This document shows positions 1 through 64,000 of a stretch of 64,000 bases of DNA, one piece after another. Positions within the stretch are counted from its first letter, which is position 1, and every line of letters begins with the position of its first letter. A model generated the notes under the pieces. It was not told the origin of the DNA. It was given only the letters and a program-made list of their open reading frames with translations, and searched no databases. The DNA is from Jatrophihabitans sp. (GTDB lineage Bacteria > Actinomycetota > Actinomycetes > Mycobacteriales > Jatrophihabitantaceae): assembly GCA_051000605.1 (NCBI GenBank), contig JBPCOE010000118.1, positions 16,682 through 80,681 on the forward strand. Direction: 5' to 3'. The position numbers and the translations under genes are program-made.

Positions 1-442
1 GGCGGGCATCGGCGAGTTGCTCGGCCAGCCCGCCGCCCCACTCGACCGCGGTGACCACCGCGGCGGCATCGACGTCCAGGTCGAGCTCGTCGACCTCGTC
101 GAGCGAGCCCAGCCGGTAGGCGTCGACGTGCACGAGCGCGATCTCGCCGTCCGGGCCCGCGGGGTGCACCCGCGCGATCACGAACGTCGGCGACACGACC
201 GGGCCCTGCACCCGCAGCCCGGCGCCGATGCCCTGGACGAGAACGGTCTTACCCGCGCCGAGTGGTCCGGTGAGGATGAGCAGATCGCCGCGCCGCAGGA
301 CGGTGGCCAGCAGTGCGCCGAACCCCTTCGTGTCCTCGGCCGTCGGCAATGTGAGGGTCAGGTTGCTCATCGCGTCGCGGGACGCGTCGTCCAGATGCAC
401 CCGGGGACCGGCCGGTTGTCCGGGGCCGTGCATGGGATTCAT
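1..442 (-). CDS. tsaE: tRNA threonylcarbamoyladenosine biosynthesis ATPase TsaE (3' end runs off the window; start at 442 or 370)
   Basis: Manual translation gives GPLGAGKT Walker A, SPTFVIARVH and HVDAYRL motifs; lies downstream of alr as in other actinobacteria. Confidence 0.9.
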   Translation of the reverse strand, partial: MNPMHGPGQPAGPRVHLDDASRDAMSNLTLTLPTAEDTKGFGALLATVLRRGDLLILTGPLGAGKTVLVQGIGAGLRVQGPVVSPTFVIARVHPAGPDGEIALVHVDAYRLGSLDEVDELDLDVDAAAVVTAVEWGGGLAEQLADAR

Positions 443-1557
443 GAGGCGCCCCCAACGTACGTCCGCTGGACCCGCGGCCCGATACGCGTGACGATCTCGT
501 AGTGGATCGTCCCCACGACGTCGGCCCAGTCCTGGGCGGTCGGTTCGCCGCGATCGCCGGGTCCGAACAGGACGACCTCGTCCCCGGCGTCGACCGCGAG
601 ATCGCCGACGTCGACAATGACCTGGTCCATGCAGACCCGTCCGCTGATCGGGAACCGCTGCCCGTTGATCCACACCGGCCCGGCGCCGGACGCGTGACGG
701 GGCACACCGTCGGCGTAGCCGAGCGGCACGAGCACCAGCGTGGTCTCCCGCGTGGTCGTGTACTCGTGGCCGTACGAGACGCCCTCCCCCGCCCGCACCC
801 GCTTCACGCCCGCAGCGGCCGCCCGCAGCGTCATCGCCGGCGTCAGCCCGAAGTCGCCCGGCACCGGGGGCAGTCCGTACACCGCGATCCCGGGCCGGAC
901 GAGGTCGAGGTGCGCCTCGGGCAGCGTGAGGGTCGCCGCGGAGTTTGCCAGGTGCTTCAAGGGCGGCTCGACGCCCGCGCGGGCCGCGACCTCGACCGCG
1001 TCGTGGAACGCCGCGATCTGCTTGACGATGGTGGGGTGCCCGGGTTGGTCGGCGTAGACGAAGTGGCTCCAGACGCCGACGGCATCGACCTCGTCGGCGG
1101 CCTCGGCCTTCGCGACGGCGGCCACGAGATCGGGCCAGTCGGTGACGTAACTGCCGTTGCGTGACAGACCGGTGTCGATCTTTAGGTGGATCCGGGCCGC
1201 GAGGCCGGTGGCGCGCCCCGCGGCCAGCACGGCGTCGAGTTGCCAGGCGTTGCTGACCGACACGTCGACGTCGGCGATCAGGGCCCGCTCGATCGTCCCG
1301 GCCTCGTCCGGCGTCCACAGCCACGACAGCAGCGGGACGGTAACCCCGGCCGCGCGCAGCGCGATCGCCTCGTCGACGATCGCGGTGCCGAGCCAGGTGG
1401 CCCCGCCGGCCAGGGCACCCCGGGCGGCCGGCACGAGCCCGTGACCGTAGCCGTCGGCCTTCACCACGGCCATGACCTCGGCGGACGTACCGGCCTTCAT
1501 CGTCGCGACGTTGGCTGAGATCGCGGACAGGTCGACGACGGCCTCGGTGCGCAACAC
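439..1557 (-). CDS. alr: alanine racemase
   Basis: AVVKADGYGHG PLP-lysine motif; LGYADG and GRVCMDQ motifs. Confidence 0.97.
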   Translation of the reverse strand: MLRTEAVVDLSAISANVATMKAGTSAEVMAVVKADGYGHGLVPAARGALAGGATWLGTAIVDEAIALRAAGVTVPLLSWLWTPDEAGTIERALIADVDVSVSNAWQLDAVLAAGRATGLAARIHLKIDTGLSRNGSYVTDWPDLVAAVAKAEAADEVDAVGVWSHFVYADQPGHPTIVKQIAAFHDAVEVAARAGVEPPLKHLANSAATLTLPEAHLDLVRPGIAVYGLPPVPGDFGLTPAMTLRAAAAGVKRVRAGEGVSYGHEYTTTRETTLVLVPLGYADGVPRHASGAGPVWINGQRFPISGRVCMDQVIVDVGDLAVDAGDEVVLFGPGDRGEPTAQDWADVVGTIHYEIVTRIGPRVQRTYVGGAS

Positions 1558-1700
1558 CTCACCAGTATCCCGGAGCGTGATGAGGGGCGAGCGTCGCGGT
1601 GATCGACGGCTTGGACACTATCTCGCTTCCTCGGCCAGTGTGAACCACACCACCGATCCTGCCGAGACTTGCTCCGGGCCGTAGCCGCCTGTGGACAATC

Positions 1701-3122
1701 TCAGCCCCGTGCAATCGCGCGCAACGCCGGCCGGAGGGCGTGCAGCACGTCGACGGACGACGGCGGGCCGTCCGCAGCCGCGAGCTGACCGGCCACGCCG
1801 TGGACGTACGCACCGGCCGCCGCGGCGAGCGGCGCGTCGACGCCGGCGGCCAGCAGCGAGCCGATCAGCCCGCTGAGCACGTCGCCGCTGCCGGCGGTGC
1901 CGAGCCACGGCGTGCCGGTCGGGTTGACCCACACCCGTCCGTCCGGGGCCGCGACGATCGTGGCGTTGCCCTTGAGCAGGACGACGGCGTCCAGAACGGC
2001 CGCGGCGGCGCGCGCGGATCCGATGCGGTCAGCCGACGGACCCTTGGCGATACGCGCGAACTCGCCGTCGTGCGGCGTGAGGACCGTCGGCGCACTACGT
2101 CGGCGCACGAGTTCGGGTGACGAGCCGACCAGCGTGATCGCGTCGGCGTCGGCGATCACCGGCAGGTCGGTGGCGAGCACCTCGGCGAGCAGGTTCCGCG
2201 CGGCGTCATCGGTGCCGATGCCGGGCCCGACCGTCCACGCCTGGACGTGCAGGTCGCCGGGCCGGGCGCCGTCCTGCACCACGATCTCGGGGTAGCTCGC
2301 GCGGATCGCCTCGGCCGCCGTGCCTGCGTAGCGCACCATCCCGGCACCGCCGTTGATGGCGGCGCCGGTGGACAGCACGCCGGCGCCGGGGTAGGTGGCC
2401 GATCCGGTGACCAGCCCGACGACCCCGCGGGTGTACTTGTTGTCGGCCTCGCCCGGCGACGGCAGCAGCGCGGCGACGTCGGTCGCCTCGAGCACGTGGA
2501 TCCGCGCCGGCGGCAGCGTCGCGTCGAGCCCGATGTCGACGAGCCGCACCACGCCTGCGCGCTCCGCGCCCGTCCCCACGATCAGCCCGGGCTTGAGCGC
2601 GCCGAAGGTGACGGTGACATCAGCGCGGATCGTGTCCTCGCCGGCCTCGCCGGTGTCGGCGTCGACGCCCGACGGGATGTCGACGGCAACCGTGCAAACC
2701 GAGCGCGCAGCGAGCGCGAGCGGGATCGCCGCCTCGCGCAGGCCGCCCTTGCCGCCGATGCCCACGATGCCGTCGACGACCAGGTCGGCGTCGAGCGCAA
2801 ATCTGTCCGGCGCTGCCCGGCGCCCGCCCGCGCGCTCGAGTGCGGTCAGTCCCCCGGCGTGCGTCTTCTCCGGCGCGAGCAGCACGGCGGTGACCCGCGC
2901 ACCGCGCCGGGCGAGCAACGCACCGGCGTAGAGGGTGTCGCCGCCGTTGTTGCCGGCGCCCACGAGCAGGACGACGCGGGCGCCGTAGACGCGCTCGAGC
3001 AGGCGCGCGCACTCGACGGCCAGACCCTGCGCCGCCCGATCCATCAGGGCGCCGTCGGGCAGCCGCGCCATCAGCGCGTCCTCGGCGGTTCGGATGTCGG
3101 CAACCGGGTGAACTCCACGCAT
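1701..3122 (-). CDS. nnr: bifunctional NAD(P)H-hydrate epimerase/dehydratase
   Basis: GAGNNGGD (YjeF-N), DIPSG, KYTRG, LTPHDGEF, GSGDVLSG motifs. Confidence 0.93.
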   Translation of the reverse strand: MRGVHPVADIRTAEDALMARLPDGALMDRAAQGLAVECARLLERVYGARVVLLVGAGNNGGDTLYAGALLARRGARVTAVLLAPEKTHAGGLTALERAGGRRAAPDRFALDADLVVDGIVGIGGKGGLREAAIPLALAARSVCTVAVDIPSGVDADTGEAGEDTIRADVTVTFGALKPGLIVGTGAERAGVVRLVDIGLDATLPPARIHVLEATDVAALLPSPGEADNKYTRGVVGLVTGSATYPGAGVLSTGAAINGGAGMVRYAGTAAEAIRASYPEIVVQDGARPGDLHVQAWTVGPGIGTDDAARNLLAEVLATDLPVIADADAITLVGSSPELVRRRSAPTVLTPHDGEFARIAKGPSADRIGSARAAAAVLDAVVLLKGNATIVAAPDGRVWVNPTGTPWLGTAGSGDVLSGLIGSLLAAGVDAPLAAAAGAYVHGVAGQLAAADGPPSSVDVLHALRPALRAIARG

Positions 3123-3131
3123 GCGAGCTAT

Positions 3132-3503
3132 CTACCCGCTCTCGGCGATCACGGTCGCCGAGGCGATGCCGCCGTCATGCGACAGCGAGACGTGCCAGCG
3201 GGTGACCCCCAGCGAGTCGGCGCGTGCGGCGACGGTGCCGCGCACCTCGACGGACGGGCGTCCCCGGTCGTCTACCAGCACCTCGGCGTCGGTCCACAGC
3301 ATCCCGCCCCCCGCCCCGAGGGCCTTGGCGATGGCTTCCTTGGCTGCGAAGCGAGCAGCGAGGGACTCGGCCGAGCGGGCATCGCCGTGTGCGGTGACCT
3401 GCTCGGCCGGGGTGAACAGGCGGTTCGCCAGGGCCGGCGTGCGTTCCATCGCCCGGGCGAAGCGCGCGACGGGGACGACGTCGATCCCCACCCCGATGAT
3501 CAT
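3132..3503 (-). CDS. acpS: holo-ACP synthase
   Basis: [24 protein letters not shown] motifs. Confidence 0.95.
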
Positions 3504-4538
3504 CTACCGCGCGGCGGTCGGCGATCCGGCGGCGGCCGGCTCGCCCGGCTCCGGGGCGTAGTCGGACAGGTGCCCCGGGAAGGCCGACTTGCCGGGGTTG
3601 AGATAGGCGAACGCGTTGTTGACCGCCGTCGCGACCTCGCCGAAACCGGTGGCGATGAGCTTGACCTTGCCGTCGTAGTCGACGATGTCGCCCGCGGCGT
3701 AGATGCCCGGCACGGACGTCTGCCCGGTGGTCGACGTCATGATCTGCCGCTTCTGGATGTCGATGCCCCACTCCATCAGCGGGCCCAGGTTCGCGGTGAA
3801 GCCCAGCGCGGCGACAAGCTTGTCGCACGGCAGGAGAGTCGGGGCGTCCGCACCCTTGACGGTGACCTCGACCTCGGTGACGTCCGGATCGCCGCGTACC
3901 GCCGAGACCTGCGCGTCGGTGATGATCCGCACGCTCGACTTTGTGACCAGTTCGACCGAGTGCTGGTGGGCGCGGAACTCGGCGCGCCGGTGCACGACGG
4001 TGACGGACCGGCCGATCGGCTCGAGCATCAGCGCCCAGTCGAGCGCCGAGTCGCCGCCGCCGACGACGACGATGTCCTGACCCCGATAGACCGTGGGGTC
4101 CGGGACGAAGTGCACGAGGCCACGGTTGAGGTACTCGCTACCCGTAGGCAGCGGGCGGGGCGTGAACGTCCCGATGCCGCCGGTGATGACGATGGCCCGG
4201 CACTCGATGCGGTGCCCGGTGGCCGTCGTGATCCCGAAAGTTCCGTCGCCACGCTCGAGTCCGACGGCCTGATGGCCCAGCTGGTAGGAGGGGTTGAAGG
4301 GCTCGGCTTGCTTGAGCAACTGCTCGACCAACGCACGGCCCTTGATCGCCGGGAACCCCGCGACATCGAAGATCGCCTTCTCGGGGTACATGGCCGTGAT
4401 CTGGCCGCCGGGCTCTTCGAGCGAGTCGAGTACCGCGGTCGTGAGCAGACGAACACCGGCGTAGTAGGCGCCGAACAGGCCCACCGGCCCGGCCCCGACG
4501 ATGAGCAGATCGACCGACTTCGCAGGGGTGCTGGTCAC
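3504..4538 (-). CDS. ferredoxin--NADP(+) reductase / thioredoxin reductase-like FAD oxidoreductase
   Basis: GAGPVG, GGQITAMYPEKAIFD, GGGDSALDW and GIYAAGD motifs; no CxxC. Confidence 0.85.
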   Translation of the reverse strand: MTSTPAKSVDLLIVGAGPVGLFGAYYAGVRLLTTAVLDSLEEPGGQITAMYPEKAIFDVAGFPAIKGRALVEQLLKQAEPFNPSYQLGHQAVGLERGDGTFGITTATGHRIECRAIVITGGIGTFTPRPLPTGSEYLNRGLVHFVPDPTVYRGQDIVVVGGGDSALDWALMLEPIGRSVTVVHRRAEFRAHQHSVELVTKSSVRIITDAQVSAVRGDPDVTEVEVTVKGADAPTLLPCDKLVAALGFTANLGPLMEWGIDIQKRQIMTSTTGQTSVPGIYAAGDIVDYDGKVKLIATGFGEVATAVNNAFAYLNPGKSAFPGHLSDYAPEPGEPAAAGSPTAAR

Positions 4539-4556
4539 GCATCCACCTTATCGGGG

Positions 4557-6413
4557 CTATTCGACCGTGACGGACTTCGCCAGGTTGCGCGGCTTGTCGA
4601 TGTCGAACCCGCGGGCCTTCGCGATCTCAGCGGCCAGCACCTGCAGCGGCACCGTCGTGACGAACGGCGAGAGCAGCGTCGGCACGCGCGGCACCTCGAT
4701 GTAGTCGTTCGCGAGCGCACGCGCGGCGGTGTCGTCGGGTTCGCTGATCACGATGGTGCGGGCGCCGCGGGCCTTCACCTCGGCCACGTTGGACAGCATC
4801 TTCTGGTGCAGCACCGGGCGTCCGGTCGGCGAGGGCATGACGACGACCACGGGCAGGCCGTCCTCGACCAATGCGATCGGGCCGTGCTTGAGCTCGCCGG
4901 CCGGGAAACCCTCGGCGTGCATGTACGCGAGTTCCTTGAGCTTCAGCGCGCCCTCGAGCGCGACCGGGTACCCGACGTGCCGCCCCAGGAACAGGATCGC
5001 CTTCGACTGCGCGATCTCCTGCGCCAGTGCTCGCACCGGGTCCATCGTCGCGAGCACCGTCTCGATGGCCTGCGGGACCGAGCACAGCGCGTCGTACTCG
5101 CGGGTGACCTCGTCGCCGTACTTCGTCCCGCGCGCCTGCGCGAGCGCGAGCCCGACCAGCTCGACGGCGGCCACTTGGGCCAGGAACGTCTTCGTCGCGG
5201 CAACCCCGATCTCCGGCCCTGCGTGGGTGTAGAGCACTGCGTCGGACTCACGGGGGATCTGCGCGCCGTTGGTGTTGCAGATGGCCAGCACCTTGGCGCG
5301 CTGCTCGACGGCGTGCCGGACGGCCTCGAGCGTGTCCGCGGTCTCGCCGGACTGGCTGATCGGGACGACCAGGGTCTGCCGGTCGAGCACCGGGTCGCGG
5401 TAGCGGAACTCCGAGGCCATCTCGACCTCGACCGGCACCCGCGTCCAGTGCTCGATGGCCTGCTTGCCGATCAGCCCGGAGTGGTAGGCGGTGCCACAGG
5501 CAACGATGAAGACCTTGTCGATGTCGCGCAGTTCCTGCTGGTCCATGCGCTGCTCGTCCAGAACGATCTGGCCGCCGACGAGATGCCCGAGCAGCGTGTC
5601 TCGAACCGCGGCGGGCTGCTCCTCCATCTCCTTGAGCATGAAGTACTCGTAGCCGCCCTTCTCGGCGGCGGTGAGATCCCACGAGATCGTGAACGGCGTG
5701 CCCTGCGCGGGTGCGCCGTCGAAGTCGGTGATCGTGTATCCGTCGCGGCTGATCTCCACGATCTGGTTCTGGCCGAGCTCGACGGCCTCGCGAGTGAACT
5801 CGATGAAGGCGGCGACATCGCTGCCGAGGAACGTCTCGCCGTCGCCCACGCCCACCACGAGCGGGGAGTTGCGTCGGGCGGCGACCACGACGCCGGGCTG
5901 TTCGGCGTCGACGACCACGAGCGTGAACGCGCCCTGCAGGCGCCGGCAGACTGCCCGCAACGCGTCGGCGAGCGAGCCGCCCGCAACAGTCAGGTGGGCG
6001 GCTACGAGATGCGCGACGGTCTCGCTGTCGGTCTCGCTGGTGAACTCGACGCCGGACGCTTCGAGCTCGCTGCGCAAGGCGGCGAAGTTCTCGATGATGC
6101 CGTTGTGGACGATCGCGATCCGGCCGGTGGAGTCGGTGTGCGGGTGGGCGTTGCGGTCGTTCGGGGCGCCGTGGGTGGCCCAACGGGTGTGACCAATCCC
6201 GGTGGTGCCGGTGAGCGGTCGTGTGGCGAGTTCGCCGGCGATGTCTTTGTCCAGGTTCTCGATGCGACCGGCCTTCTTGGCGACCTGCAGTCCGCCGTCC
6301 CCGATGATCGCGACGCCCGCTGAGTCGTACCCGCGGTACTCGAGGCGGCGCAGCCCGTCGACGACGACGTCCAGCGCAGGCCGCGACCCGACATATCCCA
6401 CGATGCCGCACAT
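4557..6413 (-). CDS. glmS: glutamine--fructose-6-phosphate aminotransferase
   Basis: MCGIVG N-terminus, GHTRWATHG, SQSGETAD, PRNLAKSVTVE C-terminus. Confidence 0.98.
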   Translation of the reverse strand: MCGIVGYVGSRPALDVVVDGLRRLEYRGYDSAGVAIIGDGGLQVAKKAGRIENLDKDIAGELATRPLTGTTGIGHTRWATHGAPNDRNAHPHTDSTGRIAIVHNGIIENFAALRSELEASGVEFTSETDSETVAHLVAAHLTVAGGSLADALRAVCRRLQGAFTLVVVDAEQPGVVVAARRNSPLVVGVGDGETFLGSDVAAFIEFTREAVELGQNQIVEISRDGYTITDFDGAPAQGTPFTISWDLTAAEKGGYEYFMLKEMEEQPAAVRDTLLGHLVGGQIVLDEQRMDQQELRDIDKVFIVACGTAYHSGLIGKQAIEHWTRVPVEVEMASEFRYRDPVLDRQTLVVPISQSGETADTLEAVRHAVEQRAKVLAICNTNGAQIPRESDAVLYTHAGPEIGVAATKTFLAQVAAVELVGLALAQARGTKYGDEVTREYDALCSVPQAIETVLATMDPVRALAQEIAQSKAILFLGRHVGYPVALEGALKLKELAYMHAEGFPAGELKHGPIALVEDGLPVVVVMPSPTGRPVLHQKMLSNVAEVKARGARTIVISEPDDTAARALANDYIEVPRVPTLLSPFVTTVPLQVLAAEIAKARGFDIDKPRNLAKSVTVE

Positions 6414-6423
6414 GGCGAGAATC

Positions 6424-7248
6424 CTAGCCGCGTGGCGACGGGCTGCCCGATTGCGACGGCGCCGACGGGCTGGGTGTCCCGGTGTCCGACGGGGTGGTTG
6501 GCGGGGTCGTGGTCGGCGCGGCTGTCTGCGGCGCCGTCTTCGTGACCGCCGGCGCGGTCTGCGTCACGGTCGGGGTCGTGACGACGACCGACGGCGTGAC
6601 CGTCGTCGTGACGGTCGGTACGGGAGGTGGCAGCTTGTCTTTCGAGGTGCCGACGCCGAACAGGGTGGTGCCCGAGCCGGAATCGCCGCGCACGAGGTCG
6701 GTGACCGGACGTCCGGCCAGCATTTCGACGCTCGTGACGACGGCGAGGACGGCCGCGAAGACGCCCGCGGCGACGAGGGCGACGCGTCGCCAGGCGAGGG
6801 CCGGCGTGGCCGCGGGCCGGCGGGGATCCGACCGCTCGGCACCACGTGCGCGCTGCCCCCCGGCCGCGGGCAACGTGGGCGGTCCGTCGCACGGCTCCGG
6901 GCTCGCTTCCCGCCGGCCCGGGCCGCACTGCGAGCTAATGATCGTGGGGGACGCCGGGTCGGTCCGGGTCCGCCGCGCGGGCACGACCACGCGGACGCGC
7001 TCGCGGGTCGAGCGCAACGACTGGCCGTAGACGGCGTTGCCGATCGCGGTGGCCACACTTGCGACGGCCGCGCCGATGATCGTCCCGCTGACGCCGAGGT
7101 AGGACGCGACGAACGTGGCTGTGATCGCAGCCAGCGCAGTGGCCGCGAGTTGGGTCGCGGACAGATCGAATCGCGGCACTCGCCGGCGCCGGCCGAGCGG
7201 GTGGACGGACGTCCGGTCCAAGTCCGGTTTGACGTTACTAGTAGTCAT
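6424..7248 (-). CDS. hypothetical membrane protein with Pro/Thr-rich C-terminal tail
   Basis: N-terminal hydrophobic helices, a third TM segment, then a PT-rich low-complexity tail. Confidence 0.7.
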   Translation of the reverse strand: MTTSNVKPDLDRTSVHPLGRRRRVPRFDLSATQLAATALAAITATFVASYLGVSGTIIGAAVASVATAIGNAVYGQSLRSTRERVRVVVPARRTRTDPASPTIISSQCGPGRREASPEPCDGPPTLPAAGGQRARGAERSDPRRPAATPALAWRRVALVAAGVFAAVLAVVTSVEMLAGRPVTDLVRGDSGSGTTLFGVGTSKDKLPPPVPTVTTTVTPSVVVTTPTVTQTAPAVTKTAPQTAAPTTTPPTTPSDTGTPSPSAPSQSGSPSPRG

Positions 7249-7445
7249 ATCTACGTCAGCGTGCCAGTCCTGCAAGCGTTTACGGAACCCGGCTCACACC
7301 GCTCTAAGCCAAGGCGATACCTACTTCTGCAGTGACGAGTCCGAGACGCGACGACCACCCCCACGTCCGCCCGGGCGGACGTCCCAATGCAGGCGAACCG
7401 GACCGAACCAGTCGATCCTGTTGACACTCGCCGGCGTGACCGGTC

Positions 7446-8135
7446 TCAGAGGGTCACCGTGACCAGCAGCTTCCCGTGGTCGCCGTAGAGCGTGAGACGA
7501 CGCAGTTCCGAACGCGGGACGTCCGTGGATTCGGTGACCTGCGCCCGTCCCTCGTAGCTGGCGTCCCAACTGCCGGCGTCGTGAGATGAGCCGTCCGCGG
7601 CCAGCGCGACGAGGCGGCAGTGCTCATGGCGCGGCAGGCCCGTCGACGTGAGCTCGAGCCGCGTACCCGACTTTGCGTCGGTGGCGGCGACCCGCAGGTG
7701 CACGTCACCGGCCGTTCCACCGGCGATGGTCGTTGCCGGCTGGGACCAGGACGAGGACACGGCGATGCCGATCGCCGTTCCGCCTCCGGCGAGGACGACA
7801 CTCGCCGCAACCGCGACCAGCCAGCGCTTCGACCGGAGGCGTCGCTTCGCTGACAGGTCGGCCGGCTCGGACTCAGGCCCGGAGGATTCCGGTTCGGACA
7901 CCTCGACGGCGCCGGCGATGCGGGCGAACAGAGCGGGCGACGGCGTGGGCGACGACACGTCGTCGACCGACAGGCTCGCCAGGGCGGGGACGACCGATTT
8001 CAGCTCGGTCAGCTCGGTGAGGCAGTCCGGGCAGGACGCCAGGTGTGCCTCGACCAGGTGCTGGTCGGCCCGCTCGAGGGCCCCGAGGGCGTAGGCGCCG
8101 AGCGAGAACCGGGCAGCGTCGCAGCGGTCGGTCAT
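7446..8135 (-). CDS. zinc-binding (ZAS/zf-HC2) membrane anti-sigma factor
   Basis: LGAYALGAL...HLASCPDC (HxxxCxxC), one TM helix; ATGA overlap with the sigma gene. Confidence 0.88.
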   Translation of the reverse strand: MTDRCDAARFSLGAYALGALERADQHLVEAHLASCPDCLTELTELKSVVPALASLSVDDVSSPTPSPALFARIAGAVEVSEPESSGPESEPADLSAKRRLRSKRWLVAVAASVVLAGGGTAIGIAVSSSWSQPATTIAGGTAGDVHLRVAATDAKSGTRLELTSTGLPRHEHCRLVALAADGSSHDAGSWDASYEGRAQVTESTDVPRSELRRLTLYGDHGKLLVTVTL

Positions 8136-8671
8136 GTGATCACCCCGCGCTCGGTCAGCGCCAGCTTGAGTGCTTTCAAGGCGTAGAAGGTGCGGGATTT
8201 CACGGTCCCGGCGGGCACGCCGAGTTGCTGCGCCGCCTCGGCGACAGTCCGTTCGGCGTAGTAGGTCTGCATGATCACGTCCCGATGTTGGGCGGACAGT
8301 GCCGACAGCGCGTCGAGCACCACGATACGGTCGAGACCGGCCTCGACGTCGGCGGCGTCCGCGGCGGACATCAGCGCGATGTCCCCTGCGGCGCCCCCGA
8401 TCTCGGTCGGACGAGCGGTCCGGCGTCGGTGATGGTCGATGGCGATGCGGCGGGCGACCGTGAACAGCCACGGCCGCATCGATCCTTGATTCGTGTCGAG
8501 CGCGTGCCGATTCTGCCAGGCCCGGACGAGCGTGTCCTGCACGATGTCCTCGGCCCGTCCTCGGTCCCCGGCGGTCAGGTGCAGGGCGAAGCCGAGCAGC
8601 GGGCCTGCGTGCTCGTCGTACAGCGCGCGCAGCTGCTGCTCGGCTGCACCCTCCACCTGTGTCACCACCAC
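8132..8671 (-). CDS. ECF RNA polymerase sigma-70 factor (SigL-like)
   Basis: AEDIVQDTLVRAW, WLFTVARR, GVPAGTVKSR region 2 and region 4 motifs. Confidence 0.92.
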   Translation of the reverse strand: MVVTQVEGAAEQQLRALYDEHAGPLLGFALHLTAGDRGRAEDIVQDTLVRAWQNRHALDTNQGSMRPWLFTVARRIAIDHHRRRTARPTEIGGAAGDIALMSAADAADVEAGLDRIVVLDALSALSAQHRDVIMQTYYAERTVAEAAQQLGVPAGTVKSRTFYALKALKLALTERGVIT

Positions 8672-9120
8672 GAGGTCGTCGCACCGCCGCGCGCCTGCCG
8701 CCAGACGAGGCCGGCGAGCGCGGCCAGGATCACGGCGCCGGCGATCTCGGTGATCGCCGACTGCCAGTAGAGCGTGGCACGCGCGGATTCGACGAAGCCG
8801 AACAGGCCGTGCAGCGTGGTCAGGATCAGACCGCCCACGGTGCCGAGTTCGAGCAGGGCGCCCAGCGCGGCGAACACCGGCAGCCAGCGGCGGGGCACGC
8901 CCAGCACGGCGACGGTCAGCACCGACGCGGCGGTGGCGTTCAGCAGAAACAGCGTGCCGATGGTCGGGACAGAGCGGTAGCCGACATCCCAGAGATAGGC
9001 GTGGATCCCGGCATTGGTCGCGAGCAGACCGGCGCCGGCGATGCGCAGCGCGGTGACGGCGGCGGACGTGATGACGCGTCGACGCCGAAATGAGGACGGT
9101 CTCATGGCAAGGACGGACAT
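8662..9120 (-). CDS. hypothetical multi-pass membrane protein
   Basis: About four hydrophobic helices; in operon between the cupredoxin and sigma genes. Confidence 0.7.
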   Translation of the reverse strand: MSVLAMRPSSFRRRRVITSAAVTALRIAGAGLLATNAGIHAYLWDVGYRSVPTIGTLFLLNATAASVLTVAVLGVPRRWLPVFAALGALLELGTVGGLILTTLHGLFGFVESARATLYWQSAITEIAGAVILAALAGLVWRQARGGATTSWW

Positions 9121-9121
9121 C

Positions 9122-9565
9122 TCAGGCGACCTGCACCGTCTCGTCCATGCCCTCCATCTTGTGGTTCCCGACCGAGCAATAGATCTCATAGCTGCCGGCC
9201 TTCAGCGTCACGGTGACAGTGCCCGAGGACGCGGGGGAGACATCGCCCGTGCTCTTGTCCTTGACACCAGGCCCGTCGACCGTGAAGACATGGATGATCG
9301 ACCCGGCGTTCTTCACGTGGAAGGTGTAAGTGCCCGGCTTTAGCCTCTTCGAGCTCAGCGCGATGTGGAACTCGGTCTCGGTCGCGGTCTCGGACGTGCC
9401 GTTACCGCCAACCTGTTGCTGGGTCGAGCCGGTCGCCGGCGGCGGTGCGGCGGCGGTGCTGTTCGCGCCGCCAAGGCTGCTCCCGGATGAGCTGCAGGCG
9501 GCGAGCGCGATGGCGGCGGCGCCGGTCGCGGCGATGACGGGGATCCGGATGCGGTTGGTGGTCAT
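9122..9565 (-). CDS. cupredoxin (blue copper) domain lipoprotein
   Basis: Lipobox ALAAC; His plus YC-SVGN-H-KMEG-M type-1 copper ligand pattern. Confidence 0.8.
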   Translation of the reverse strand: MTTNRIRIPVIAATGAAAIALAACSSSGSSLGGANSTAAAPPPATGSTQQQVGGNGTSETATETEFHIALSSKRLKPGTYTFHVKNAGSIIHVFTVDGPGVKDKSTGDVSPASSGTVTVTLKAGSYEIYCSVGNHKMEGMDETVQVA

Positions 9566-9723
9566 GAGAGCTCCTCGGGATAGATGCTGCAGGGATAGCG
9601 AGGCTGTGGTGAAGATCAGGTGGCGAGAAGGCGGTATCGCTCGGTCGAGGTCTCGACCTGCCTGCCGCGCAGGGCGGCGACGATGATCGCGAATCTGTTG
9701 CGGGACCGCATTTCAACTCCTCC

Positions 9724-10080
9724 GTGTCACGACCACTCACTACGGGCCTCGTCAGGACTGCACGCACGGCACGCCCTTCCGGTTCACCAAGCGTGAATGT
9801 CTCGAAATGCGACCCGCATGCCACACCGCCGGAGCGCCGGGAATCCTCGGTCCGGACTCGGGCGCTCGTGATCGGCCAAACGGTGGTGCTCGACACTTGT
9901 GACCGCGGGGCGACGGCAGGGCTGAGCGTCCCGGCTGTGAAGTCAGCCTGCGCCGTAACGGAGGAGGAACCTCCCAGCACGACACCGCTAGTCAACTGGC
10001 CCGATGATCGTGCTCATCTGACTTTCCGCGCATCGGTTGTTGACGCATTTCTGATGTTGGGCGTCGATGACGCGGGATGA
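9724..10080 (+). CDS. hypothetical protein (weak)
   Basis: ORF only; stop overlaps the next ATG (ATGA); no recognisable motif. Confidence 0.25.
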   Translation: MSRPLTTGLVRTARTARPSGSPSVNVSKCDPHATPPERRESSVRTRALVIGQTVVLDTCDRGATAGLSVPAVKSACAVTEEEPPSTTPLVNWPDDRAHLTFRASVVDAFLMLGVDDAG

Positions 10081-10277
10081 GACTGTCGCGTCTGTCGCGT
10101 GTCGTGTTGCTGGTGGTCGTTGCCTTCGCTGTGGCTGGCTGCACGTCGAGCGGTAACGGCGTCGGCGCCATCGGCCCGGTCCAGCGTTTCCACGCCGAGA
10201 CTGCGGTCACTGCGCCGCCGGTCGAGGGCAGTGGCGTAGGTGCCGGCGCCTGCGCCATGGCAGAGTCCGGTTCGTGA
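10077..10277 (+). CDS. small putative lipoprotein, possibly truncated
   Basis: MRLSRLSRVVLLVVVAFAVAGC signal peptide with lipobox; GTGA overlap with the nitroreductase. Confidence 0.4.
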   Translation: MRLSRLSRVVLLVVVAFAVAGCTSSGNGVGAIGPVQRFHAETAVTAPPVEGSGVGAGACAMAESGS

Positions 10278-10867
10278 GTGACGCAGGTGACCGGCTTCTC
10301 CATCCCTTGCTGGCCACCCGGTGGAGCCCGACCACGTTTGACGTGGCGGCTCAGATCATCAGCGCCGCCGAGGTCGAATCCCTGTTGGAAGCTGCGCGGT
10401 GGGCTCCTTCGGCGGGGAACTCGCAGCCGTGGGCTTTCATCGTGGGCCGTCGTGGCGAGCCAGACCATGATCGACTCGCGCGTCATCTGGCCAAGAGTTC
10501 TGGGGCGTGGGCACCGACAGCGGGCCTGCTGGTCGCCAACCTGTCGCATCGATTCGTCATGGACACGGACTGGGACTACTCCGAGTTCTCGATCTACGAC
10601 CTAGGGCAAGCCGTCGCGCACATGACCTTTCAAGCCCAGTCTCTGGGTCTGTCCGTACGCCAGTTCCGCGCTTTCGACCGCGAGGGTATCGCCGCCGAGT
10701 TCGACGTGCCACCACACTGGGAGGTGACCACCATGTCGGCGATCGGGCGGGCATCCGCTGAGGGCTCGCGAGACGCGGCGACCCCTCTCGACGGGGAACA
10801 TCCCTCCCGCGACCGAAGACCAGTCACTGACGTCCGCTGGCCTCAGGCTGCTCGCGACCTCCGGTAA
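10274..10867 (+). CDS. nitroreductase family protein
   Basis: RWSP..FD, EAARWAPSAGNSQPW motifs. Confidence 0.9.
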   Translation: MSDAGDRLLHPLLATRWSPTTFDVAAQIISAAEVESLLEAARWAPSAGNSQPWAFIVGRRGEPDHDRLARHLAKSSGAWAPTAGLLVANLSHRFVMDTDWDYSEFSIYDLGQAVAHMTFQAQSLGLSVRQFRAFDREGIAAEFDVPPHWEVTTMSAIGRASAEGSRDAATPLDGEHPSRDRRPVTDVRWPQAARDLR

Positions 10868-11168
10868 CCGATCGCACCAGCCGCCGTGTGAGAGAGCGTC
10901 GGCGTGCGCTGAGGCTCATCGCATGGCTCGCAGTGCCGCGATGACGGCGGTGGTGATCAACTCAAGCGCATCAGGCGCATGGAGCGCCGCGGTCTGCTCA
11001 CCCGAGCCGGCCATCAAGGCGGCGACGCCACCATCACCCTCTGGCCCTAGCCACCATCGCCGCCAGGGTGGTCGACCACTTCGCCGGCGAGAGCTGGTGA
11101 CCAGATCGTTCCGCCGCCCGGCCTGATCAGGTCTGGTCGTGGACCGAACGAGGCTGCACGCTGGCGGT

Positions 11169-11717
11169 ATGACCACTGCACTGCTTGTCATCGACGCGCA
11201 GGAGTCCTTCCGTCAGCGGGAGGACTGGGCGCAGATCTCCGCCCCAGACATCGCTGCCCGGATCGCACGGCTCGTCGAGCATGCCCGCGCCCGCGGGGAC
11301 GACGTCGTCTGGGTGCTGCACACCGAACCCGGCACGGGTAGCTTCTTCGACCCTGAGCAGGGTCTGGTGCAGCTCCTGCCGGGCCTGAACCCCCGAGACG
11401 CCGAGCTGGTCATACGAAAGACGAGCCACAACGCGTTCACCACCACCAACCTTGCCCAGCACCTCACCAGCAAAGGGGTGAGCCAGGTGGTGATCACGGG
11501 TATCCGTACGGAGCAGTGCTGCGAGACGACGGCCCGGGTGGCCAGCGACCTCGGCTACGCGGTGCGCTTCGTCCTGGACGCCACCGCGACCCATCCGCTG
11601 CCCAGGTGGGACGGCACCGGCACGATCGACGCCGAGGAGGTCGCCCAGCGCACCGCCAGCGCGTTGCAGACGCGTTTCGCCGACGTGGTCACCGTCGCCG
11701 ACGTCCTGGCATCGTGA
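11169..11717 (+). CDS. isochorismatase/cysteine hydrolase family protein
   Basis: ALLVIDAQ, KTSHNAF, GIRTEQCCETTAR (D-K-C triad). Confidence 0.9.
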   Translation: MTTALLVIDAQESFRQREDWAQISAPDIAARIARLVEHARARGDDVVWVLHTEPGTGSFFDPEQGLVQLLPGLNPRDAELVIRKTSHNAFTTTNLAQHLTSKGVSQVVITGIRTEQCCETTARVASDLGYAVRFVLDATATHPLPRWDGTGTIDAEEVAQRTASALQTRFADVVTVADVLAS

Positions 11718-11723
11718 TCGACC

Positions 11724-12677
11724 ATGACCGTCACGGAAGCTGTGAGTACGACCCCGTCCGGCCTGGGCCGAAACCGGACCGTGCTGTTCGTCGTCGCGCC
11801 CGGGGTGCACCTGCTCGATCTCGCCGGCCCGGCGCAGGTCTTCTCCACCGCCGACGACTTCGGCGCAGGGTACGAGGTGGCCTACGTCGGCGAGGCAGAC
11901 GTCGTATCCAGCCATCAGGGGATCGCTCTGTACGCCGGGACCGCCTGGCCAGACCTCGGGCCCGACGACGTGGTCGTGGTGCCGGGTTGGCGGGTCGGTG
12001 ACGGCCCTACGCCGATACCGCTGAGCCGGGAGACCCTCGCCCGGATCGTGGCGCACCACGGCGGCGGCGGTCGGGTGGCGAGCGTGTGCGCGGGAGCTTT
12101 CGCCCTGGCGACGGCGGGGTTGCTGAACGATCGGCGGGCTACCACGCACCACGACGTCCAGGACGAGCTCGCCCGGCGATTCCCCGCGGTGCACGTGGTC
12201 CGCGATGTGCTGTTCGTCGCGGAGGGTCGGGTGCTCACCTCCGCAGGCATCGCCAGCGGGATCGATCTGGCGCTGCACCTGGTCGCGAGCGACCACGGCC
12301 CGGGGCTGGCGGCCCGGACGGCGCGGTCGATGGTCGTGTACACCCGTCGCGACGGCTCGTCCCCACAAGCGAGTGCGATGTTGCGGCATCGCGACCACCT
12401 CGCCGACGTCGTGCACCGTGCGCAGGACATCATCGATGCCGAATTCACCGCACCGATACCCCTCGGCGCCCTCGCCGAGAGGGTGGCAGTGAGTCAACGG
12501 ACGCTGACTCGACTGTTCCGTCAGGCGACCGGAACCACCCCGATGCGTTACCAGCAGGAACTGCGGATGGAACGCGCGGAGCGGCTGGCCTTTCAGGGCT
12601 GGTCGTTGGATGCCGCCGCCCGTGACGTCGGCTTCACAGACGCTCGGATGCTGCGCCGGCTCCGAGCCGCGCGCTGA
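11724..12677 (+). CDS. GlxA/FtrA-type AraC regulator (DJ-1/PfpI domain plus HTH)
   Basis: LLDLAGP, SVCAGAF, TSAGIASGIDLAL, C-terminal AraC HTH. Confidence 0.9.
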   Translation: MTVTEAVSTTPSGLGRNRTVLFVVAPGVHLLDLAGPAQVFSTADDFGAGYEVAYVGEADVVSSHQGIALYAGTAWPDLGPDDVVVVPGWRVGDGPTPIPLSRETLARIVAHHGGGGRVASVCAGAFALATAGLLNDRRATTHHDVQDELARRFPAVHVVRDVLFVAEGRVLTSAGIASGIDLALHLVASDHGPGLAARTARSMVVYTRRDGSSPQASAMLRHRDHLADVVHRAQDIIDAEFTAPIPLGALAERVAVSQRTLTRLFRQATGTTPMRYQQELRMERAERLAFQGWSLDAAARDVGFTDARMLRRLRAAR

Positions 12678-12825
12678 TCCATGTCGTGTCCCGAGGCCGC
12701 GGCCACCCACCAGCGCGGGGGCAGAATGAATTCGAGCCCACCGGCCGGCCCCCTGCACCCTCGAGACAGCACTGCTGCCCGTGCAAGTGACCGGGCGGTC
12801 ACCGCCACGGAACCCGAGGAGGGTC

Positions 12826-13647
12826 ATGCGCGTACTCGTCTCCGTCGACATGGAAGGCGTGGCCGGCGTCGTCGCGCCGGATGACATCAGCCCCGGCCAC
12901 CCGGAGTACGAGCGCAATCGCGCCTATATGACCGACGAGGCCAGCGCCGCCGTCCGCGGCATACTCGCCTACGAGGCCGGGGCGTCGGTCGTCGTCTGTG
13001 ACGCGCACGCTGGCTACCGCAACCTGCTGCCGGACCGCCTCGCCGGCCGCTGCACCCTGTTACGTGGTTCGCCACGGACCCACGGCATGCTGAGCGGGAT
13101 CGACGGCGGCGTCGATGCCGTGTGTCTCATCGGCTACCACGGCAAAGCGGGCACCAGTCGCTCGGTGCTCGCCCACACCATCAGCGGCGGGTCTGTCGCG
13201 CGCGTGCGATGCAACGGCCAGGAACTCGGTGAGATAGGACTCAGCGCTGCCCTGGCCGCGCACTACGGCGCCGTGCCCGTGCTCGCAACGGGTGACGACA
13301 CCCTCGCGCGCGAAGCCGAAGCCGTCGTGCCCGGCATCACGACCGTCGAGGTCAAGCGGGCCTTCGGCAACCGCGCGGCCGAAAGCTTGCACCCCGAAGA
13401 ATCGTGCGCACGAATCGAGGCCGCGGCCGAAACCGCGCTGGCAAGGCGCGCCGACGTCCGCGGGCCGAGATTCGAGGGCGACGTCGATCTCGAGGTCGAC
13501 ATGCTGCGGCCGTTCATGACTGAGCGGGCGTGCCGAATTCCCGGCGTCGAATTGCGCGCACCGCTCACTCTGGGATTCCGCGCCGCCGACTTCCCCGCCG
13601 CGTACGACCTGATCGACGTCTTCACCGTCCTCGCCGCCTCCACTTGA
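12826..13647 (+). CDS. M55 family D-aminopeptidase (DppA-like)
   Basis: SVDMEGVAG, DAH, GYHGKAG, HT metal-binding motifs. Confidence 0.9.
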   Translation: MRVLVSVDMEGVAGVVAPDDISPGHPEYERNRAYMTDEASAAVRGILAYEAGASVVVCDAHAGYRNLLPDRLAGRCTLLRGSPRTHGMLSGIDGGVDAVCLIGYHGKAGTSRSVLAHTISGGSVARVRCNGQELGEIGLSAALAAHYGAVPVLATGDDTLAREAEAVVPGITTVEVKRAFGNRAAESLHPEESCARIEAAAETALARRADVRGPRFEGDVDLEVDMLRPFMTERACRIPGVELRAPLTLGFRAADFPAAYDLIDVFTVLAAST

Positions 13648-13707
13648 CCGTCACCGCAAGCGGATCCTTCGATCTTTCACCGCGACGCGAATGTTCCTAG
13701 TGAGCGG

Positions 13708-13776
13708 GTGCCCCACGGCCGTGCCCTGGAGGCGCTCGATCCTGCGAGGGACGAGGCGCCGACGCGCCAGGTCTGA
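13708..13776 (+). pseudogene. C-terminal remnant of a VapB-like antitoxin
   Basis: VPHGRALEALDPARDEA resembles, from memory, the C-terminus of VapB9-type antitoxins; directly upstream of the PIN gene; N-terminus absent. Confidence 0.4.
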
Positions 13777-13780
13777 GGCC

Positions 13781-14032
13781 GTGGTTGACGCGTCTTCGCT
13801 GGTCGACCTTCTGCTGGACAACGAGCTGGGACGTGCAGTTCGGCGTCGCATCGGCGGCCACTCGCTGCACGCTCCCGCGCACCTCGAATTGCCTGGCACC
13901 TGGGCGCGACGCCACCAACTGCGGCTGGTCGACGCGTTGTATGCCGAGCTGGCCATATCACGACGTGTGCGGCTGGTTACGACCGACATTCGACTGCGCA
14001 CCGCATCGTCCGCGGACCTCATAGTCGTGTGA
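13781..14032 (+). pseudogene. VapC/PIN-domain toxin with internal deletion
   Basis: VVDASSLVDLL, HAPAH, WARR..LRLVDALYAELA, LVTTD.RL; about 83 aa versus about 125-130 expected. Confidence 0.75.
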
Positions 14033-14135
14033 CCAAGGCTGACCGCAATCCGCATACGAACGTCATACCAGCGTCGTTAGTCGTCACCGCGATACCTGCC
14101 ATCGGGCCGCGGACGCCGTGCCCTAGCGTGCAGTA

Positions 14136-15182
14136 ATGCCCGCCGCTGCCGAGACCGCTGCCGAGACCGCTGCCGATATCGCCCGCCACAGTTGGGAGAA
14201 CCCCGGAGCCTTCGAGGTGTCACCGGGCGTCCACCGCATTCCGCTGCCGCTGCCCGGCGACGGGCTCAAGGCGGTCAACGTCTACGTCATCGACGACGGC
14301 GACGAGGTCGTGTTGATCGACGGCGGCTGGGCGCTGGACGAATCGGTCGACCTGCTCGCCACAGGGCTCGAGTCGATCGGGTACGGGCTCGAGCACATCC
14401 GTGAGTTCCTGTGCACCCACCTGCACCGCGACCACTACACGCAGGCGGTCGCCATCCGGCGCACGCACGGCGGCAAGGTCAGCGTGGGCGCGGGTGAGCA
14501 GGCCTGCCTGGACCTGATCCGCACGATCGACCACCACCCGGACGTCGTACGGATGCGGATCGCCGGTGCTACGGAAATCGCCCACGAGCTCGCCGCCGTC
14601 ACCGGCGAACACGATCTCACGAACTGGGAAGACCCCGACCGCTGGCTGCCGAACGGACTCGACATCGAGCTGACGACGCGCACCCTGCGCGTGATCGAGA
14701 CTCCCGGGCACACGCGCGGCCACGTCGTGTTCCACGACCCGAAGAACAACGCCCTGTTCGCCGGCGATCACGTCCTGCCCCACATCACGCCGTCCATCGG
14801 TGTCGAAATCAACCGGCCACCGTCCCCGTTGCGCGACTACCTCAGCTCGCTGGAACTCGTCCGCGCGATGCCCGACAGCCGTCTGTTCCCGGCGCACGGG
14901 CCGGTCGCGGACTCCGTTCACGACCGCATCGATGAATTGCTCGCGCACCACGGGGAGCGGCTCGCCGACACCGCGGCCGCGGTGGCGAAGGGAGCAGCGA
15001 CCGGATTCGAGGCCGCCCGTGCTCTGAGTTGGACGCGTCGCAAGCGGCGCTACGACGACATGGACTTCTTCAACCGGATCCTCGCCGTGCACGAGACGAT
15101 GGCCCACCTCGCCGTCCTCGTCGAGCGCGGCGTGCTCACGCGCTCCGACGTCGATGGGGTGGCACACTTCGCCGTTCGGTGA
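14136..15182 (+). CDS. MBL-fold metallo-hydrolase
   Basis: THLHRDHY, TPGHTRGH, GDHVLPHITP, PAHG motifs. Confidence 0.9.
   Translation: MPAAAETAAETAADIARHSWENPGAFEVSPGVHRIPLPLPGDGLKAVNVYVIDDGDEVVLIDGGWALDESVDLLATGLESIGYGLEHIREFLCTHLHRDHYTQAVAIRRTHGGKVSVGAGEQACLDLIRTIDHHPDVVRMRIAGATEIAHELAAVTGEHDLTNWEDPDRWLPNGLDIELTTRTLRVIETPGHTRGHVVFHDPKNNALFAGDHVLPHITPSIGVEINRPPSPLRDYLSSLELVRAMPDSRLFPAHGPVADSVHDRIDELLAHHGERLADTAAAVAKGAATGFEAARALSWTRRKRRYDDMDFFNRILAVHETMAHLAVLVERGVLTRSDVDGVAHFAVR
14143..14178 (+). repeat. 12-bp tandem repeat x3 (ccgctgccgaga)
   Basis: Two exact copies plus one single-mismatch copy; encodes AAET repeats. Confidence 0.85.
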
Positions 15183-15231
15183 TGTGCTGACCGCAAGCTC
15201 TTTTCACACCCTGACTGAGGAGTCCCAAACC

Positions 15232-16794
15232 GTGGCTGAGTTCGACTACATCATCGTCGGGGCCGGCTCGGCCGGTTGCGTGCTCGCCAACCGCCTGAGC
15301 GCGGACCCCGCAACGCGCGTCGCCATCGTCGAAGCCGGGCCGCGTGACCTCAAGCTCGAGATCAAGATGCCGGCAGCGTTCACCAAGCTTTTCCACACCA
15401 AGTACGACTGGGACCTGTTCACGACGTCCCAGCCCGAACTCAAGGCTCGCGAGTTGTACTGGCCACGCGGTAGGACGCTCGGCGGTTCGTCGTCGCTGAA
15501 CGCGCAGATGTGGGTGCGAGGCGCGCGGGCCGACTACGACCGGTGGGCCGAATCGGCGCCGGGGTGGTCCTATGACGACGTGCTGCCCTACTTCCATCGC
15601 GCCGAGAACCGTGTCGGCAGCAACAACGGCGACGTCTATGGAGTCGGCGGCCCGCTGTGGATCGAGGAGCTGCGGGACCCGAACCCGCTGCGGGCCTCGT
15701 TCTTCGAGGCGTGCGCCGAGGCCGGCTTCAGCAGGTTGTCCGAACTCAACGAGCCCGAAATTGGCGGGTACGCCCCCACTCCGGTCACCCAGCACCGCGG
15801 GCGTCGCTGGTCGGCTGCGGACGGCTACCTGCGCGCCGCCCTCAAGCGCGACAACGTCACGCTGTTCGTCAACGCCCTCACCGAGCGGCTGGTGCTGCGC
15901 GGTGACCGCGTCACCGGGGTGGTGATCCGGCCTGCGAAGGGTTCCGCGCAGACGCTGACGGCGACGCGCGAGGTACTCGTCAGCGCCGGCGCAGTCCATT
16001 CCCCCCACCTGCTGCAGCTGTCCGGCATCGGCGACCCGGAGACGCTCAAGGCCGCCGCGGTGACGCCGACGGTGACCAACGAGGCCGTGGGCCGCGGCCT
16101 GCAGGACCACCTCTCGACGCCGACGGTCATGTTCACCCGCGACGCCACCACGCTCGTCGACGCCGAGAAACCGATCAACCTGGTCAAGTTCCTCACCCAG
16201 CGAAAGGGGATGCTCACCTCGAACGTCGGCGAGGGCGTGCTGTTCGGCCGCTCCGACCCCGGGCTGGAACATCCGGACCTGGAGTTCATCTTCGCTCCGG
16301 TGCCGTTCATCAACCACGGTCAGAACGAGCCCGAAGGGCACGGCATCACGATCGGTGTCGTGCTGTTGCAGCCCGAGTCGACGGGCAGCGTGACGCTGCG
16401 CTCAGCGGATCCGAGCGCCCCGCCGGTCATCGAGGCCGGGTACCTCTCCGACAGCCGCGACCTTGAGCGGCTCGTCCGTGGCGTGGCCCAGGCCCAGGCG
16501 CTGTTCGCGACGACCGCGCTGCGCAATTCGGTCGCCGACCCGATGCTGCCGACCGGCGAGCAGACCGATCTCGTCGAGCACGTCCGCTCGTCGTCCGAGA
16601 CTCTGTACCACCCGACGGGGACGTGCCGGATGGGGTGCGATGAAGCCTCGGTCGTGGACGAGCAACTGCGGGTTCGCGGCGTCGAGGGCTTGCGGGTGGT
16701 GGACGCGTCCGTGATGCCGCACATCATCCGCGGGCACACCCACGCGCCGACGGTGATGATCGCCGAGAAGGCGGCGGATCTGATCCGGGGGTAA
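15232..16794 (+). CDS. GMC family oxidoreductase (choline dehydrogenase-like)
   Basis: GAGSAG, GRTLGGSSSLN, YHPTGTCRMG, GLRVVDASVMP motifs. Confidence 0.93.
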   Translation: MAEFDYIIVGAGSAGCVLANRLSADPATRVAIVEAGPRDLKLEIKMPAAFTKLFHTKYDWDLFTTSQPELKARELYWPRGRTLGGSSSLNAQMWVRGARADYDRWAESAPGWSYDDVLPYFHRAENRVGSNNGDVYGVGGPLWIEELRDPNPLRASFFEACAEAGFSRLSELNEPEIGGYAPTPVTQHRGRRWSAADGYLRAALKRDNVTLFVNALTERLVLRGDRVTGVVIRPAKGSAQTLTATREVLVSAGAVHSPHLLQLSGIGDPETLKAAAVTPTVTNEAVGRGLQDHLSTPTVMFTRDATTLVDAEKPINLVKFLTQRKGMLTSNVGEGVLFGRSDPGLEHPDLEFIFAPVPFINHGQNEPEGHGITIGVVLLQPESTGSVTLRSADPSAPPVIEAGYLSDSRDLERLVRGVAQAQALFATTALRNSVADPMLPTGEQTDLVEHVRSSSETLYHPTGTCRMGCDEASVVDEQLRVRGVEGLRVVDASVMPHIIRGHTHAPTVMIAEKAADLIRG

Positions 16795-16823
16795 CGCGGG
16801 GCGCCTGCTTCGGTCGAGTCGGG

Positions 16824-18176
16824 TCAGACGGAGCCGACGACGCCTGCGAGACGGTTCGCGACGACGTCCGCGTGCTCCTGGGTGCCGGCCTCGACCATGA
16901 CCCGGACGAGCTGTTCGGTGCCCGACGGCCGCAGCAGCACCCGCCCGGACTCCCCGAGCTCGGTCTCGGCCTCGGTGATCGCGGCGCAGACCAAGCCTGA
17001 TGCCGCGACCGCGCCGCGATCGCCGACCCGGACGTTGATCAGCGTCTGCGGCAGGCGGTGCACGACGCCTGCGAGCTCGGCGAGCGGCGATCCGGTGGCC
17101 GCCATTCGCGCCATCACGTGCAGCGCGGTCAGCAGACCGTCGCCGGTGGTGGCGGCATCGGTGAACACGATGTGGCCGCTCTGCTCGCCGCCGAGGCTGA
17201 GATCCTTGGCCCGCAGGGCCTCCAGCACGTATCGGTCGCCGACGCCGGTGGTCAGGACCTCGATTCCCGCCGCGCGCATGGCGTGGTGGAAGCCGAGGTT
17301 GCTCATCACGGTCGCGACCACCGTCTCGGCGTTCAGCCGATGGCCGTCGCGCAACGCGAGAGCGCAGATCGCGAGCAGCTGGTCACCGTCGACGACGCCA
17401 CCGCCGGCGTCGACGGCGAGGCACCGGTCTGCGTCGCCGTCATGGGCGATGCCGAGGTGCGCGCCGGATCGCCGGACGGCCTCGACCAGACCGTCCAGAT
17501 GCGTCGAGCCGACGCCGTCGTTGATGTTGAGGCCGTCGGGGTCGGCCGCGATCGTCGTGACCTGCGCGCCCGCCCCGCGGTAGATGTCGGGCGCGACGAA
17601 GGACGCGGCACCGTTCGCGCAGTCGACGACGAGGTGCAGGCCGTCCAGCCGCGTGGGCTGCGCGTTGAGCAGGTGCGCGCCGTAGCGCTCGATCGCATCG
17701 TCTGCGCTGCGCAGCCGCCCGATCCGCGCCCCGGTGGGCCGCGCGCCCGGACCGGCGGCGACGGCGGACTCGATCTCGGCCTCGAGGTCGTCGGGCAGCT
17801 TGTGCCCGCCGGGCCCGAAGAGCTTGATGCCGTTGTCGGGCATGGGGTTGTGCGATGCCGACAGCACCACACCGACGTCCGCGCCGTAGGAGCCGGTGAG
17901 GAACGCGACTGCGGGCGTGGGCAGCACGCCCACGAGCAGGACGTCCGCGCCGGCCGAGGTCAGGCCGGCGACGACCGCGGCTTCCAGCATCTCGCCGCTG
18001 GCCCGGGGATCGCGCCCCACCACCGCCACCGGCCGGTGGGACGCGTCGTGGGCGACCAGGACTCGCGCCGCCGCGCCCGCGACTGCGAGCGCGAGTTCCG
18101 GGGTCAGGTCCGCGTTGGCCAGACCCCGAACCCCGTCCGTCCCGAACAATTTGATGCTCTTCGCGCGAGCGCTCAT
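16824..18176 (-). CDS. glmM: phosphoglucosamine mutase
   Basis: [28 protein letters not shown] motifs. Confidence 0.97.
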
Positions 18177-18230
18177 CGGTTGGCTCGCTCCGCTTCGCGC
18201 TCGCTGGCGCTCGCTGCGATGCTCACTCGC
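18156..18230 (-). repeat. MIRU-like interspersed element, copy J1 (rpsI-glmM)
   Basis: 18199-18228 is 28/30 identical to 41514-41543; 18156-18178 is identical to 54839-54861. Confidence 0.85.
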
Positions 18231-18241
18231 GATTCACAAAC

Positions 18242-18640
18242 TCAACGCTTGCTGTACTGCGGAGCCTTACGGGCCTTCTTCAGGCCGTACTTCTTGCGTT
18301 CCTTGACCCGCGGGTCGCGGGTGAGGAAGCCGGCTTTCTTGAGCGCCGGGCGGTCGTCGGGCTCGAGGTTGATCAGCGCCCGCGAGATGGCAAGACGCAG
18401 CGCACCGGCCTGCCCGCTGATGCCGCCGCCGATGAGACTGGCGAGAATGTCGAACTGGTCGACCTTCTCGAGGGTCACGAACGGCTCGCGGATGAGCTGC
18501 TGGTGGACCTTGTTCGGGAAGTAGGCCTCGAGCGTGCGGCCGTTGAGGGTGAACTGGCCGGTGCCCGGGATCAACCGGACGCGGACGATGGCTTCCTTGC
18601 GACGGCCGACAACGGGCGCGGTGGGGCTGGATGCGGTCAT
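18242..18640 (-). CDS. rpsI: 30S ribosomal protein S9
   Basis: [28 protein letters not shown]. Confidence 0.98.
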
Positions 18641-18717
18641 TTGACAACCTCGTTCTTCGCGCAAGCGCTCATCGCTTCGATCCTCGCTCGCGGGCGCTCG
18701 CTTCGATTATCACTCAC
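18637..18717 (-). repeat. MIRU-like element J2 (rplM-rpsI) carrying mini-[29 protein letters not shown]
   Basis: Contains GATGAGCGCTTGCGCGAAGAAC module; GTGA overlap upstream and ATGA overlap downstream. Confidence 0.8.
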
Positions 18718-19175
18718 TGGGACACCTGCTTGATCTCGAACGGCTGCGGCTTCTGCGCCGCGTGCGGATGGGCGGGGCCGGCGTAGACCTTCAGCTTCTT
18801 GAGCTGGGCACGGCCGAGGGTGTTCTTGGGGAGCATGCCGCGCACGGCCAGTTCGATGACGCGTTCGGGCTTGGTCTCGAGAAGTTCACCCACGGTGCGC
18901 TTGGACAACCCGCCGGGGTAACCCGAGTGGCGGTAGCGGAACTCGTTGAGCTTCGCGCCGGTGAGCGCGACCTTCTCGGCGTTGACGACGATGACGAAGT
19001 CGCCGGTGTCGACGTGCAGGGCGAACTGCGGCTTGTGCTTGCCGCGCAACAGCGCGGCGGCCTGGCTGGCGAGCCGGCCCAGGACGATGTCGTTGGCGTC
19101 GATGACGTGCCAGTGCCGCTCGATCTCACCCGGCTTCGGGGTGTACGTGCCCTTGTTGAGGGTACTGCGGGGCAT
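18714..19175 (-). CDS. rplM: 50S ribosomal protein L13
   Basis: WHVIDA, LGRLAS, HSGYPGG, GMLPKN. Confidence 0.98.
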
Positions 19176-19436
19176 GGTTGGCTCTCTTCGATCGGTCTTC
19201 ACGCGGATGCGCCCCCGCGGTCACCACCGACTGTGTCGGCGTGTACCCCGGGGCATGGCCGGGACGTGCGCATGAGTTCGCACGCCGATGCACGACACTA
19301 CCGGCCCGTGAACGAGGGCTCCAAATCACGCACGCCGCGCGCGCACCCGGAACACGAACACACGCGGCTCGTTACCCTGATCGAAACGGCAACAGCCGGC
19401 GTCAAGCGACGCAAGCGGTACGAACAGAGGTGAGGC

Positions 19437-20141
19437 GTGCAAGGCGTGCACAGGAAGGTGACCCGGGGCGGCGCGAACCAGGACCGGCTGGACGCTTCCC
19501 CGGTCCTCGAGCGCATCGGCTGGGTCCCGTTGGCGTGCCTCATCGGTGCGATCGTCCTCGCCTCCGTCGCCGGCATCACCTGGAACACGTCGCCCTACTA
19601 CGGCCGCAACGACAAGGTCCAGTCCGCCGCGAAGCCCCAGGCCGTCCCCGTCCAGGCCGGCAAATACCTCGTCACGCTCGCACCGAACCGCATCGACATC
19701 CCGACGCTGAGGGCCTCGGCCCCGATCGTCGACGTGGGCACGACGCCGGACCGCGAGCTCGAAATCCCCGTGAACCCACGGATCGCGGGTTGGTGGAGTC
19801 CCGGGGCGCAGCCGGGCGCGAAGGTCGGCACCGCCATCATCGCCGGGCACATCAACTATGCCGGTGTAACCGGCACGTTCGCGAACATCGGCAAGCTGCA
19901 TCCGGGCGACATCGTGAACGTCTACGGCAAGCAGAACGCAACGAAGGCGATGGTCGAGTTCAAGGTCACAGGGGTCCGCAACTACAAGAAGACCGCGCTG
20001 CCGTACCAGCAGATCTTCGACCAGAAGAGCGTCGGCCGGCTGGCGCTCGTCACCTGCGGCGGCGCGTTCGACACATCCACGGGGAGCTACCTCGAGAACA
20101 TCGTTGTCTTCGCCGTTCCCGTGACCAGCAAGACCCTCTGA
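19437..20141 (+). CDS. class F sortase
   Basis: N-terminal TM; AGWW..G..PG, AGH, LVTCGG.FD...Y.EN motifs. Confidence 0.88.
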   Translation: MQGVHRKVTRGGANQDRLDASPVLERIGWVPLACLIGAIVLASVAGITWNTSPYYGRNDKVQSAAKPQAVPVQAGKYLVTLAPNRIDIPTLRASAPIVDVGTTPDRELEIPVNPRIAGWWSPGAQPGAKVGTAIIAGHINYAGVTGTFANIGKLHPGDIVNVYGKQNATKAMVEFKVTGVRNYKKTALPYQQIFDQKSVGRLALVTCGGAFDTSTGSYLENIVVFAVPVTSKTL

Positions 20142-20150
20142 GGTCGCCCT

Positions 20151-21773
20151 TCAGCGGCCGTCGCGCGCGACGCGAGTCTCGTCGAACACCGGCTCGGTCG
20201 ACTCGTAGACTCGCCCGTCCGCTCCGAAGATCAGGAACCGGTCGAAGGACCGCGCGAACCAGCGGTCGTGCGTGACCGCCAGCACGGTACCGTCGAACGC
20301 CGCCAACGCCGCTTCGAGCGCCTCCGCGCTGAGCACGTCGAGGTTGTCCGTCGGCTCGTCGAGCAGCAGTAACGTGGCCCCGGAGAGTTCGAGCAGCAGG
20401 ATCTGAAACCGCGCCTGCTGGCCGCCGGACAACGTCCCGAACAGCTGCTCGGCCTGCGACCCGAGCCCGAAGCGCCGCAGGATCGACATCGCGCGGCCGC
20501 GGTCGAGGCCGCGCCGGTCCTCGCCACCGTCCCAGAGCATCTCGATCAATGTCCGACCGATCCACGAGGCGTGTGCGTGCGTCTGGGCGAAGTGCCCGGG
20601 TACGACCCGAGCGCCGAGCCGGCACGATCCGGTGTGCGCGACGCCCTGCCCCCCGAGCAACCGCAGGAAGTGCGACTTGCCGGCGCCGTTCGCGCCCAGC
20701 ACGCCGACGCGTTCGCCGTAGTAGATCTCGCTGTCGAACGGACGCATCAAGCCGCTCAGCTCCAGCTGCGCGCAGGTCACCGCGCGCACGCCGGTACGTC
20801 CGCCACGCAGGCGCATCGTCACCTTCTCGTCCGCGGGCTTGTCCGGCGGCGCCCCCGCCGCTTCGAACCGCTCGAGCCGACGCGCGGTCACGCGGTACTT
20901 CTGTGCCATCACCTCGCTGATCCGCGCCTGGATCTTCAGAGTCTGGACGAGATCCTTCAGCCGCGCGTGCTCCTCGTCCCACCGGCGACGCAGCTCGGCC
21001 ATCCGATCGTGCCGTTTCGAACGCGCGTCGTGGTAGGACGCAAAGCCGCCGCCGTGCACCCAGGTCGTTCCGCCCTCCACGGTGATCACCCGGTCGGCGA
21101 CGGTGGCCAGCAGCTCGCGGTCGTGGCTGACGAACAGCACCGTCTTGGCCGTGTCCTGCAGACGGTGTTCCAACCAGCGTTTGCCGGGGACGTCGAGGTA
21201 GTTGTCCGGCTCGTCGAGCAGCAGCACCTCGTCGCGTCCGCGCAGCAGCAGTTCGAGCGCGAGCCGCTTCTGCTCGCCGCCGGACAGCGTGGTCAGCTCG
21301 CGGTACTTGCAGCCCTCGTAGGGGATGCCGACGGCGGCGACGGTCACGGTGTCCCACAGCACCTCGGCGTCGTACCCGCCGGCGTCGCCCCACTCGGTGA
21401 TCGCGTGGGCGTACGCGAGCTGGGTCGTCTCGTCGTCGTGCTCCATCATGGCCAGCTCGGCGGCCTGCAGGTCGTCCCACGCTTTCTGCACCGGAAGGGA
21501 ACCGAGCCGCACCAGGAAGTCCTGGACGGTTGTGCTGTCCCGTACCGAACCGATGAACTGCCGCATGACGCCGACGCCGCCGACCCGCGTGATCGTGCCC
21601 GTCTGCGGCCGCTCGTCACCGGCGATCAGGCGCAGCAAGGTGGTCTTTCCGGCGCCGTTCGCACCGATCAGCGCTGCCTTGACGCCGTCACCGACGCGGA
21701 AGCTGGCACCGCCGAGCAGCATCCGCCCGTCGGGCAGGACGTGCCCGATGCCGGCCGTCTCGACGTATCCCAT
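20151..21773 (-). CDS. ABC-F family ATP-binding protein
   Basis: Two ATPase domains (GANGAGKT/GANGAGKS, LSGG, LLLDEP) with a helical linker; no TM segments. Confidence 0.92.
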   Translation of the reverse strand: MGYVETAGIGHVLPDGRMLLGGASFRVGDGVKAALIGANGAGKTTLLRLIAGDERPQTGTITRVGGVGVMRQFIGSVRDSTTVQDFLVRLGSLPVQKAWDDLQAAELAMMEHDDETTQLAYAHAITEWGDAGGYDAEVLWDTVTVAAVGIPYEGCKYRELTTLSGGEQKRLALELLLRGRDEVLLLDEPDNYLDVPGKRWLEHRLQDTAKTVLFVSHDRELLATVADRVITVEGGTTWVHGGGFASYHDARSKRHDRMAELRRRWDEEHARLKDLVQTLKIQARISEVMAQKYRVTARRLERFEAAGAPPDKPADEKVTMRLRGGRTGVRAVTCAQLELSGLMRPFDSEIYYGERVGVLGANGAGKSHFLRLLGGQGVAHTGSCRLGARVVPGHFAQTHAHASWIGRTLIEMLWDGGEDRRGLDRGRAMSILRRFGLGSQAEQLFGTLSGGQQARFQILLLELSGATLLLLDEPTDNLDVLSAEALEAALAAFDGTVLAVTHDRWFARSFDRFLIFGADGRVYESTEPVFDETRVARDGR

Positions 21774-21828
21774 GCGTCCAGTGTCGACGAGCGGGCGCGA
21801 TGCACCCCGGCGAGGGCAGAATCGAGGC

Positions 21829-23208
21829 ATGCCGCCCGCCACAGTGCCTCTCGCCGAGCTGATCGATCTCCTTGCCGACGGGAGCGTGCTGACCGACCCC
21901 GACGTCGTCGCGACCTACCGGCAGGACTGGGCGCGTGACCCCGATGCCGGTACGCCGCTCGCCGTGGTCCGGGCCACGTCCACCGCCGACGTCCAGGCCA
22001 CCATGCGCTGGGCGACGAAGCACAGGGTGCCGGTCGTGCCGCGGGGCGCCGGGTCGAGCCTGTCCGGCGGCTCCAGCGGCGTCGAAGGCGGCATCACGCT
22101 ATCCATGGAGCGCATGCGCGACATCACGATCGACGCCGTCACCCGGGTGGCGGTCGCGCAGCCGGGGGCGCTGAACGCCGCGGTGAAAGCGGCGGCCGCA
22201 CAGCACGGGTTCTGGTACCCGCCGGACCCGTCGTCGTTCGAGATCTGCTCCATCGGCGGCAACGCCGCGACGAACGCCGGCGGGTTGTGCTGCGTGAAGT
22301 ACGGCGTCACCACCGACTACGTCCTCGGCCTGCTGGTCGTCCTGGCCGACGGCACCGCCGTGCGCCTCGGGGGCCCGCGGTTGAAGGACGTCGCAGGGCT
22401 GTCACTGACCAAGCTGTTCGTCGGCTCCGAGGGCACGCTGGGCGTGATCACCGAGGTGACGCTGCGTCTACTCCCCGCTCCCCCTCCGGCGTCCACCCTG
22501 GTGGCGACGTTCGCCTCCGTCGAGGCGGCCGCCGACGCCGTCGTGGCGATCACCGCGACGCTGCGGCCTTCGATGCTCGAACTGATGGACAACGGCAGCA
22601 TCAACGCCGTCGAGGACCTGGTGAGGATGGGCCTGGACCGCACGGCGGGAGCATTGCTCCTCGCGCGCTCGGACGCACCCGGCGCGGCCGCGGCAGCTGA
22701 GATCGCGCTCATCGATCAGGCGTGCTCGGCGAACGGCTCTGTCGAAGTCTTCTCGACCGACGACGCCGACGAGGGCGAGGCGTTCGCGGCGGCCCGGCGG
22801 GCTGCGTTCCCGGCCATGGAGAAGTTCGGGACGCTCCTGCTCGAGGACGTCGGCGTGGCCGTGCCGGAACTGCCCGCGCTGGTGCACGGCATCCGCGAGA
22901 TCGCTGACCGACTCGACACGCACATCGTCGTTGTCGCGCACGCCGGCGACGGCAACACGCACCCGATCATCGCCTACCCGCCGACCGACACCGACGCCGA
23001 AAAGCGCGCGCGGGTGGCGTTCGGCGACGTCATGGATCTCGCGCTGTCCCTCGGCGGGACGATCACCGGCGAGCACGGGGTCGGCCGGCTCAAGACCGCC
23101 TGGCTGCCGGAGCAGCTGGGCCCGGACGTCATGGCGCTCACCCGCCGGATCAAGGACGCGCTCGACCCGGACGGCATCCTCAACCCCGGCGTCGTCCTCG
23201 GCGCCTGA
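21829..23208 (+). CDS. FAD-linked oxidase (GlcD / D-lactate dehydrogenase-like)
   Basis: PRGAGSSLSGG, PPDPSS, GGNAATNAGG, HAGDGNTH, GEHGVG motifs. Confidence 0.92.
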   Translation: MPPATVPLAELIDLLADGSVLTDPDVVATYRQDWARDPDAGTPLAVVRATSTADVQATMRWATKHRVPVVPRGAGSSLSGGSSGVEGGITLSMERMRDITIDAVTRVAVAQPGALNAAVKAAAAQHGFWYPPDPSSFEICSIGGNAATNAGGLCCVKYGVTTDYVLGLLVVLADGTAVRLGGPRLKDVAGLSLTKLFVGSEGTLGVITEVTLRLLPAPPPASTLVATFASVEAAADAVVAITATLRPSMLELMDNGSINAVEDLVRMGLDRTAGALLLARSDAPGAAAAAEIALIDQACSANGSVEVFSTDDADEGEAFAAARRAAFPAMEKFGTLLLEDVGVAVPELPALVHGIREIADRLDTHIVVVAHAGDGNTHPIIAYPPTDTDAEKRARVAFGDVMDLALSLGGTITGEHGVGRLKTAWLPEQLGPDVMALTRRIKDALDPDGILNPGVVLGA

Positions 23209-23255
23209 CGTAGCGCCTGCGAAACTGACCGGCACGTTCGGCATACTTCGCAACC

Positions 23256-23906
23256 GTGACCACGTCGGTGTTGCTCTTCGTGCTCGCCGGCGTCGTCGCG
23301 GTGGCGGACTGGATCGCGGTCGACGGCCGGCTGTTCCGACTCGAGTACGTGTTCAAACCGGCGACCATCGCGCTGCTGCTCGCCGCGACCGTAACCGCGC
23401 ACCTCGGCGCGGCCGAACCGTGGGTGGTCGCCGCCCTCGCCCTCGGACTGATCGGCGACGTCGGCCTGATGCTCGCAGGCGACGGTGCGCCCGACCTGCC
23501 GTTCGTCGCCGGTCTGGGCGCGTTCCTGCTCGGGCATCTCTGCTACCTTGTGGCGTTCGTCCGGTTCGGGATCCAGGCCGTCCCGGTCTTCGCCGGCCTC
23601 CTGGTCGTCGGCGGCATCGCTGGGCTGTCGCTGCCGCAGGTGCTGCGCGGCGCCGCACGCGTAGCCGGGCGCAACTTCGCCGTGGTCGTCGGGGTCTACG
23701 CCGGCGTCCTCGGGCTGATGGCCGTGTTCGCCGTCGGCACCCAGCTCGTCGCGACCGCGCTCGGTGGCCTGCTGTTCCTGATCTCGGACACCCTCATCGC
23801 GCGCGGGCGGTTCGTCGCGCCCGTGCCGCGCGGTCCGCTGCCGATCATCGTGACGTACCACCTCGCGCAGTTCCTGATCGTCCTCGGCCTCGTCCGCACG
23901 TTCTGA
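23256..23906 (+). CDS. YhhN family lysoplasmalogenase
   Basis: Multi-TM; FKP, GDVGL, FLLGHLCY, LFLISDTLIA, TYHLAQ motifs. Confidence 0.85.
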   Translation: MTTSVLLFVLAGVVAVADWIAVDGRLFRLEYVFKPATIALLLAATVTAHLGAAEPWVVAALALGLIGDVGLMLAGDGAPDLPFVAGLGAFLLGHLCYLVAFVRFGIQAVPVFAGLLVVGGIAGLSLPQVLRGAARVAGRNFAVVVGVYAGVLGLMAVFAVGTQLVATALGGLLFLISDTLIARGRFVAPVPRGPLPIIVTYHLAQFLIVLGLVRTF

Positions 23907-23930
23907 ACGCGGCTCTCTACGCTCGGGACC

Positions 23931-24512
23931 ATGCCTCGCCGCCCGTCGCGCACCGCCCCTGTCCTCGTGCTGCACGGCATGGCCGGCCCGCGTCCGGACG
24001 CCTGGTACTCCCTCGTCGCCGACGAGCTGCGTGGGAGCGATCGGGAGGTCCGCATCCCGGTGCTGCCGGACTCCGCAGCGCCGGTCCTGGCCGACTGGCT
24101 GGCGGCGCTGGACACCGCCCTCGCCGGACTGCCGGATGTCGGCTTCGACGTCGTCGCGCACTCGACCGGCGCGCTGCTGTGGCTGCACCACGCCGTGCGC
24201 GACATCGGCCTGCCCCGCCCCGACCGGGTGGCTCTCGTGGCACCGGCGAGCGGCAAGCACATCGCGCCGCCGACATTCCAGCGCGTCCCACTGGACACCA
24301 GCGCCGTACGGCGGGCCGCAGAGGGCACGGTACTGGTCGGCGGTGACGACGACCCGCTGTGCCCCGAGGGCATCGCCACGGCCTACGGCGTGCCGCTGAA
24401 GATGGCGACGACGGTGATCGAGGGCGGTGGTCACCTCAATCCCGAATCGGGCTACGGGCCCTGGCCGGCGATGCTCGACTGGCTACGTCGCGACAAGCTC
24501 GCGTTCTTCTGA
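23931..24512 (+). CDS. RBBP9/YdeN family alpha/beta hydrolase
   Basis: LVLHG, AHSTG nucleophile, DDPLC, GGHLN. Confidence 0.85.
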   Translation: MPRRPSRTAPVLVLHGMAGPRPDAWYSLVADELRGSDREVRIPVLPDSAAPVLADWLAALDTALAGLPDVGFDVVAHSTGALLWLHHAVRDIGLPRPDRVALVAPASGKHIAPPTFQRVPLDTSAVRRAAEGTVLVGGDDDPLCPEGIATAYGVPLKMATTVIEGGGHLNPESGYGPWPAMLDWLRRDKLAFF

Positions 24513-25367
24513 CCGCGCCGCCGGTGTCCAGCCGGGCGGTCCGAACAGGTAGCCGAACCGCTCGGGCCACGTCGCGCTACGGCGTACATCGCGGGCGATT
24601 GCGGCGTACTCGTGGTACTGCAGCCGGAACGGGTTGTAGCTGTCGACGTTCTTGGTGAGCCCGTACGTCGGTCGGTGCTGCTCCTGCGCGTACGAGCCGA
24701 ACATCCGGTCCCAGAGAATCAGGATCCCGGCGTAGTTCTTGTCGAGGTATTCCTTGTCGCTGGCGTGGTGGACGCGGTGGTGCGACGGGGTGTTGAACAC
24801 GAACTCGACCGGGCGCCACATGCGGTCGATGCGCTCGGTGTGCACGAAGAACTGGAAGATCAAGTTCACCGAGAAGGACGTGAAGACGAGCCACGGCGGC
24901 AGTCCGAGCAGCGGCAACGGCACCCAGACGATCAGCTCCCACCACGGGTTCCACTTCTGCCTGACGGCGGTCGAGAGGTTGAACCGCTGGCTGTTGTGGT
25001 GGGCCTGGTGCGCGGCCCACAGGATCCGCACCCGGTGCGCGGCACGGTGCTCGGCGTAGAACAGCAGGTCCACGACGAGCAGCGCGAACACCCAGGTGTA
25101 CCAGCGGTGTGCGTCCAACTTGAGCGGGGTCAGCACGTACAGCGCGGCATACCCCACCAGCGCGGCAACGCGGGCCGCGCCGTTCACGATCAGCGAGCCC
25201 AAGCCCATGATCATGTTTGTGCGGGTGTCGCGGTACTCGTAGGCGCCGTCGCCTGGCTCCGCGCCGTCGTCGAGAAACTTCAGCGATGCGATCTCGAGTG
25301 CGATGAACGCGGCGAATACCGGGATCGCGAAGATCACCGGATCGCGCAGGCTTTGCGTGAACGACAC
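24483..25367 (-). CDS. sterol desaturase/fatty-acid hydroxylase family, alkylglycerol monooxygenase-like
   Basis: Eight-His motif: HRAAH, HQAHH, HTE, TPSHHRVHH; NLSTAVRQ; DKNYAGILILWD. Confidence 0.88.
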   Translation of the reverse strand: MSFTQSLRDPVIFAIPVFAAFIALEIASLKFLDDGAEPGDGAYEYRDTRTNMIMGLGSLIVNGAARVAALVGYAALYVLTPLKLDAHRWYTWVFALLVVDLLFYAEHRAAHRVRILWAAHQAHHNSQRFNLSTAVRQKWNPWWELIVWVPLPLLGLPPWLVFTSFSVNLIFQFFVHTERIDRMWRPVEFVFNTPSHHRVHHASDKEYLDKNYAGILILWDRMFGSYAQEQHRPTYGLTKNVDSYNPFRLQYHEYAAIARDVRRSATWPERFGYLFGPPGWTPAARSEERELVAT

Positions 25368-25426
25368 CGTCCGGACCTCCCGTTCTGACTAACTTACTCT
25401 TGAGTCACTTACCGTAGGGTAAGATC

Positions 25427-26038
25427 GTGTCTGTGTCCAGCCCGGCGGTCATCGGCACCAAAGGGGTGCCCCGCCGCGAGCGCGAGGAACAGATCGTCAC
25501 GGTGGCCGTCGCCGAGTTCGCCCGGCGCGGCTACGCGCGGGCCTCGGTGCTCGACATCGCCCGCCAGGCGGGTATCTCGAAGCCGTTGATCTACCAGTAC
25601 TTCGGGTCCAAGGACGGGCTGTACCTCGCCTGCCTGCATCACGTCGCCGGCGGCCTGCTCGCCCGGCTCGACGAGGCCGAACTCGCCGTCGACGACAGCG
25701 TCGCCTCGCGGATCTACCCGCTGCGCGCCGTCTTCGAAGCCCTGGAACCGCAGCGCGACGCCTGGCGGCTCCTCTTCGACACATCCATGCCCGCCTCCGG
25801 GCCCATTCCGGCGGCGGCAGGCGACTATCAGGCCCGCACCACCGAGCTGGCCGCGAGCGGGTCGGAGCGCTTCCTGCGCGCGCGGGGCATCCGCAACGCC
25901 GCTGACGCCGCTGCCCTCACCACGATCTGGATGGGCCTGGTCAACTCGCTGGTCAGCTGGTGGCTGGAGCATCCGGAGGAATCCGCCGACGACATGACCG
26001 CCCGCTGCGCCCGGCTCCTCAGTGCGATCCTGGGCTGA
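25427..26038 (+). CDS. TetR/AcrR family regulator
   Basis: N-terminal HTH (IARQAGISKPLIYQYFGSKDGLY); divergent from the desaturase. Confidence 0.92.
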   Translation: MSVSSPAVIGTKGVPRREREEQIVTVAVAEFARRGYARASVLDIARQAGISKPLIYQYFGSKDGLYLACLHHVAGGLLARLDEAELAVDDSVASRIYPLRAVFEALEPQRDAWRLLFDTSMPASGPIPAAAGDYQARTTELAASGSERFLRARGIRNAADAAALTTIWMGLVNSLVSWWLEHPEESADDMTARCARLLSAILG

Positions 26039-26197
26039 CGTCGCGCCTGCCGCCACTGCCCAGGTGGGACAATCGTGAAGACGAAGACGGCGGCGCTATG
26101 GCTGCACCGCCACTACAGGCACCGCTTCCCCAGCCCTCGATGATCTTGGCCAAACCTGACGAATCTGCACGGTACCGAGATCATCGCGGGGTGAGGG

Positions 26198-26983
26198 TTA
26201 GCGGCGGGCGCGGGTTCGTTCGGCGCGGGTGGCCAGCTCGTCGTCCGGCGGATAGCCGACCTCGACCAGCGTCAGTCCGTGGGGCGGCGCCACGGTCACC
26301 TCGTTCGCGCGCTGAGCGAGCGTGAGCAGGGACGCGGGCCAGCCGACCGGTCGCCGTCCGTCGCCGACAGCCAGCAGGGCCCCGACCAGCGAGCGCACCA
26401 TCGAGTGGCAGAAGGCGTCGGCGACGAGGGTGCAGACGATTTCGTCACCGGTGCGCCGGACCGCGAAGTGCTGCAGCGTACGGACGGTCGTCGCGCCTTC
26501 CCGACGCTTGCAAAAGGCCGCGAAATCATTCAGTCCGACCAGCCGGCGCGCGGCTGCGTCCATCGCCAGGTCATCCAGCGGACGCCGCCAGGCGAGTACA
26601 TACCACCGCCGCAACGGGTTCGCGCCGACCGGCGCGTCAGTGATGACGTACTCGTAGCGTCGCCACAGTGCACCGAAGCGCGCGTCGAAGGCGGCGGGGA
26701 CGGAGGTGATCGCAGTGATCCGGACGTCCCGCGCCAGCATCCTGTTCACCCGGCGCAGCAGCCCGGGCGCCGGTTCGGTGGGCAGGTCGAGATGCGCCAC
26801 CTGACCGGTGGCGTGCACGCCGGCGTCGGTGCGTCCGGCGACGGTCAAGGTGACGCCGGGCAGGCGCAGGACGGTCGAGAGCACCGTTTCGAGTTCGCCC
26901 TGCACCGTGCGCCGGCCGGGCTGGACGGCCCAACCGGAGAAGTCCGTCCCGTCGTAGGAAACGTCGAGGCGGACCCGCGGCAG
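26198..26983 (-). CDS. truA: tRNA pseudouridine(38-40) synthase TruA (start codon uncertain)
   Basis: RLDVSYDGTDFSGW, AGRTDAGVHA, FCHSMVR, APPHGL; the frame extends upstream of the first GTG (26905). Confidence 0.93.
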   Translation of the reverse strand: MPRVRLDVSYDGTDFSGWAVQPGRRTVQGELETVLSTVLRLPGVTLTVAGRTDAGVHATGQVAHLDLPTEPAPGLLRRVNRMLARDVRITAITSVPAAFDARFGALWRRYEYVITDAPVGANPLRRWYVLAWRRPLDDLAMDAAARRLVGLNDFAAFCKRREGATTVRTLQHFAVRRTGDEIVCTLVADAFCHSMVRSLVGALLAVGDGRRPVGWPASLLTLAQRANEVTVAPPHGLTLVEVGYPPDDELATRAERTRARR

Positions 26984-27015
26984 CGGGCCCGCCTCGATCG
27001 TGCGGTCGTGCAGGG

Positions 27016-27696
27016 TTACTTCTCGTCGGCCGGCTTGGCGGCGTCCTGGGCGCCGGCCTCGGGATCGCCGATGGTCTCGGCCTCCGCGTCGGCGGCGTCC
27101 TCGGCCTCGTCGTCGGACAGCCCGATCGCGGCCAGGCCGCCTTCGTCCTCGCCGCCCTCATACGACTCCTCGGCGGCAGAGATCTCGGACGGCTGTTCGG
27201 TGACGTCGTCGGCGACGGCCGCCGCGGTGGCCGACTCGGCCGCTGCGTCCTCGGCGATCTCCCTGGTGCGTCCGGTAGGCGCCTTCGACGCGGCGAACCT
27301 GGTGCCGCGGGCCTTCTCCGCCTCGGAGGTGGCCGACCTCAGCTCCTCGACGATCTCGATAACCGCCATCGGCGCGTTGTCGCCCTTCCGCGGGTTGGTC
27401 TTGATGATCCGCGTGTAGCCGCCGGGACGGTTCGCCATCTTCGGGCCGATCTCGGCGAACAGCTTGTGCACGACGTCCTTGTCGCGGATCACGGTCATCA
27501 CCTGACGGCGGGCGTGCAGGTCACCGCGCTTCGCGAAGGTGATCAGGCGCTCGGCCAGCGGACGCAGCCGCTTGGCCTTGGCCTCGGTCGTGGTGATGCG
27601 ATCGTGCTCGAACAGCGAGGTCGCCAGGTTCGCCAGCATCAGCCGCTCGTGTGCGGGGCTGCCGCCGAGGCGCGTCCCCTTGGTGGGCGTAGGCAT
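27016..27696 (-). CDS. rplQ: 50S ribosomal protein L17 with long acidic tail
   Basis: [32 protein letters not shown]. Confidence 0.97.
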
Positions 27697-27732
27697 CTTG
27701 TCGTGCTCCTATGGGTGGGTTGCGAGCCGGCT

Positions 27733-28758
27733 CTAGAGCTGCTCGGTCTCGGCGTAGTCGGTGTCGTCGGGGAAGTCGTCGTCACCGTAGGACTCGACCG
27801 AGGACGGCGGGGTGAACCCGGGCGGGCTGTCCTTGAGCCCCAGACCCAGCCCGTGCAGCTTGACCTTCACCTCGTCGATCGACTTGGAGCCGAAGTTGCG
27901 GATGTCGAGCAGGTCGGCCTCGCTGCGGCCCACGAGCTCACCCACGGTGTGGATGCCCTCGCGCTTGAGGCAGTTGTACGAGCGGACCGTCAGGTCGAGG
28001 TCCTCGATCGGCATCGAGAACGCGGCCAGGTCGGCGACCTCGGTCGGCGACGGGCCGACGTCGATGCCCTCGGCCTCCTCGTTCAGCTCACGGAACAGGC
28101 CGAACAGCTCGACCAGGGTGTGACCGGCCGACGCGACCGCGTCGCGCGGCGTCATCGAGGACTTGGTCTCGATGTCGACCACGAGCCGGTCGAAGTCGGT
28201 GCGTTGCTCGACCCGCGTCGCCTCGACGGCGTAGGTGACCTTGAGCACGGGCGAGTAGATGGAGTCCACCGGGATGCGGCCGATCTCCTGGCCGGCCTGC
28301 TTGTTCTGCGTTGCAGTGACGTAGCCACGGCCCCGCTCGACGACCAGCTCGATCTCCAGGCGGCCCTTCTTGTTGATCGTGGCGATGTGCAGATCCGGGT
28401 TGTGGACGGTGACACCGGCGGGCGGTGCGATGTCGGCGGCGGTGACGTCGCCGGGGCCCTGCTTTCGCAGGTACATCACGACCGGTTCGTCGCTCTCGGA
28501 GCTGACGACGAGTTCCTTCAGGTTCAAGATGACGTCGGTGACGTCCTCCTTGACGCCTTCGACGGTGGTGAACTCGTGCAGGACGCCGTCGATGCGGATG
28601 CTGGTGACCGCCGCCCCCGGGATGGACGAGAGCAGCGTGCGACGCAGCGAGTTGCCGAGCGTGTAGCCGAAGCCGGGCTCGAGGGGTTCGATGATGAACT
28701 TCGACCGGCTGTCGTTGATCGTTTCCTCGGCGAGCGAGGGGCGCTGAGAGATCAGCAC
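27733..28758 (-). CDS. rpoA: RNA polymerase alpha subunit
   Basis: [28 protein letters not shown]. Confidence 0.99.
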
Positions 28759-28810
28759 AGGTGTTTCTCCTTAGATCGTGGATCCCCGCTATATGAGATC
28801 CGACGGTTTT

Positions 28811-28871
28811 CCTCCCGAGTTGCCGCTCTCGGCTGCGCTGCGGCGCCGCGAAGAGTGGACACCTCGGGAGG
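28811..28871. repeat. intergenic stem-loop between rpsD and rpoA
   Basis: cctcccgag...ctcgggagg outer inverted repeat with inner GC palindromes. Confidence 0.5.
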
Positions 28872-28878
28872 CAAGCAG

Positions 28879-29484
28879 CTACTTGGAGTAGAGCTCGACG
28901 ATCAGCTGTTCCTGGACCGGGATGTCGATCTGGGCGCGGACCGGCAGCTGGTGCACGAGCACCCGGAGCCGGTTCGGCACGACCTGCAGCCAGGCGGGGA
29001 CGGGGCGATCGCCCTGGGTCTCCTTGGCGATCAGGAACGGCGTGGTCTCGAGCGACTTCGGCTTCACGTCGATGATGTCGTACGGCGTGACGCGGTAGCT
29101 CGGAATGTCGACCTTGTGGCCGTTGACCTGGAAGTGGCCGTGGTTGACCAGCTGCCGGGCCTGACGACGCGTGCGGGCGATGCCGGCGCGATAGACGACG
29201 TTGTCCAGACGCGACTCGAGGATCTGCAGCAGGTTGTCACCCGTCTTGCCCTGACCACGGGTCGCTTCCTCGTAGTAGCGACGGAACTGCTTCTCGAGCA
29301 CGCCGTAGCTGTACTTCGCCTTCTGCTTCTCCTGCAGCTGCAGGAGGTACTCACTTTGCTTGATGCGGGCACGGCCGTGCTGGCCGGGCGGGTACGGACG
29401 CCGCTCGAAGGATGCGTCACCACCCACGAGGTCGACGTTGAGGCGACGCGAGATCCGCGTCGCGGGACCGGTGTAACGAGCCAT
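28879..29484 (-). CDS. rpsD: 30S ribosomal protein S4
   Basis: MARYTGP, PPGQHG, LESRLDNVVYR. Confidence 0.98.
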   Translation of the reverse strand: MARYTGPATRISRRLNVDLVGGDASFERRPYPPGQHGRARIKQSEYLLQLQEKQKAKYSYGVLEKQFRRYYEEATRGQGKTGDNLLQILESRLDNVVYRAGIARTRRQARQLVNHGHFQVNGHKVDIPSYRVTPYDIIDVKPKSLETTPFLIAKETQGDRPVPAWLQVVPNRLRVLVHQLPVRAQIDIPVQEQLIVELYSK

Positions 29485-29521
29485 GACTAAATACCCCTGT
29501 TCATTCCGCAAGCTGCATTCA

Positions 29522-29926
29522 TCAGACCCTCCGACGCTTCGGCGGACGGCAGCCGTTGTGCGGCTGCGGGGTGACGTCTGCGATGTTGCCGACCTCGAGG
29601 CCGGCGGCGGTCAGGGAACGAATCGCCGTCTCGCGGCCCGAGCCCGGGCCCTTGACGAAGACGTCGACCTTCTTGACGCCGTGCTCCTGTGCCTTGCGCG
29701 CGGCGCTCTCGGCCGCCATCTGCGCCGCGAACGGCGTCGACTTGCGTGAACCCTTGAACCCGACGTGCCCGGCCGATGCCCAGCTCAGGACGTTGCCCTG
29801 AGGGTCGGTGATCGAGACGATCGTGTTGTTGAACGTGGACTTGATGTGCGCCTGGCCGAAGGTGACGTTCTTCTTCTCCTTGCGGCGGACCTTCTTGGCC
29901 CCGGCCTTTCTAGCCTGACCCGGCAT
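29522..29926 (-). CDS. rpsK: 30S ribosomal protein S11
   Basis: [28 protein letters not shown]. Confidence 0.98.
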
Positions 29927-30306
29927 TACTTCTTACCTGCCTTCTTCTTGCCCGCAATGGTCTTCTTCGCACCCTTGCGCGTACGGGCGTTCGTCTTGGT
30001 GCGCTGACCGTGGACCGGCAGGCCGCGACGGTGGCGAACGCCCTCGTAACAGCCGATCTCGATCTTGCGACGGATGTCGGCGGCGACCTCACGGCGAAGG
30101 TCGCCCTCGACGCGGTAGTTCGCATCGATGTGATCGCGCAGCCTGACGACGTCGTCGTCGGAGAGGTCACGGACGCGAAGGTCCGGGCTGACGCCGGTAG
30201 CCTCGAGGGTCTGCTTGGCTCGGGTACGGCCCATACCGTAGATGTAGGTGAGTGCGATCTCCAGCCGCTTCTCGCGGGGGAGGTCGACACCGGAAAGACG
30301 TGCCAT
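29926..30306 (-). CDS. rpsM: 30S ribosomal protein S13
   Basis: [27 protein letters not shown]. Confidence 0.98.
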
Positions 30307-30469
30307 CCGGGCGGTTCTCCTGATTCTGTGCACGCGATGGTGTGGTGCGCACCCGTTCCCGCTACCCGCCCGGGTAGGGGCTCCGGCCAACGCGTCCGGA
30401 GGTGGCTTCACCGCAGACGGCGAAGGTGGTGTGCGCTTTAGATTCGCGAGGATTGCCCCGCGATCGTCA

Positions 30470-30583
30470 TCAGCCCTGACGTTGCTTGTGGCGCAGGTTC
30501 TCGCAGATGACCATGACCCGACCGTGGCGACGGATGACCTTGCACTTGTCGCAGATCGGCTTGACGCTCGGCTTGACCTTCAC
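30470..30583 (-). CDS. rpmJ: 50S ribosomal protein L36 (Zn-binding form)
   Basis: Manual translation [37 protein letters not shown]. Confidence 0.98.
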
Positions 30584-30630
30584 GGCCGTGCCCTACTTTC
30601 TTGTGGCGCTTTCAGGTGGTGTGGAGGCAG

Positions 30631-30852
30631 TTACTTGTAGCGGTAGACGATGCGACCGCGGGTGAGGTCGTAGGGCGAGAGCTCGACGACGACCCGGTCC
30701 TCGGGAAGGATGCGGATGTAGTGCTGCCGCATCTTGCCGCTGATGTGGGCGAGCACCTTGTGCCCGTTGCTGAGTTCCACCCGGAACATCGCGTTGGGCA
30801 GCGGCTCGACCACTCGGCCTTCGACCTCGATGGCGCCGTCTTTCTTTGCCAT
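30631..30852 (-). CDS. infA: translation initiation factor IF-1
   Basis: [26 protein letters not shown]. Confidence 0.99.
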
Positions 30853-31100
30853 GTCCTCCGCTTTTCAGCACTGACCGGCGTGCGCCGGACGTGCAGGTAA
30901 CTACGCTTCTGACTCAATCGGTGCATCGACGCGATCGTGAGGGATCCGGTCTTCGTCCGCGGCCACAGCGGAGCATATGAAGGACGGCGTGCGCCAACGA
31001 GCCAGTCTACCTAGCTACGTCCTCAGTCGCCAAAACGGGGTTCTAGAGCCGCCGACCAACTGCCCTGATGGGGCGGCGGAACGGACCGTACGGTGCAATA

Positions 31101-31715
31101 GTGGATACTGACGCAGCTCGTCCGTCGCTCGATGGCGCCGCCGCGAGACTGTGGCTGCAGAAATGGCGGTGGCATCACCGTCCGCGCCGGCCGTGGAACA
31201 TCGTTCGTCTGCACGTGGAACTGGCGAAGCGACAGGCGTTCGCCCGCGGTGCGCTGCACGGCAACCCGTTGCAGATGCTGCGCGAGGGACGGCTCGACAT
31301 CGGCCCGCAGGTCTACTTGGAGCCGGGCGTGTGGATCACCTCTGATTCCGGTCGGATCTCGATCGGCGGCGGCAGCCTGCTGAATCTGAACGTCATGGTC
31401 GCGGCGGTGGAGCGGGTCGATATCGGCGAGCACTGCATGCTCGCGAGCGGATGCGTTGTCACCGATGCCAACCACCGCTCCGACGACCTCGTCACCCCGG
31501 TGCCCTGGCAGGGGTTCACCAGCAAGGGCCCGGTCGTCATCGGTGACAACGTCTGGCTCGGTGCGAACGTCGTCGTCACCAGCGGGGTGACGATCGGCCG
31601 TCGCGCGGTGATCGGTGCGAACTCGGTGGTGACCACCGACGTCCCGGCGTTTGCGGTGGCTGCTGGCGCCCCGGCACGCGTCATCGCAACCATCCGGACC
31701 AACCCCGGCAGGTAG
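31101..31715 (+). CDS. left-handed beta-helix acyltransferase (maltose/galactoside O-acetyltransferase-like)
   Basis: Hexapeptide repeats VVIGDNVWLGANVVV, VIGANSVV, GAPARVI. Confidence 0.85.
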   Translation: MDTDAARPSLDGAAARLWLQKWRWHHRPRRPWNIVRLHVELAKRQAFARGALHGNPLQMLREGRLDIGPQVYLEPGVWITSDSGRISIGGGSLLNLNVMVAAVERVDIGEHCMLASGCVVTDANHRSDDLVTPVPWQGFTSKGPVVIGDNVWLGANVVVTSGVTIGRRAVIGANSVVTTDVPAFAVAAGAPARVIATIRTNPGR

Positions 31716-31830
31716 CACCGCGACGACCTCACGAAGGCAACCGGGGCCCGTTCGAGCCCGACAATGACTGCCGTCAGCGCGGCACTACGCATCGCGCCAA
31801 GACCGGCGTCGCTCCCGCATGATCCGATCG

Positions 31831-33384
31831 CTACTTGCGCACGGGCCGCTTGCGGGCCTCCTCGATACGGAGCCAGGGTAGGTAGAGGTCGCGCTGGAAG
31901 CTGTCGGGCCAGCGCTTCGCCAAGAACTCGAACTCGAAGGGACTCACATTGGGGGTGCGCGACTGCGATTCGAAGTGGTACAGCTCGCAGTCGGCGACCC
32001 ACAGCACGCGCAGCCCCGCATGCCGCACCTTGAGGGAGAGATCGACGTCGTTGTAGTTGCCCGGCAGACTCTCGCTCAGACCGCCGACCTGCTCGTACAC
32101 CTCACGGCGCAGCGCCGCGCACGCCGCCGTGACTCCCGAACACTCACGGGTGAGGACCAAGCTGGCGAACTCGCCCGGCGCTTCGTCGGACCATCGGTAG
32201 GCATGCCAAGGAAATGGTCTACGCCCAACGGAGGCATACAGGTGCCCACCGTGCTGGATGGTGCCGTCTGCGTAGTACAGCTTGGCGCCGGTCATGCCGA
32301 CGTCGGGCTCGGCCAGCGGCGCGACCAGCGCCTCCAGCCAGTTGTCGGAAATCACCTCGGTGTCGTCGTTGAGCAGTACGACTACGTCACCGCTCGCGCG
32401 CAGGAAGCCCAGATTGCACTTCTCGGAGAAGTTGAACGGCTCGCCGTAGGGCAGCAGGACAAGCCGGTCGCCGGCGATCTCGCGCAGCTGCGCCAGCGCG
32501 CCGGGCGGGGTGGGCTCGTCGTACACGACGACCACTTCGACGTCGCGGTGCTCGGTTTTGGCCAACGCGGTGCGGACGGCCTCCACCACGAAATATCGGG
32601 TCTCACCTGCTACCTCGCCGGTCTGCCCTCGCGTGGGCACGATCACGCTGACTCGGACGTCGGGGTCCAGCGTGCGAGTCACGCGGTGGTAACCCGGCAG
32701 CGGCCCGGGCGACACCGTGCCCGCGATGCCCCGCCGGTCGAGCTGGTCTTGCACCGCGGCGCGTGCGCCTTTGTCGGCCACTAACGCCGGGCGACGCGCC
32801 CGGTGGCACAGCACGCCCGGCAGGTGCGCGACGTCGCGCGCCCGCTCGGTTACCCGCAGCGTCAGGTCGTACTCCATCGTCGTCCCGCCGCGGTAACCAC
32901 CGACTTCTCTGACCAGCGCCGTACGCATGGCGCGGAACGCACCGATGTAGTCGCCGTGCCGGAGCCGTTCGGGCGACCAGGCGGGCTTGCGGATGACCTC
33001 ACGACCCGCGGCACCATCCGCGGCGGAAACATCGACATCGGCGTAGAGCACATCGACGTCGGGCGCAGCGTCGAGGGCTCGGGCAAGCCGGGCCAGCGCG
33101 TCCTTGGGCAGGGTGTCGCCGGGCTCGAAAACGACCAGGAAGGTTCCGAGTGCCGCCGTTATGGCCTGGTTGCGCAGCGTCGCCGCGTCAGCTCCGCAGG
33201 CTCCGTCGAGCACCCGAAGCCGCCGATCGGTCTGCTCAGCTATCCGAACGCCGCAGACAATCAGTTCCCAGTCCGTGAAGGACTGCGCGGACACCGAGGC
33301 GATGCTCGCCGATGTGAGATCAGGCTCGATCGAGTCCGCGTCCGCTGCCAGCAGCACCGAGAATTGTGGGGAAGCCAGGCTCAC
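31831..33384 (-). CDS. two-domain GT2 family glycosyltransferase
   Basis: YADVD, KPAWSPE, YDLTLR, PFNFSEKCN, LLNDDT, VTAACA, NDVDL motifs. Confidence 0.9.
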   Translation of the reverse strand: MSLASPQFSVLLAADADSIEPDLTSASIASVSAQSFTDWELIVCGVRIAEQTDRRLRVLDGACGADAATLRNQAITAALGTFLVVFEPGDTLPKDALARLARALDAAPDVDVLYADVDVSAADGAAGREVIRKPAWSPERLRHGDYIGAFRAMRTALVREVGGYRGGTTMEYDLTLRVTERARDVAHLPGVLCHRARRPALVADKGARAAVQDQLDRRGIAGTVSPGPLPGYHRVTRTLDPDVRVSVIVPTRGQTGEVAGETRYFVVEAVRTALAKTEHRDVEVVVVYDEPTPPGALAQLREIAGDRLVLLPYGEPFNFSEKCNLGFLRASGDVVVLLNDDTEVISDNWLEALVAPLAEPDVGMTGAKLYYADGTIQHGGHLYASVGRRPFPWHAYRWSDEAPGEFASLVLTRECSGVTAACAALRREVYEQVGGLSESLPGNYNDVDLSLKVRHAGLRVLWVADCELYHFESQSRTPNVSPFEFEFLAKRWPDSFQRDLYLPWLRIEEARKRPVRK

Positions 33385-33716
33385 TGTCTACCTCGACGGC
33401 GGCGCAGCCGCGCCGCAGGACGTACCAGCAGCCGACCTGCCCGCCACGTCGTCGACGCGCGCATGGCTGCAATGTCCTTGCGCAGCCGGTCGCGTTCGGC
33501 CGTCAGCTTGCGGGCGCGAGAAACTTCCCGATCGACGTCCGCCGTCAGCTGGACGTTCAAGCGACGCAGGTAATCCAGCTCCGCCTCAGCGCCGACAGCC
33601 CGGTCGGTAGCTCGCAGCAGGTCGTGGCGCAAGCCGACGATGGCGACCAGGGTCTGGTCATGATCGAACGGAACGACAGCGGCGCCCGGCTGCGGCTCGG
33701 CTAGCGGGTCGGTCAC
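33381..33716 (-). CDS. small coiled-coil protein
   Basis: Heptad-like middle and basic STTWRAGRLL tail; GTGA overlaps on both sides. Confidence 0.65.
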   Translation of the reverse strand: MTDPLAEPQPGAAVVPFDHDQTLVAIVGLRHDLLRATDRAVGAEAELDYLRRLNVQLTADVDREVSRARKLTAERDRLRKDIAAMRASTTWRAGRLLVRPAARLRRRRGRQ

Positions 33717-34630
33717 GGCCGTCCACTCGGGTGCGTCCAGCGACGTGCCCGCCGAGCCGCGCGCGCGGCGAGTTGGCGGCTCGGAGCGCTGTTCGGGGCA
33801 GGTGTCGACGGGCCCTTGGCCAGCTCGGCCACCCGAGTGGCGAGTGCGCTCTCGCGGGCGCGCAGTTCGCGTACCAATCGTCGCTGCTCGTCAAGCTGAG
33901 TGGTCAACGCGTCGACCAGGATCGCCTGCTGCGAACTGACCTGCACCGCGTCGTCCGGCACTACCCGTACGACGAACTGATAGGTCGTGGCCTCCGGGTC
34001 GGTGCGGAGCGCGTCCACCACGCGGGGATCGAAGTCCGCCTCGCGAACACCGACCTCGGTCTTGAACAACTCCGCTCTGGTGCGCCGCAGCTCGATCATC
34101 GTGAAACCGGCGTCGTGGACGAAGTCGACGAGGGAGGCCTTCGTGAAAAACCGCGTGTGCGTGTCGTCAAGCAAGCCGGTTTTGGTGTACCGGAACTGAC
34201 CGTGCAGCAGGGCCAGCCGCACGTCCCCGTGAGCGATGTTCGGCACCGAGATCAGCACACAGCCACCGGGAGCGACCAAGCCGCGCGCCTGACGTAGCAC
34301 CGGCAGCGGATCGCGCAGGTGCTCCAGAACGTCCCCGAACACGACGACGTCGAAGCTCGCGTGACCGAAGGCGACGGCCAGGTCGACCGTCTCGAGGTCG
34401 CCGACCTCGACGCGGTTGTAGCGGGTCCGGGCGACGTCCGCGGCGCTGTGATTGGACTCGAATCCGGAGGTGACGTTACCGAATGCTGCGAGTTGCTCGC
34501 CGAGGTAGCCGGTGTCACAGCCGATGTCCAGCACCCGCTTGTTGGCACCGACCATCGTCACCAGAAAGGCGTGGCTCGTGCCCGGCTGCTTGGCAAGGTC
34601 GAGCTCAATGTCGTACTTGGATACGGCCAA
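33713..34630 (-). CDS. class I SAM-dependent methyltransferase with C-terminal coiled coil
   Basis: VLDIGCDTG, FDVVVFGDVLEHL, ISVPNIAH, LLDDTHTRFFT; TTG start after GAGGAG. Confidence 0.88.
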   Translation of the reverse strand: MAVSKYDIELDLAKQPGTSHAFLVTMVGANKRVLDIGCDTGYLGEQLAAFGNVTSGFESNHSAADVARTRYNRVEVGDLETVDLAVAFGHASFDVVVFGDVLEHLRDPLPVLRQARGLVAPGGCVLISVPNIAHGDVRLALLHGQFRYTKTGLLDDTHTRFFTKASLVDFVHDAGFTMIELRRTRAELFKTEVGVREADFDPRVVDALRTDPEATTYQFVVRVVPDDAVQVSSQQAILVDALTTQLDEQRRLVRELRARESALATRVAELAKGPSTPAPNSAPSRQLAARAARRARRWTHPSGRP

Positions 34631-34671
34631 GGCACTCCTCCGTCCGCTTCGCCGAGACGCTAGCAGCCGAA

Positions 34672-34702
34672 AGGCCGGACACCTGAAAAAGGTGTCCGGC
34701 CT
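34672..34702 (-). terminator. stem-loop terminator/attenuator after the surface-protein gene
   Basis: Perfect 13-bp stem aggccggacacct/aggtgtccggcct with 5-nt loop, 20 nt after the stop. Confidence 0.75.
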
Positions 34703-34721
34703 CCCGGTAGTGCCGGAGGTG

Positions 34722-36473
34722 CTACTGCGCGTTACGCACCTGGCTCCCAGCTGGTGCCTGTACATCTGCCGGGATGTAGCCCACGACGTCCACCGCCGCG
34801 TTCATCGACGACCCCTCGGTGGCCAGCGTGATGGCCCCACCGTCGCCGAGTGGCACGATCGCCAGGTTGGCGACGTCGGTGTTCGGGCCGATGTAGTTGA
34901 TGTTGCTGACCACCGGCTTGATCGGACCGGGGTAGGCCCGCAGGTTTCCGACGCCCTTGCCACCCGTGACATGGATCGCGGTGAGGCTGACGACGACCGC
35001 CTTCGCGTCGGTCGGGACACCGCTGGTGGTCCCTGTGGTGACGGGGACGACCCGCGGCGTGCCGGCGACGATTGGGCCGCCCGTGTTACGGCTGTCGTAC
35101 ACCCGAACCGGAGGCTGGGTGATGGCCTGCGACGACACCGGCAGGTAGCCGAAGACGTCGATCGCCACGTTCGTCGAGGAGTGGTCGGAGTACAGCGTGA
35201 CCTTGCCGTCCGAGGACAGCTTTGTGATCACGAACGCTGCCTTGTCGACGCCCGGGACGTAGTTGACGTTGCTGCTCGTCGGCACCGGGTTATCGGCCGG
35301 GTACACCCGGAGGTTGCCGACACCGCTGGGCTGGCTTGCGGTGACGTTGATCGCCACAGACGTCGTACCGCTCGGGATGTTCCCCGCGCCGGTGACCTGG
35401 AAGGTCTTCGACGTGTTGGCGGGGATGGCGCCGGCGTCACCGCCGGTGCCGGTGCGCGTGTCCACGATGCGGGCCGGTGACACACCGGCGAAGCCGGTTG
35501 TCGAGCTGAAATACCCCTGCAGATCGATCACCACGTTCGCCGAGGCGGTGTCGCTGTAGACGGTGAACTTGTTGCAGAGCTGCCCGGCGGAGCCGAGGTT
35601 GGAAACGACCAGGTCGTTGGCGACGTCCTTCTGGGGCTGGTAGTTCACGATCGACGTGGTCGGCGGGCTCGGGTTACCGCACGCCGCGCTGATCCGCAGG
35701 TTGCCCGTTCGGGACGGCTGAACGCCGGTCACGTTGAACACGTAGGCGGCCTCGTTCAGCGGCACGTCGGTCTTCGTGAGGTCGAGCACGTAGCTCGTGT
35801 TGTTCCCCACCAAAGGGCCGGGGTTCAACGGGTTCGCGACTCGGGTGTCGACGATCCGGGTCGGAGTGACCGCAACGTACTGCGACTCGACGCGCACGGT
35901 GTCCGTGTCACTGGCCAGGGCCACGGTCCCCGAACCGACTACCTGATCGAGGGTGACGGTGCTGGTGAGCGTGCCGGTGGGTGCACCGCCACGCACCGAG
36001 ATCCGGAAGTTGCTGGTCAGCGTCGTGTTGGCGGGGAAGGTGAACCCGGCCGCGGGGCCGAAGGAGCCGGTGATCGCACCACCGGTGGCGGTCGTCGAAC
36101 CGGTGAGGGGCACGGGGGCGAACGTGCCGGTCGGGTTGCCCATCGCGTCGGGGAGCGCGTACTCCAAGGTGATGTCGCTTGCACTCAAGCCCGGGTCACC
36201 GGTGAGGCTGATGTCGTAGCGTGCGTTGTTGATGGCCTGGGTGCTGTTGTTCATAGCAGTCCCGCTGAACGAGGTCGCCGGGTCACCGGTCGTGATCTTT
36301 GTCGGGGTCGCCACTGCGATCGTCTGGGCGGGGGTCACCGCGTCCGCGGTCGTGCTCAGCGCCAACGCGCCGGCTGAGACCAGAGCGGCCGCGGTCAGCG
36401 TGCCCGCTGCCCGTCGAAGCCAGTGTTGGGTTCCGTGCACCTGTAACGGCCGTAGCCGGCTAGGCCTTGTCAT
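34722..36473 (-). CDS. large secreted Ser/Thr-rich protein with three tandem ~120-aa beta repeats (candidate surface-layer protein)
   Basis: Signal peptide ending TTADA; repeats begin TPTRIVDTR, SPARIVDTR, PPVRVYDSR, each followed by GNLR and N..IV motifs. Confidence 0.75.
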   Translation of the reverse strand: MTRPSRLRPLQVHGTQHWLRRAAGTLTAAALVSAGALALSTTADAVTPAQTIAVATPTKITTGDPATSFSGTAMNNSTQAINNARYDISLTGDPGLSASDITLEYALPDAMGNPTGTFAPVPLTGSTTATGGAITGSFGPAAGFTFPANTTLTSNFRISVRGGAPTGTLTSTVTLDQVVGSGTVALASDTDTVRVESQYVAVTPTRIVDTRVANPLNPGPLVGNNTSYVLDLTKTDVPLNEAAYVFNVTGVQPSRTGNLRISAACGNPSPPTTSIVNYQPQKDVANDLVVSNLGSAGQLCNKFTVYSDTASANVVIDLQGYFSSTTGFAGVSPARIVDTRTGTGGDAGAIPANTSKTFQVTGAGNIPSGTTSVAINVTASQPSGVGNLRVYPADNPVPTSSNVNYVPGVDKAAFVITKLSSDGKVTLYSDHSSTNVAIDVFGYLPVSSQAITQPPVRVYDSRNTGGPIVAGTPRVVPVTTGTTSGVPTDAKAVVVSLTAIHVTGGKGVGNLRAYPGPIKPVVSNINYIGPNTDVANLAIVPLGDGGAITLATEGSSMNAAVDVVGYIPADVQAPAGSQVRNAQ

Positions 36474-36710
36474 GAATTTCCCTTCGAAGTGGTGTGCTGA
36501 CCAGTCAGCCAGCGGGTGCGGAGCGTGATGCCGAGTCGAAAGCTCGAGCGGATCCGACTCAAGATCGCAGATAGGATCTCGGCGGGTCGGAGTATCCCTC
36601 CATTTCAGCCCGAGCGGGCAACGCCTCCAGCCGAGCGCAGCTGGGAGATCAATAAGCGGCGGACGTAGACTAACCCAACTTGTCAATGTTCATACCGCGA
36701 ACCACCGATG

Positions 36711-37562
36711 TCACGAGATGTGAGATTTGGCCGCGAGGGCGGACAGCTCGATGCCACGCTCGGCGAGCCCGGCGCGTCCCCCATCCAGGGCAGTGAGCAC
36801 CCAGGGGCCGTCGTCGAGGATCGCGACCGTGTGTTCCCAGTGCGCAGCCCACGAGCCGTCGGTGGTGGTCACCGTCCAGCCGTCGTCACGCTCCTGCGTC
36901 GTCCGCGAGCCGAGGGTGACCATGGGTTCGATGGCCACCGTCATGCCCGCCCGCAGCTGCGGGCCCTTGCCCGGACGCCCGTAGTTGAGGATGTGCGGCG
37001 CCATGTGCATCTCGGTGCCGATGCCATGCCCGCCATAGCCGGCGACGATGCCGTAGCGGCCCGAGCCGCGGACCGACTTCTCGACCGCATGCGATATGTC
37101 GGTGAGCCGCCGGCCCACCTGCGCCATCGCCAGGCCGTCCCACAGCGAACGTTCGCAGGCGGAGTTGAGGCGAGCGACGTCCTCGCCGACCGCCCCGACC
37201 GGCACCGAAACCGCGGCGTCGCCGTGCCACCCGTCGACGATTGCGCCGAAGTCGATCGAGATGAGATCGCCCTCCCGCAGCTTCTCGGCGTCAGAGGGGA
37301 TGCCGTGCACCACGCGGTCGTTGACGGACGCGCAGATCACGCCGGGGTAGGGGCCCGAGCCGATGTCATAGCCGAGAAATGACGACGTGGCGCCCGCCTT
37401 CGCCAGGATCTCGCGAGCCAAGCTGTCGAGCTCGCCGGTCGAGACGCCCGGCGCCACGGCCTCGCGCATCGACTCGAGCGCGTGGGCTACGACGAGCCCG
37501 GCCTCGCGCATCACCGCGATCTGTTCGGGCGACTTGAGTTGAATCCGTTCCGGGCCGCGCAT
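36711..37562 (-). CDS. map: type I methionine aminopeptidase
   Basis: SVNDRVVHGIP, DFGAIVDGWHGD, GHGIG, AIEPM, HWEHT. Confidence 0.97.
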   Translation of the reverse strand: MRGPERIQLKSPEQIAVMREAGLVVAHALESMREAVAPGVSTGELDSLAREILAKAGATSSFLGYDIGSGPYPGVICASVNDRVVHGIPSDAEKLREGDLISIDFGAIVDGWHGDAAVSVPVGAVGEDVARLNSACERSLWDGLAMAQVGRRLTDISHAVEKSVRGSGRYGIVAGYGGHGIGTEMHMAPHILNYGRPGKGPQLRAGMTVAIEPMVTLGSRTTQERDDGWTVTTTDGSWAAHWEHTVAILDDGPWVLTALDGGRAGLAERGIELSALAAKSHIS

Positions 37563-37564
37563 CG

Positions 37565-38218
37565 TCAGTCCGCGAACGGAACCAGCGCTGCGATCGCGCG
37601 CTCTGTGACGTCCTCGACCGCCCCGAGCGCGTCGATCGCGACCAGCTTGTCGAGCGCGCGGTAGAAGTCGATCAGCGGCGCTGTCTGGTGGGCGTAGACG
37701 TCCAGGCGATGCCGGACGGTGTCGGGCAGATCGTCGTCGCGCTGGTACAGCTCGCCGCCGCACCGGTCACAGAGCTGGGCCCGCGACGGCGCGTCGAAAT
37801 CGATGTGCCACACGTGCCCGCATTTCTTGCAGGTCCGCCGGCCGGACAGACGCTTCACGACCTTTTCGTGCTCGACCTCGAGGTCGAGCACGACGGACAG
37901 CGACGAACCGATGTCGTCCAGGATGCCGCCGAGAACCTCGGCCTGCGCGGTGTTGCGCGGGAACCCGTCAAGCAGAAAGCCGTCAATCGCGTCGGCCTCG
38001 GCCAACCTGTCACGCACCATCGCGTTCGTGACCTCGTCGGGGACGAGATCGCCGGCGTCCATGTACTTCTTGGCCTGCTGTCCGAGCTCGGTACCGCCGG
38101 AGACATTGGCGCGGAAAATGTCACCGGTCGAAACCTTGGGGATGCCGAACCGCTCGGCGATGAACTCAGCCTGGGTCCCCTTGCCCGCCCCGGGCGGGCC
38201 TACGAGTACCAATCTCAC
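37565..38218 (-). CDS. adk: adenylate kinase (Zn-lid type)
   Basis: [22 protein letters not shown]...CDRC. Confidence 0.98.
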
Positions 38219-38246
38219 GTCGAGCTGCCTTCCGTTGTCAGGGTGA

Positions 38247-39554
38247 TCAGCGAAGGAAGCCCTCGTAATTGCGCTGCATCAACTGGCTCTCGATCTGCTT
38301 CACGGTGTCCAGTCCGACGCCGACCATGATCAGCACGGCGACGCCGCCGAACGGAAAGTTCTGATTGTTGCCACTCGTAAGGGTGAAGAAGAACGTCGGC
38401 AGGATCGCCACGATACCGAGATACAGCGAGCCCGGGAACGTGATGCGGGACAGGACGAACTGCAGGTATTCGGCCGTTGGACGCCCCGGGCGGATGCCTG
38501 GGATGAACCCGCCGTACTTCTTCATGTCGTCGGCCCGCTCGACCGGGTCGAAGGTGATGCCGACGTAGAAGTACGCGAAGAAGATGATCAGCAGGAAGTA
38601 GGTGATCAGGTAGGACGGTGCGGTCTGGTCCAGCAGGTACGTGTTAACCCACTTGGCGAAGCCGCTGGTGTTGTTCTTGCTGACCAACTGGCTGATCAGT
38701 TGCGGTATGTAGAGCAACGACGACGCGAAGATCACCGGGATCACGCCGGCCTGATTGACCTTCAACGGCAGATAGGTCGATGTCCCGCCGTACTGCCGTC
38801 GGCCGACCATTCGCTTGGCGTACTGCACAGGGATGCGGCGCTGCGCCTGCTCCACGAACACCACCGCCACGATGATCGCGAGGCTCAGCAACATGATCAG
38901 GACGAAGACGAATGCGCCGCCGTTCTGCAGCAGGACCCGACCCTCGGCCGGGATTCGGGCCGCGATCGAGGTGAACATCAGCACGCTCATGCCGTTGCCG
39001 ACCCCGCGGTCGGTGATGAGCTCGCCGAGCCACATGATCACACCGGTACCGGCCGTCATCGTCAGGACCATGACGGTCAGGGTGGTGACGTCCGTGCGGT
39101 AGAGAATGTGGCTCGAACAACCCTGGAAGAGCTGCCCGGACCGCGCGAGGGCGATGAACCCGGTGGACTGCAAGATGCCCAGGCCGATGGTGAGGTACCG
39201 GCTGTACTGGGTCAGCTTGTTCTGGCCGGACTGGCCTTCCTTCTTCAACTGCTCGAAGCGCGGGATGACCACGACGAGCAGCTGGATGATGATGCTCGCG
39301 GTGATGTAGGGCATGATGCCGAGCGCGAACACCGACAGCTTGAGCAGCGCGCCGCCGGAGAACAGGTTGATCAGGGAGTAGACGTTCTTGCTGTCCTGCG
39401 ACGCCGACGACAGGCAGCTGTTGATCGCAGAGGTGTTGGTGTTCGGGGTTGGGACGGACGCGCCGAGACGATAGAGCGCGATCATCGCCAGCGTGAAGAG
39501 GAGTTTCTTCCGCAGATCAGGCGTGCGAAACGCCGAGGTGAACGCCCTGAGCAC
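38247..39554 (-). CDS. secY: preprotein translocase SecY
   Basis: [33 protein letters not shown]. Confidence 0.98.
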
Positions 39555-39700
39555 GGGTCCTCCTGAGATACTGCCGAAAATCGACACGAACCGGTCAGCT
39601 TGCCGACGCGGGTCTGGTGATGGTCAGGCCGCCGTGAGTGTCGACTGGTGTTCGACCAGGCTAACAGTCGTCGGTTTGCCGGCCGCTCCGTGCGACTGCG

Positions 39701-40147
39701 TCAACCAGTGGTGGCCGTTCCGCCGGCCGCCGCGATCTTCTCGCGCGCGGTGTCGGAGAATGCGTCGGCGGTGACGTCGAGCTTGACCCCGAGGTCGCCG
39801 TTGCCGAGCACCTTGACCGGCTCGCCCTTGCGCACGGCGCCGGACCCGACCAGCTCGGCGACGCCGATCGTGCCGCCCTCGGGGAACAGCGACGCGAGCT
39901 GCGCGACGTTGACCACCTGGAAGGCGACCTTGTTGCGGTTTTTGAAACCTCGCAGCTTCGGCAGCCGCATGTGGATCGGAGTGGCGCCACCCTCGAACCC
40001 GACCGGAACCTGGTATCGGGCGCCGGTGCCCTTGGTGCCGCGACCGGCGGTCTTGCCCTTGGAACCCTCACCACGGCCGACGCGGGTCTTCTTGGTGTGC
40101 GATCCCGACGCGGGTTTGAGGTGATGAACCTTCAGATTGGTGCCCAT
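39701..40147 (-). CDS. rplO: 50S ribosomal protein L15
   Basis: [21 protein letters not shown]. Confidence 0.97.
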
Positions 40148-40150
40148 GAT

Positions 40151-40333
40151 TTAGTCGACCTCCTCGACCGTCACGAGGTGCGTGACGGTGTGGACCATGC
40201 CGCGGATCTCCGGGCGGTCCTCCTTGACCACGGTGTCGTGCATGCGCTTGAGCCCGAGGCTGCGCAGCGTGTCCCGCTGGTTCTGCCTGTAACCGATGCC
40301 AGACTTCGTCTGGGTGATCTTGAGACGGCTCAT
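40151..40333 (-). CDS. rpmD: 50S ribosomal protein L30
   Basis: [24 protein letters not shown]. Confidence 0.96.
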
Positions 40334-40335
40334 GA

Positions 40336-41007
40336 TCAGGCGCCCTGTCCGGCCCGCGCCCGCAGCATGCCGGCGGGGGCGACGTCCTCGAGCGGCAGGC
40401 CGCGACGGGCCGCCACTTCTTCGGGACGCACGAGACCCTTCAGAGCCGCGATCGTGGCGTGCACGATGTTGATCGGATTGTCCGAGCCGAGCGACTTCGA
40501 CAGGACGTCGTGGATGCCGGCGCACTCGAGGACGGCACGCACCGGGCCACCGGCGATGACGCCGGTACCGGGGCTGGCCGGCTTCAGCAGCACGACGCCG
40601 GCCGCGGCCTCACCCTGGATCGGGTGCGGGATCGTCTGCTGGATCCGCGGAACCTTGAAGAAGTTCTTCTTCGCCTCCTCGACGCCCTTGGCGATCGCGG
40701 CCGGGACCTCTTTGGCCTTGCCGTAGCCGACGCCGACCGTGCCGTCGCCGTCACCGACGATCACCAGGGCGGTGAAGCTGAAGCGCCGACCACCCTTGAC
40801 GACCTTGGCGACGCGGTTGATGGTGACGACGCGCTCGAGATGCGAATTCTTCTCCGCGGCGTTGCCGCCCCGGCCGCCGTCGCGACGGTCCCGGCGATCG
40901 CCACGACCCGCTGGGCCGCCGGGTCCACCGCTGCCCGGGGCGCCGCTGCCCTGGCCGCCGCCCTGATCGTTGCCGCCCGTTCGGCCTCCCCGTTGCGGTC
41001 CCGGCAT
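40336..41007 (-). CDS. rpsE: 30S ribosomal protein S5
   Basis: [24 protein letters not shown]; Gly-rich N-terminal extension. Confidence 0.98.
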
Positions 41008-41053
41008 CAGATCGTCCCTTCGGTTGCGGTGCACTTCGGAAATGCGATGAACA

Positions 41054-41455
41054 TCAGAATTCCAACCCTGCTTCGCGGGCCGCCTGCGCGAACGCCGCGA
41101 TCCGACCGGTGTAGGTGTTGCCGCCCCGGTCGAAGACAACCTTGGTGACGCCTGCCGACTTTGCCGCCTCGGCGAGCTGCGTGCCGACCTGCTTGGCCTG
41201 CGCTGTCTTGTCATGGCCGTCGTTCAATTTAGCCATTTTGAACGTCGACGCCGACGCGAGCGTTGCGCCTCGACCGTCGTCGACAACCTGAGCGAACAGG
41301 TGCCGCGCCGACCGAGTGACGACCAGGCGAGGACGCTCGGCGTTGCCGACGACCTTCTTGCGCAACCGGAAGTGGCGCCGGGCCTTCGACGCCCGGCGGA
41401 TGGCCGAGGTCCCCGCAGACCGGCGTGCCTGGCGTGCGATCGTGGATGCGCCCAT
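41054..41455 (-). CDS. rplR: 50S ribosomal protein L18
   Basis: [24 protein letters not shown]. Confidence 0.97.
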
Positions 41456-41545
41456 TCAGATCACCTGCTCCTCGCCCGAGCCCGAAACACTTGCTCCGCG
41501 CTGTACTTCCAGTGCTCGCTGACGCTCGCTACGATGCTCACTCAT
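41456..41545 (-). repeat. MIRU-like element J3 (rplF-rplR) carrying mini-[32 protein letters not shown]
   Basis: ATG overlaps the rplF stop (ATGA); TGA directly abuts the rplR ATG; 28/30 identity to J1. Confidence 0.85.
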
Positions 41546-42084
41546 TTCTTCCCTGCCTTACCGGCCTTGCGGCGGATGACCTCACCTTGGTAGCGCACGC
41601 CCTTGCCCTTGTACGGGTCGGGCTTGCGCAGCTTGCGGATCTTGGCGGCGACTTCGCCGACCTGTTGCTTGTCGATGCCCTCGACCACGAAACGGGTGGG
41701 AGCCTCGACGCGGAACGTGATGCCCGCAGGCGCCGGCACGAACACCGGGTGCGAGTATCCGAGCGCAAACTCGAGGTCGCTGCCCCTGGCCGTGACGCGG
41801 TAACCGGTGCCCACGATCTCCAGACGCTTGCTGTAGCCGTCCGTGACGCCGACGACCATGTTGGCGATCAGCGTGCGCGACAAGCCGTGCAGGGACTTGG
41901 ACTCGCGCTCGTCGTCCGGCCGCGAGACGGCGATGAGGCCGTCCTCGGCCTTCGCGACCGTGATGGGCGGCGCGACAGCGTGCGACAGCGTGCCCTTCGG
42001 CCCCTTGACCGTGACCGTCTGACCGTCGATGGCGACGTCGACGTCCGATGGGACGGCCACCGGAAGCCTTCCGATGCGACTCAT
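41542..42084 (-). CDS. rplF: 50S ribosomal protein L6
   Basis: [25 protein letters not shown]. Confidence 0.98.
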
Positions 42085-42135
42085 GATGTTTTCACCTTGC
42101 TCTTCGCGCGATGCTCACTCATAGCTTCGCCTCAC
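42081..42135 (-). repeat. MIRU-like element J4 (rpsH-rplF), short fused form with mini-[16 protein letters not shown] (42081-42122)
   Basis: ATGAGTGAGCATCG joined directly to CGCGAAGAGC; ATGA overlap with rplF. Confidence 0.75.
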
Positions 42136-42536
42136 CAGACGTAGGCGAGAACTTCTCCGCCTACCCCACGCTTGGCTGCCTGCCGGTCGGTCAGCAGTCC
42201 GTTGGACGTCGAGATGATCGCGACGCCGAGGCCACCCAGCACGCGGGGTAGACCGGTCGACTTGGCGTACACACGCAGGCCCGGCTTGGACACGCGCCGC
42301 ACACCCGCGATCGAACGCTCGCGATTCGGGCCGAATTTCAGGTCGATGGTCAGCACCTTGCCGACCTGTCCCTCGGGAGCATCGGCGATCTTGAAGCCGG
42401 CAATGTAGCCCTCCTGCTTCAGGATCTGCGCGATGTGCCCCTTGAGCTTGGAGTGCGGCATCACCACGGTGTCGTGAAAAGCCGTGTTGCCGTTGCGCAG
42501 ACGCGTCAACATGTCCGCGATCGGGTCGGTCATCAT
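42132..42536 (-). CDS. rpsH: 30S ribosomal protein S8
   Basis: [27 protein letters not shown]. Confidence 0.98.
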
Positions 42537-42701
42537 AGGACTTCTTCTCTTCTCTCGCGCCGGTTCCGGTAAAGGCCTGCCGCGAAGCAGTAATGAAACG
42601 AACAGATAATCAGTGGTTGTTCTCTTTAGTTAGGTCGTGCTTCCCAGTTACGAAACCGGGACTTGAGCAACGGCGTTCCCCAAGCAGTGGCGGGAAGGAG
42701 G

Positions 42702-42789
42702 GCTGGGTTCCGATGCGATGTACGGCCGCGTAAAGGCGCGAAGCGCAGCGGCCGAACATCGACGTCGGAATCAAGCCCGAACCCACAGC
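42702..42789. repeat. long imperfect stem-loop directly after rpsZ
   Basis: gctggg...ttccga...cgatgt.cggccgc pairs with gcggccg.acatcg...tcggaa...cccacagc; inner gcgcgaagcgc. Confidence 0.6.
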
Positions 42790-42974
42790 TACCAAGAAGA
42801 CTTAGTAACGCCCGGAAGCTCCCCGGCGTGCGCCATTTCCCGGAAGCAGATCCGGCACAGTCCGAACTTGCGATAGACGGCCTGCGAGCGTCCGCAGCGC
42901 TGGCAGCGGGTGTAACCGCGCACCGCGAACTTCGGCTTGCCGGCGGCCTTCTGCTTCAGAGCGGTCTTGGCCAT
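42789..42974 (-). CDS. rpsZ: 30S ribosomal protein S14 type Z (Zn-binding)
   Basis: RCQRCGR...FGLCRIC; 61 aa. Confidence 0.97.
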
Positions 42975-42975
42975 G

Positions 42976-43563
42976 TCAGCTGTTCTCCTTGAACGGGAAG
43001 CCGAGTGCGCGTAGCAGCGCCCGGCCCTCGTCGTCGTTGGTCGCGGTGGTGACCACGGTGGTGTCCATGCCACGCGGACGGTCGATCGAGTCGGGGTCGA
43101 TCTCGTGGAACATCGACTGCTCGGTCAGGCCGAAGGTGTAGTTGCCGTTGCCGTCGAACTGCCGGTCGGACAGCCCGCGGAAGTCCCGGATGCGCGGCAA
43201 CGCCAGGGAAAGCAGCCGGTCGAGGAACTCCCACATCCGGTCGCCGCGCAGGGTGACCTTCGCGCCGATCGGCATGCCCTCGCGCAACTTGAACTGCGCG
43301 ATCGACTTGCGGGCCTTTTGCACCAGCGGCTTCTGGCCGGTGATGAGGGTGAGGTCGCGCACGGCGCCGTCCATGAGCTTGCTGTCCTTGGCCGCCTGGC
43401 CGACGCCCATGTTGACGACGATCTTCGTCAGGCCGGGGACCTGCATCGGGTTGGCGAAGGAGAACTCCTTCGTCAGCGCCGGGGCGATCTCGTCCCGGTA
43501 GCGGGTCTTGAGCCGCGGGGCCGGGGTTTCGGTGGCGGCCGTGGTCTCGGTTGACGCTGTCAT
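42976..43563 (-). CDS. rplE: 50S ribosomal protein L5
   Basis: [25 protein letters not shown]. Confidence 0.98.
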
Positions 43564-43880
43564 GACAGATCCTTTCCGGAGCGGCGCGAGATACGCACGT
43601 TGCGCCCGGACTGCTCGTCGCGCCGGTAACCGACGCGGGTGGCCTTGCCGTCGGCGCCGATCACCATGACGTTGCTGGCGCTGATCGCGGCTTCGATGTG
43701 CTCGATGCCGCCGGCCTTCGCGCCGCGATTGTCCTGCGAGATCGACGTGTGCTTGGTGACTCGGTTCACGCCTTCGACGACGACCTTGTTCGTGTCGGGG
43801 TTGGCCGCGATGACCTTGCCCTTGACGCCGCGATCCTTGCCGGCGATGACGACGACCTCGTCGCCCTTTTTGACCTTCAT
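43560..43880 (-). CDS. rplX: 50S ribosomal protein L24
   Basis: [27 protein letters not shown]. Confidence 0.97.
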
Positions 43881-43966
43881 CGGACTTCCTCGTTCCGCTC
43901 GTCAGCCCTGTTCAGGCCGACTACCACCTTGCTGTGCCTATAGATCCGCTCGCTGCGCTCACTCAT
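43877..43966 (-). repeat. MIRU-like element J5 (rplN-rplX) carrying mini-[32 protein letters not shown]
   Basis: TGATG overlap with the rplN stop and ATGA overlap with the rplX start; 5' ATGAGTGAGCGCAGCGAGCG module. Confidence 0.8.
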
Positions 43967-44334
43967 CAGAGCACCTCGGGTGCAAGAGAAATGATCTTCA
44001 TGAACCGCTTGTCGCGCAGCTCCCGGCCCACGGGGCCGAAGATGCGAGTCCCGCGGGGCTCGCCGTCGGTCTTGATCAGCACGGCCGCGTTCTCGTCGAA
44101 GCGGATGTAACTGCCGTCCGGACGGCGGCGTTCCTTGACGGTGCGCACGATGACCGCTTTGACGACGTCGCCTTTCTTGACGCCGGCGCCGGGCAGCGCG
44201 TCCTTGACCGTGGCGACGATGATGTCGCCGATCCCGGCGTAGCGACGCCCCGAGCCGCCCATCACCCGGATGCACAAGATTTCCTTGGCGCCGGTGTTGT
44301 CGGCGACCCGAAGTCGCGACTCCTGCTGAATCAC
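43966..44334 (-). CDS. rplN: 50S ribosomal protein L14
   Basis: [24 protein letters not shown]. Confidence 0.98.
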
Positions 44335-44421
44335 TGCTTACTCCTGAGAACTAGGACGCTGGTGGACCTGGTCCCACGCGATGGGGACGGGTTTCGCTCG
44401 TGCGGGTGTTACTTGCCTTAC

Positions 44422-44703
44422 TTACTTCGCCTTCTCTACGACCTCGACCACACGCCAGCGCTTCGTAGCCGACTGCGGGCGGGTCTCCATGATCTGCACG
44501 CGGTCACCGACGCCGACCTGGTCGGTCTCGTCGTGCGCTTTGAGCTTCGTGGTGCGGCGGATGATCTTGCCGTAGCGCGGGTGCTTGACGCGGTCCTCGA
44601 CCTCGACCACGACCGTCTTCTGCATCTTGTCGCTGACGACGAGACCCTGCCGGACCTTGCGGTCCGACGTGCGCTCGGTCGTCGCTTCGGTTGTCTCGCT
44701 CAT
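44422..44703 (-). CDS. rpsQ: 30S ribosomal protein S17
   Basis: [24 protein letters not shown]. Confidence 0.98.
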
Positions 44704-44942
44704 GCGGTAACACCCTCACTGGCTTGTTCCGGGGCCACTGACAGTCCGAGCTCACGCTCACGCAGGATCGTGTAGATCCGTGCGATGTCGTGCTTCACGG
44801 TGCGCAGGCGCCTGTTGTTGTCCAGCTGCCCGGTCGCCATCTGGAAGCGCAGGTTGCACAGCTCTTCCTTCGACTCGCGCAGCCGGGTGGCGAGCTCGTC
44901 ATCGTGCAGCTCGCGCAGTTCAGCGGTCGTGGTGCTGGTCAT
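44700..44942 (-). CDS. rpmC: 50S ribosomal protein L29
   Basis: [16 protein letters not shown]. Confidence 0.96.
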
Positions 44943-45361
44943 CAGAAATCACTCGCTTCCCGCGTGACGATGCGGCACTTCATCGGCAGCTTGTGGATCG
45001 CTCGGGTCAGGGCCTCACGGGCCACGACCTCGTTCGGGAACGAGAGCTCGAACAGCACCCGGCCCGGCTTGACGTTGGCGATCCACCACTCCGGCGAACC
45101 CTTACCGGAACCCATGCGGGTCTCAGCCGGCTTCTTGGTGAGCGGGCGGTCGGGATAGATGTTGATCCAGACCTTGCCGCCGCGGCGGATGCGGCGGTTG
45201 ATCGCGATACGCGCCGACTCGATCTGGCGGTTCGTGACGTACGCCGGCTCCAGAGCCTGGATGCCGTACTCACCGAAGGACACCTGGGTACCGCCGCTGG
45301 CCATGCCGCGGCGGGTCGGGTGGTGCTGCTTGCGGTGCTTCACTCGGCGTGGAATGAGCAT
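44942..45361 (-). CDS. rplP: 50S ribosomal protein L16
   Basis: [26 protein letters not shown]. Confidence 0.98.
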
Positions 45362-45362
45362 G

Positions 45363-46414
<1,052 letters not shown>

Positions 46415-46415
<1 letters not shown>

Positions 46416-46804
46416 TAGCGGCCCCGTCCCTTCTTGCTCGTCGGCCGGTCGATGCTCTCGACCTCGATGGTGATGTGGCTCGTGCGCTTGCGGATCCGGT
46501 ACGCCCGGCCCTGCGCCCGCGGCCGGAACCGCTTCAGGGTGGGGCCCTCGTCGACGAATGCCCGCGAGATGATCAACGTCTCGGGATCGAGGTCGAAGTT
46601 GTGCTCGGCATTGGCGATCGCACTGGCGAGGACCTTCGCCACCGGCTCGGCGGCGGCCTGCGGCTGGAACTTCAGCTGCGCGAGAGCCTCTTGCGCGGGA
46701 CGGTTGCGGATCAGGTCGACGACACGACGTGCCTTCATCGGCGTGACGCGGACGTGCGTCGCCTTCGCGAAGGCACCCCGTACCTGGGTATCTGGCTCAG
46801 TCAT
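46415..46804 (-). CDS. rplV: 50S ribosomal protein L22
   Basis: [27 protein letters not shown]. Confidence 0.98.
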
Positions 46805-46827
46805 TTGTCTCTCCTGCCCTCAACCGC

Positions 46828-47109
<282 letters not shown>

Positions 47110-47120
47110 CGCTAGTTACC

Positions 47121-47954
47121 TCAGCGCTTCTTGTTCGTACGACGACGACGGACGATCAGCTGGTCGCTCGCCTTGCGGTGACGGGTGCGGCCCTCGGGCT
47201 TGCCGTTCGGGTTCACCGGGTGGCGACCGCCGGACGTCTTGCCCTCACCGCCACCGTGCGGGTGGTCGACCGGGTTCATGGCGACACCACGGACGGTCGG
47301 GCGCTTGCCCTTCCAGCGCATGCGGCCGGCCTTGCCCCAGTTGATGTTGCTCTGCTCGGCGTTGCCGACCTCGCCGACGGTCGCTCGGCAGCGGACGTCG
47401 ACGTTGCGGATCTCGCCGGACGGCATCCGCAGTTGGGCGAAGGCGCCCTCCTTGGCCACGAGCTGGACGCTCGCGCCGGCCGACCGGGCGATCTTCGCGC
47501 CGCCTCCGGGACGGAGCTCGATCGCGTGGATCACGGTGCCGACCGGGATGTTGCGCATCGGCAGCGAGTTGCCCGGCTTGATGTCGGCGCCGGGGCCGTT
47601 CTCGATCCGGTCGCCCTGCTTGAGCAGCCGCGGCGCGAGGATGTAGCGCTTCTCGCCGTCGGCGTAGTGCAGCAGCGCGATGCGCGCGGTGCGGTTCGGG
47701 TCGTACTCGATGTGCGCGACCTTGGCCGGCACACCGTCCTTGTCGTGGCGCCGGAAGTCGATCACCCGGTAGGCGCGCTTGTGGCCGCCGCCCTGGTGGC
47801 GGGTCGTGATCCGGCCCGAGTTGTTGCGCCCGCCCTTGTTGTGTAGCGGCTTGACGAGCGCCTTCTCCGGGTGGTCACGGGTGACCTCGGCGAAGTCGGC
47901 GACGGACGACCCACGCCGTCCCGGCGTAGTCGGCTTGTATTTGCGAATAGCCAT
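47121..47954 (-). CDS. rplB: 50S ribosomal protein L2
   Basis: [21 protein letters not shown]. Confidence 0.99.
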
Positions 47955-47962
47955 GAGTCAGG

Positions 47963-48256
47963 TCAGCCAATCTGTCCGAACACGTCGATGCGGTCGCCCG
48001 CACGCAGCGTCACGATCGCGCGCTTGACGCTCTTGCGCGCGCCGAAGCCCGCCCGGGTGCGCTTGCGCTTGCCCTGCCGGTTGAGCGTGTTCACGTCGGT
48101 GACCTTGACGCTGAACACCTTCTCCACCGCGATCTTGATCTGGGTCTTGTTGGCCTGCGGGTGAACCTCGAAGGTGTACTTGTTCTCGTCCAGCAGGCCG
48201 TAGCTCTTCTCCGAGATGACCGGAGCGAGCAGGACGTCACGGGGGTCGTCGAACAT
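47963..48256 (-). CDS. rplW: 50S ribosomal protein L23
   Basis: PVISEKS, NKTQIK, KRAIVTL. Confidence 0.97.
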
Positions 48257-48933
48257 CAGGCGTCCTTCCCTTCGGCATCGGCCGTGGCCGACTTCCCCTT
48301 GACTGGGCCGGCGAGGAACTCCTCGAGCGCAGCTTGGGTGAACACGATGTCGTCACTGATCAGCACGTCGTAGGTGTTGAGCTGTGTCGGCTCGAGCAGG
48401 TGGACGGCCTGGTGGTTGCGCAGGCTCCTCCAGGTGAGTTCGTCCGTGCGCTGAGCGACGACGAGAACGTTCTTCGCCGTGCTCACCTTGGCGAGCGCAA
48501 CCGCTGCGCCCTTCGTCGAAGGCGCATCACCGGTGACCAGCGCCGACACGACGAAGACGCGATCGTTGCGAGCTCGGTCCGAGAGCGCACCACGCAGAGC
48601 GGCGGCCTTCATCTTCTTGGGCGTGCGCTGGTCGTACTTGCGCGGCGTCGGGCCGTGGACGATGCCACCGCCGACGAATTGCGGGGCGCGCGTCGAACCC
48701 TGGCGGGCCCGGCCGGTGCCCTTCTGGCGGTACGGCTTCCTTCCGCCGCCGCGGACCTCGGCACGCGTCTTGGTCGACGCAGTGCCCTGGCGGGCCGCGG
48801 CGAGCTGCGCGACGACGACCTGGTGGATCAGCGAGATGTTGGTCTTCGCGTCGAAGATCTCCGCGGGAAGCTCGACGGTGCCCGTCTGGGCGTCGTCCGA
48901 CGCAGGGTTGCGGATCTCGAGGGACAGCGTCAT
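48256..48933 (-). CDS. rplD: 50S ribosomal protein L4
   Basis: [21 protein letters not shown]. Confidence 0.98.
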
Positions 48934-48935
48934 GG

Positions 48936-49601
48936 TCAGACCCCCTTCGACTTGTTGGCGGACCGGACGAACAGCAGCGAGCCCTTCGGCCCGGGGACGG
49001 CGCCCTTGATCAGCAGAAGGCCGTTCTCGACGTCCACCTTGTGGATCACGAGCCCGGTAGTCGTCGCCTTGACGTGGCCCATGCGCCCGGCCATCCGCAG
49101 CCCCTTGAACACGCGACCCGGCGTGGCGCAGGCGCCGATCGAGCCGGGTTTGCGGTGGTTGCGGTGCGAGCCGTGCGAGGACGAGACGCCGTGGAAGCCG
49201 TGGCGCTTCATAACCCCCGCGGTGCCCTTGCCCTTGGTGGTGCCGCTCACGTCGACGCGCGCACCGTCTTGAAAGGTGCTGTCGACGGTGATCTCCGCGC
49301 CGAGGGCGTAGTCCGCGATCGCGTCGGTGCGCAGCTCGACCAGGTGCCGGCGAGGCGTGACGTCCGCAGCCTTGAAGTGACCGGCGACGGGCTTGGTCAC
49401 CTTGCGCGGGTCGATCTGGCCGTACGCGAGTTGGACGGCGGTGTAGCCGTCCTTCTCTTGGGTTCGGATCTGGGTCACGACGCACGGCCCGGCCTTGACG
49501 ACGGTCACCGGAACCATCCGGTTGTTCTCGTCGAAGACCTGGGTCATGCCGAGCTTCTCGCCGAGAATGCCCTGGCGCCCAGTTCGAGTTTCGTCTGCCA
49601 T
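48936..49601 (-). CDS. rplC: 50S ribosomal protein L3
   Basis: [29 protein letters not shown]. Confidence 0.98.
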
Positions 49602-49612
49602 GTCTGTCTGCC

Positions 49613-49918
49613 CTACTGAATGTTGACGTCGACCGACGCCGGCAGGTCGATACGCATCAGCGCGTCCACCGTCTTCGGGGTCGGGTCGAGGATGTCGATG
49701 AGCCGCTTGTGGGTGCGCATCTCGAAGTGCTCGCGGCTGTCCTTGTACTTGTGCGGCGAGCGGATGACGCAGTAGATGTTCTTCTCCGTCGGCAACGGGA
49801 CGGGCCCGACGACGCGAGCGCCGGTCCGGGTGACCGTCTCGACGATCTTGCGTGCACTGGCGTCGATGGCCTCGTGGTCATAGGCCTTGAGCCGGATGCG
49901 GATCTTCTGTCCCGCCAT
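49613..49918 (-). CDS. rpsJ: 30S ribosomal protein S10
   Basis: [25 protein letters not shown]. Confidence 0.99.
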
Positions 49919-50086
49919 GGTGGCTGACTCACCTTCACTGTTCTGAGGTCTACTGCAGGTTCGAGCCCGCCCGCCGGGCGCCGCGGGAGCGGCTGATGTT
50001 TCGGTGGCGAAGGGCACCCGTTCCGGGTGGAAACCGGCCTGCGTCCAGATGACGGCCGGTCCACCCGCAACGGGGTGGAGCAGGTA

Positions 50087-51286
50087 CTACTCGACGATCT
50101 TGGTGACGCGACCCGCACCCACGGTGCGGCCACCCTCACGGATGGCGAAGCGCAGGCCGTCCTCCATTGCGATCGGCTGGATAAGCTCGACCGACATCTC
50201 TGTGTTGTCGCCCGGCATGACCATCTCGGTGCCCTCTGGGAGGGTGACGACACCGGTCACGTCGGTGGTGCGGAAGTAGAACTGCGGGCGGTAGTTGTTG
50301 AAGAACGGCGTGTGCCGGCCACCCTCGTCCTTGGACAGGATGTAGACGTTCGCCTCGAACTTGGTGTGCGGAGTCGTCGTGCCCGGCTTGATGACGACCT
50401 GGCCGCGCTCGACGTCCTCACGCTTGATGCCACGAAGCAGCAGCCCGACGTTCTCCCCGGCCTGACCCTCGTCGAGCAGCTTGCGGAACATCTCGATGCC
50501 GGTGACCGTGGTCGTCTGCTTGGCCTCGTGGATGCCGATGATGTCGACGGTCTCGTTGACCTTCAGGATGCCCCGCTCGATACGGCCGGTGACGACCGTG
50601 CCGCGACCGGTGATCGTGAAGACGTCCTCGACGGGCATCAGGAACGGCTTCTCGGTCTCGCGCTCGGGCTGCGGGATCGACTCGTCGATGGCGCTCATGA
50701 GCTCCATGATCTTCTCGCCCCACTCGGCGTCGCCCTCGAGCGCCTTGAGTGCGGAGACCTTGACGATCGGAGCGTCGTCGCCGTCGAACTCGTACTGGGT
50801 CAGCAGCTCGCGGACCTCGAGCTCGACCAGCTCCAGGATCTCGTCGTCGACATCCGTGCCGTCGCACGTGTTCAGCGCAACCACGATGTACGGGACGCCG
50901 ACCTGGCGGGCCAGGAGCACGTGCTCCTTGGTCTGCGGCATCGGGCCGTCGGTGCCGGACACGACCAGGATCGCGCCGTCCATCTGGGCCGCACCGGTGA
51001 TCATGTTCTTGATGTAGTCGGCGTGCCCGGGGCAGTCGACGTGCGCATAGTGGCGCTTCTCGGTCTGGTACTCGATGTGCGCGATCGAAATGGTGATACC
51101 GCGCTGGCGCTCCTCGGGAGCCTTGTCGATCTGATCGAACGCCGAGGTATCCGGGTTCAGCGCCGGGTACTTGTCATGCAGCACGCGCGAGATCGCCGCC
51201 GTCAGCGTCGTCTTGCCATGGTCGATGTGACCGATCGTGCCGATGTTGACGTGCGGCTTGGTCCGCTCGAACTTCGCCTTCGCCAC
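50087..51286 (-). CDS. tuf: elongation factor Tu (atypical G4 motif NTCD)
   Basis: [30 protein letters not shown]. Confidence 0.98.
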
Positions 51287-51363
51287 TGTGGATCCCTTTC
51301 CCTCTTTGGGTAGTACCGGTCTTCTAGGTCCGGCTGTGTTGACTGTTGTCTTGAAACTCTTGG

Positions 51364-53460
51364 TTACTCGCCGTTCACCTTCGCGATGATCTCCTTGGCC
51401 ACGTTCCCCGGGACCTCGGCGTACTTCTCGAACTGCATCGAGTAGCTGGCGCGGCCCTGCGTCTTGCTGCGCAGGTCCCCGACATAGCCGAACATCTCCG
51501 ACAGCGGCACCAGCGCCTTGACGACGCGGTTGCCACCCCGCTCCTCCATGGCCTGGATCTGGCCACGGCGCGAGTTGAGGTCGCCGATGACGTCGCCCAT
51601 GTTCTCCTCGGGCGTGGTCACCTCGACTGCCATCATCGGCTCCAGCAGAGCCGGGTCGGCCTTCCGCGCGGCGTTCTTGAACACGATCGAACCCGCGATC
51701 TTGAACGCCATTTCGGAGGAGTCGACATCGTGGTAGCCACCGTCGAGCAGTGTCATCCGAATGCCGACCAGCGGGTAGCCGGCGAGGATGCCGTACTGCA
51801 TGGCCTCCTGCGCACCGGCGTCCACCGAAGGGATGAACTCCCTGGGGATACGCCCACCGGAGACGGCGTTGACGAACTCGTAGCTCGGTCCGTCCGACGT
51901 CATCTCCATCGGCTCCAGCTTGATCTGCACCTTCGCGTACTGGCCGGACCCACCCGTCTGCTTCTTGTGGGTGTAGTCCTCCTTCTCCACGACGCGACGG
52001 ATCGTCTCGCGGTAGGCCACCTGCGGCTTGCCCACGTTGGCCTCGACCTCGAACTCGCGACGCATCCGGTCGACGAGGATCTCCAGGTGGAGCTCGCCCA
52101 TCCCCTTGATGATGGTCTGGCCGGTCTCCTCGTCCTGCTGGACCTGGAAGGTCGGGTCTTCCTCGGCGAGCTTCTGGATCGCGACGCCCAGCTTCTCCTG
52201 GTCGCCCTTCGTCTTCGGCTCGATCGCGACGTTGATGACCGGGTCCGGGAAGGTCATGGACTCCAGCACGATCGGCTTCTGCGGGTCCGACAGCGTGTCA
52301 CCGGTGGTGGTCTGCTTCAGCCCCGCAACGGCGATGATGTCGCCGGCGCCGGCCCGCGGCAGCTCCTCACGCTTGTTCGCGTGCATCTGGTAGATCTTGC
52401 CGATCCGCTCCTTGCGGTCCTTCGTCGAGTTGAGAACCTGCGCACCGTTCTCGACGACGCCGGAGTAGATCCGCACGTAGGTGAGCTTGCCGAGGAACTT
52501 GTCGGTGGCGATCTTGAAGGCCAGCGCGGCCAGCGGCTCCGACTCGTCGGGGTGCCGCTCAGCGGGTGTCTCGCCGTCCTGCAGAAGACCGGTCACCTCG
52601 CCGACATCCAGCGGCGACGGCAGGTAGTCCACGACCGCATCGAGCAGCGGCTGCACGCCCTTGTTCTTGAATGCGGAGCCGGTGAGCACCGGGTTGATCA
52701 GGTCGGCCAGGGTGGCCCGGCGGATCGCGGCCTTGAGCGTCTCGACCGACAGCTCCTCGCCGTCCAGGTACGCCTCGGCGATCGCATCGTCCACGTCTGC
52801 CAGCGTCTCGATCAGCTTCTCGCGCCACTCCGCGGCCTGATCGGCAAGCTCCGCCGGGATCTCCTCGATGGTGTAGTCCTCACCCATCTCGGTCTCTCCG
52901 CGCCAGACCAGCGCGCGCATCCCGAGCAGGTCGACGACGCCGATGAAGCTGGACTCGTTGCCGATCGGGATCTGCAGCACCAGCGGGGTGGCGTTGAGGC
53001 GGTCGATCATCATCTGCACACAGCGGAAGAAGTCCGCGCCGGTGCGGTCCAGCTTGTTGACGAAGCACATCCGCGGGACGGAATACTTGTCTGCCTGCCG
53101 CCACACCGTCTCGGTCTGCGGCTCGACACCGGCGACACCGTCATAGACGGCAACCGCACCGTCGAGCACGCGCAGGTTGCGCTCCACCTCGACGGTGAAG
53201 TCGACGTGCCCAGGAGTGTCGATCAGGTTGATGGTGTGGTCTTTCCACTCACACTTGGTGGCAGCCGACGTGATCGTGATGCCACGTTCCTGCTCCTGCT
53301 CCATCCAGTCCATGACGGCAGCACCGTCGTGCACCTCACCGATCTTGTACGTGATGCCGGTGTAGAAGAGGATGCGCTCGGTGGTCGTGGTTTTACCCGC
53401 GTCGATATGCGCCATGATCCCGATGTTCCGGGTCTTGGACAGGCGTGCGGTTACAGACAT
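51364..53460 (-). CDS. fusA: elongation factor G
   Basis: [29 protein letters not shown]. Confidence 0.99.
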
Positions 53461-53507
53461 CTTCGCTTCCGTCTCGGGTTCTAGTTCTGTCTTTGTCTGG
53501 TGGGTAT

Positions 53508-53978
53508 CTACCAGCGGTAGTGGGCGAAGGCCTTGTTCGACTCCGCCATCTTGTGCATGTCCTCGCGACGCTTGACCGCGGCGCCCAGACCATTGCTGGC
53601 ATCCAGCAGCTCGTTCATCAGCCGCTCTGTCATCGTCTTCTCACGACGCTGCCTGGAGAAGCCGACCAGCCAGCGCAGCGCCAGCGTGGTGCTGCGGCTC
53701 GGGCGCACGTCGACCGGCACCTGGTAGGTGGCGCCACCGACGCGACGGCTCTTCACCTCGATGGCAGGCTTGACGTTCTCCAGCGCGCGCTTCAGCGTGA
53801 TCACCGGGTCGGCGCCGGACTTCTCGCGGCAACCTTCGAGGGCGCCGTAGACGATGCGCTCGGCTACCGAACGCTTACCGGCCATCAGCACCTTGTTGAC
53901 CAGCTGGGTCACCAGCGGTGAGGCATAGACCGGGTCGATGACTAGCGGACGACGCGGGGGCGGTCCCTTGCGGGGCAT
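53508..53978 (-). CDS. rpsG: 30S ribosomal protein S7
   Basis: [28 protein letters not shown]. Confidence 0.99.
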
Positions 53979-54352
53979 TAGCGCTTCTCCTTCTTCGCGC
54001 CGTACAGGCTGCGAGCCTGCTTGCGGCCGCGGACGCCCTGGGTGTCCAAGGTGCCGCGGATGATCTTGTAGCGGACGCCGGGGAGGTCCTTCACCCGACC
54101 ACCACGCACGAGCACGATCGAGTGCTCCTGAAGGTTGTGACCGACGCCCGGGATGTAGGCGGTGACCTCGATACCGCCGGTCAGCTTCACTCGGGCCACC
54201 TTGCGCAGCGCGGAGTTCGGCTTCTTCGGGGTCGTCGTGTAGACGCGAGTGCAGACTCCGCGGCGCTGGGGCGAACCCTTCAGCGCAGGGGTCTTCGTCT
54301 TCGCGATCTTGTCCTGCCGGCCCTTGCGGACCAGCTGCTGGATCGTAGGCAT
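53978..54352 (-). CDS. rpsL: 30S ribosomal protein S12
   Basis: [30 protein letters not shown]. Confidence 0.99.
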
Positions 54353-54726
54353 GCGGCCTGCAATCTCCCTTGCTGTCTCGTACCTGTCTCGCCGACCGGT
54401 CCCGGCTGGGATCGGCCTGTTCCTGCGTCGCTCTGTACGTGTGCGGTGCCGTAGTGCTGCGTTCAATTCCCACGTACTTGCTGCACTCCGTGCCCGTCTC
54501 CGGTCCACGCGGTCGGGTGTGTCGCACCCATTTCGCAGGGCAGGCAGGAGGCCAACCCCCTGGTCTGCACGGTGTTCTCGTCCACCGCTGCGGTACGTAG
54601 CACCTGAGCCGAAATCGGCCTTCTGGCTCCACGCCACCCGCGAGCACGAGTCGATACCCAGGTTTCCCCAGGCACAGGTGACCACAGTACCCGCGCAGCG
54701 CGGCCGGGGCAAAACTGTGCTGTGCT

Positions 54727-54935
54727 CATGATCGCCTCATCGATTCCTCGCGGAACCCTCGCTCCGCATCGGGGCCCACTCTCGATCGATACCTCGCTTC
54801 GCTCGGCCGCAAGCTCGCTGCGCTCGCGCGGGCGATCTGCTCTTCGCGCGAGCGCTCATCGCGTGGGGGTCACCCGACCGCCGTCACCCTGACCTGTCCG
54901 CGCGAGCGCTCATCGCGTGGGGGTCACCCGACCGC
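54727..54935 (-). repeat. cluster of MIRU-like modules upstream of rpsL (J6), including a 37-bp direct repeat with 54-bp period
   Basis: 54845-54881 equals 54899-54935; 54839-54861 equals 18156-18178; gctcgctgcgctc shared with J5. Confidence 0.85.
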
Positions 54936-54964
54936 GGCTAGTTGGTGGTTTCTCGGGCCCGCCC

Positions 54965-55054
54965 CTTGTGCCGAGAGGGAGCTTTCCGTCGCGACACGCC
55001 GAGGATTCTGACTGGAAGCTCCCGCTCGGCCGCGAAAACCTCCCGCTCGACCGG
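54965..55054 (-). repeat. family-2 interspersed repeat, left copy
   Basis: Reverse complement matches 63714-63803 at 75/90 positions without gaps (hand count). Confidence 0.85.
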
Positions 55055-55227
55055 TGGGATCGCCGAACGTGCCCGTTACTCGCCTCGACTGTGCCCGGTT
55101 GGGTCGGGGTGTTGCGCAGGCCACACCTCAGGGTCATGGTCGCTCATGTGCGCACCTGTGAAGTTCCTGTCTCCCGAAGCCGGCCCGGTTCGGGCAGGCA
55201 GCCGCTGGACTCCCGGGGGATTGGCCG

Positions 55228-56202
55228 ATGATCGTCACGATCACCGCGAATCCCTCGCTGGATCGGACATATCAGGTCGACAGTCTTCAGCCCGGTGCGG
55301 TGAACCGGGCCTCCCTCGACACCGTCGAGGCCAGCGGCAAGGGAGTCAACGTGTCCCGGGTGCTGACGGCGGCCGGGGTGGACACCCTCGCGGTGACGAT
55401 GGCCGGTGGGGCGGAAGGCGAGCAGCTGGTGCGGCTGTTGGTCGCCGGCGCGGTGCCACACCGCGCGCACCGGGCGACTGCGACAACCCGCACCAACGTC
55501 ACCGTGCTCGGCCCCACCGGCGTCACCACGAAGGTGAACGCAGCCGGCGAACCCCCGAGCGCCGCTGATCTGGATGCCCTTCTCGACCTGACCGCCGGGT
55601 GCGTCGCACCTGGCGACTGGCTGGTGATCGCCGGGACCGAGCCGCCCGGGCCGTACCGACTGACCGAGCGAGCCATTGCAGTCGCGCACGCCGCCGGCGC
55701 CAGGGTCGCAGTCGACACCTCCGGCTCCCCGCTGGCGGCGGCGCACACTGCCGGCGCGGATCTGCTCGCCCCCAACAACGGCGAGCTCGCCGATCTTCTC
55801 GGCGAGCGCGCCTCGGCCTTGCCGGATCCGGTCGACCGGGCGATCGCCGACGCTCGCACCCTCATCGAGGGTGCTGCGCTGCCTGCGCTGTTGGTCAGCC
55901 TGGGTGAGCACGGTGCGATCTACGCTGCCGGCCAGGCCGCATGGCATGCCGTTGCGCCGTCGGTCGTGCCGGTCAACACGGCCGGAGCCGGCGACGCGCT
56001 CCTGGCCGGCTTTCTCGGCACCGGCGGCGACATCCCCGCGCGGCTGGCCCGTGCCGTCGCGTGGGGCACCGCGGCCTGTCAACGTCCCGAAACGGCCGGC
56101 GACGTCTCGTCGGCTGACCCCACCACAGTCAGGGTGCGCACCGTGACCGACCCGGGCAAGACCGATCTCGACCCGTCCAGCGACCAACAGGAGGCTTCGT
56201 GA
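55228..56202 (+). CDS. 1-phosphofructokinase/LacC family (PfkB) hexose-phosphate kinase
   Basis: TITANPSLD, GKGVNV, PNNGEL, NTAGAGD. Confidence 0.9.
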   Translation: MIVTITANPSLDRTYQVDSLQPGAVNRASLDTVEASGKGVNVSRVLTAAGVDTLAVTMAGGAEGEQLVRLLVAGAVPHRAHRATATTRTNVTVLGPTGVTTKVNAAGEPPSAADLDALLDLTAGCVAPGDWLVIAGTEPPGPYRLTERAIAVAHAAGARVAVDTSGSPLAAAHTAGADLLAPNNGELADLLGERASALPDPVDRAIADARTLIEGAALPALLVSLGEHGAIYAAGQAAWHAVAPSVVPVNTAGAGDALLAGFLGTGGDIPARLARAVAWGTAACQRPETAGDVSSADPTTVRVRTVTDPGKTDLDPSSDQQEAS

Positions 56203-57578
56203 AGCGGCTACGCAAGACATCCAGGGCCGTCGTCCTCACCGTCTGCGCCGGGCTGGCAGCCGCCAGTCTGAGCGCCTGCGGTGGCTTCGGTGGCACCGGC
56301 GGCGGCAAGGATTCCATCAACGTGCTGATGGTGAACAACCCGCAGATGATCGACATCCAGAAGCTCACCAGCCAGTACTTCACCAAGAAGACCGGCATCA
56401 AGGTGAACTACACGGTGCTGCCGGAGAACGACGTCCGGGACAAGATCAGCCAGGAGCTGTCCAGCCAGGCCGGCATCTACGACGTCTCGACGATCTCGAA
56501 CTACGAGGTGCCGTTCTATGCCAAGGCCGGCTGGCTCACCCCGCTCGACTCGTACACGAAGAACGCCTCGCGGGGATTCGACCCGAGCCAGCCGTTCGAC
56601 CAGAGCGACATCTTCCCAGGCATGACCAAATCACTGTCAGCCGCGGACGGCAAGCTCTACGCCGAGCCGTTCTACGGGGAGTCGTCCTTCCTGATGTACC
56701 GCAAGGACGTATTCGCCGCTAAGGGTCTGACGATGCCGTCACACCCCACCTGGCAGCAGGTCGCCGACCTTGCCGCAAAGGTCGACAACGCGCAGCCCGG
56801 TATGCGCGGCATCTGTCTGCGTGGACAGGTCGGCTGGGGCCAGGTCTTCGCACCGCTGACCACCGTCGTGAACACCTTCGGCGGTACGTGGTACGACAAG
56901 AACTGGAACGCCCAGGTCGACGCGCAGCCGTTCAAGGACGCGGTGAACTTCTACGTCGACCTGGTCCGCAAGCATGGCGAGGCAGGCGCACCCCAAGCCG
57001 GCTTCACCGAGTGCTTGACCGCACTGGAGACCGGCAAGACCGCGATGTGGTACGACGCCACCTCCGCGGCCGGCTCCCTGGAGAGCGACGCCTCCCCCAA
57101 CAAGGGCAAGTTCGGTTACGTTGCTGCGCCGGTGGTCAAGACCAAGACGTCCGGCTGGTTGTACGCCTGGTCGTGGGCGATCGAGCACGCCAGCAAGAAG
57201 AAGGACGACGCCTGGAAGTTCATCTCGTGGGCGTCAAGCAAGCAGTACGAGCAGTTGGTTGGCGAGAAGCTCGGCTGGGCCAGCGTCCCGGCCGGCAAGC
57301 GGCAGTCCACCTACGACAACCCGGACTACCTGAAGGCGTCTGCGGCCTTCGCCGAGCCGACCAAGGAAGCGATCCTCGCAGCTGACCCGGCCAATCCGGG
57401 CGTGCAGGCCCGACCGGTGCCGGGCATCCAGTTCATGGACTTCCCCGAATTCGCCGCGATGGCAACAACCGTCTCGCAATACATCAGCACCGCGATAGCC
57501 GGCCAGATGAGTGTCGATACGGCATTGAAGAAAGGCCAGAAAGTCGCGGCCCGGATAGGAAAGGACTACAAGAAATGA
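56199..57578 (+). CDS. sugar/polyol ABC transporter substrate-binding lipoprotein (SmoE-like)
   Basis: Lipobox LSAC; PFYGESS, MWYDAT, GWLYAW motifs. Confidence 0.9.
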   Translation: MKRLRKTSRAVVLTVCAGLAAASLSACGGFGGTGGGKDSINVLMVNNPQMIDIQKLTSQYFTKKTGIKVNYTVLPENDVRDKISQELSSQAGIYDVSTISNYEVPFYAKAGWLTPLDSYTKNASRGFDPSQPFDQSDIFPGMTKSLSAADGKLYAEPFYGESSFLMYRKDVFAAKGLTMPSHPTWQQVADLAAKVDNAQPGMRGICLRGQVGWGQVFAPLTTVVNTFGGTWYDKNWNAQVDAQPFKDAVNFYVDLVRKHGEAGAPQAGFTECLTALETGKTAMWYDATSAAGSLESDASPNKGKFGYVAAPVVKTKTSGWLYAWSWAIEHASKKKDDAWKFISWASSKQYEQLVGEKLGWASVPAGKRQSTYDNPDYLKASAAFAEPTKEAILAADPANPGVQARPVPGIQFMDFPEFAAMATTVSQYISTAIAGQMSVDTALKKGQKVAARIGKDYKK

Positions 57579-58540
57579 CCGCCACTCTTGATAGGCCGCC
57601 GTCCGCTGCTGCCAAGCCGGGGCCGGGATCGCAGTCGGCTGCGCTGCGGCGATCGACCAACTGGGCGCGCCGCGCACCCTTGATGCCGGCGCTGATCTTC
57701 ATGATCATCGTGACTCAGTTGCCGTTCATCGCCACCCTGGTCATCTCGTTCCTGCGGTGGAACGCGCTGCGCCCCGAGCTGGGCAAGAAGTTCACCGGGT
57801 TCGGCAACTACTCCAGCGTGCTGAGCGACCCGGACTTCCGCGCGTCGATCGTCTTCACCGTGGTACTCACCGTCACGGTGGTATTGGTGAGTCTGTTCCT
57901 CGGCCTGCTCCTGGCGCTGCTTCTCGACCGGCAGTTCCGCGGTCGCGGTCTGGTGCGGACGATGCTCATCGCACCGTTCCTGGTCGTGCCGATCGCCAGC
58001 GCATTGCTCTGGAAGCACGCGCTGTTGAACCCGCTTTACGGCGCGTTCAACGGGACGCTCTCGGTGATCTGGAAATGGTTCGGCTCGAGCAACCCGCCGC
58101 AGCCGGACTGGTTGACCGACCACCCGAAGCTGGCCGTGGAGATGTCGCTGATCTGGCAGTGGACGCCGTTCATGATGCTGATCCTGCTGGCCGGGCTGCA
58201 GAGCCGGCCGGCGGATGCAGTGGAGGCAGCCAACATGGACGGCGCCTCGACCTGGCAGGTCTTCCGGTTCCTCACCTTGCCGCACCTGCGGCAGTACCTG
58301 GAACTCGGTGGACTGCTCGGCTCGATCTACGTGGTGCAGAACTTCGACGCGGTCTTCACCATCACATCCGGCTCGCAGGGCACGTCCAACCTGCCGTACA
58401 GCATCTACAACATCTTCTTCACCGCGCACGACTACGGCCGTGCTTCAGCAGCCGGCGTCATCGTGGTGATCGGATCGATCGTCATCGCCACCTTCGCGTT
58501 GCGCGTGGTGTCCTCGCTGTTCGAGGAGGGCAACAAGTGA
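57575..58540 (+). CDS. carbohydrate ABC transporter permease
   Basis: Multi-TM; EAANMDGAS.W..F EAA loop. Confidence 0.92.
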   Translation: MTATLDRPPSAAAKPGPGSQSAALRRSTNWARRAPLMPALIFMIIVTQLPFIATLVISFLRWNALRPELGKKFTGFGNYSSVLSDPDFRASIVFTVVLTVTVVLVSLFLGLLLALLLDRQFRGRGLVRTMLIAPFLVVPIASALLWKHALLNPLYGAFNGTLSVIWKWFGSSNPPQPDWLTDHPKLAVEMSLIWQWTPFMMLILLAGLQSRPADAVEAANMDGASTWQVFRFLTLPHLRQYLELGGLLGSIYVVQNFDAVFTITSGSQGTSNLPYSIYNIFFTAHDYGRASAAGVIVVIGSIVIATFALRVVSSLFEEGNK

Positions 58541-58580
58541 TCATTTCACCCCAGCCCTCCGCCATCGTTGGGAGTTCACG

Positions 58581-59474
58581 ATGACCGCCACCACCGCTGC
58601 TGCACACCAGTCCGAGGTCGCCCTCGATTCGACGCTCGGCCGGGACGTGCCGGGCAAACGCCGGCGCGAAGGAAACCTCTGGGGGCTACTGGCCTGGATC
58701 ATCGGCCTGCTGTTCGTCTCGCCGGTGCTCTGGATGATCTGGCTGTCCTTCCACTCCGAGGCAGACGCGTCGGCGAACCCGCCGAAATTCACCGCACCAT
58801 TGACCGTCGAGGGCTACCGCGACTTCTTCGGTGGCGGACAGAGCCCCTGGCCGTCGCTGCTGAACTCGCTCACCGCGAGCGTGGTGTCGACGTTGGTGGT
58901 GCTGCTGCTGGCGATCCCAGCCGCGTATGCGCTGTCGATCCGGCCGGTCAAGAGGTGGACCGACGTGATGTTCTTCTTCCTGTCCACGAAGATGTTGCCG
59001 ATCGTCGCCGGCCTGCTGCCGGTGTACCTGATCTCGCAGAAGCTGCACATGCTCGACAACATCTTCCTGCTGGTCATCCTCTACGCGTCGATGAACCTGC
59101 CGATCGCGGTCTGGATGATGCGCTCGTTCCTGTCCGAGGTGCCGGTCGAGATGCTCGAGGCCGCCGCGATCGACGGAGCCAGGTTGCCGACGATCCTGCG
59201 TTCGATCATCGCACCGGTCGCCATGCCGGGTATCGCGGCGACGTCGCTGATCTGCTTCATCTTCAGTTGGAACGAGTTGCTCTTCGCGAAAGTGCTCACC
59301 GCCGTGGTCGCGCAGACGTCGCCGGTGTTCCTGACCGGATTCATCACCAGTCAGGGGCTGTTCCTGGCCAAGGTGTGCGCAGCTGCAACGATCATCTCGC
59401 TGCCCGTACTCGCCGCCGGGTTCGCGGCGCAGGACAAACTGGTGCAGGGCCTGTCGCTCGGCGCCGTCAAATAA
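58581..59474 (+). CDS. carbohydrate ABC transporter permease
   Basis: EAAAIDGA loop, FIFSWNE, GLSLGAVK. Confidence 0.92.
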   Translation: MTATTAAAHQSEVALDSTLGRDVPGKRRREGNLWGLLAWIIGLLFVSPVLWMIWLSFHSEADASANPPKFTAPLTVEGYRDFFGGGQSPWPSLLNSLTASVVSTLVVLLLAIPAAYALSIRPVKRWTDVMFFFLSTKMLPIVAGLLPVYLISQKLHMLDNIFLLVILYASMNLPIAVWMMRSFLSEVPVEMLEAAAIDGARLPTILRSIIAPVAMPGIAATSLICFIFSWNELLFAKVLTAVVAQTSPVFLTGFITSQGLFLAKVCAAATIISLPVLAAGFAAQDKLVQGLSLGAVK

Positions 59475-59613
59475 CGCAAGATGATCGCGCTACTGGAATC
59501 GGTGGGGTGCTCAACCGTCGCGCGGCCGCGGACCGTCGCGGGTCACTCTGGCCCGGTCACCCAACACTGTACCTAACGGGACGTCGCCCAGCCGGGCGCG
59601 GAGGGACTGACTC

Positions 59614-60603
59614 ATGAAAGCTGCCATCATCACGGGTGTCGGCCAGGCCGAGGTCACCACGGTCGACGACCCGAAGCCGGGGCCGCGGGATGTGATCGTG
59701 GATGTCGCCGCGTGCGGCATCTGCGGTACCGACCTGCACATCCTGCAGGGCGAGTTCGCGCCATCCCTGCCGATCGTGCCGGGCCACGAGTTCGCCGGCA
59801 CCATCGTGGAATTGGGCAAGGAGGTGGACACGCTGTCCGTGGGCGACCGCGTCGCCGTGGACCCGTCCCTGTTCTGCTTCGAGTGTTACTACTGCCGGCT
59901 GGGCAAGAACAACCTTTGCGAGAACTGGAACGCGATCGGCGTCACCCAACCCGGCGGCAGCGCGGAGTTCGCCAAGGCGCCAGCGGCGAACTGTGTGCGG
60001 CTACCCGAGCACGTCCGGCTCGAGGACGCGGCGCTGATCGAGCCGTTGTCCTGCGCGGTGCGCGGCTACGACGTGCTCAAGTCGCAGCTGGCCAACAGCG
60101 TGCTCATCTATGGCTCCGGGACGATGGGCCTGATGATGCTGCAGTTGGCCAAGCGGGTCGGCGCGACGAGTGTCGACGTGGTCGACCTGAACACCGATCG
60201 GCTGGAGACCGCAAAGCAGCTCGGGGTCACCGCCGCCGCGCAGTCCGCCGACGAGCTGGACCGGCCTCGGCTCTGGGATCTGGTGGTGGACGCGACCGGT
60301 AACGCAAAGGCGATTCAGGACGGGCTCAGTCGGGTCGGGAAGGGCGGCACATTCCTGCAGTTCGGCGTCTCTGACTACGCCGCCCGCGCCGAGATCGAGC
60401 CGTACAAGATCTACAACCAGGAGATCACCATCACCGGATCGATGGCGGTGCTGAACAGTTACGAACGGGCCGCGGCGCTGTTTGCCGACGGCGTCATCGA
60501 CCCCGACGTGTTCATCTCCGATCGGCTGCCTTTGGACCAGTACACCGATGCTCTCGACCGGTTCGCGAAGGGCATCGGCCGCAAGATCCAAGTACTGCCT
60601 TGA
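59614..60603 (+). CDS. Zn-dependent polyol dehydrogenase (sorbitol dehydrogenase-like)
   Basis: CGICGTDLH, GHEFAG, CFECYYC..C, EPLSC. Confidence 0.92.
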   Translation: MKAAIITGVGQAEVTTVDDPKPGPRDVIVDVAACGICGTDLHILQGEFAPSLPIVPGHEFAGTIVELGKEVDTLSVGDRVAVDPSLFCFECYYCRLGKNNLCENWNAIGVTQPGGSAEFAKAPAANCVRLPEHVRLEDAALIEPLSCAVRGYDVLKSQLANSVLIYGSGTMGLMMLQLAKRVGATSVDVVDLNTDRLETAKQLGVTAAAQSADELDRPRLWDLVVDATGNAKAIQDGLSRVGKGGTFLQFGVSDYAARAEIEPYKIYNQEITITGSMAVLNSYERAAALFADGVIDPDVFISDRLPLDQYTDALDRFAKGIGRKIQVLP

Positions 60604-61673
60604 TCTCGCCGGAACGGCACCCGCTGCGCACGGTATTCGTTGGCGACCAGTTCATCCCGGCGAGCACTTACGCCGACGCGCTCGGTGAATCGGGCGGCAG
60701 CGAGCTGGTCGACGGCCGCTCGATCAGCTGGGAGGGCAGCAAGTCCGATCAGCATGCGGCGCAGCACTCGATGGAATTGCACGGTTCGGACGCCGTCCCG
60801 CCATCTCCCGCCATCCTCGCCGCGGTCGCGGATGCCGAAGCGATCTGTGTGCACTTCGCCCCGGTGAGCTCCGCGGTGTTCGACGCCGCACCGCGGCTGC
60901 GGCTGATCGCGGTGGCCCGGACCGGCCTGCAGAACGTGGACGTGGAGGCGGCCTCGGTGCGTGGGGTGGCGGTGACCGCCGCCTTCGGCCGGAATGCCGG
61001 CGCCGTCGCAGAGCTGCAGCTCGGGCTGATGCTGGCCGAGGCACGGAACATCGCGCGAGCCGACGCCAGCATCAAGTCCGGCGGGTGGCGCAAGGAGTTC
61101 CCCGGCGCGCGCATCGAGCTCGCCGGGCGCACGGTAGCGATGATCGGCTTCGGTCACGTGGGCCGCACCTTCGCCCGGCGCTTGCGTGGATTCGAACCCG
61201 ATCTGCTCGTCTTCGATCCCTACGCGGACGACGCAGCTCTGGCTGATGTCAGCGCCCGTCGCGCGCCGACGCTCGGCGCGGCGTTCGCCGAGGGCGACTT
61301 CGTCGTCGTGCAGGTGCCGGTCACCAAGGAGACCACTGGATTCATCGGCGCGATGCAGTTCGCCGCGATGAAGCCGACCGCCTATTTCGTCAATGTCGCG
61401 CGCAGCAGGGTTGTCGATTACGACGCGCTCTACGCGACGCTGGCCGCGGGGCGGATCGCCGGGGCCGGCCTGGATGTCTTCGATGACGAACCGCTGCCTG
61501 ACGACAGCAGGTGGCGCGCGCTGGACAATGTCACGATGACGACCCACTTCGGCGGTGACACCGCGGAGACGAACACCGCGTCAGCACGGATCGTGATCGA
61601 CAACGTGCTCGAGTTCGCCCGGACCGGGAGGGCGAGCAACGCGGTGAACATCGCCGTCCCGAGCAGCCGGTGA
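60600..61673 (+). CDS. D-isomer-specific 2-hydroxyacid dehydrogenase family protein
   Basis: IGFGHVG Rossmann motif; NVAR, LDVFDDEP, TTHFGG (R/E/H triad). Confidence 0.9.
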   Translation: MISPERHPLRTVFVGDQFIPASTYADALGESGGSELVDGRSISWEGSKSDQHAAQHSMELHGSDAVPPSPAILAAVADAEAICVHFAPVSSAVFDAAPRLRLIAVARTGLQNVDVEAASVRGVAVTAAFGRNAGAVAELQLGLMLAEARNIARADASIKSGGWRKEFPGARIELAGRTVAMIGFGHVGRTFARRLRGFEPDLLVFDPYADDAALADVSARRAPTLGAAFAEGDFVVVQVPVTKETTGFIGAMQFAAMKPTAYFVNVARSRVVDYDALYATLAAGRIAGAGLDVFDDEPLPDDSRWRALDNVTMTTHFGGDTAETNTASARIVIDNVLEFARTGRASNAVNIAVPSSR

Positions 61674-63157
61674 CGCCGGACCTGCTACTGGGCCTCGACG
61701 CCGGCCAGACGGTCATCAAGGCGGCGGTCTTCGACCGCGACGGCGCCCAACTCGCGGTCAGCACCGCCCACACACCGACGGCGTCGCGGCACGCCCGCTG
61801 GCAGGAGCGCGACATGGACGTGCTCTGGACTGCTGCCGCGACCGCGATCGGCGAGGTTGTCGGCCTGGTCGGAGCGCAGCGCATCGCCGCAGTGGGCATC
61901 TGCGGGCACGGGGACGGTTTGCACCTCGTCGACGAGCGCGGTGAGCCCGTGCGGGCGGCGGTCCTGGCCACGGACAGTCGTGCCCATAACTACGCCGAGC
62001 GGCTCGCCACCAGCGCCGGTGCGGCCGAGCTGATGACGCTCACCGGTCAGCAGGTGTCCGCGTTCTCGGCCGGCCCGTTGTTGTCCTGGTTACGCGATCA
62101 CGAACCCGACGTGCTGCGCCGAGCTCGCTGGATGCTGTTCGCCAAGGACTGGATCCGGTACCGGCTCACCGGCGAGATCGGCACCGACTTCACTGATGCG
62201 AGTTCGACGGTCTTCGACATCCGCGCCCGAGGCTGGTCACCGCGGGCCCTGCAGCTCGAGGGCCTGGCCGAACTGTCCCACCTGCTCCCACCGGTCGGCG
62301 CCAGCACCGAGGTGATCGGAGCAGTTCTGCCCGGCGCCGCAGCGGCGACCGGGTTACCGACCGGCACCCCCGTCGTCCGCGGAGCTCACGACGTCGACGC
62401 GGCCGCGGCGGGCATGGGCGCAATCGCAGACGGTGCGACCAGCGTGGTGATGGGCACCTTCAGCATCAACCAGATCGTTGCCGGGCAACCAGCCGTCGAC
62501 CCGAGATGGCAGGCGCGGTGCTTCCTCACCGACGACCAGTGGCTGCACATGTCGACCTCGCCGTCGTCCGCGTCCAATCTCGACTGGGTGCTGCGCGAGT
62601 TTGGACCGCTCGATGCTGCCGGTGAGCCCGACCCGGTTGCCGCGGGCCGGCTGGCGTTCGGGACTTCCGCGCGACACGCACCACCGGTGTTCGTCCCACT
62701 GCTCTTCGGTGGGCCGTTCGGCGATCAGGTCGAGGCCGGTTTCACCGGACTGCGCGGATGGCACACCCGGGCCGATGTGCTGCGTGCCGTGTTCGAGGGC
62801 ATCGTGTTCACCCACCGGTGGCATCTCGACGCGCTCGCCGAGCAGTTGCCGGTGCGGGCCCGCCCGCTGCGGCTAGGCGGTGGCGGCAGCAACAGTCCTG
62901 CGTGGAGCCAATTGCTCGCCGACGCGACCGGCCTGGTTGTCGAGGTCACCGACTCGACGCAGTCCGGCGCTCGAGGCGCTGCCTTGCTGGCCGGCGTGGG
63001 CGTTGGCAGCTATCGCGATCTTGCTGACGCGACCGATGCCGGCACCCGGGTGTTGCGTACCCATCTACCCGACTCGGACCGGCACGGCGAGCTGTCCGAG
63101 CGCTACCAGCGCTACCTTGCAGCGGTGACCGCATTGCGCTCTCTGGCGCCGTCCTGA
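61670..63157 (+). CDS. FGGY family carbohydrate kinase (L-xylulose/LyxK-like)
   Basis: [33 protein letters not shown]. Confidence 0.88.
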
Positions 63158-63378
63158 TCGACGGGGTTGGCAGCGGCCTGGTTTCTGCTACCGTTGTCCC
63201 TGGTTGCAAGTTGCAGTATTCCTCGATCGTCATGACGTCCGCGGATTCTCGCAGCGGGCGTCATCGTCGTATTCGGGCTTCCCGATGCGATATCGACGTC
63301 CACAACCCGGCACCCGCACAGTGCGGATGCCGACGAGTGGGGCGCGCAACGTGCACCACAGATGTAGGGAGAAACAGT

Positions 63379-63582
63379 ATGGCTCAGGGAACCGTCAAGT
63401 GGTTCAACAGCGAGAAGGGCTTCGGCTTCATCGCTCCTGACGGCAATGGCCCGGACGTGTTCGTCCACTACTCGGCCATTCAGGCCGACGGCTACCGCTC
63501 GCTGGACGAGAACCAGCGCGTGGAGTTCGACATCACGCAGGGTCAGAAGGGCCCGCAGGCGGAGAACGTCCGCCCAGTCTGA
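63379..63582 (+). CDS. cspA: cold-shock protein
   Basis: [24 protein letters not shown]. Confidence 0.96.
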
Positions 63583-63630
63583 TCGCGGGTATGCCGTCGG
63601 CCTGAGGCTGACTGCAACCAACGAGACGCC

Positions 63631-63665
63631 ACGAAGCCCGGTCCCCAGGTGGGGCCGGGCTTCGT
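63631..63665 (+). terminator. intrinsic terminator-like hairpin after cspA
   Basis: 15-bp stem with one G-U pair: acgaagcccggtccc / ggggccgggcttcgt. Confidence 0.75.
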
Positions 63666-63713
63666 TGCGTCCGGGCCCAATCGGTCGAGTAGCCCGGCGC
63701 AAAAGTGGATTGC

Positions 63714-63803
63714 CCGGCCGAGCGGGAGGTTTCTGCCGCCGAGCGGGAGCTTTCATTCACGATGATCGGCGTGTCGCGACGGAATCCTCCCTCTCAACAC
63801 GAG
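63714..63803 (+). repeat. family-2 interspersed repeat, right copy
   Basis: Inverted match to 54965-55054; core tcggcgtgtcgcgacggaa identical. Confidence 0.85.
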
Positions 63804-63916
63804 GACGAACCCGCGATGGGTAGCCCTGCGTCAAGCTGCTGGCTATTGATCTTGGCGGCGCGGTCTCGTTGCGGGCAGGTTCCCACCCGGTGCACTGGGC
63901 TGTGCCGGTGGGTTGC

Positions 63917-63991
63917 GTCGGAATATTGCCGCAGTCGCGCGTTGCGGTGCCAAATCCGGCCCGGATCGGCCGGTCGCGGCGATATTCCGAC
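63917..63991. repeat. inverted repeat, 16-bp arms
   Basis: gtcggaatattgccgc (63917-63932) vs gcggcgatattccgac (63976-63991), one mismatch. Confidence 0.7.
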
Positions 63992-64000
63992 ACCCGACCA

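Follow-up and report, generated by a model that had tools for sequence, protein, structure and literature searches.

Five gene junctions in the translation operons of a Jatrophihabitans genome carry short elements, J1 to J5, that are probably modular interspersed repeats of about 40-95 nt, inserted between a stop codon and the next start codon and relaying ribosomes between co-directional genes. They were found in a stretch of 64,000 nucleotides, hereafter the window (Table 1). A sixth element, J6, is a longer relative that shares the 3′ module of the family, lies in a 5′/intergenic region and possibly has a structural role.

The family is recognized by a 5′ module and a 3′ module, both located on the minus strand, that is, the coding strand of the translation operons. 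The 5′ module matches at 18199-18230 (two mismatches) and at 41514-41545 (no mismatch). The 3′ module matches without mismatch at 18156-18177, 18652-18673 and 54839-54860, and with three mismatches at 54893-54914. No module match was obtained in 100 shuffles of the sequence, and nhmmer profiles of the composite unit and of the 5′ module, built from genomes other than that of the window alone, recover the same elements (Table 1). The interspersed modular family proposed in a preliminary description of this DNA is therefore genuine, and the identities quoted there stand: J1 and J3 agree at 28 of 32 positions across the 5′ module, all four differences falling within its first 24 bases, and J1 and J6 agree at 24 of 25 positions around the 3′ module. 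Judged by profile scores, J1 to J3 appear as clear members of the family, J4 and J6 as weaker ones and J5 as a marginal one.

As had also been described, J1 to J5 are all in sense orientation between co-directional genes, and all accepted profile matches are on the coding strand. Of the six sites listed there, five are operon junctions, but J6 lies in a divergent region upstream of rpsL. The accessory blocks were said to be free of copies, and the sole candidate there is a weak match at 59275-59311 (E 0.0036). It was discarded as probably due to chance because it is antisense within a plus-strand CDS of coding-like composition.

Table 1. Repeat elements and flanking genes in the window (all on the minus strand; E values are from nhmmer).
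Feature	Description	Position	Strand	Evidence
J1	composite (5′ + 3′ module), rpsI-glmM	18150..18245	-	E 2.8e-17 (composite profile), 1.3e-12 (5′-module profile)
J2	composite, rplM-rpsI	18637..18717	-	E 8.9e-14 (composite), 8.7e-7 (5′ module)
J3	diverged composite, rplF-rplR	41456..41545	-	E 3e-7 (composite), 9.4e-9 (5′ module)
J4	short hybrid, rpsH-rplF	42081..42122	-	E 0.018 (composite), 0.013 (5′ module)
J5	head-only relative, rplN-rplX	43877..43966	-	E 0.11 (5′ module), head only
J6	longer "type B" element	54735..54935	-	alignment with six type-B copies of other genomes; E 4e-5 (J6a, composite), 0.016 (J6b, composite)
Inverted repeat in J6	11 bp, GCGCTCGCGCG (54855-54845) / CGCGCGAGCGC (54830-54820)	54820..54855	-	MFE fold
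glmM	phosphoglucosamine mutase	16824..18176	-	Pfam
rpsI	S9	18242..18640	-	Pfam Ribosomal_S9
rplM	L13	18714..19175	-	Pfam Ribosomal_L13
rplR	L18	41054..41455	-	Pfam
rplF	L6	41542..42084	-	Pfam
rpsH	S8	42132..42536	-	Pfam
rplX	L24	43560..43880	-	Pfam
rplN	L14	43966..44334	-	Pfam
rpsL	S12	53978..54352	-	translation + Pfam

Each of the five junction elements contains open mini-ORFs that are tied to the neighboring genes. J1 consists of a chain of overlapping mini-ORFs (TTG 18245-18234, GTG 18237-18223, GTG 18226-18173), and an ATG at 18176 reads in frame into glmM. The Pfam domain PGM_PMM_I begins at residue 9 of the ORF starting at this ATG; the start codon of glmM and its first 8-9 codons come from the 3′ module of J1. 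J2 is a single mini-ORF of 26 aa, whose GTG overlaps the rplM stop codon (GTGA) and whose TGA overlaps the rpsI start codon (ATGA). J3 encodes 29 aa from an ATG overlapping the rplF stop codon (ATGA) to a stop that abuts the rplR ATG (TGAATG). J4, in which the head of the 5′ module is fused with the tail of the 3′ module, is a 13-aa mini-ORF terminating in the ATGA of the rplF start. J5 shares only its head (ATGAGTGAGCGCAGCGAGCG) with the family and runs as a 29-aa mini-ORF from TGATGA at the rplN stop to ATGA at the rplX start. Independent Logan contigs from two sediment-metagenome runs reproduce J3 and J4 with no difference.

From this geometry, we infer that the mini-ORFs are translated and that they couple the expression of the flanking genes. 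The unit opens with NTGAG, where NTG would serve as a start codon and TGA would end the upstream gene; a second TGA lies in the ATGAGTGA head. The open mini-ORF within the unit then stops just short of the downstream start, mostly as ATGA (-4 overlap). Ribosomes leaving the upstream gene may thus start again on one mini-ORF or on several in succession, and in this way reach the downstream start. When the frame fits, the ATG of the element would itself become the downstream start, as in glmM. Such a relay would leave translational coupling and operon stoichiometry largely intact after insertion, which would explain why the elements are tolerated even inside ribosomal-protein operons.

Each operonic copy in the window begins at the upstream stop or beside it (NTGA, TGATG) and finishes on the downstream start (ATGA, TGAATG). 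A wider sample consists of about 200 arrays from other genomes. Since NTGA overlaps are common in high-GC genomes, a stop/start overlap taken alone is weak evidence, and the argument is carried by the frame and period statistics. The first head has its TGA in frame with the gene upstream in 105 of 141 arrays (p 5e-24), and in 51 of 79 the gene downstream occupies the -4/-1 coupling frame (p 3e-8). Unit length is 32-95 nt and tandem periods across the family are 30-33, 52-87 and 131; for the 3′ module, the period is 32 in 31 cases and 33 in 16, with 30, 75 and 81 also observed, and only one tandem period in 54 equals 1 mod 3. Among 101 arrays of other genomes, 58 lie between co-directional genes in sense orientation vs. 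9 in antisense. The reading frame, the orientation and the tandem periods of the arrays are all compatible with a translational relay. Unbroken stop/start overlaps up to a coding-like ORF were observed in 112 of 203 arrays (86 via a -4 overlap, 18 as in-frame fusions). A frame-shifted control for this ORF-chain test gave 48% vs. 55% and is hence uninformative, which is why the frame and period statistics were used instead. About 20-45% of the arrays elsewhere have no unbroken relay, and some are antisense or located between convergent genes. A Shine-Dalgarno-like tract shows no enrichment at the 3′ end of the element (51 of 106) over the left flank (41 of 106).

The preliminary description held that several of the occupied junctions are usually short and that the copies are insertions, and comparison with other genomes bears this out, the closest relatives having no element at any of the five sites. 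Among 80 RplF loci from actinobacteria, the rplN-rplX, rpsH-rplF and rplF-rplR gaps are -1 to 12, 9-18 and -4 to 3 nt long, vs. 85, 47 and 86 nt in the window, and the three junctions are all empty in the closest relative (locus L121). The closest RpsI loci have TGAGTG at the rplM-rpsI junction, where the closest relatives read cagTGAGTGACC, with stop and start adjacent or overlapping. The rpsI-glmM gap of the closest relatives is 4-22 nt and glmM has its own ATG. Since the closest relatives have short or overlapping junctions at these places, J1 to J5 are insertions and not ancestral leaders. J4 and J5 are also absent from contigs of related members of the community. Other loci are filled differently. 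Locus L122 has an orthologue of J5 of equal length and frame, differing at many positions in the middle, and similar bridging elements occupy rplN-rplX in L169 and L185. L122 also carries a 34-nt 3′-module unit in rplX-rplE, where the window has no element, and L123 has composite units at rplN-rplX and rplF-rplR. The filled/empty differences observed are between species or MAGs.

These patterns suggest that the element is or was mobile, and that it would duplicate NTGA or the start codon at its target. The left flank and the 3′ end show raised identity only at NTGA and 1-2 nt upstream, which fits duplication of the start codon on insertion. Longer target-site duplications of 10-14 nt were considered at some loci (L358, L283, L044); the population-wide test supports NTGA plus 1-2 nt only. 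With no duplication of fixed length beyond NTGA, no terminal inverted repeats (the J2-J5 folds have no end-to-end pairing) and no associated transposase found (no transposase domain, RAYT or other, was seen in the scanned ORFs of the window), the case for mobility rests on comparative presence and absence. The same observations would suit a non-mobile origin, in which copies spread by slippage, template switching or gene conversion, or in which a recurrent (AGCGAG)n-like microsatellite was selected as a coupling spacer. Indeed, the modules are internally repetitive, being AGCGAG-rich throughout with CAGCGAGCGC present twice in tandem in J1, tandem arrays are common, and the 3′ end of rplN is duplicated beside the element in L123. 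However, convergence cannot yield an identical 20-nt module at hundreds of loci, near-identical units of about 85 nt and insertion polymorphism between close relatives, and gene conversion requires a prior copy at every site. We regard a non-mobile origin as conceivable but unlikely.

J6 illustrates another view of the family, according to which the repeats are RNA or DNA structure elements (REP/BIME-like hairpins, processing or stabilizer sites, terminators or attenuators) and the ORFs are incidental. It occupies part of the 875-nt intergenic region between two divergent genes, rpsL (start 54352) and a gene of the pfkB family (55228+), at 385-580 nt upstream of the start codon of rpsL. It comprises a 54-nt direct duplication (54840-54881 and 54894-54935) with the 3′ module in each copy, the proximal copy running on into CGCGCGAGCGCAGCGAGCTTGCG...GAGCGAAGCGAG, and it has a homologue upstream of nrdR in locus L387. 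A promoter scan upstream of rpsL found no promoter. The 11-bp inverted repeat of J6 forms a perfect stem in the MFE fold, both arms are conserved in the type-B alignment, and a C/T change keeps a G-C or G-U pair. A second hairpin is present around GAGCG(N)AGCGAG in many type-B relatives, copies of this type are frequently located after genes or between convergent ones, and some longer variants contain a nested palindrome (L295, L313, L328). The fold of the whole J6 element has no excess stability over shuffles (z -1.2 to -1.8). For J1-J5, the hairpin or REP view was dropped because their folds show no added stability over dinucleotide shuffles (z -1.2 to +0.2). Rfam yielded no family at gathering score in the whole window, the 32-nt mycobacterial units have no partner arm, and structure leaves unexplained both the frame relation to the two neighbors and the near absence of 1 mod 3 tandem periods. 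It is thus improbable as the explanation of the family.

It is highly improbable that the mini-ORFs are genuine small-protein genes whose peptides (e.g., MSARAKS...) have their own function, even though the frames are open, initiation contexts are good and peptide N-termini recur. What is conserved is the nucleotide sequence, across different frames: J1 uses three frames where J2 and L102 read one. Moreover, the commonest polymorphism of the 3′ module swaps Arg for Cys, the middle of J5 diverges from its L122 orthologue while length and frame are kept, and each genome carries many copies at unrelated loci. Finally, ancestral cis-regulatory leaders that are alike by coincidence can virtually be dismissed: autogenous regulators are established for the r-protein operons spc, S10 and alpha, where such binding sites might be expected, but the closest relatives, like most actinobacteria, have nothing inserted at the five sites, these sequences are also present elsewhere in operons for mce, pyr, ilv, tad and ABC transporters, and no Rfam leader matches.

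Genome contigs contain at least 120 and at least 118 stretches matching the two modules; the matches listed include Mycobacterium, Jatrophihabitans, Geodermatophilaceae, Nakamurella and Pseudonocardia, among others, and those of the 3′ module include many Mycobacterium, Mycolicibacterium and Mycobacteroides genomes. One 20-nt module recurs without change at hundreds of unrelated loci in different families, with carriers ranging from Mycobacterium to Jatrophihabitans and Nakamurella, and composite units of about 85 nt are near-identical at unrelated operons of different genomes. In plasmid and phage collections, the only match was one IMG/VR contig carrying the 3′ module. The proposed concentration in essential operons was not upheld. 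In the window, 5 of about 36 translation-block junctions are occupied vs. none of about 22 elsewhere (one-sided probability about 0.08, from a hand-computed hypergeometric test on co-directional junctions counted by hand), and flanking genes are diverse in other genomes. The genes downstream of 123 coupled arrays elsewhere represent 139 Pfam families, most commonly Mce, IlvN, PyrB, Tad and ABC permeases, and no ribosomal protein is among the top 25.

The closest parallel is with mycobacterial interspersed repetitive units (MIRUs; Supply et al., 1997, as summarized in PMC12548453), which set a precedent in that they are described as inserting at start codons and carrying an ORF coupled at -4 (PMC12548453). 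Like MIRUs, the window elements are short direct repeats, single or tandem, in sense orientation between co-directional operon genes, with a small ORF overlapping the stop codon upstream and coupled at -4 to the start codon downstream. The MIRU-like behavior suggested at the outset is thus borne out by the overlap of the mini-ORFs with flanking stop and start codons. In both cases, relatives differ in having filled or empty alleles, and the start codon (ATGA...) is seemingly duplicated at both ends; canonical MIRUs at senX3-regX3 show this pattern as ATGACC...ATGACC. In contrast, the window family is modular, with a 5′ module, a minimal unit of 32/33 nt and several alternative tails, and its host range reaches far past Mycobacterium. 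The window host itself is not Mycobacterium: its best RplF match (86%) is an uncultured Actinomycetes MAG, and its neighbors are labelled Pseudonocardiales or Jatrophihabitans. The sequences also differ, as had been proposed, since profiles give no significant cross-match either way; the word-level resemblance to MIRUs suggested in the preliminary description (GAGCG.AGCGA etc.) is not detected by them. A profile of seven senX3-regX3 copies from non-tuberculous slow growers, rather than the ~40 M. tuberculosis loci, reached a best E of 2.8 against the window, and the 5′-module and composite profiles found no match in the senX3-regX3 MIRUs. The 80 senX3-regX3 loci, none from M. tuberculosis, were fetched with a RegX3 sequence that matches slow-growing Mycobacterium at 96-99%. 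The architecture is that of MIRUs, in a different sequence family present in many more bacterial groups. In the one literature collection searched, neither the module sequences nor such a family outside Mycobacterium was found.

MIRUs have been tuberculosis typing markers for decades, and to our knowledge their origin, their mode of spread and their tolerance inside operons remain unsettled. That a second family, unrelated in sequence, shares their architecture suggests a general strategy of translationally coupled junction inserts. We tentatively propose an undescribed superfamily of modular "junction cassettes" that would duplicate start codons and relay ribosomes across many high-GC actinobacterial families, which we take to be Mycobacteriales in the broad GTDB sense, with the classical MIRUs of M. 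tuberculosis as a derived branch. The exact conservation of a 20-nt module between Mycobacterium, Jatrophihabitans and Nakamurella would imply a partner that acts in trans and is likewise conserved, which might be a mobilizing enzyme or an RNA- or ribosome-level reader, and the way in which MIRUs move would become approachable by phylogenetic profiling over hundreds of genomes. As carriers belong to many actinobacterial families, cultivable non-pathogens included, with elements even within ribosomal-protein operons, the family offers many independent insertions for target rules, model hosts for the ribosome relay and a broad phylogeny in which to search for a mobilizing gene. For annotation, these inserts make spurious long intergenic regions, mask real starts (glmM) and add N-terminal extensions.

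Other known systems resemble the family in part. Leaders of ribosomal-protein operons differ from it in that its sites are empty in the closest relatives and have no Rfam match at gathering threshold, and MITEs in that the J2-J5 folds lack terminal pairing and target-site duplications have no fixed length. REP/BIME sequences, which are mobilized by RAYT, are likewise short, abundant, intergenic and chromosomal, and the type-B element J6 has an inverted repeat; in contrast, the operonic copies have no stable palindrome and are under strong sense-strand and reading-frame constraints, and no RAYT was seen within the window. Rickettsia palindromic elements (RPE) are palindromic and insert inside ORFs in frame. 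They too are small repeats tolerated by keeping frames intact, the in-frame fusion with glmM being analogous, whereas the window elements sit between ORFs and make their own relay ORF. Finally, in engineered bicistronic designs a short leader ORF is coupled to the gene of interest (PMC12548453): as is proposed for J1 to J5, a short upstream ORF whose stop overlaps the target start delivers ribosomes and insulates expression from context. These designs are synthetic, whereas a natural repeat family appears to supply an equivalent device at many loci.

The window has a G+C content of 65-73% and comes from an uncultured actinobacterium. Its nearest genomes by RplF (86-82% at the amino acid level) are MAGs of uncultured Actinomycetes and others labelled Pseudonocardiales or Jatrophihabitans, and two sediment-metagenome runs contain about 0.9 and 0.83 of the words sampled from it. 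The minus strand carries the translation operons, from rpsL (start 54352) to glmM (16824), and Pfam places L13, S9, GlmM, S8, L6, L18, L14, L24 and S12 as previously assigned. Within the translation region, between the infA/rpmJ side and map, an accessory block (31000-36700) encodes a hexapeptide acyltransferase (plus strand), a family-2 glycosyltransferase, a methyltransferase and a 654-aa ORF without Pfam match (34722-36686).

The repeat family of these operons is real and statistically solid. Both building blocks named in the preliminary description, the 5' and 3' modules, were found in the window on the minus strand only, where shuffles predict 0 matches, and the module identities quoted there were reproduced on re-alignment. 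Profiles were made from copies in other genomes only. The profile of composite units, which carry both modules (9 sequences), matches J1 (E 2.8e-17), J2 (8.9e-14) and J3 (3e-7) over nearly its full length, and also both J6 copies (4e-5, 0.016) and J4 (0.018). The 5'-module profile (136 copies) finds J1 (1.3e-12), J3 (9.4e-9), J2 (8.7e-7), J4 (0.013) and J5 (0.11). J5 has only the head, the start of the 5' module, in common with the others and is a marginal member by profile; similar elements occupy the same rplN-rplX junction in two further loci (L169, L185). J3 and J4 are reproduced exactly by independent Logan contigs. The accessory blocks are free of copies, as first described, and so are other long operon spacers (rpsQ-rplN, rplO-secY, rpsD-rpoA, rplQ-truA, rpsN-rpsH). 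The rpsN-rpsH spacer (42537-42788), which follows a type Z S14 gene ending at about 42789, is unusually long (~250 nt) and has no Rfam match either. An antisense match at 59275-59311 (minus strand, E 0.0036) lies inside a plus-strand ORF of coding-like composition (58581-59474) and is probably a coincidence.

Comparison of orthologous junctions identifies the operonic copies as insertions specific to the lineage rather than leaders. Around rplF, the usual gaps in 80 actinobacterial loci are -1 to 12 nt at rplN-rplX, 9-18 at rpsH-rplF and -4 to +3 at rplF-rplR, vs. 85, 47 and 86 nt in the window, and all three sites are empty in the closest relative, L121. A second relative, L122, has J5 in common with the window and carries a 3'-module unit of 34 nt in rplX-rplE, two genes that overlap by 4 nt in the window. 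A third, L123, has complete composite units at rplN-rplX and rplF-rplR. The closest metagenomic RpsI loci show cagTGAGTGACC at rplM-rpsI and 4-22 nt at rpsI-glmM, and contigs of related organisms from the same samples lack J4 and J5 and have 4-15 nt at these sites. When empty and filled rplM-rpsI sites are aligned, the insert is flanked by GTGA and CCGC and its last four bases are ATGA, so that NTGA stands at both of its ends. Across 117 arrays among the matches listed, the duplication signal comprises the start codon and 1-2 nt only; no terminal inverted repeats or fixed longer duplication were found in the elements and their flanks, and no transposase among the window ORFs scanned. The presence/absence pattern suggests that the elements are or were mobile. 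In L123 (1160-1300), the last ~35 nt of rplN (AAGATCATTTCTCTCGCTCCCGAGGTGCTGTAG) are repeated after the composite element, before rplX; the terminal part of the upstream gene was apparently duplicated on insertion.

On the coding strand, each of the five operonic copies forms an open-reading-frame bridge that joins both flanking genes.

Reading-frame bridges formed by the operonic copies
Copy	Junction	Strand	Upstream contact	Bridge	Downstream contact
J1	rpsI-glmM	-		chain TTGA > GTGA > GTGA > ATGA	last ATG (18176) in frame with glmM
J2	rplM-rpsI	-	GTG overlaps rplM stop (GTGA)	26 codons	TGA overlaps rpsI ATG (ATGA)
J3	rplF-rplR	-	ATG overlaps rplF stop (ATGA)	29 codons	stop abuts rplR ATG (TGAATG)
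J4	rpsH-rplF	-		13-codon ORF	ends in ATGA of rplF
J5	rplN-rplX	-	TGATGA at rplN stop	29 codons	ATGA of rplX

The head, ATGAGTGA, has a start codon in one of its frames and stop codons in both others. J2-J5 also have a Shine-Dalgarno-like tract (GAGG, AGGTG, GAGGAG, GAGGA) 8-16 nt ahead of the downstream start, a feature showing no enrichment in the wider sample of arrays. The 64-nt rplF-rplR insert of L122 (=L049) is unlike the family, yet has a bridging mini-ORF (TAATG...CGATGA); any sequence that is to persist at this junction may generally need a bridging ORF.

The constraints on the arrays concern the reading frame rather than structure; J1-J5 fold no more stably than their shuffles, and the elements have no Rfam match. 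The statistics rest on arrays from the module matches listed in other genomes. In 105 of 141 of these arrays, the first head's TGA is read in the same frame as the upstream gene (p 5e-24); in 51 of 79, the downstream gene has the frame that a -4/-1 overlap would give (p 3e-8). A coding-like ORF is reached via unbroken overlaps in 112 of 203 arrays (86 by -4 overlaps, 18 as in-frame fusions). Tandem periods of the 3' module equal 1 modulo 3 in 1 of 54 cases: with a period of 32 the ATGA of each following unit closes the one before it, and with 33 the units are concatenated in frame. The sense orientation first described in the window extends to other genomes, with 58 sense and 9 antisense arrays between co-directional genes among the matches listed. 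What was observed, namely the geometry, the constraints on frame and period, the orientation bias and the presence or absence at orthologous sites, forms the basis of a proposed mini-ORF relay, in which a short ORF would pass ribosomes from the upstream stop to the downstream start. The mini-ORFs would then be translated and coupled to their neighbors, and such an insert would disturb operon expression little (PMC12548453).

At J1, the insertion may reach into the coding sequence itself. In relatives, glmM has its own ATG three codons ahead of the conserved LFGTDG (start region ATGGGCCGCCTGTTC). This ATG is missing in the window and the J1 ATG is in frame; hence, either glmM now starts within the inserted 3' module, at ATG 18176, or TTG 18149 is used. 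The PGM_PMM_I domain (Pfam) begins at residue 9 of the ORF from ATG 18176, and automatic annotation would extend the GlmM N-terminus by 9 residues that derive from the repeat. In more distant metagenomic relatives (L450, L452, L457, L472), ...GAGCAGAGCAGCGAGCGGAGCGAAATGG, AGCGAG-rich like the family core, immediately precedes glmM at this same rpsI-glmM junction.

J6, a longer relative grouped with the junction copies in the preliminary description, does not occupy an operon junction: rpsL and a pfkB-family gene diverge here, and J6 is found in the region between them, at a distance of 385-580 nt from the start of rpsL. Its sequence can be aligned with type B, a longer subtype (GGTGACC(C)ACAACGC, 3' module, CGCGCGAGCGCAGCGAGCTTGCG, then ...CCCGAGCG(N)AGCGAGCGG), and contains a conserved 11-bp inverted repeat. 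Type B in Jatrophihabitantaceae is mostly found after genes or between convergent genes, and one copy is upstream of nrdR (L387). No promoter-like site was found upstream of rpsL.

The proposed concentration in essential operons is not supported. In the window, 5 of about 36 co-directional junctions are filled in translation blocks vs. 0 of ~22 elsewhere (one-sided hypergeometric ~0.08, by hand), and downstream genes are diverse in other genomes. Those of 123 coupled arrays among the matches listed fall into 139 Pfam families, led by Mce proteins, IlvN, aspartate/ornithine carbamoyltransferases, Tad/T2SSF and ABC permeases; atpG, atpC, sucD, leuB, miaB and ftsZ were seen by eye, as were a few ribosomal junctions (rpsN-rpsH in L017, rplW-rplB in L109, rplX-rplE in L316). 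The element appears to have a general preference for tight junctions within multi-gene operons, and the ribosomal superoperon simply provides many of them.

Among the matches listed, the 20-nt 3' module (GATGAGCGCTYGCGCGAAGA) is exact in >120 stretches from hosts that include Mycobacterium, Mycolicibacterium, Mycobacteroides, Jatrophihabitantaceae, Pseudonocardiales and Nakamurella, frequently in tandem with a period of 32 or 33. The 5' module, with various tails, is in >118 stretches from hosts that include Jatrophihabitans, Modestobacter, Blastococcus, Geodermatophilus, Nakamurella, Pseudonocardia, Frankiales and Micromonosporaceae. Plasmid and phage collections are essentially devoid of the family. 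Composite units of period 131 (L295, L313, L328) contain a nested palindrome (GGGGTCCCCGCGAAATCGTGTCAGCGATTTCGCGGGG...) that resembles an insertion of another small element into the first one. Exact module matches also occur in loci binned outside Actinomycetota (L076, L088, L094, L095, L113, L300, L311, L321; Dehalococcoidia, Gammaproteobacteria, Melainabacteria, Verrucomicrobiia, Alphaproteobacteria, Oscillatoria, Novosphingobium). The family-typical tandem arrays of L095 and L311 suggest mis-binned actinobacterial contigs; other matches look like chance occurrences inside genes.

The likeness to mycobacterial interspersed repetitive units (MIRUs) drawn at the outset holds for the way the elements probably work, but not for their sequence, and the host is not a Mycobacterium. 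Among senX3-regX3 loci fetched from 80 genomes, a 53-63-nt MIRU (ATGACC...GCAGAGCGWAGCGATGAGGAGGAG...ATGA) is present in seven slow-growing Mycobacterium species and the site is empty (gtcgATGACC) in three close relatives, the same architecture as in the window family. A profile of these seven copies gives a best E of 2.8 in the window and no match in the 3'- or 5'-module loci, and the window-family profiles do not match these MIRUs. The short words common to both (CGAAGCGATGAG in J2 and L203; GCGAGGCACGAGCGA in L213 and many 5' modules) are below significance. One 5'-module copy (L366, 2565-2640) has an internal insert, GTGGGGGCACCTCCCGCTTGCGGGGGA, a motif present in 1 of 395 loci; it appears to be close to the 24 additional nt by which the 77-nt MIRU of M. 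tuberculosis differs from the 53-nt one, a possible link between MIRUs and the window family. The searchable literature yielded no description of the family, which is no proof of novelty. The family combines a MIRU architecture with a modular sequence of its own, and its host range is much wider.

Follow-up and report, generated by a model that had tools for sequence, protein, structure and literature searches.

In GTPases of other families, a weakened G4 motif is known from Ras K117 variants and from the NxxD motif of FeoB, where it goes along with lower nucleotide affinity and rapid spontaneous release of GDP. In E. coli EF-Tu, substitutions of the G4 lysine K136 reportedly weaken nucleotide binding strongly, and some of these mutants are said to be dominant-negative via EF-Ts. 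A mutagenesis study of this lysine is on record (Hwang, Sanchez & Miller 1989, J Biol Chem 264:8304; pmid 2498311). Lys136 makes base-specific contacts together with N135 and D138 (PMC4286738), and it is displaced by EF-Ts during nucleotide exchange (PMC9529903). The EF-Tu gene (tuf) described here encodes threonine in this position.

The EF-Tu gene and its G4 motif

The window, i. e. the whole stretch of 64,000 nucleotides that was analysed, contains tuf in its str operon position between fusA and rpsJ, and all three genes are on the same strand (Table 1). The product is recognised by the EF-Tu models TIGR00485 and PRK00049, which cover residues 2-399 with 721-727 bits versus cut-offs of 449-522 bits (522 bits for TIGR00485). 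The G1 (GHIDHGKT, residue 19), G3 (DCPG, residue 84) and G5 (SAL, residue 178) motifs are all canonical. The G4 motif departs from the family pattern (N/T)(K/Q)xD with lysine as the second residue: it reads NTCD, and from 50872 to 50837 on the minus strand the frame runs through the two codon groups listed in Table 1 and on through GTC GAC GAC GAG ATC. Every other EF-Tu that we read (~120 genes) has lysine at this position. A sequence-only reading of this DNA had drawn attention to NTCD in place of NKxD, to VVSGTDG upstream (residues 108-114) and to the NKLD kept by the neighbouring EF-G. It had also remarked that the change from K to T needs just one base (AAG to ACG) and might be an error. 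In all of this it was right.

As a comparison set we used 23 full-length EF-Tu sequences from the same genus and order. The set includes an unpublished genome, G030 (locus L028), on which the result does not depend. All 23 have VVAATDG or VVSATDG together with NK(A/S)DMVDDEE. From the columns that are otherwise invariant in these relatives, the window EF-Tu departs only at 111, 140, 143, 144, 146 (an insertion) and 148; it departs at residue 200 as well, in a column conserved in 21 of the 23. The NTCD observation holds and is far from chance.

Table 1. Positions of the features discussed in the text (G047, nearest relative; G001 and G019, genomes of the same genus as the bin).
Feature	Position in window	Strand	Remarks
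tuf ORF	50087..51286	minus	399 aa; TIGR00485, 721 bits; probably an in-silico hybrid of the tuf genes of two organisms
G4 motif codons AAC ACG TGC GAC (N139 T140 C141 D142)	50861..50872	minus	T140 corresponds to K136 of E. coli
Codons GGC ACG GAT (G143 T144 D145)	50852..50860	minus	S-P-D in the natural subtype
S110 G111 codons (VVSGTDG)	50954..50959	minus	lineage trait, common to G047 and Antricoccaceae
Private bases (50857 T, 50860 C, 50868 G)	50857..50868	plus	nearest public contig has G, T, T (CCG Pro, AGC Ser, AAG Lys)
Left arm: rpsJ (49613-49918, minus), S10 operon and beyond	1..50150		bin's own genus; ~81% identity to G019/G001 vs ~75% to G047; rpsJ and rplD agree
Transition zone, genus-like to G047-like	50150..50900		join or recombination point; triplet sites
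Right arm: 5' part of tuf, fusA (51364-53460, minus), rpsG (53511-53978), rpsL (53981-54352), sugar kinase/ABC transporter block (55228-63157)	50900..64000		G047-like in sequence and gene order; reaches the contig end

A natural loop subtype

The sequence-only reading had taken the altered residues around G4 as a sign of real local remodelling. A degenerate DNA pattern for L-N-x-x-D-x-x-D-V-D-D-E, i. e. for the loop that is longer by one residue, was scanned over the GTDB species genomes and metagenome records and led to ~95 EF-Tu genes, all with lysine at G4. The form NKCDSPDVDDE(I/M) was found in MAGs of Prevotellaceae, Muribaculaceae and Porphyromonadaceae, in several Corynebacterium and in soil actinobacterial MAGs; NKTDMPD occurs in Saccharibacteria and Paceibacterota, and NKCDSDD in one Acetatifactor MAG. 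In a word search with residues 104-154, the best 20 matches pair VVSGTDG with NKCDSPDVDDEI (NKADSPD in Epidermidibacterium). Among these 20 are the cultured Antricoccus suffuscus, Cumulibacter soli, C. manganitolerans and Epidermidibacterium keratini as well as eight soil proteins of 399 aa, and K, S and P are present in 20/20.

The nearest relative is G047 (OY969789.1), a complete 3.85-Mb MAG chromosome, whose EF-Tu aligns with that of the window without gaps (95.5% identical amino acids, 93% identical nucleotides). It is a subtype gene and the sole tuf of G047. Because this sole tuf belongs to a complete genome, the subtype can be taken as a working EF-Tu. The combination of VVSGTDG, the cysteine and the longer linker is a natural working EF-Tu subtype that is already present in databases.

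With this subtype the window EF-Tu has S110 and G111, C141 and the linker longer by one residue (D145 V D D E I) in common. It deviates at T140, G143 and T144, where all of the ~95 subtype loci and the top 20 database matches have K and S-P, M-P or S-D. Expressed as changes relative to the subtype these are K140T (AAG>ACG), S143G (AGC>GGC) and P144T (CCG>ACG), and only these are private to the window. The claim of remodelling therefore stands for VVSGTDG, the cysteine and the longer linker, which are natural but not private to this gene. That the neighbouring changes vouch for the loss of lysine does not follow, since every natural carrier of the subtype (~95 loci and the top matches) keeps it. 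The suggested search for loop variants elsewhere gave no match to the 12-residue loop of the window in the GTDB genomes and 241 M metagenome records; the longer loops that were found all have lysine.

The longer linker (loci L042-L225, e. g. L050:3945-5135, L058, L068, L100 and L049; homologous site in the window 50837-50872) is spread over Bacteroidales, Corynebacterium, Antricoccaceae, soil Actinomycetota, Patescibacteria and an Acetatifactor MAG. It occurs together with VVSGTDG in the soil actinobacterial and Antricoccaceae group. The S-P-D of the loop looks like a helix N-cap. At 90% identity the window EF-Tu is placed in a protein cluster (P0002/P0003) whose representative is an EF-G and whose 157 members are EF-G and EF-Tu mixed; a mixed cluster of this kind can conceal variants from searches of representatives only. 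An actinobacterial-type EF-Tu labelled Methylomirabilota (P0023) is probably mis-binned.

A change of parentage within tuf

The window was compared over its whole length with the regions syntenic to it in G047 and two same-genus genomes (G019, G001). From 1 to 50,000 its identity is ~81% to the genus vs ~75% to G047. From 50,000 to 54,500, i. e. across the 5' part of tuf, fusA, rpsG and rpsL, it is 89-94% to G047 vs 83-87% to the genus. The encoded proteins give the same picture: EF-G is 97% identical to that of G047 and 85-88% to those of the genus, RpsL and RpsG are 100% and 98.7% identical to their G047 counterparts. The sugar block at 55-63 kb has its syntenic counterpart in G047, with proteins that are 93% and 81% identical, and in the genus genomes tested it is missing or represented by distant relatives only. 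Proteins encoded on two other contigs of the bin resemble those of the genus and not those of G047. The window EF-G shows no private departures in 248 conserved columns, and the right arm is otherwise clean. In a search by EF-G for the right-arm organism elsewhere, the exact protein was not on record; after G047 (97%) the next EF-G proteins are 91-92% identical.

The sugar-catabolism block beside rpsL (54965-63803) comprises a 1-phosphofructokinase-like kinase, ABC permeases, two dehydrogenases and a xylulokinase-like kinase. Its presence in that position is common to G047 only; the same-genus genomes carry rpoC-side DNA there.

Symmetric three-sequence sites are genus-like up to ~50,200, mixed up to ~50,850 and G047-like from ~50,900 on. 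Maximum-likelihood breakpoints range from 50,144 to 50,879 according to the reference, with three of six references giving 50,863-50,879 and 2-lnL limits of 50,090-50,959, and as the alignment at the indel is unreliable these values locate the break only to ~50.1-50.95 kb. The window base at 50,836 is already of the G047 type.

A second set of str genes is present in the same bin. The end of contig C89 (50,976-53,162, outside the window) carries rpsL, rpsG and fusA up to its codon 381. The 6.5 kb before these genes are 88.6% identical to G001 and have the genus's own gene order. There are thus two copies of rpsG in this bin vs one each in the relatives and G047; no other part of the window has a second copy in the bin. 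The switch of parentage inside the ORF and the duplicated rpsL-rpsG-fusA both speak against tuf being the gene of one organism with no join of two. In the simplest reading, the native operon would run from C89 into the left arm of the window contig, and the right arm would come from a co-occurring G047-like organism. The contig is very probably a chimera that arose in assembly, with the join inside tuf.

A switch of this kind could also have arisen in vivo, if natural recombination, with its crossover inside tuf, had brought a G047-type segment (from the 5' part of tuf through fusA, rpsG and rpsL to the sugar block) into the bin's organism. The contig would then be genuine and its tuf a natural mosaic; the three private bases are a separate matter. 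tuf is a classic substrate of recombination, and a repeat family of 23-mers is present in both arms, although it does not discriminate, being found in G047 and the genus as well. We regard this course of events as very unlikely, because it requires two rpsL-rpsG-fusA loci in one genome, where the relatives have one. Moreover, the right arm reaches the contig end, C89 breaks off inside fusA at the very point from which the native operon would proceed toward the left arm, and the CheckM-type contamination of the bin is 4%. We infer that the switch is an assembly join and not a product of natural recombination.

The 23-mer GCTCTTCGCGCGAGCGCTCATCG, found at 18156-18178 and 54839-54861 of the window, belongs to a dispersed family that forms part of repeat modules, often in tandem at a spacing of ~143 nt. 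Counted with up to 2 mismatches, there are 15 copies in the bin (G000), 1-36 in three same-genus genomes (G001, G006, G019) and 45 in G047. As a marker for both arms belonging to one genome it is uninformative, since bin, genus and G047 have it alike.

Since parentage changes within tuf and the bin has rpsL-rpsG-fusA a second time, the earlier view of the gene as the sole tuf in one operon with its neighbours has to be given up. The alternative offered at that time, a second tuf that supplies the canonical function, found no counterpart either: the search of the bin for a second canonical tuf gave only paralogous GTPases. A tuf3-type extra copy that is drug-resistant, as in producer self-resistance, would stand beside a canonical tuf, often within a biosynthetic cluster; this does not fit a gene that lies in the str operon and is the single tuf in the bin, as it is in G047. 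The search for tsf that had been proposed found the gene present and intact in the bin. Because it is on a contig of the other organism, neither the intact tsf nor the status of the gene as the only tuf says anything about the NTCD protein and its dependence on EF-Ts.

Three private bases in the G4 loop

The closest known sequence to this part of tuf is a 108-nt contig from the sediment metagenome run X5 (record 22, depth 11.5), which covers 50802-50909. It is identical to the window at 105 of 108 positions with no gaps, reads NKCDSPD, and its mismatches are exactly the three private bases of Table 1. G047 differs from the window at 10 sites over the same interval. Relative to the X5 contig the window thus has no synonymous and three non-synonymous changes, all within 12 nt and in the protein's most conserved motif.

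We found the three bases nowhere else in the GTDB genomes, the 241 M metagenome records and 5.8 G protein clusters. A degenerate pattern encoding the 12-residue loop of the window had no match in the GTDB genomes and none in the 241 M metagenome records, 17- or 21-mers spanning the private bases were absent from ~220 fetched loci, and the exact EF-Tu protein is present only on its own contig of 80,855 bp. The sequencing runs that were searched contain at most 46% of the tuf words in any one run, and none of them is the source sample; four runs compared at 50600-51100 gave no support for T140, G143 or T144. A piece from X21 (depth 3.6) that agrees at 50857 and 50860 was discounted, as it is the short side of a spurious joint.

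Several sources of the three bases were considered and rejected. Neither admixed tuf reads of other species nor a blend of the two parent sequences accounts for them, since canonical and SPD-type tuf genes have other bases at all three positions. For gene conversion from a donor elsewhere in the genome, only chance 11-15-mers were found. A template switch at a quasi-palindrome is a weak idea only: the fold has z = -0.9 versus shuffled sequences, and the NKCDSPD form has -0.65.

The bases could be real DNA and nevertheless no more than a rare or non-viable allele. A single multi-base event, such as an error-prone polymerase patch or a template switch, would have struck one cell line or left its trace in relic DNA, and the allele, neither fixed nor functional, would have been assembled at low coverage from a G047-like population. 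In favour of such an event, the three changes are clustered within 12 nt, while the X5 contig shows no synonymous difference. Moreover, a 5-bp inverted repeat, CGTGC/GCACG, which is missing from the NKCDSPD form, is created by two of the changes. The hairpin is, however, no stabler than shuffled sequence, and a strongly deleterious variant of an essential single-copy gene should not reach an abundance at which it is assembled. We consider this origin highly improbable.

The opposite possibility is that a G047-like soil actinobacterium uses an EF-Tu with NTCD-GTD as its working and probably only EF-Tu. By analogy with other GTPases, Asp142 would still select guanine, while the loss of the lysine packing would weaken binding of GDP and GTP and speed their spontaneous release. 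Such a protein might depend less on EF-Ts or tend to hold it, and G143 and T144 could re-cap helix D in compensation. The private changes keep the frame, use preferred codons and introduce residues of mild chemistry (like Ser, Thr is able to cap a helix); the other G motifs are all intact, and the host subtype already tolerates change in the G4 loop. It is unlikely that base-calling errors arose independently at three clustered sites, and the k-mers that span them must presumably derive from reads. Ras K117 variants and FeoB-type NxxD GTPases work with fast exchange, and GTP at millimolar cellular concentration could load a weakened site.

Against a functional NTCD protein stands the lysine itself, which none of the ~120 EF-Tu genes read and none of the best database matches lack. 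In the SPD loop, S and P are likewise retained across phyla, but neither is present here. All three differences from the nearest sequence are non-synonymous and none is synonymous; searches for intermediates between NKCDSPD and NTCDGTD, and for a compensating change elsewhere in the G domain in the comparisons with relatives and G047, found neither. The site adjoins the chimeric join, and the greatly reduced nucleotide binding reported for E. coli K136 substitutions, with the dominant-negative effect of some of them through EF-Ts, points in the same direction. On balance we hold a working NTCD EF-Tu to be unlikely. If it were true, this would be the first case in nature of an EF-Tu that lacks the G4 lysine; its nucleotide exchange would be intrinsically fast, and its relationship to EF-Ts would be altered. 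It would overturn one of the most invariant positions of GTPases and provide a natural experiment on EF-Ts dependence.

Our preferred explanation, to which we assign a probability of about 0.6, is that NTCD is an artefact or a non-representative sequence on a chimeric contig. The window tuf would then be a standard subtype EF-Tu gene that was assembled onto such a contig. Its 3' end and everything to the left would stem from the bin's own organism, of a Jatrophihabitantaceae-type genus, and its G domain and everything to the right from a co-occurring relative of G047. The assembler may have bridged the tuf paths of the two species through a conserved stretch. Some assemblers admit low-count k-mers to connect paths. 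If the join is at 50799-50836, the private bases would be within one read length of it, and a bridge of low coverage, or of a single read, could have brought its errors, or the sequence of a rare molecule, into the contig there. The three bases would most likely be an artefact at the level of reads or assembly, or come from a non-representative molecule, and we infer that they are not the true sequence of the organism. For the organism of the right arm this predicts lysine at G4 and ordinary GTP/GDP cycling with EF-Ts. There is no support for reading the gene as a sole EF-Tu that lacks the G4 lysine.

Several points weigh against an artefact, among them the retained frame, the preferred codons and the mild residues noted above, and the coarse location of the breakpoint. 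Since graph assemblers do not invent bases, the sample probably contained a molecule or read in which all three changes were present. Furthermore, the fusA of C89 is itself odd by its sequence, so that the supposedly native locus would not be clean either. After ~300 nt it has 62-73% nucleotide and ~60% amino acid identity to every other EF-G compared, which may reflect either a further mis-join or a divergent EF-G and illustrates the tangled state of this region in the assembly.

The locus has a cautionary value. Metagenome assemblers cross between species in conserved genes such as tuf, and striking substitutions beside such joins need read-level proof.

Comparison with known systems

Among the ~120 EF-Tu genes read and the best database matches we found no natural EF-Tu in which the G4 lysine is replaced. 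The E. coli Lys136 mutants have the same lysine replaced, but they are laboratory mutants with impaired binding. Ras K117 variants and the NxxD motif of FeoB provide a model of the behaviour to be expected from an EF-Tu with NTxD; they belong to different families, and the likeness is one of analogy only.

The closest natural counterparts are the EF-Tu proteins of G047 and of the Antricoccaceae. The EF-Tu of G047, i. e. of the uncultured Actinomycetota MFD01213.bin.c.4, has 399 aa like that of the window, and its gene has the matching fusA-tuf position in the operon. The EF-Tu proteins of the Antricoccaceae isolates have 398 aa, with VVSGTDG, Cys at the x of NKxD (Ala in Epidermidibacterium) and the longer linker ending in DVDDEI. 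G047 and the Antricoccaceae have N-K-C-D-S-P-D, whereas the window has N-T-C-D-G-T-D.

Outside this group, Corynebacterium (C. otitidis, C. argentoratense, C. mendelii), Prevotellaceae/Muribaculaceae, Saccharibacteria/Paceibacterota and Acetatifactor, i. e. members of at least four phyla, have a linker from G4 to helix D that is longer like that of the window. These proteins keep VVAATDG and lysine, in contrast to VVSGTDG and threonine in the window, and are 58-80% identical overall. Because of these low overall identities, their sequences suggest that the loop arose or was kept apart from the lineage of the window, by repeated origin or retention rather than by transfer. As a by-product, the analysis thus brings out a recurrent NKCD-SPD-VDDE subtype of EF-Tu, which occurs in at least four phyla and is the sole EF-Tu in the one complete genome that was checked (G047).
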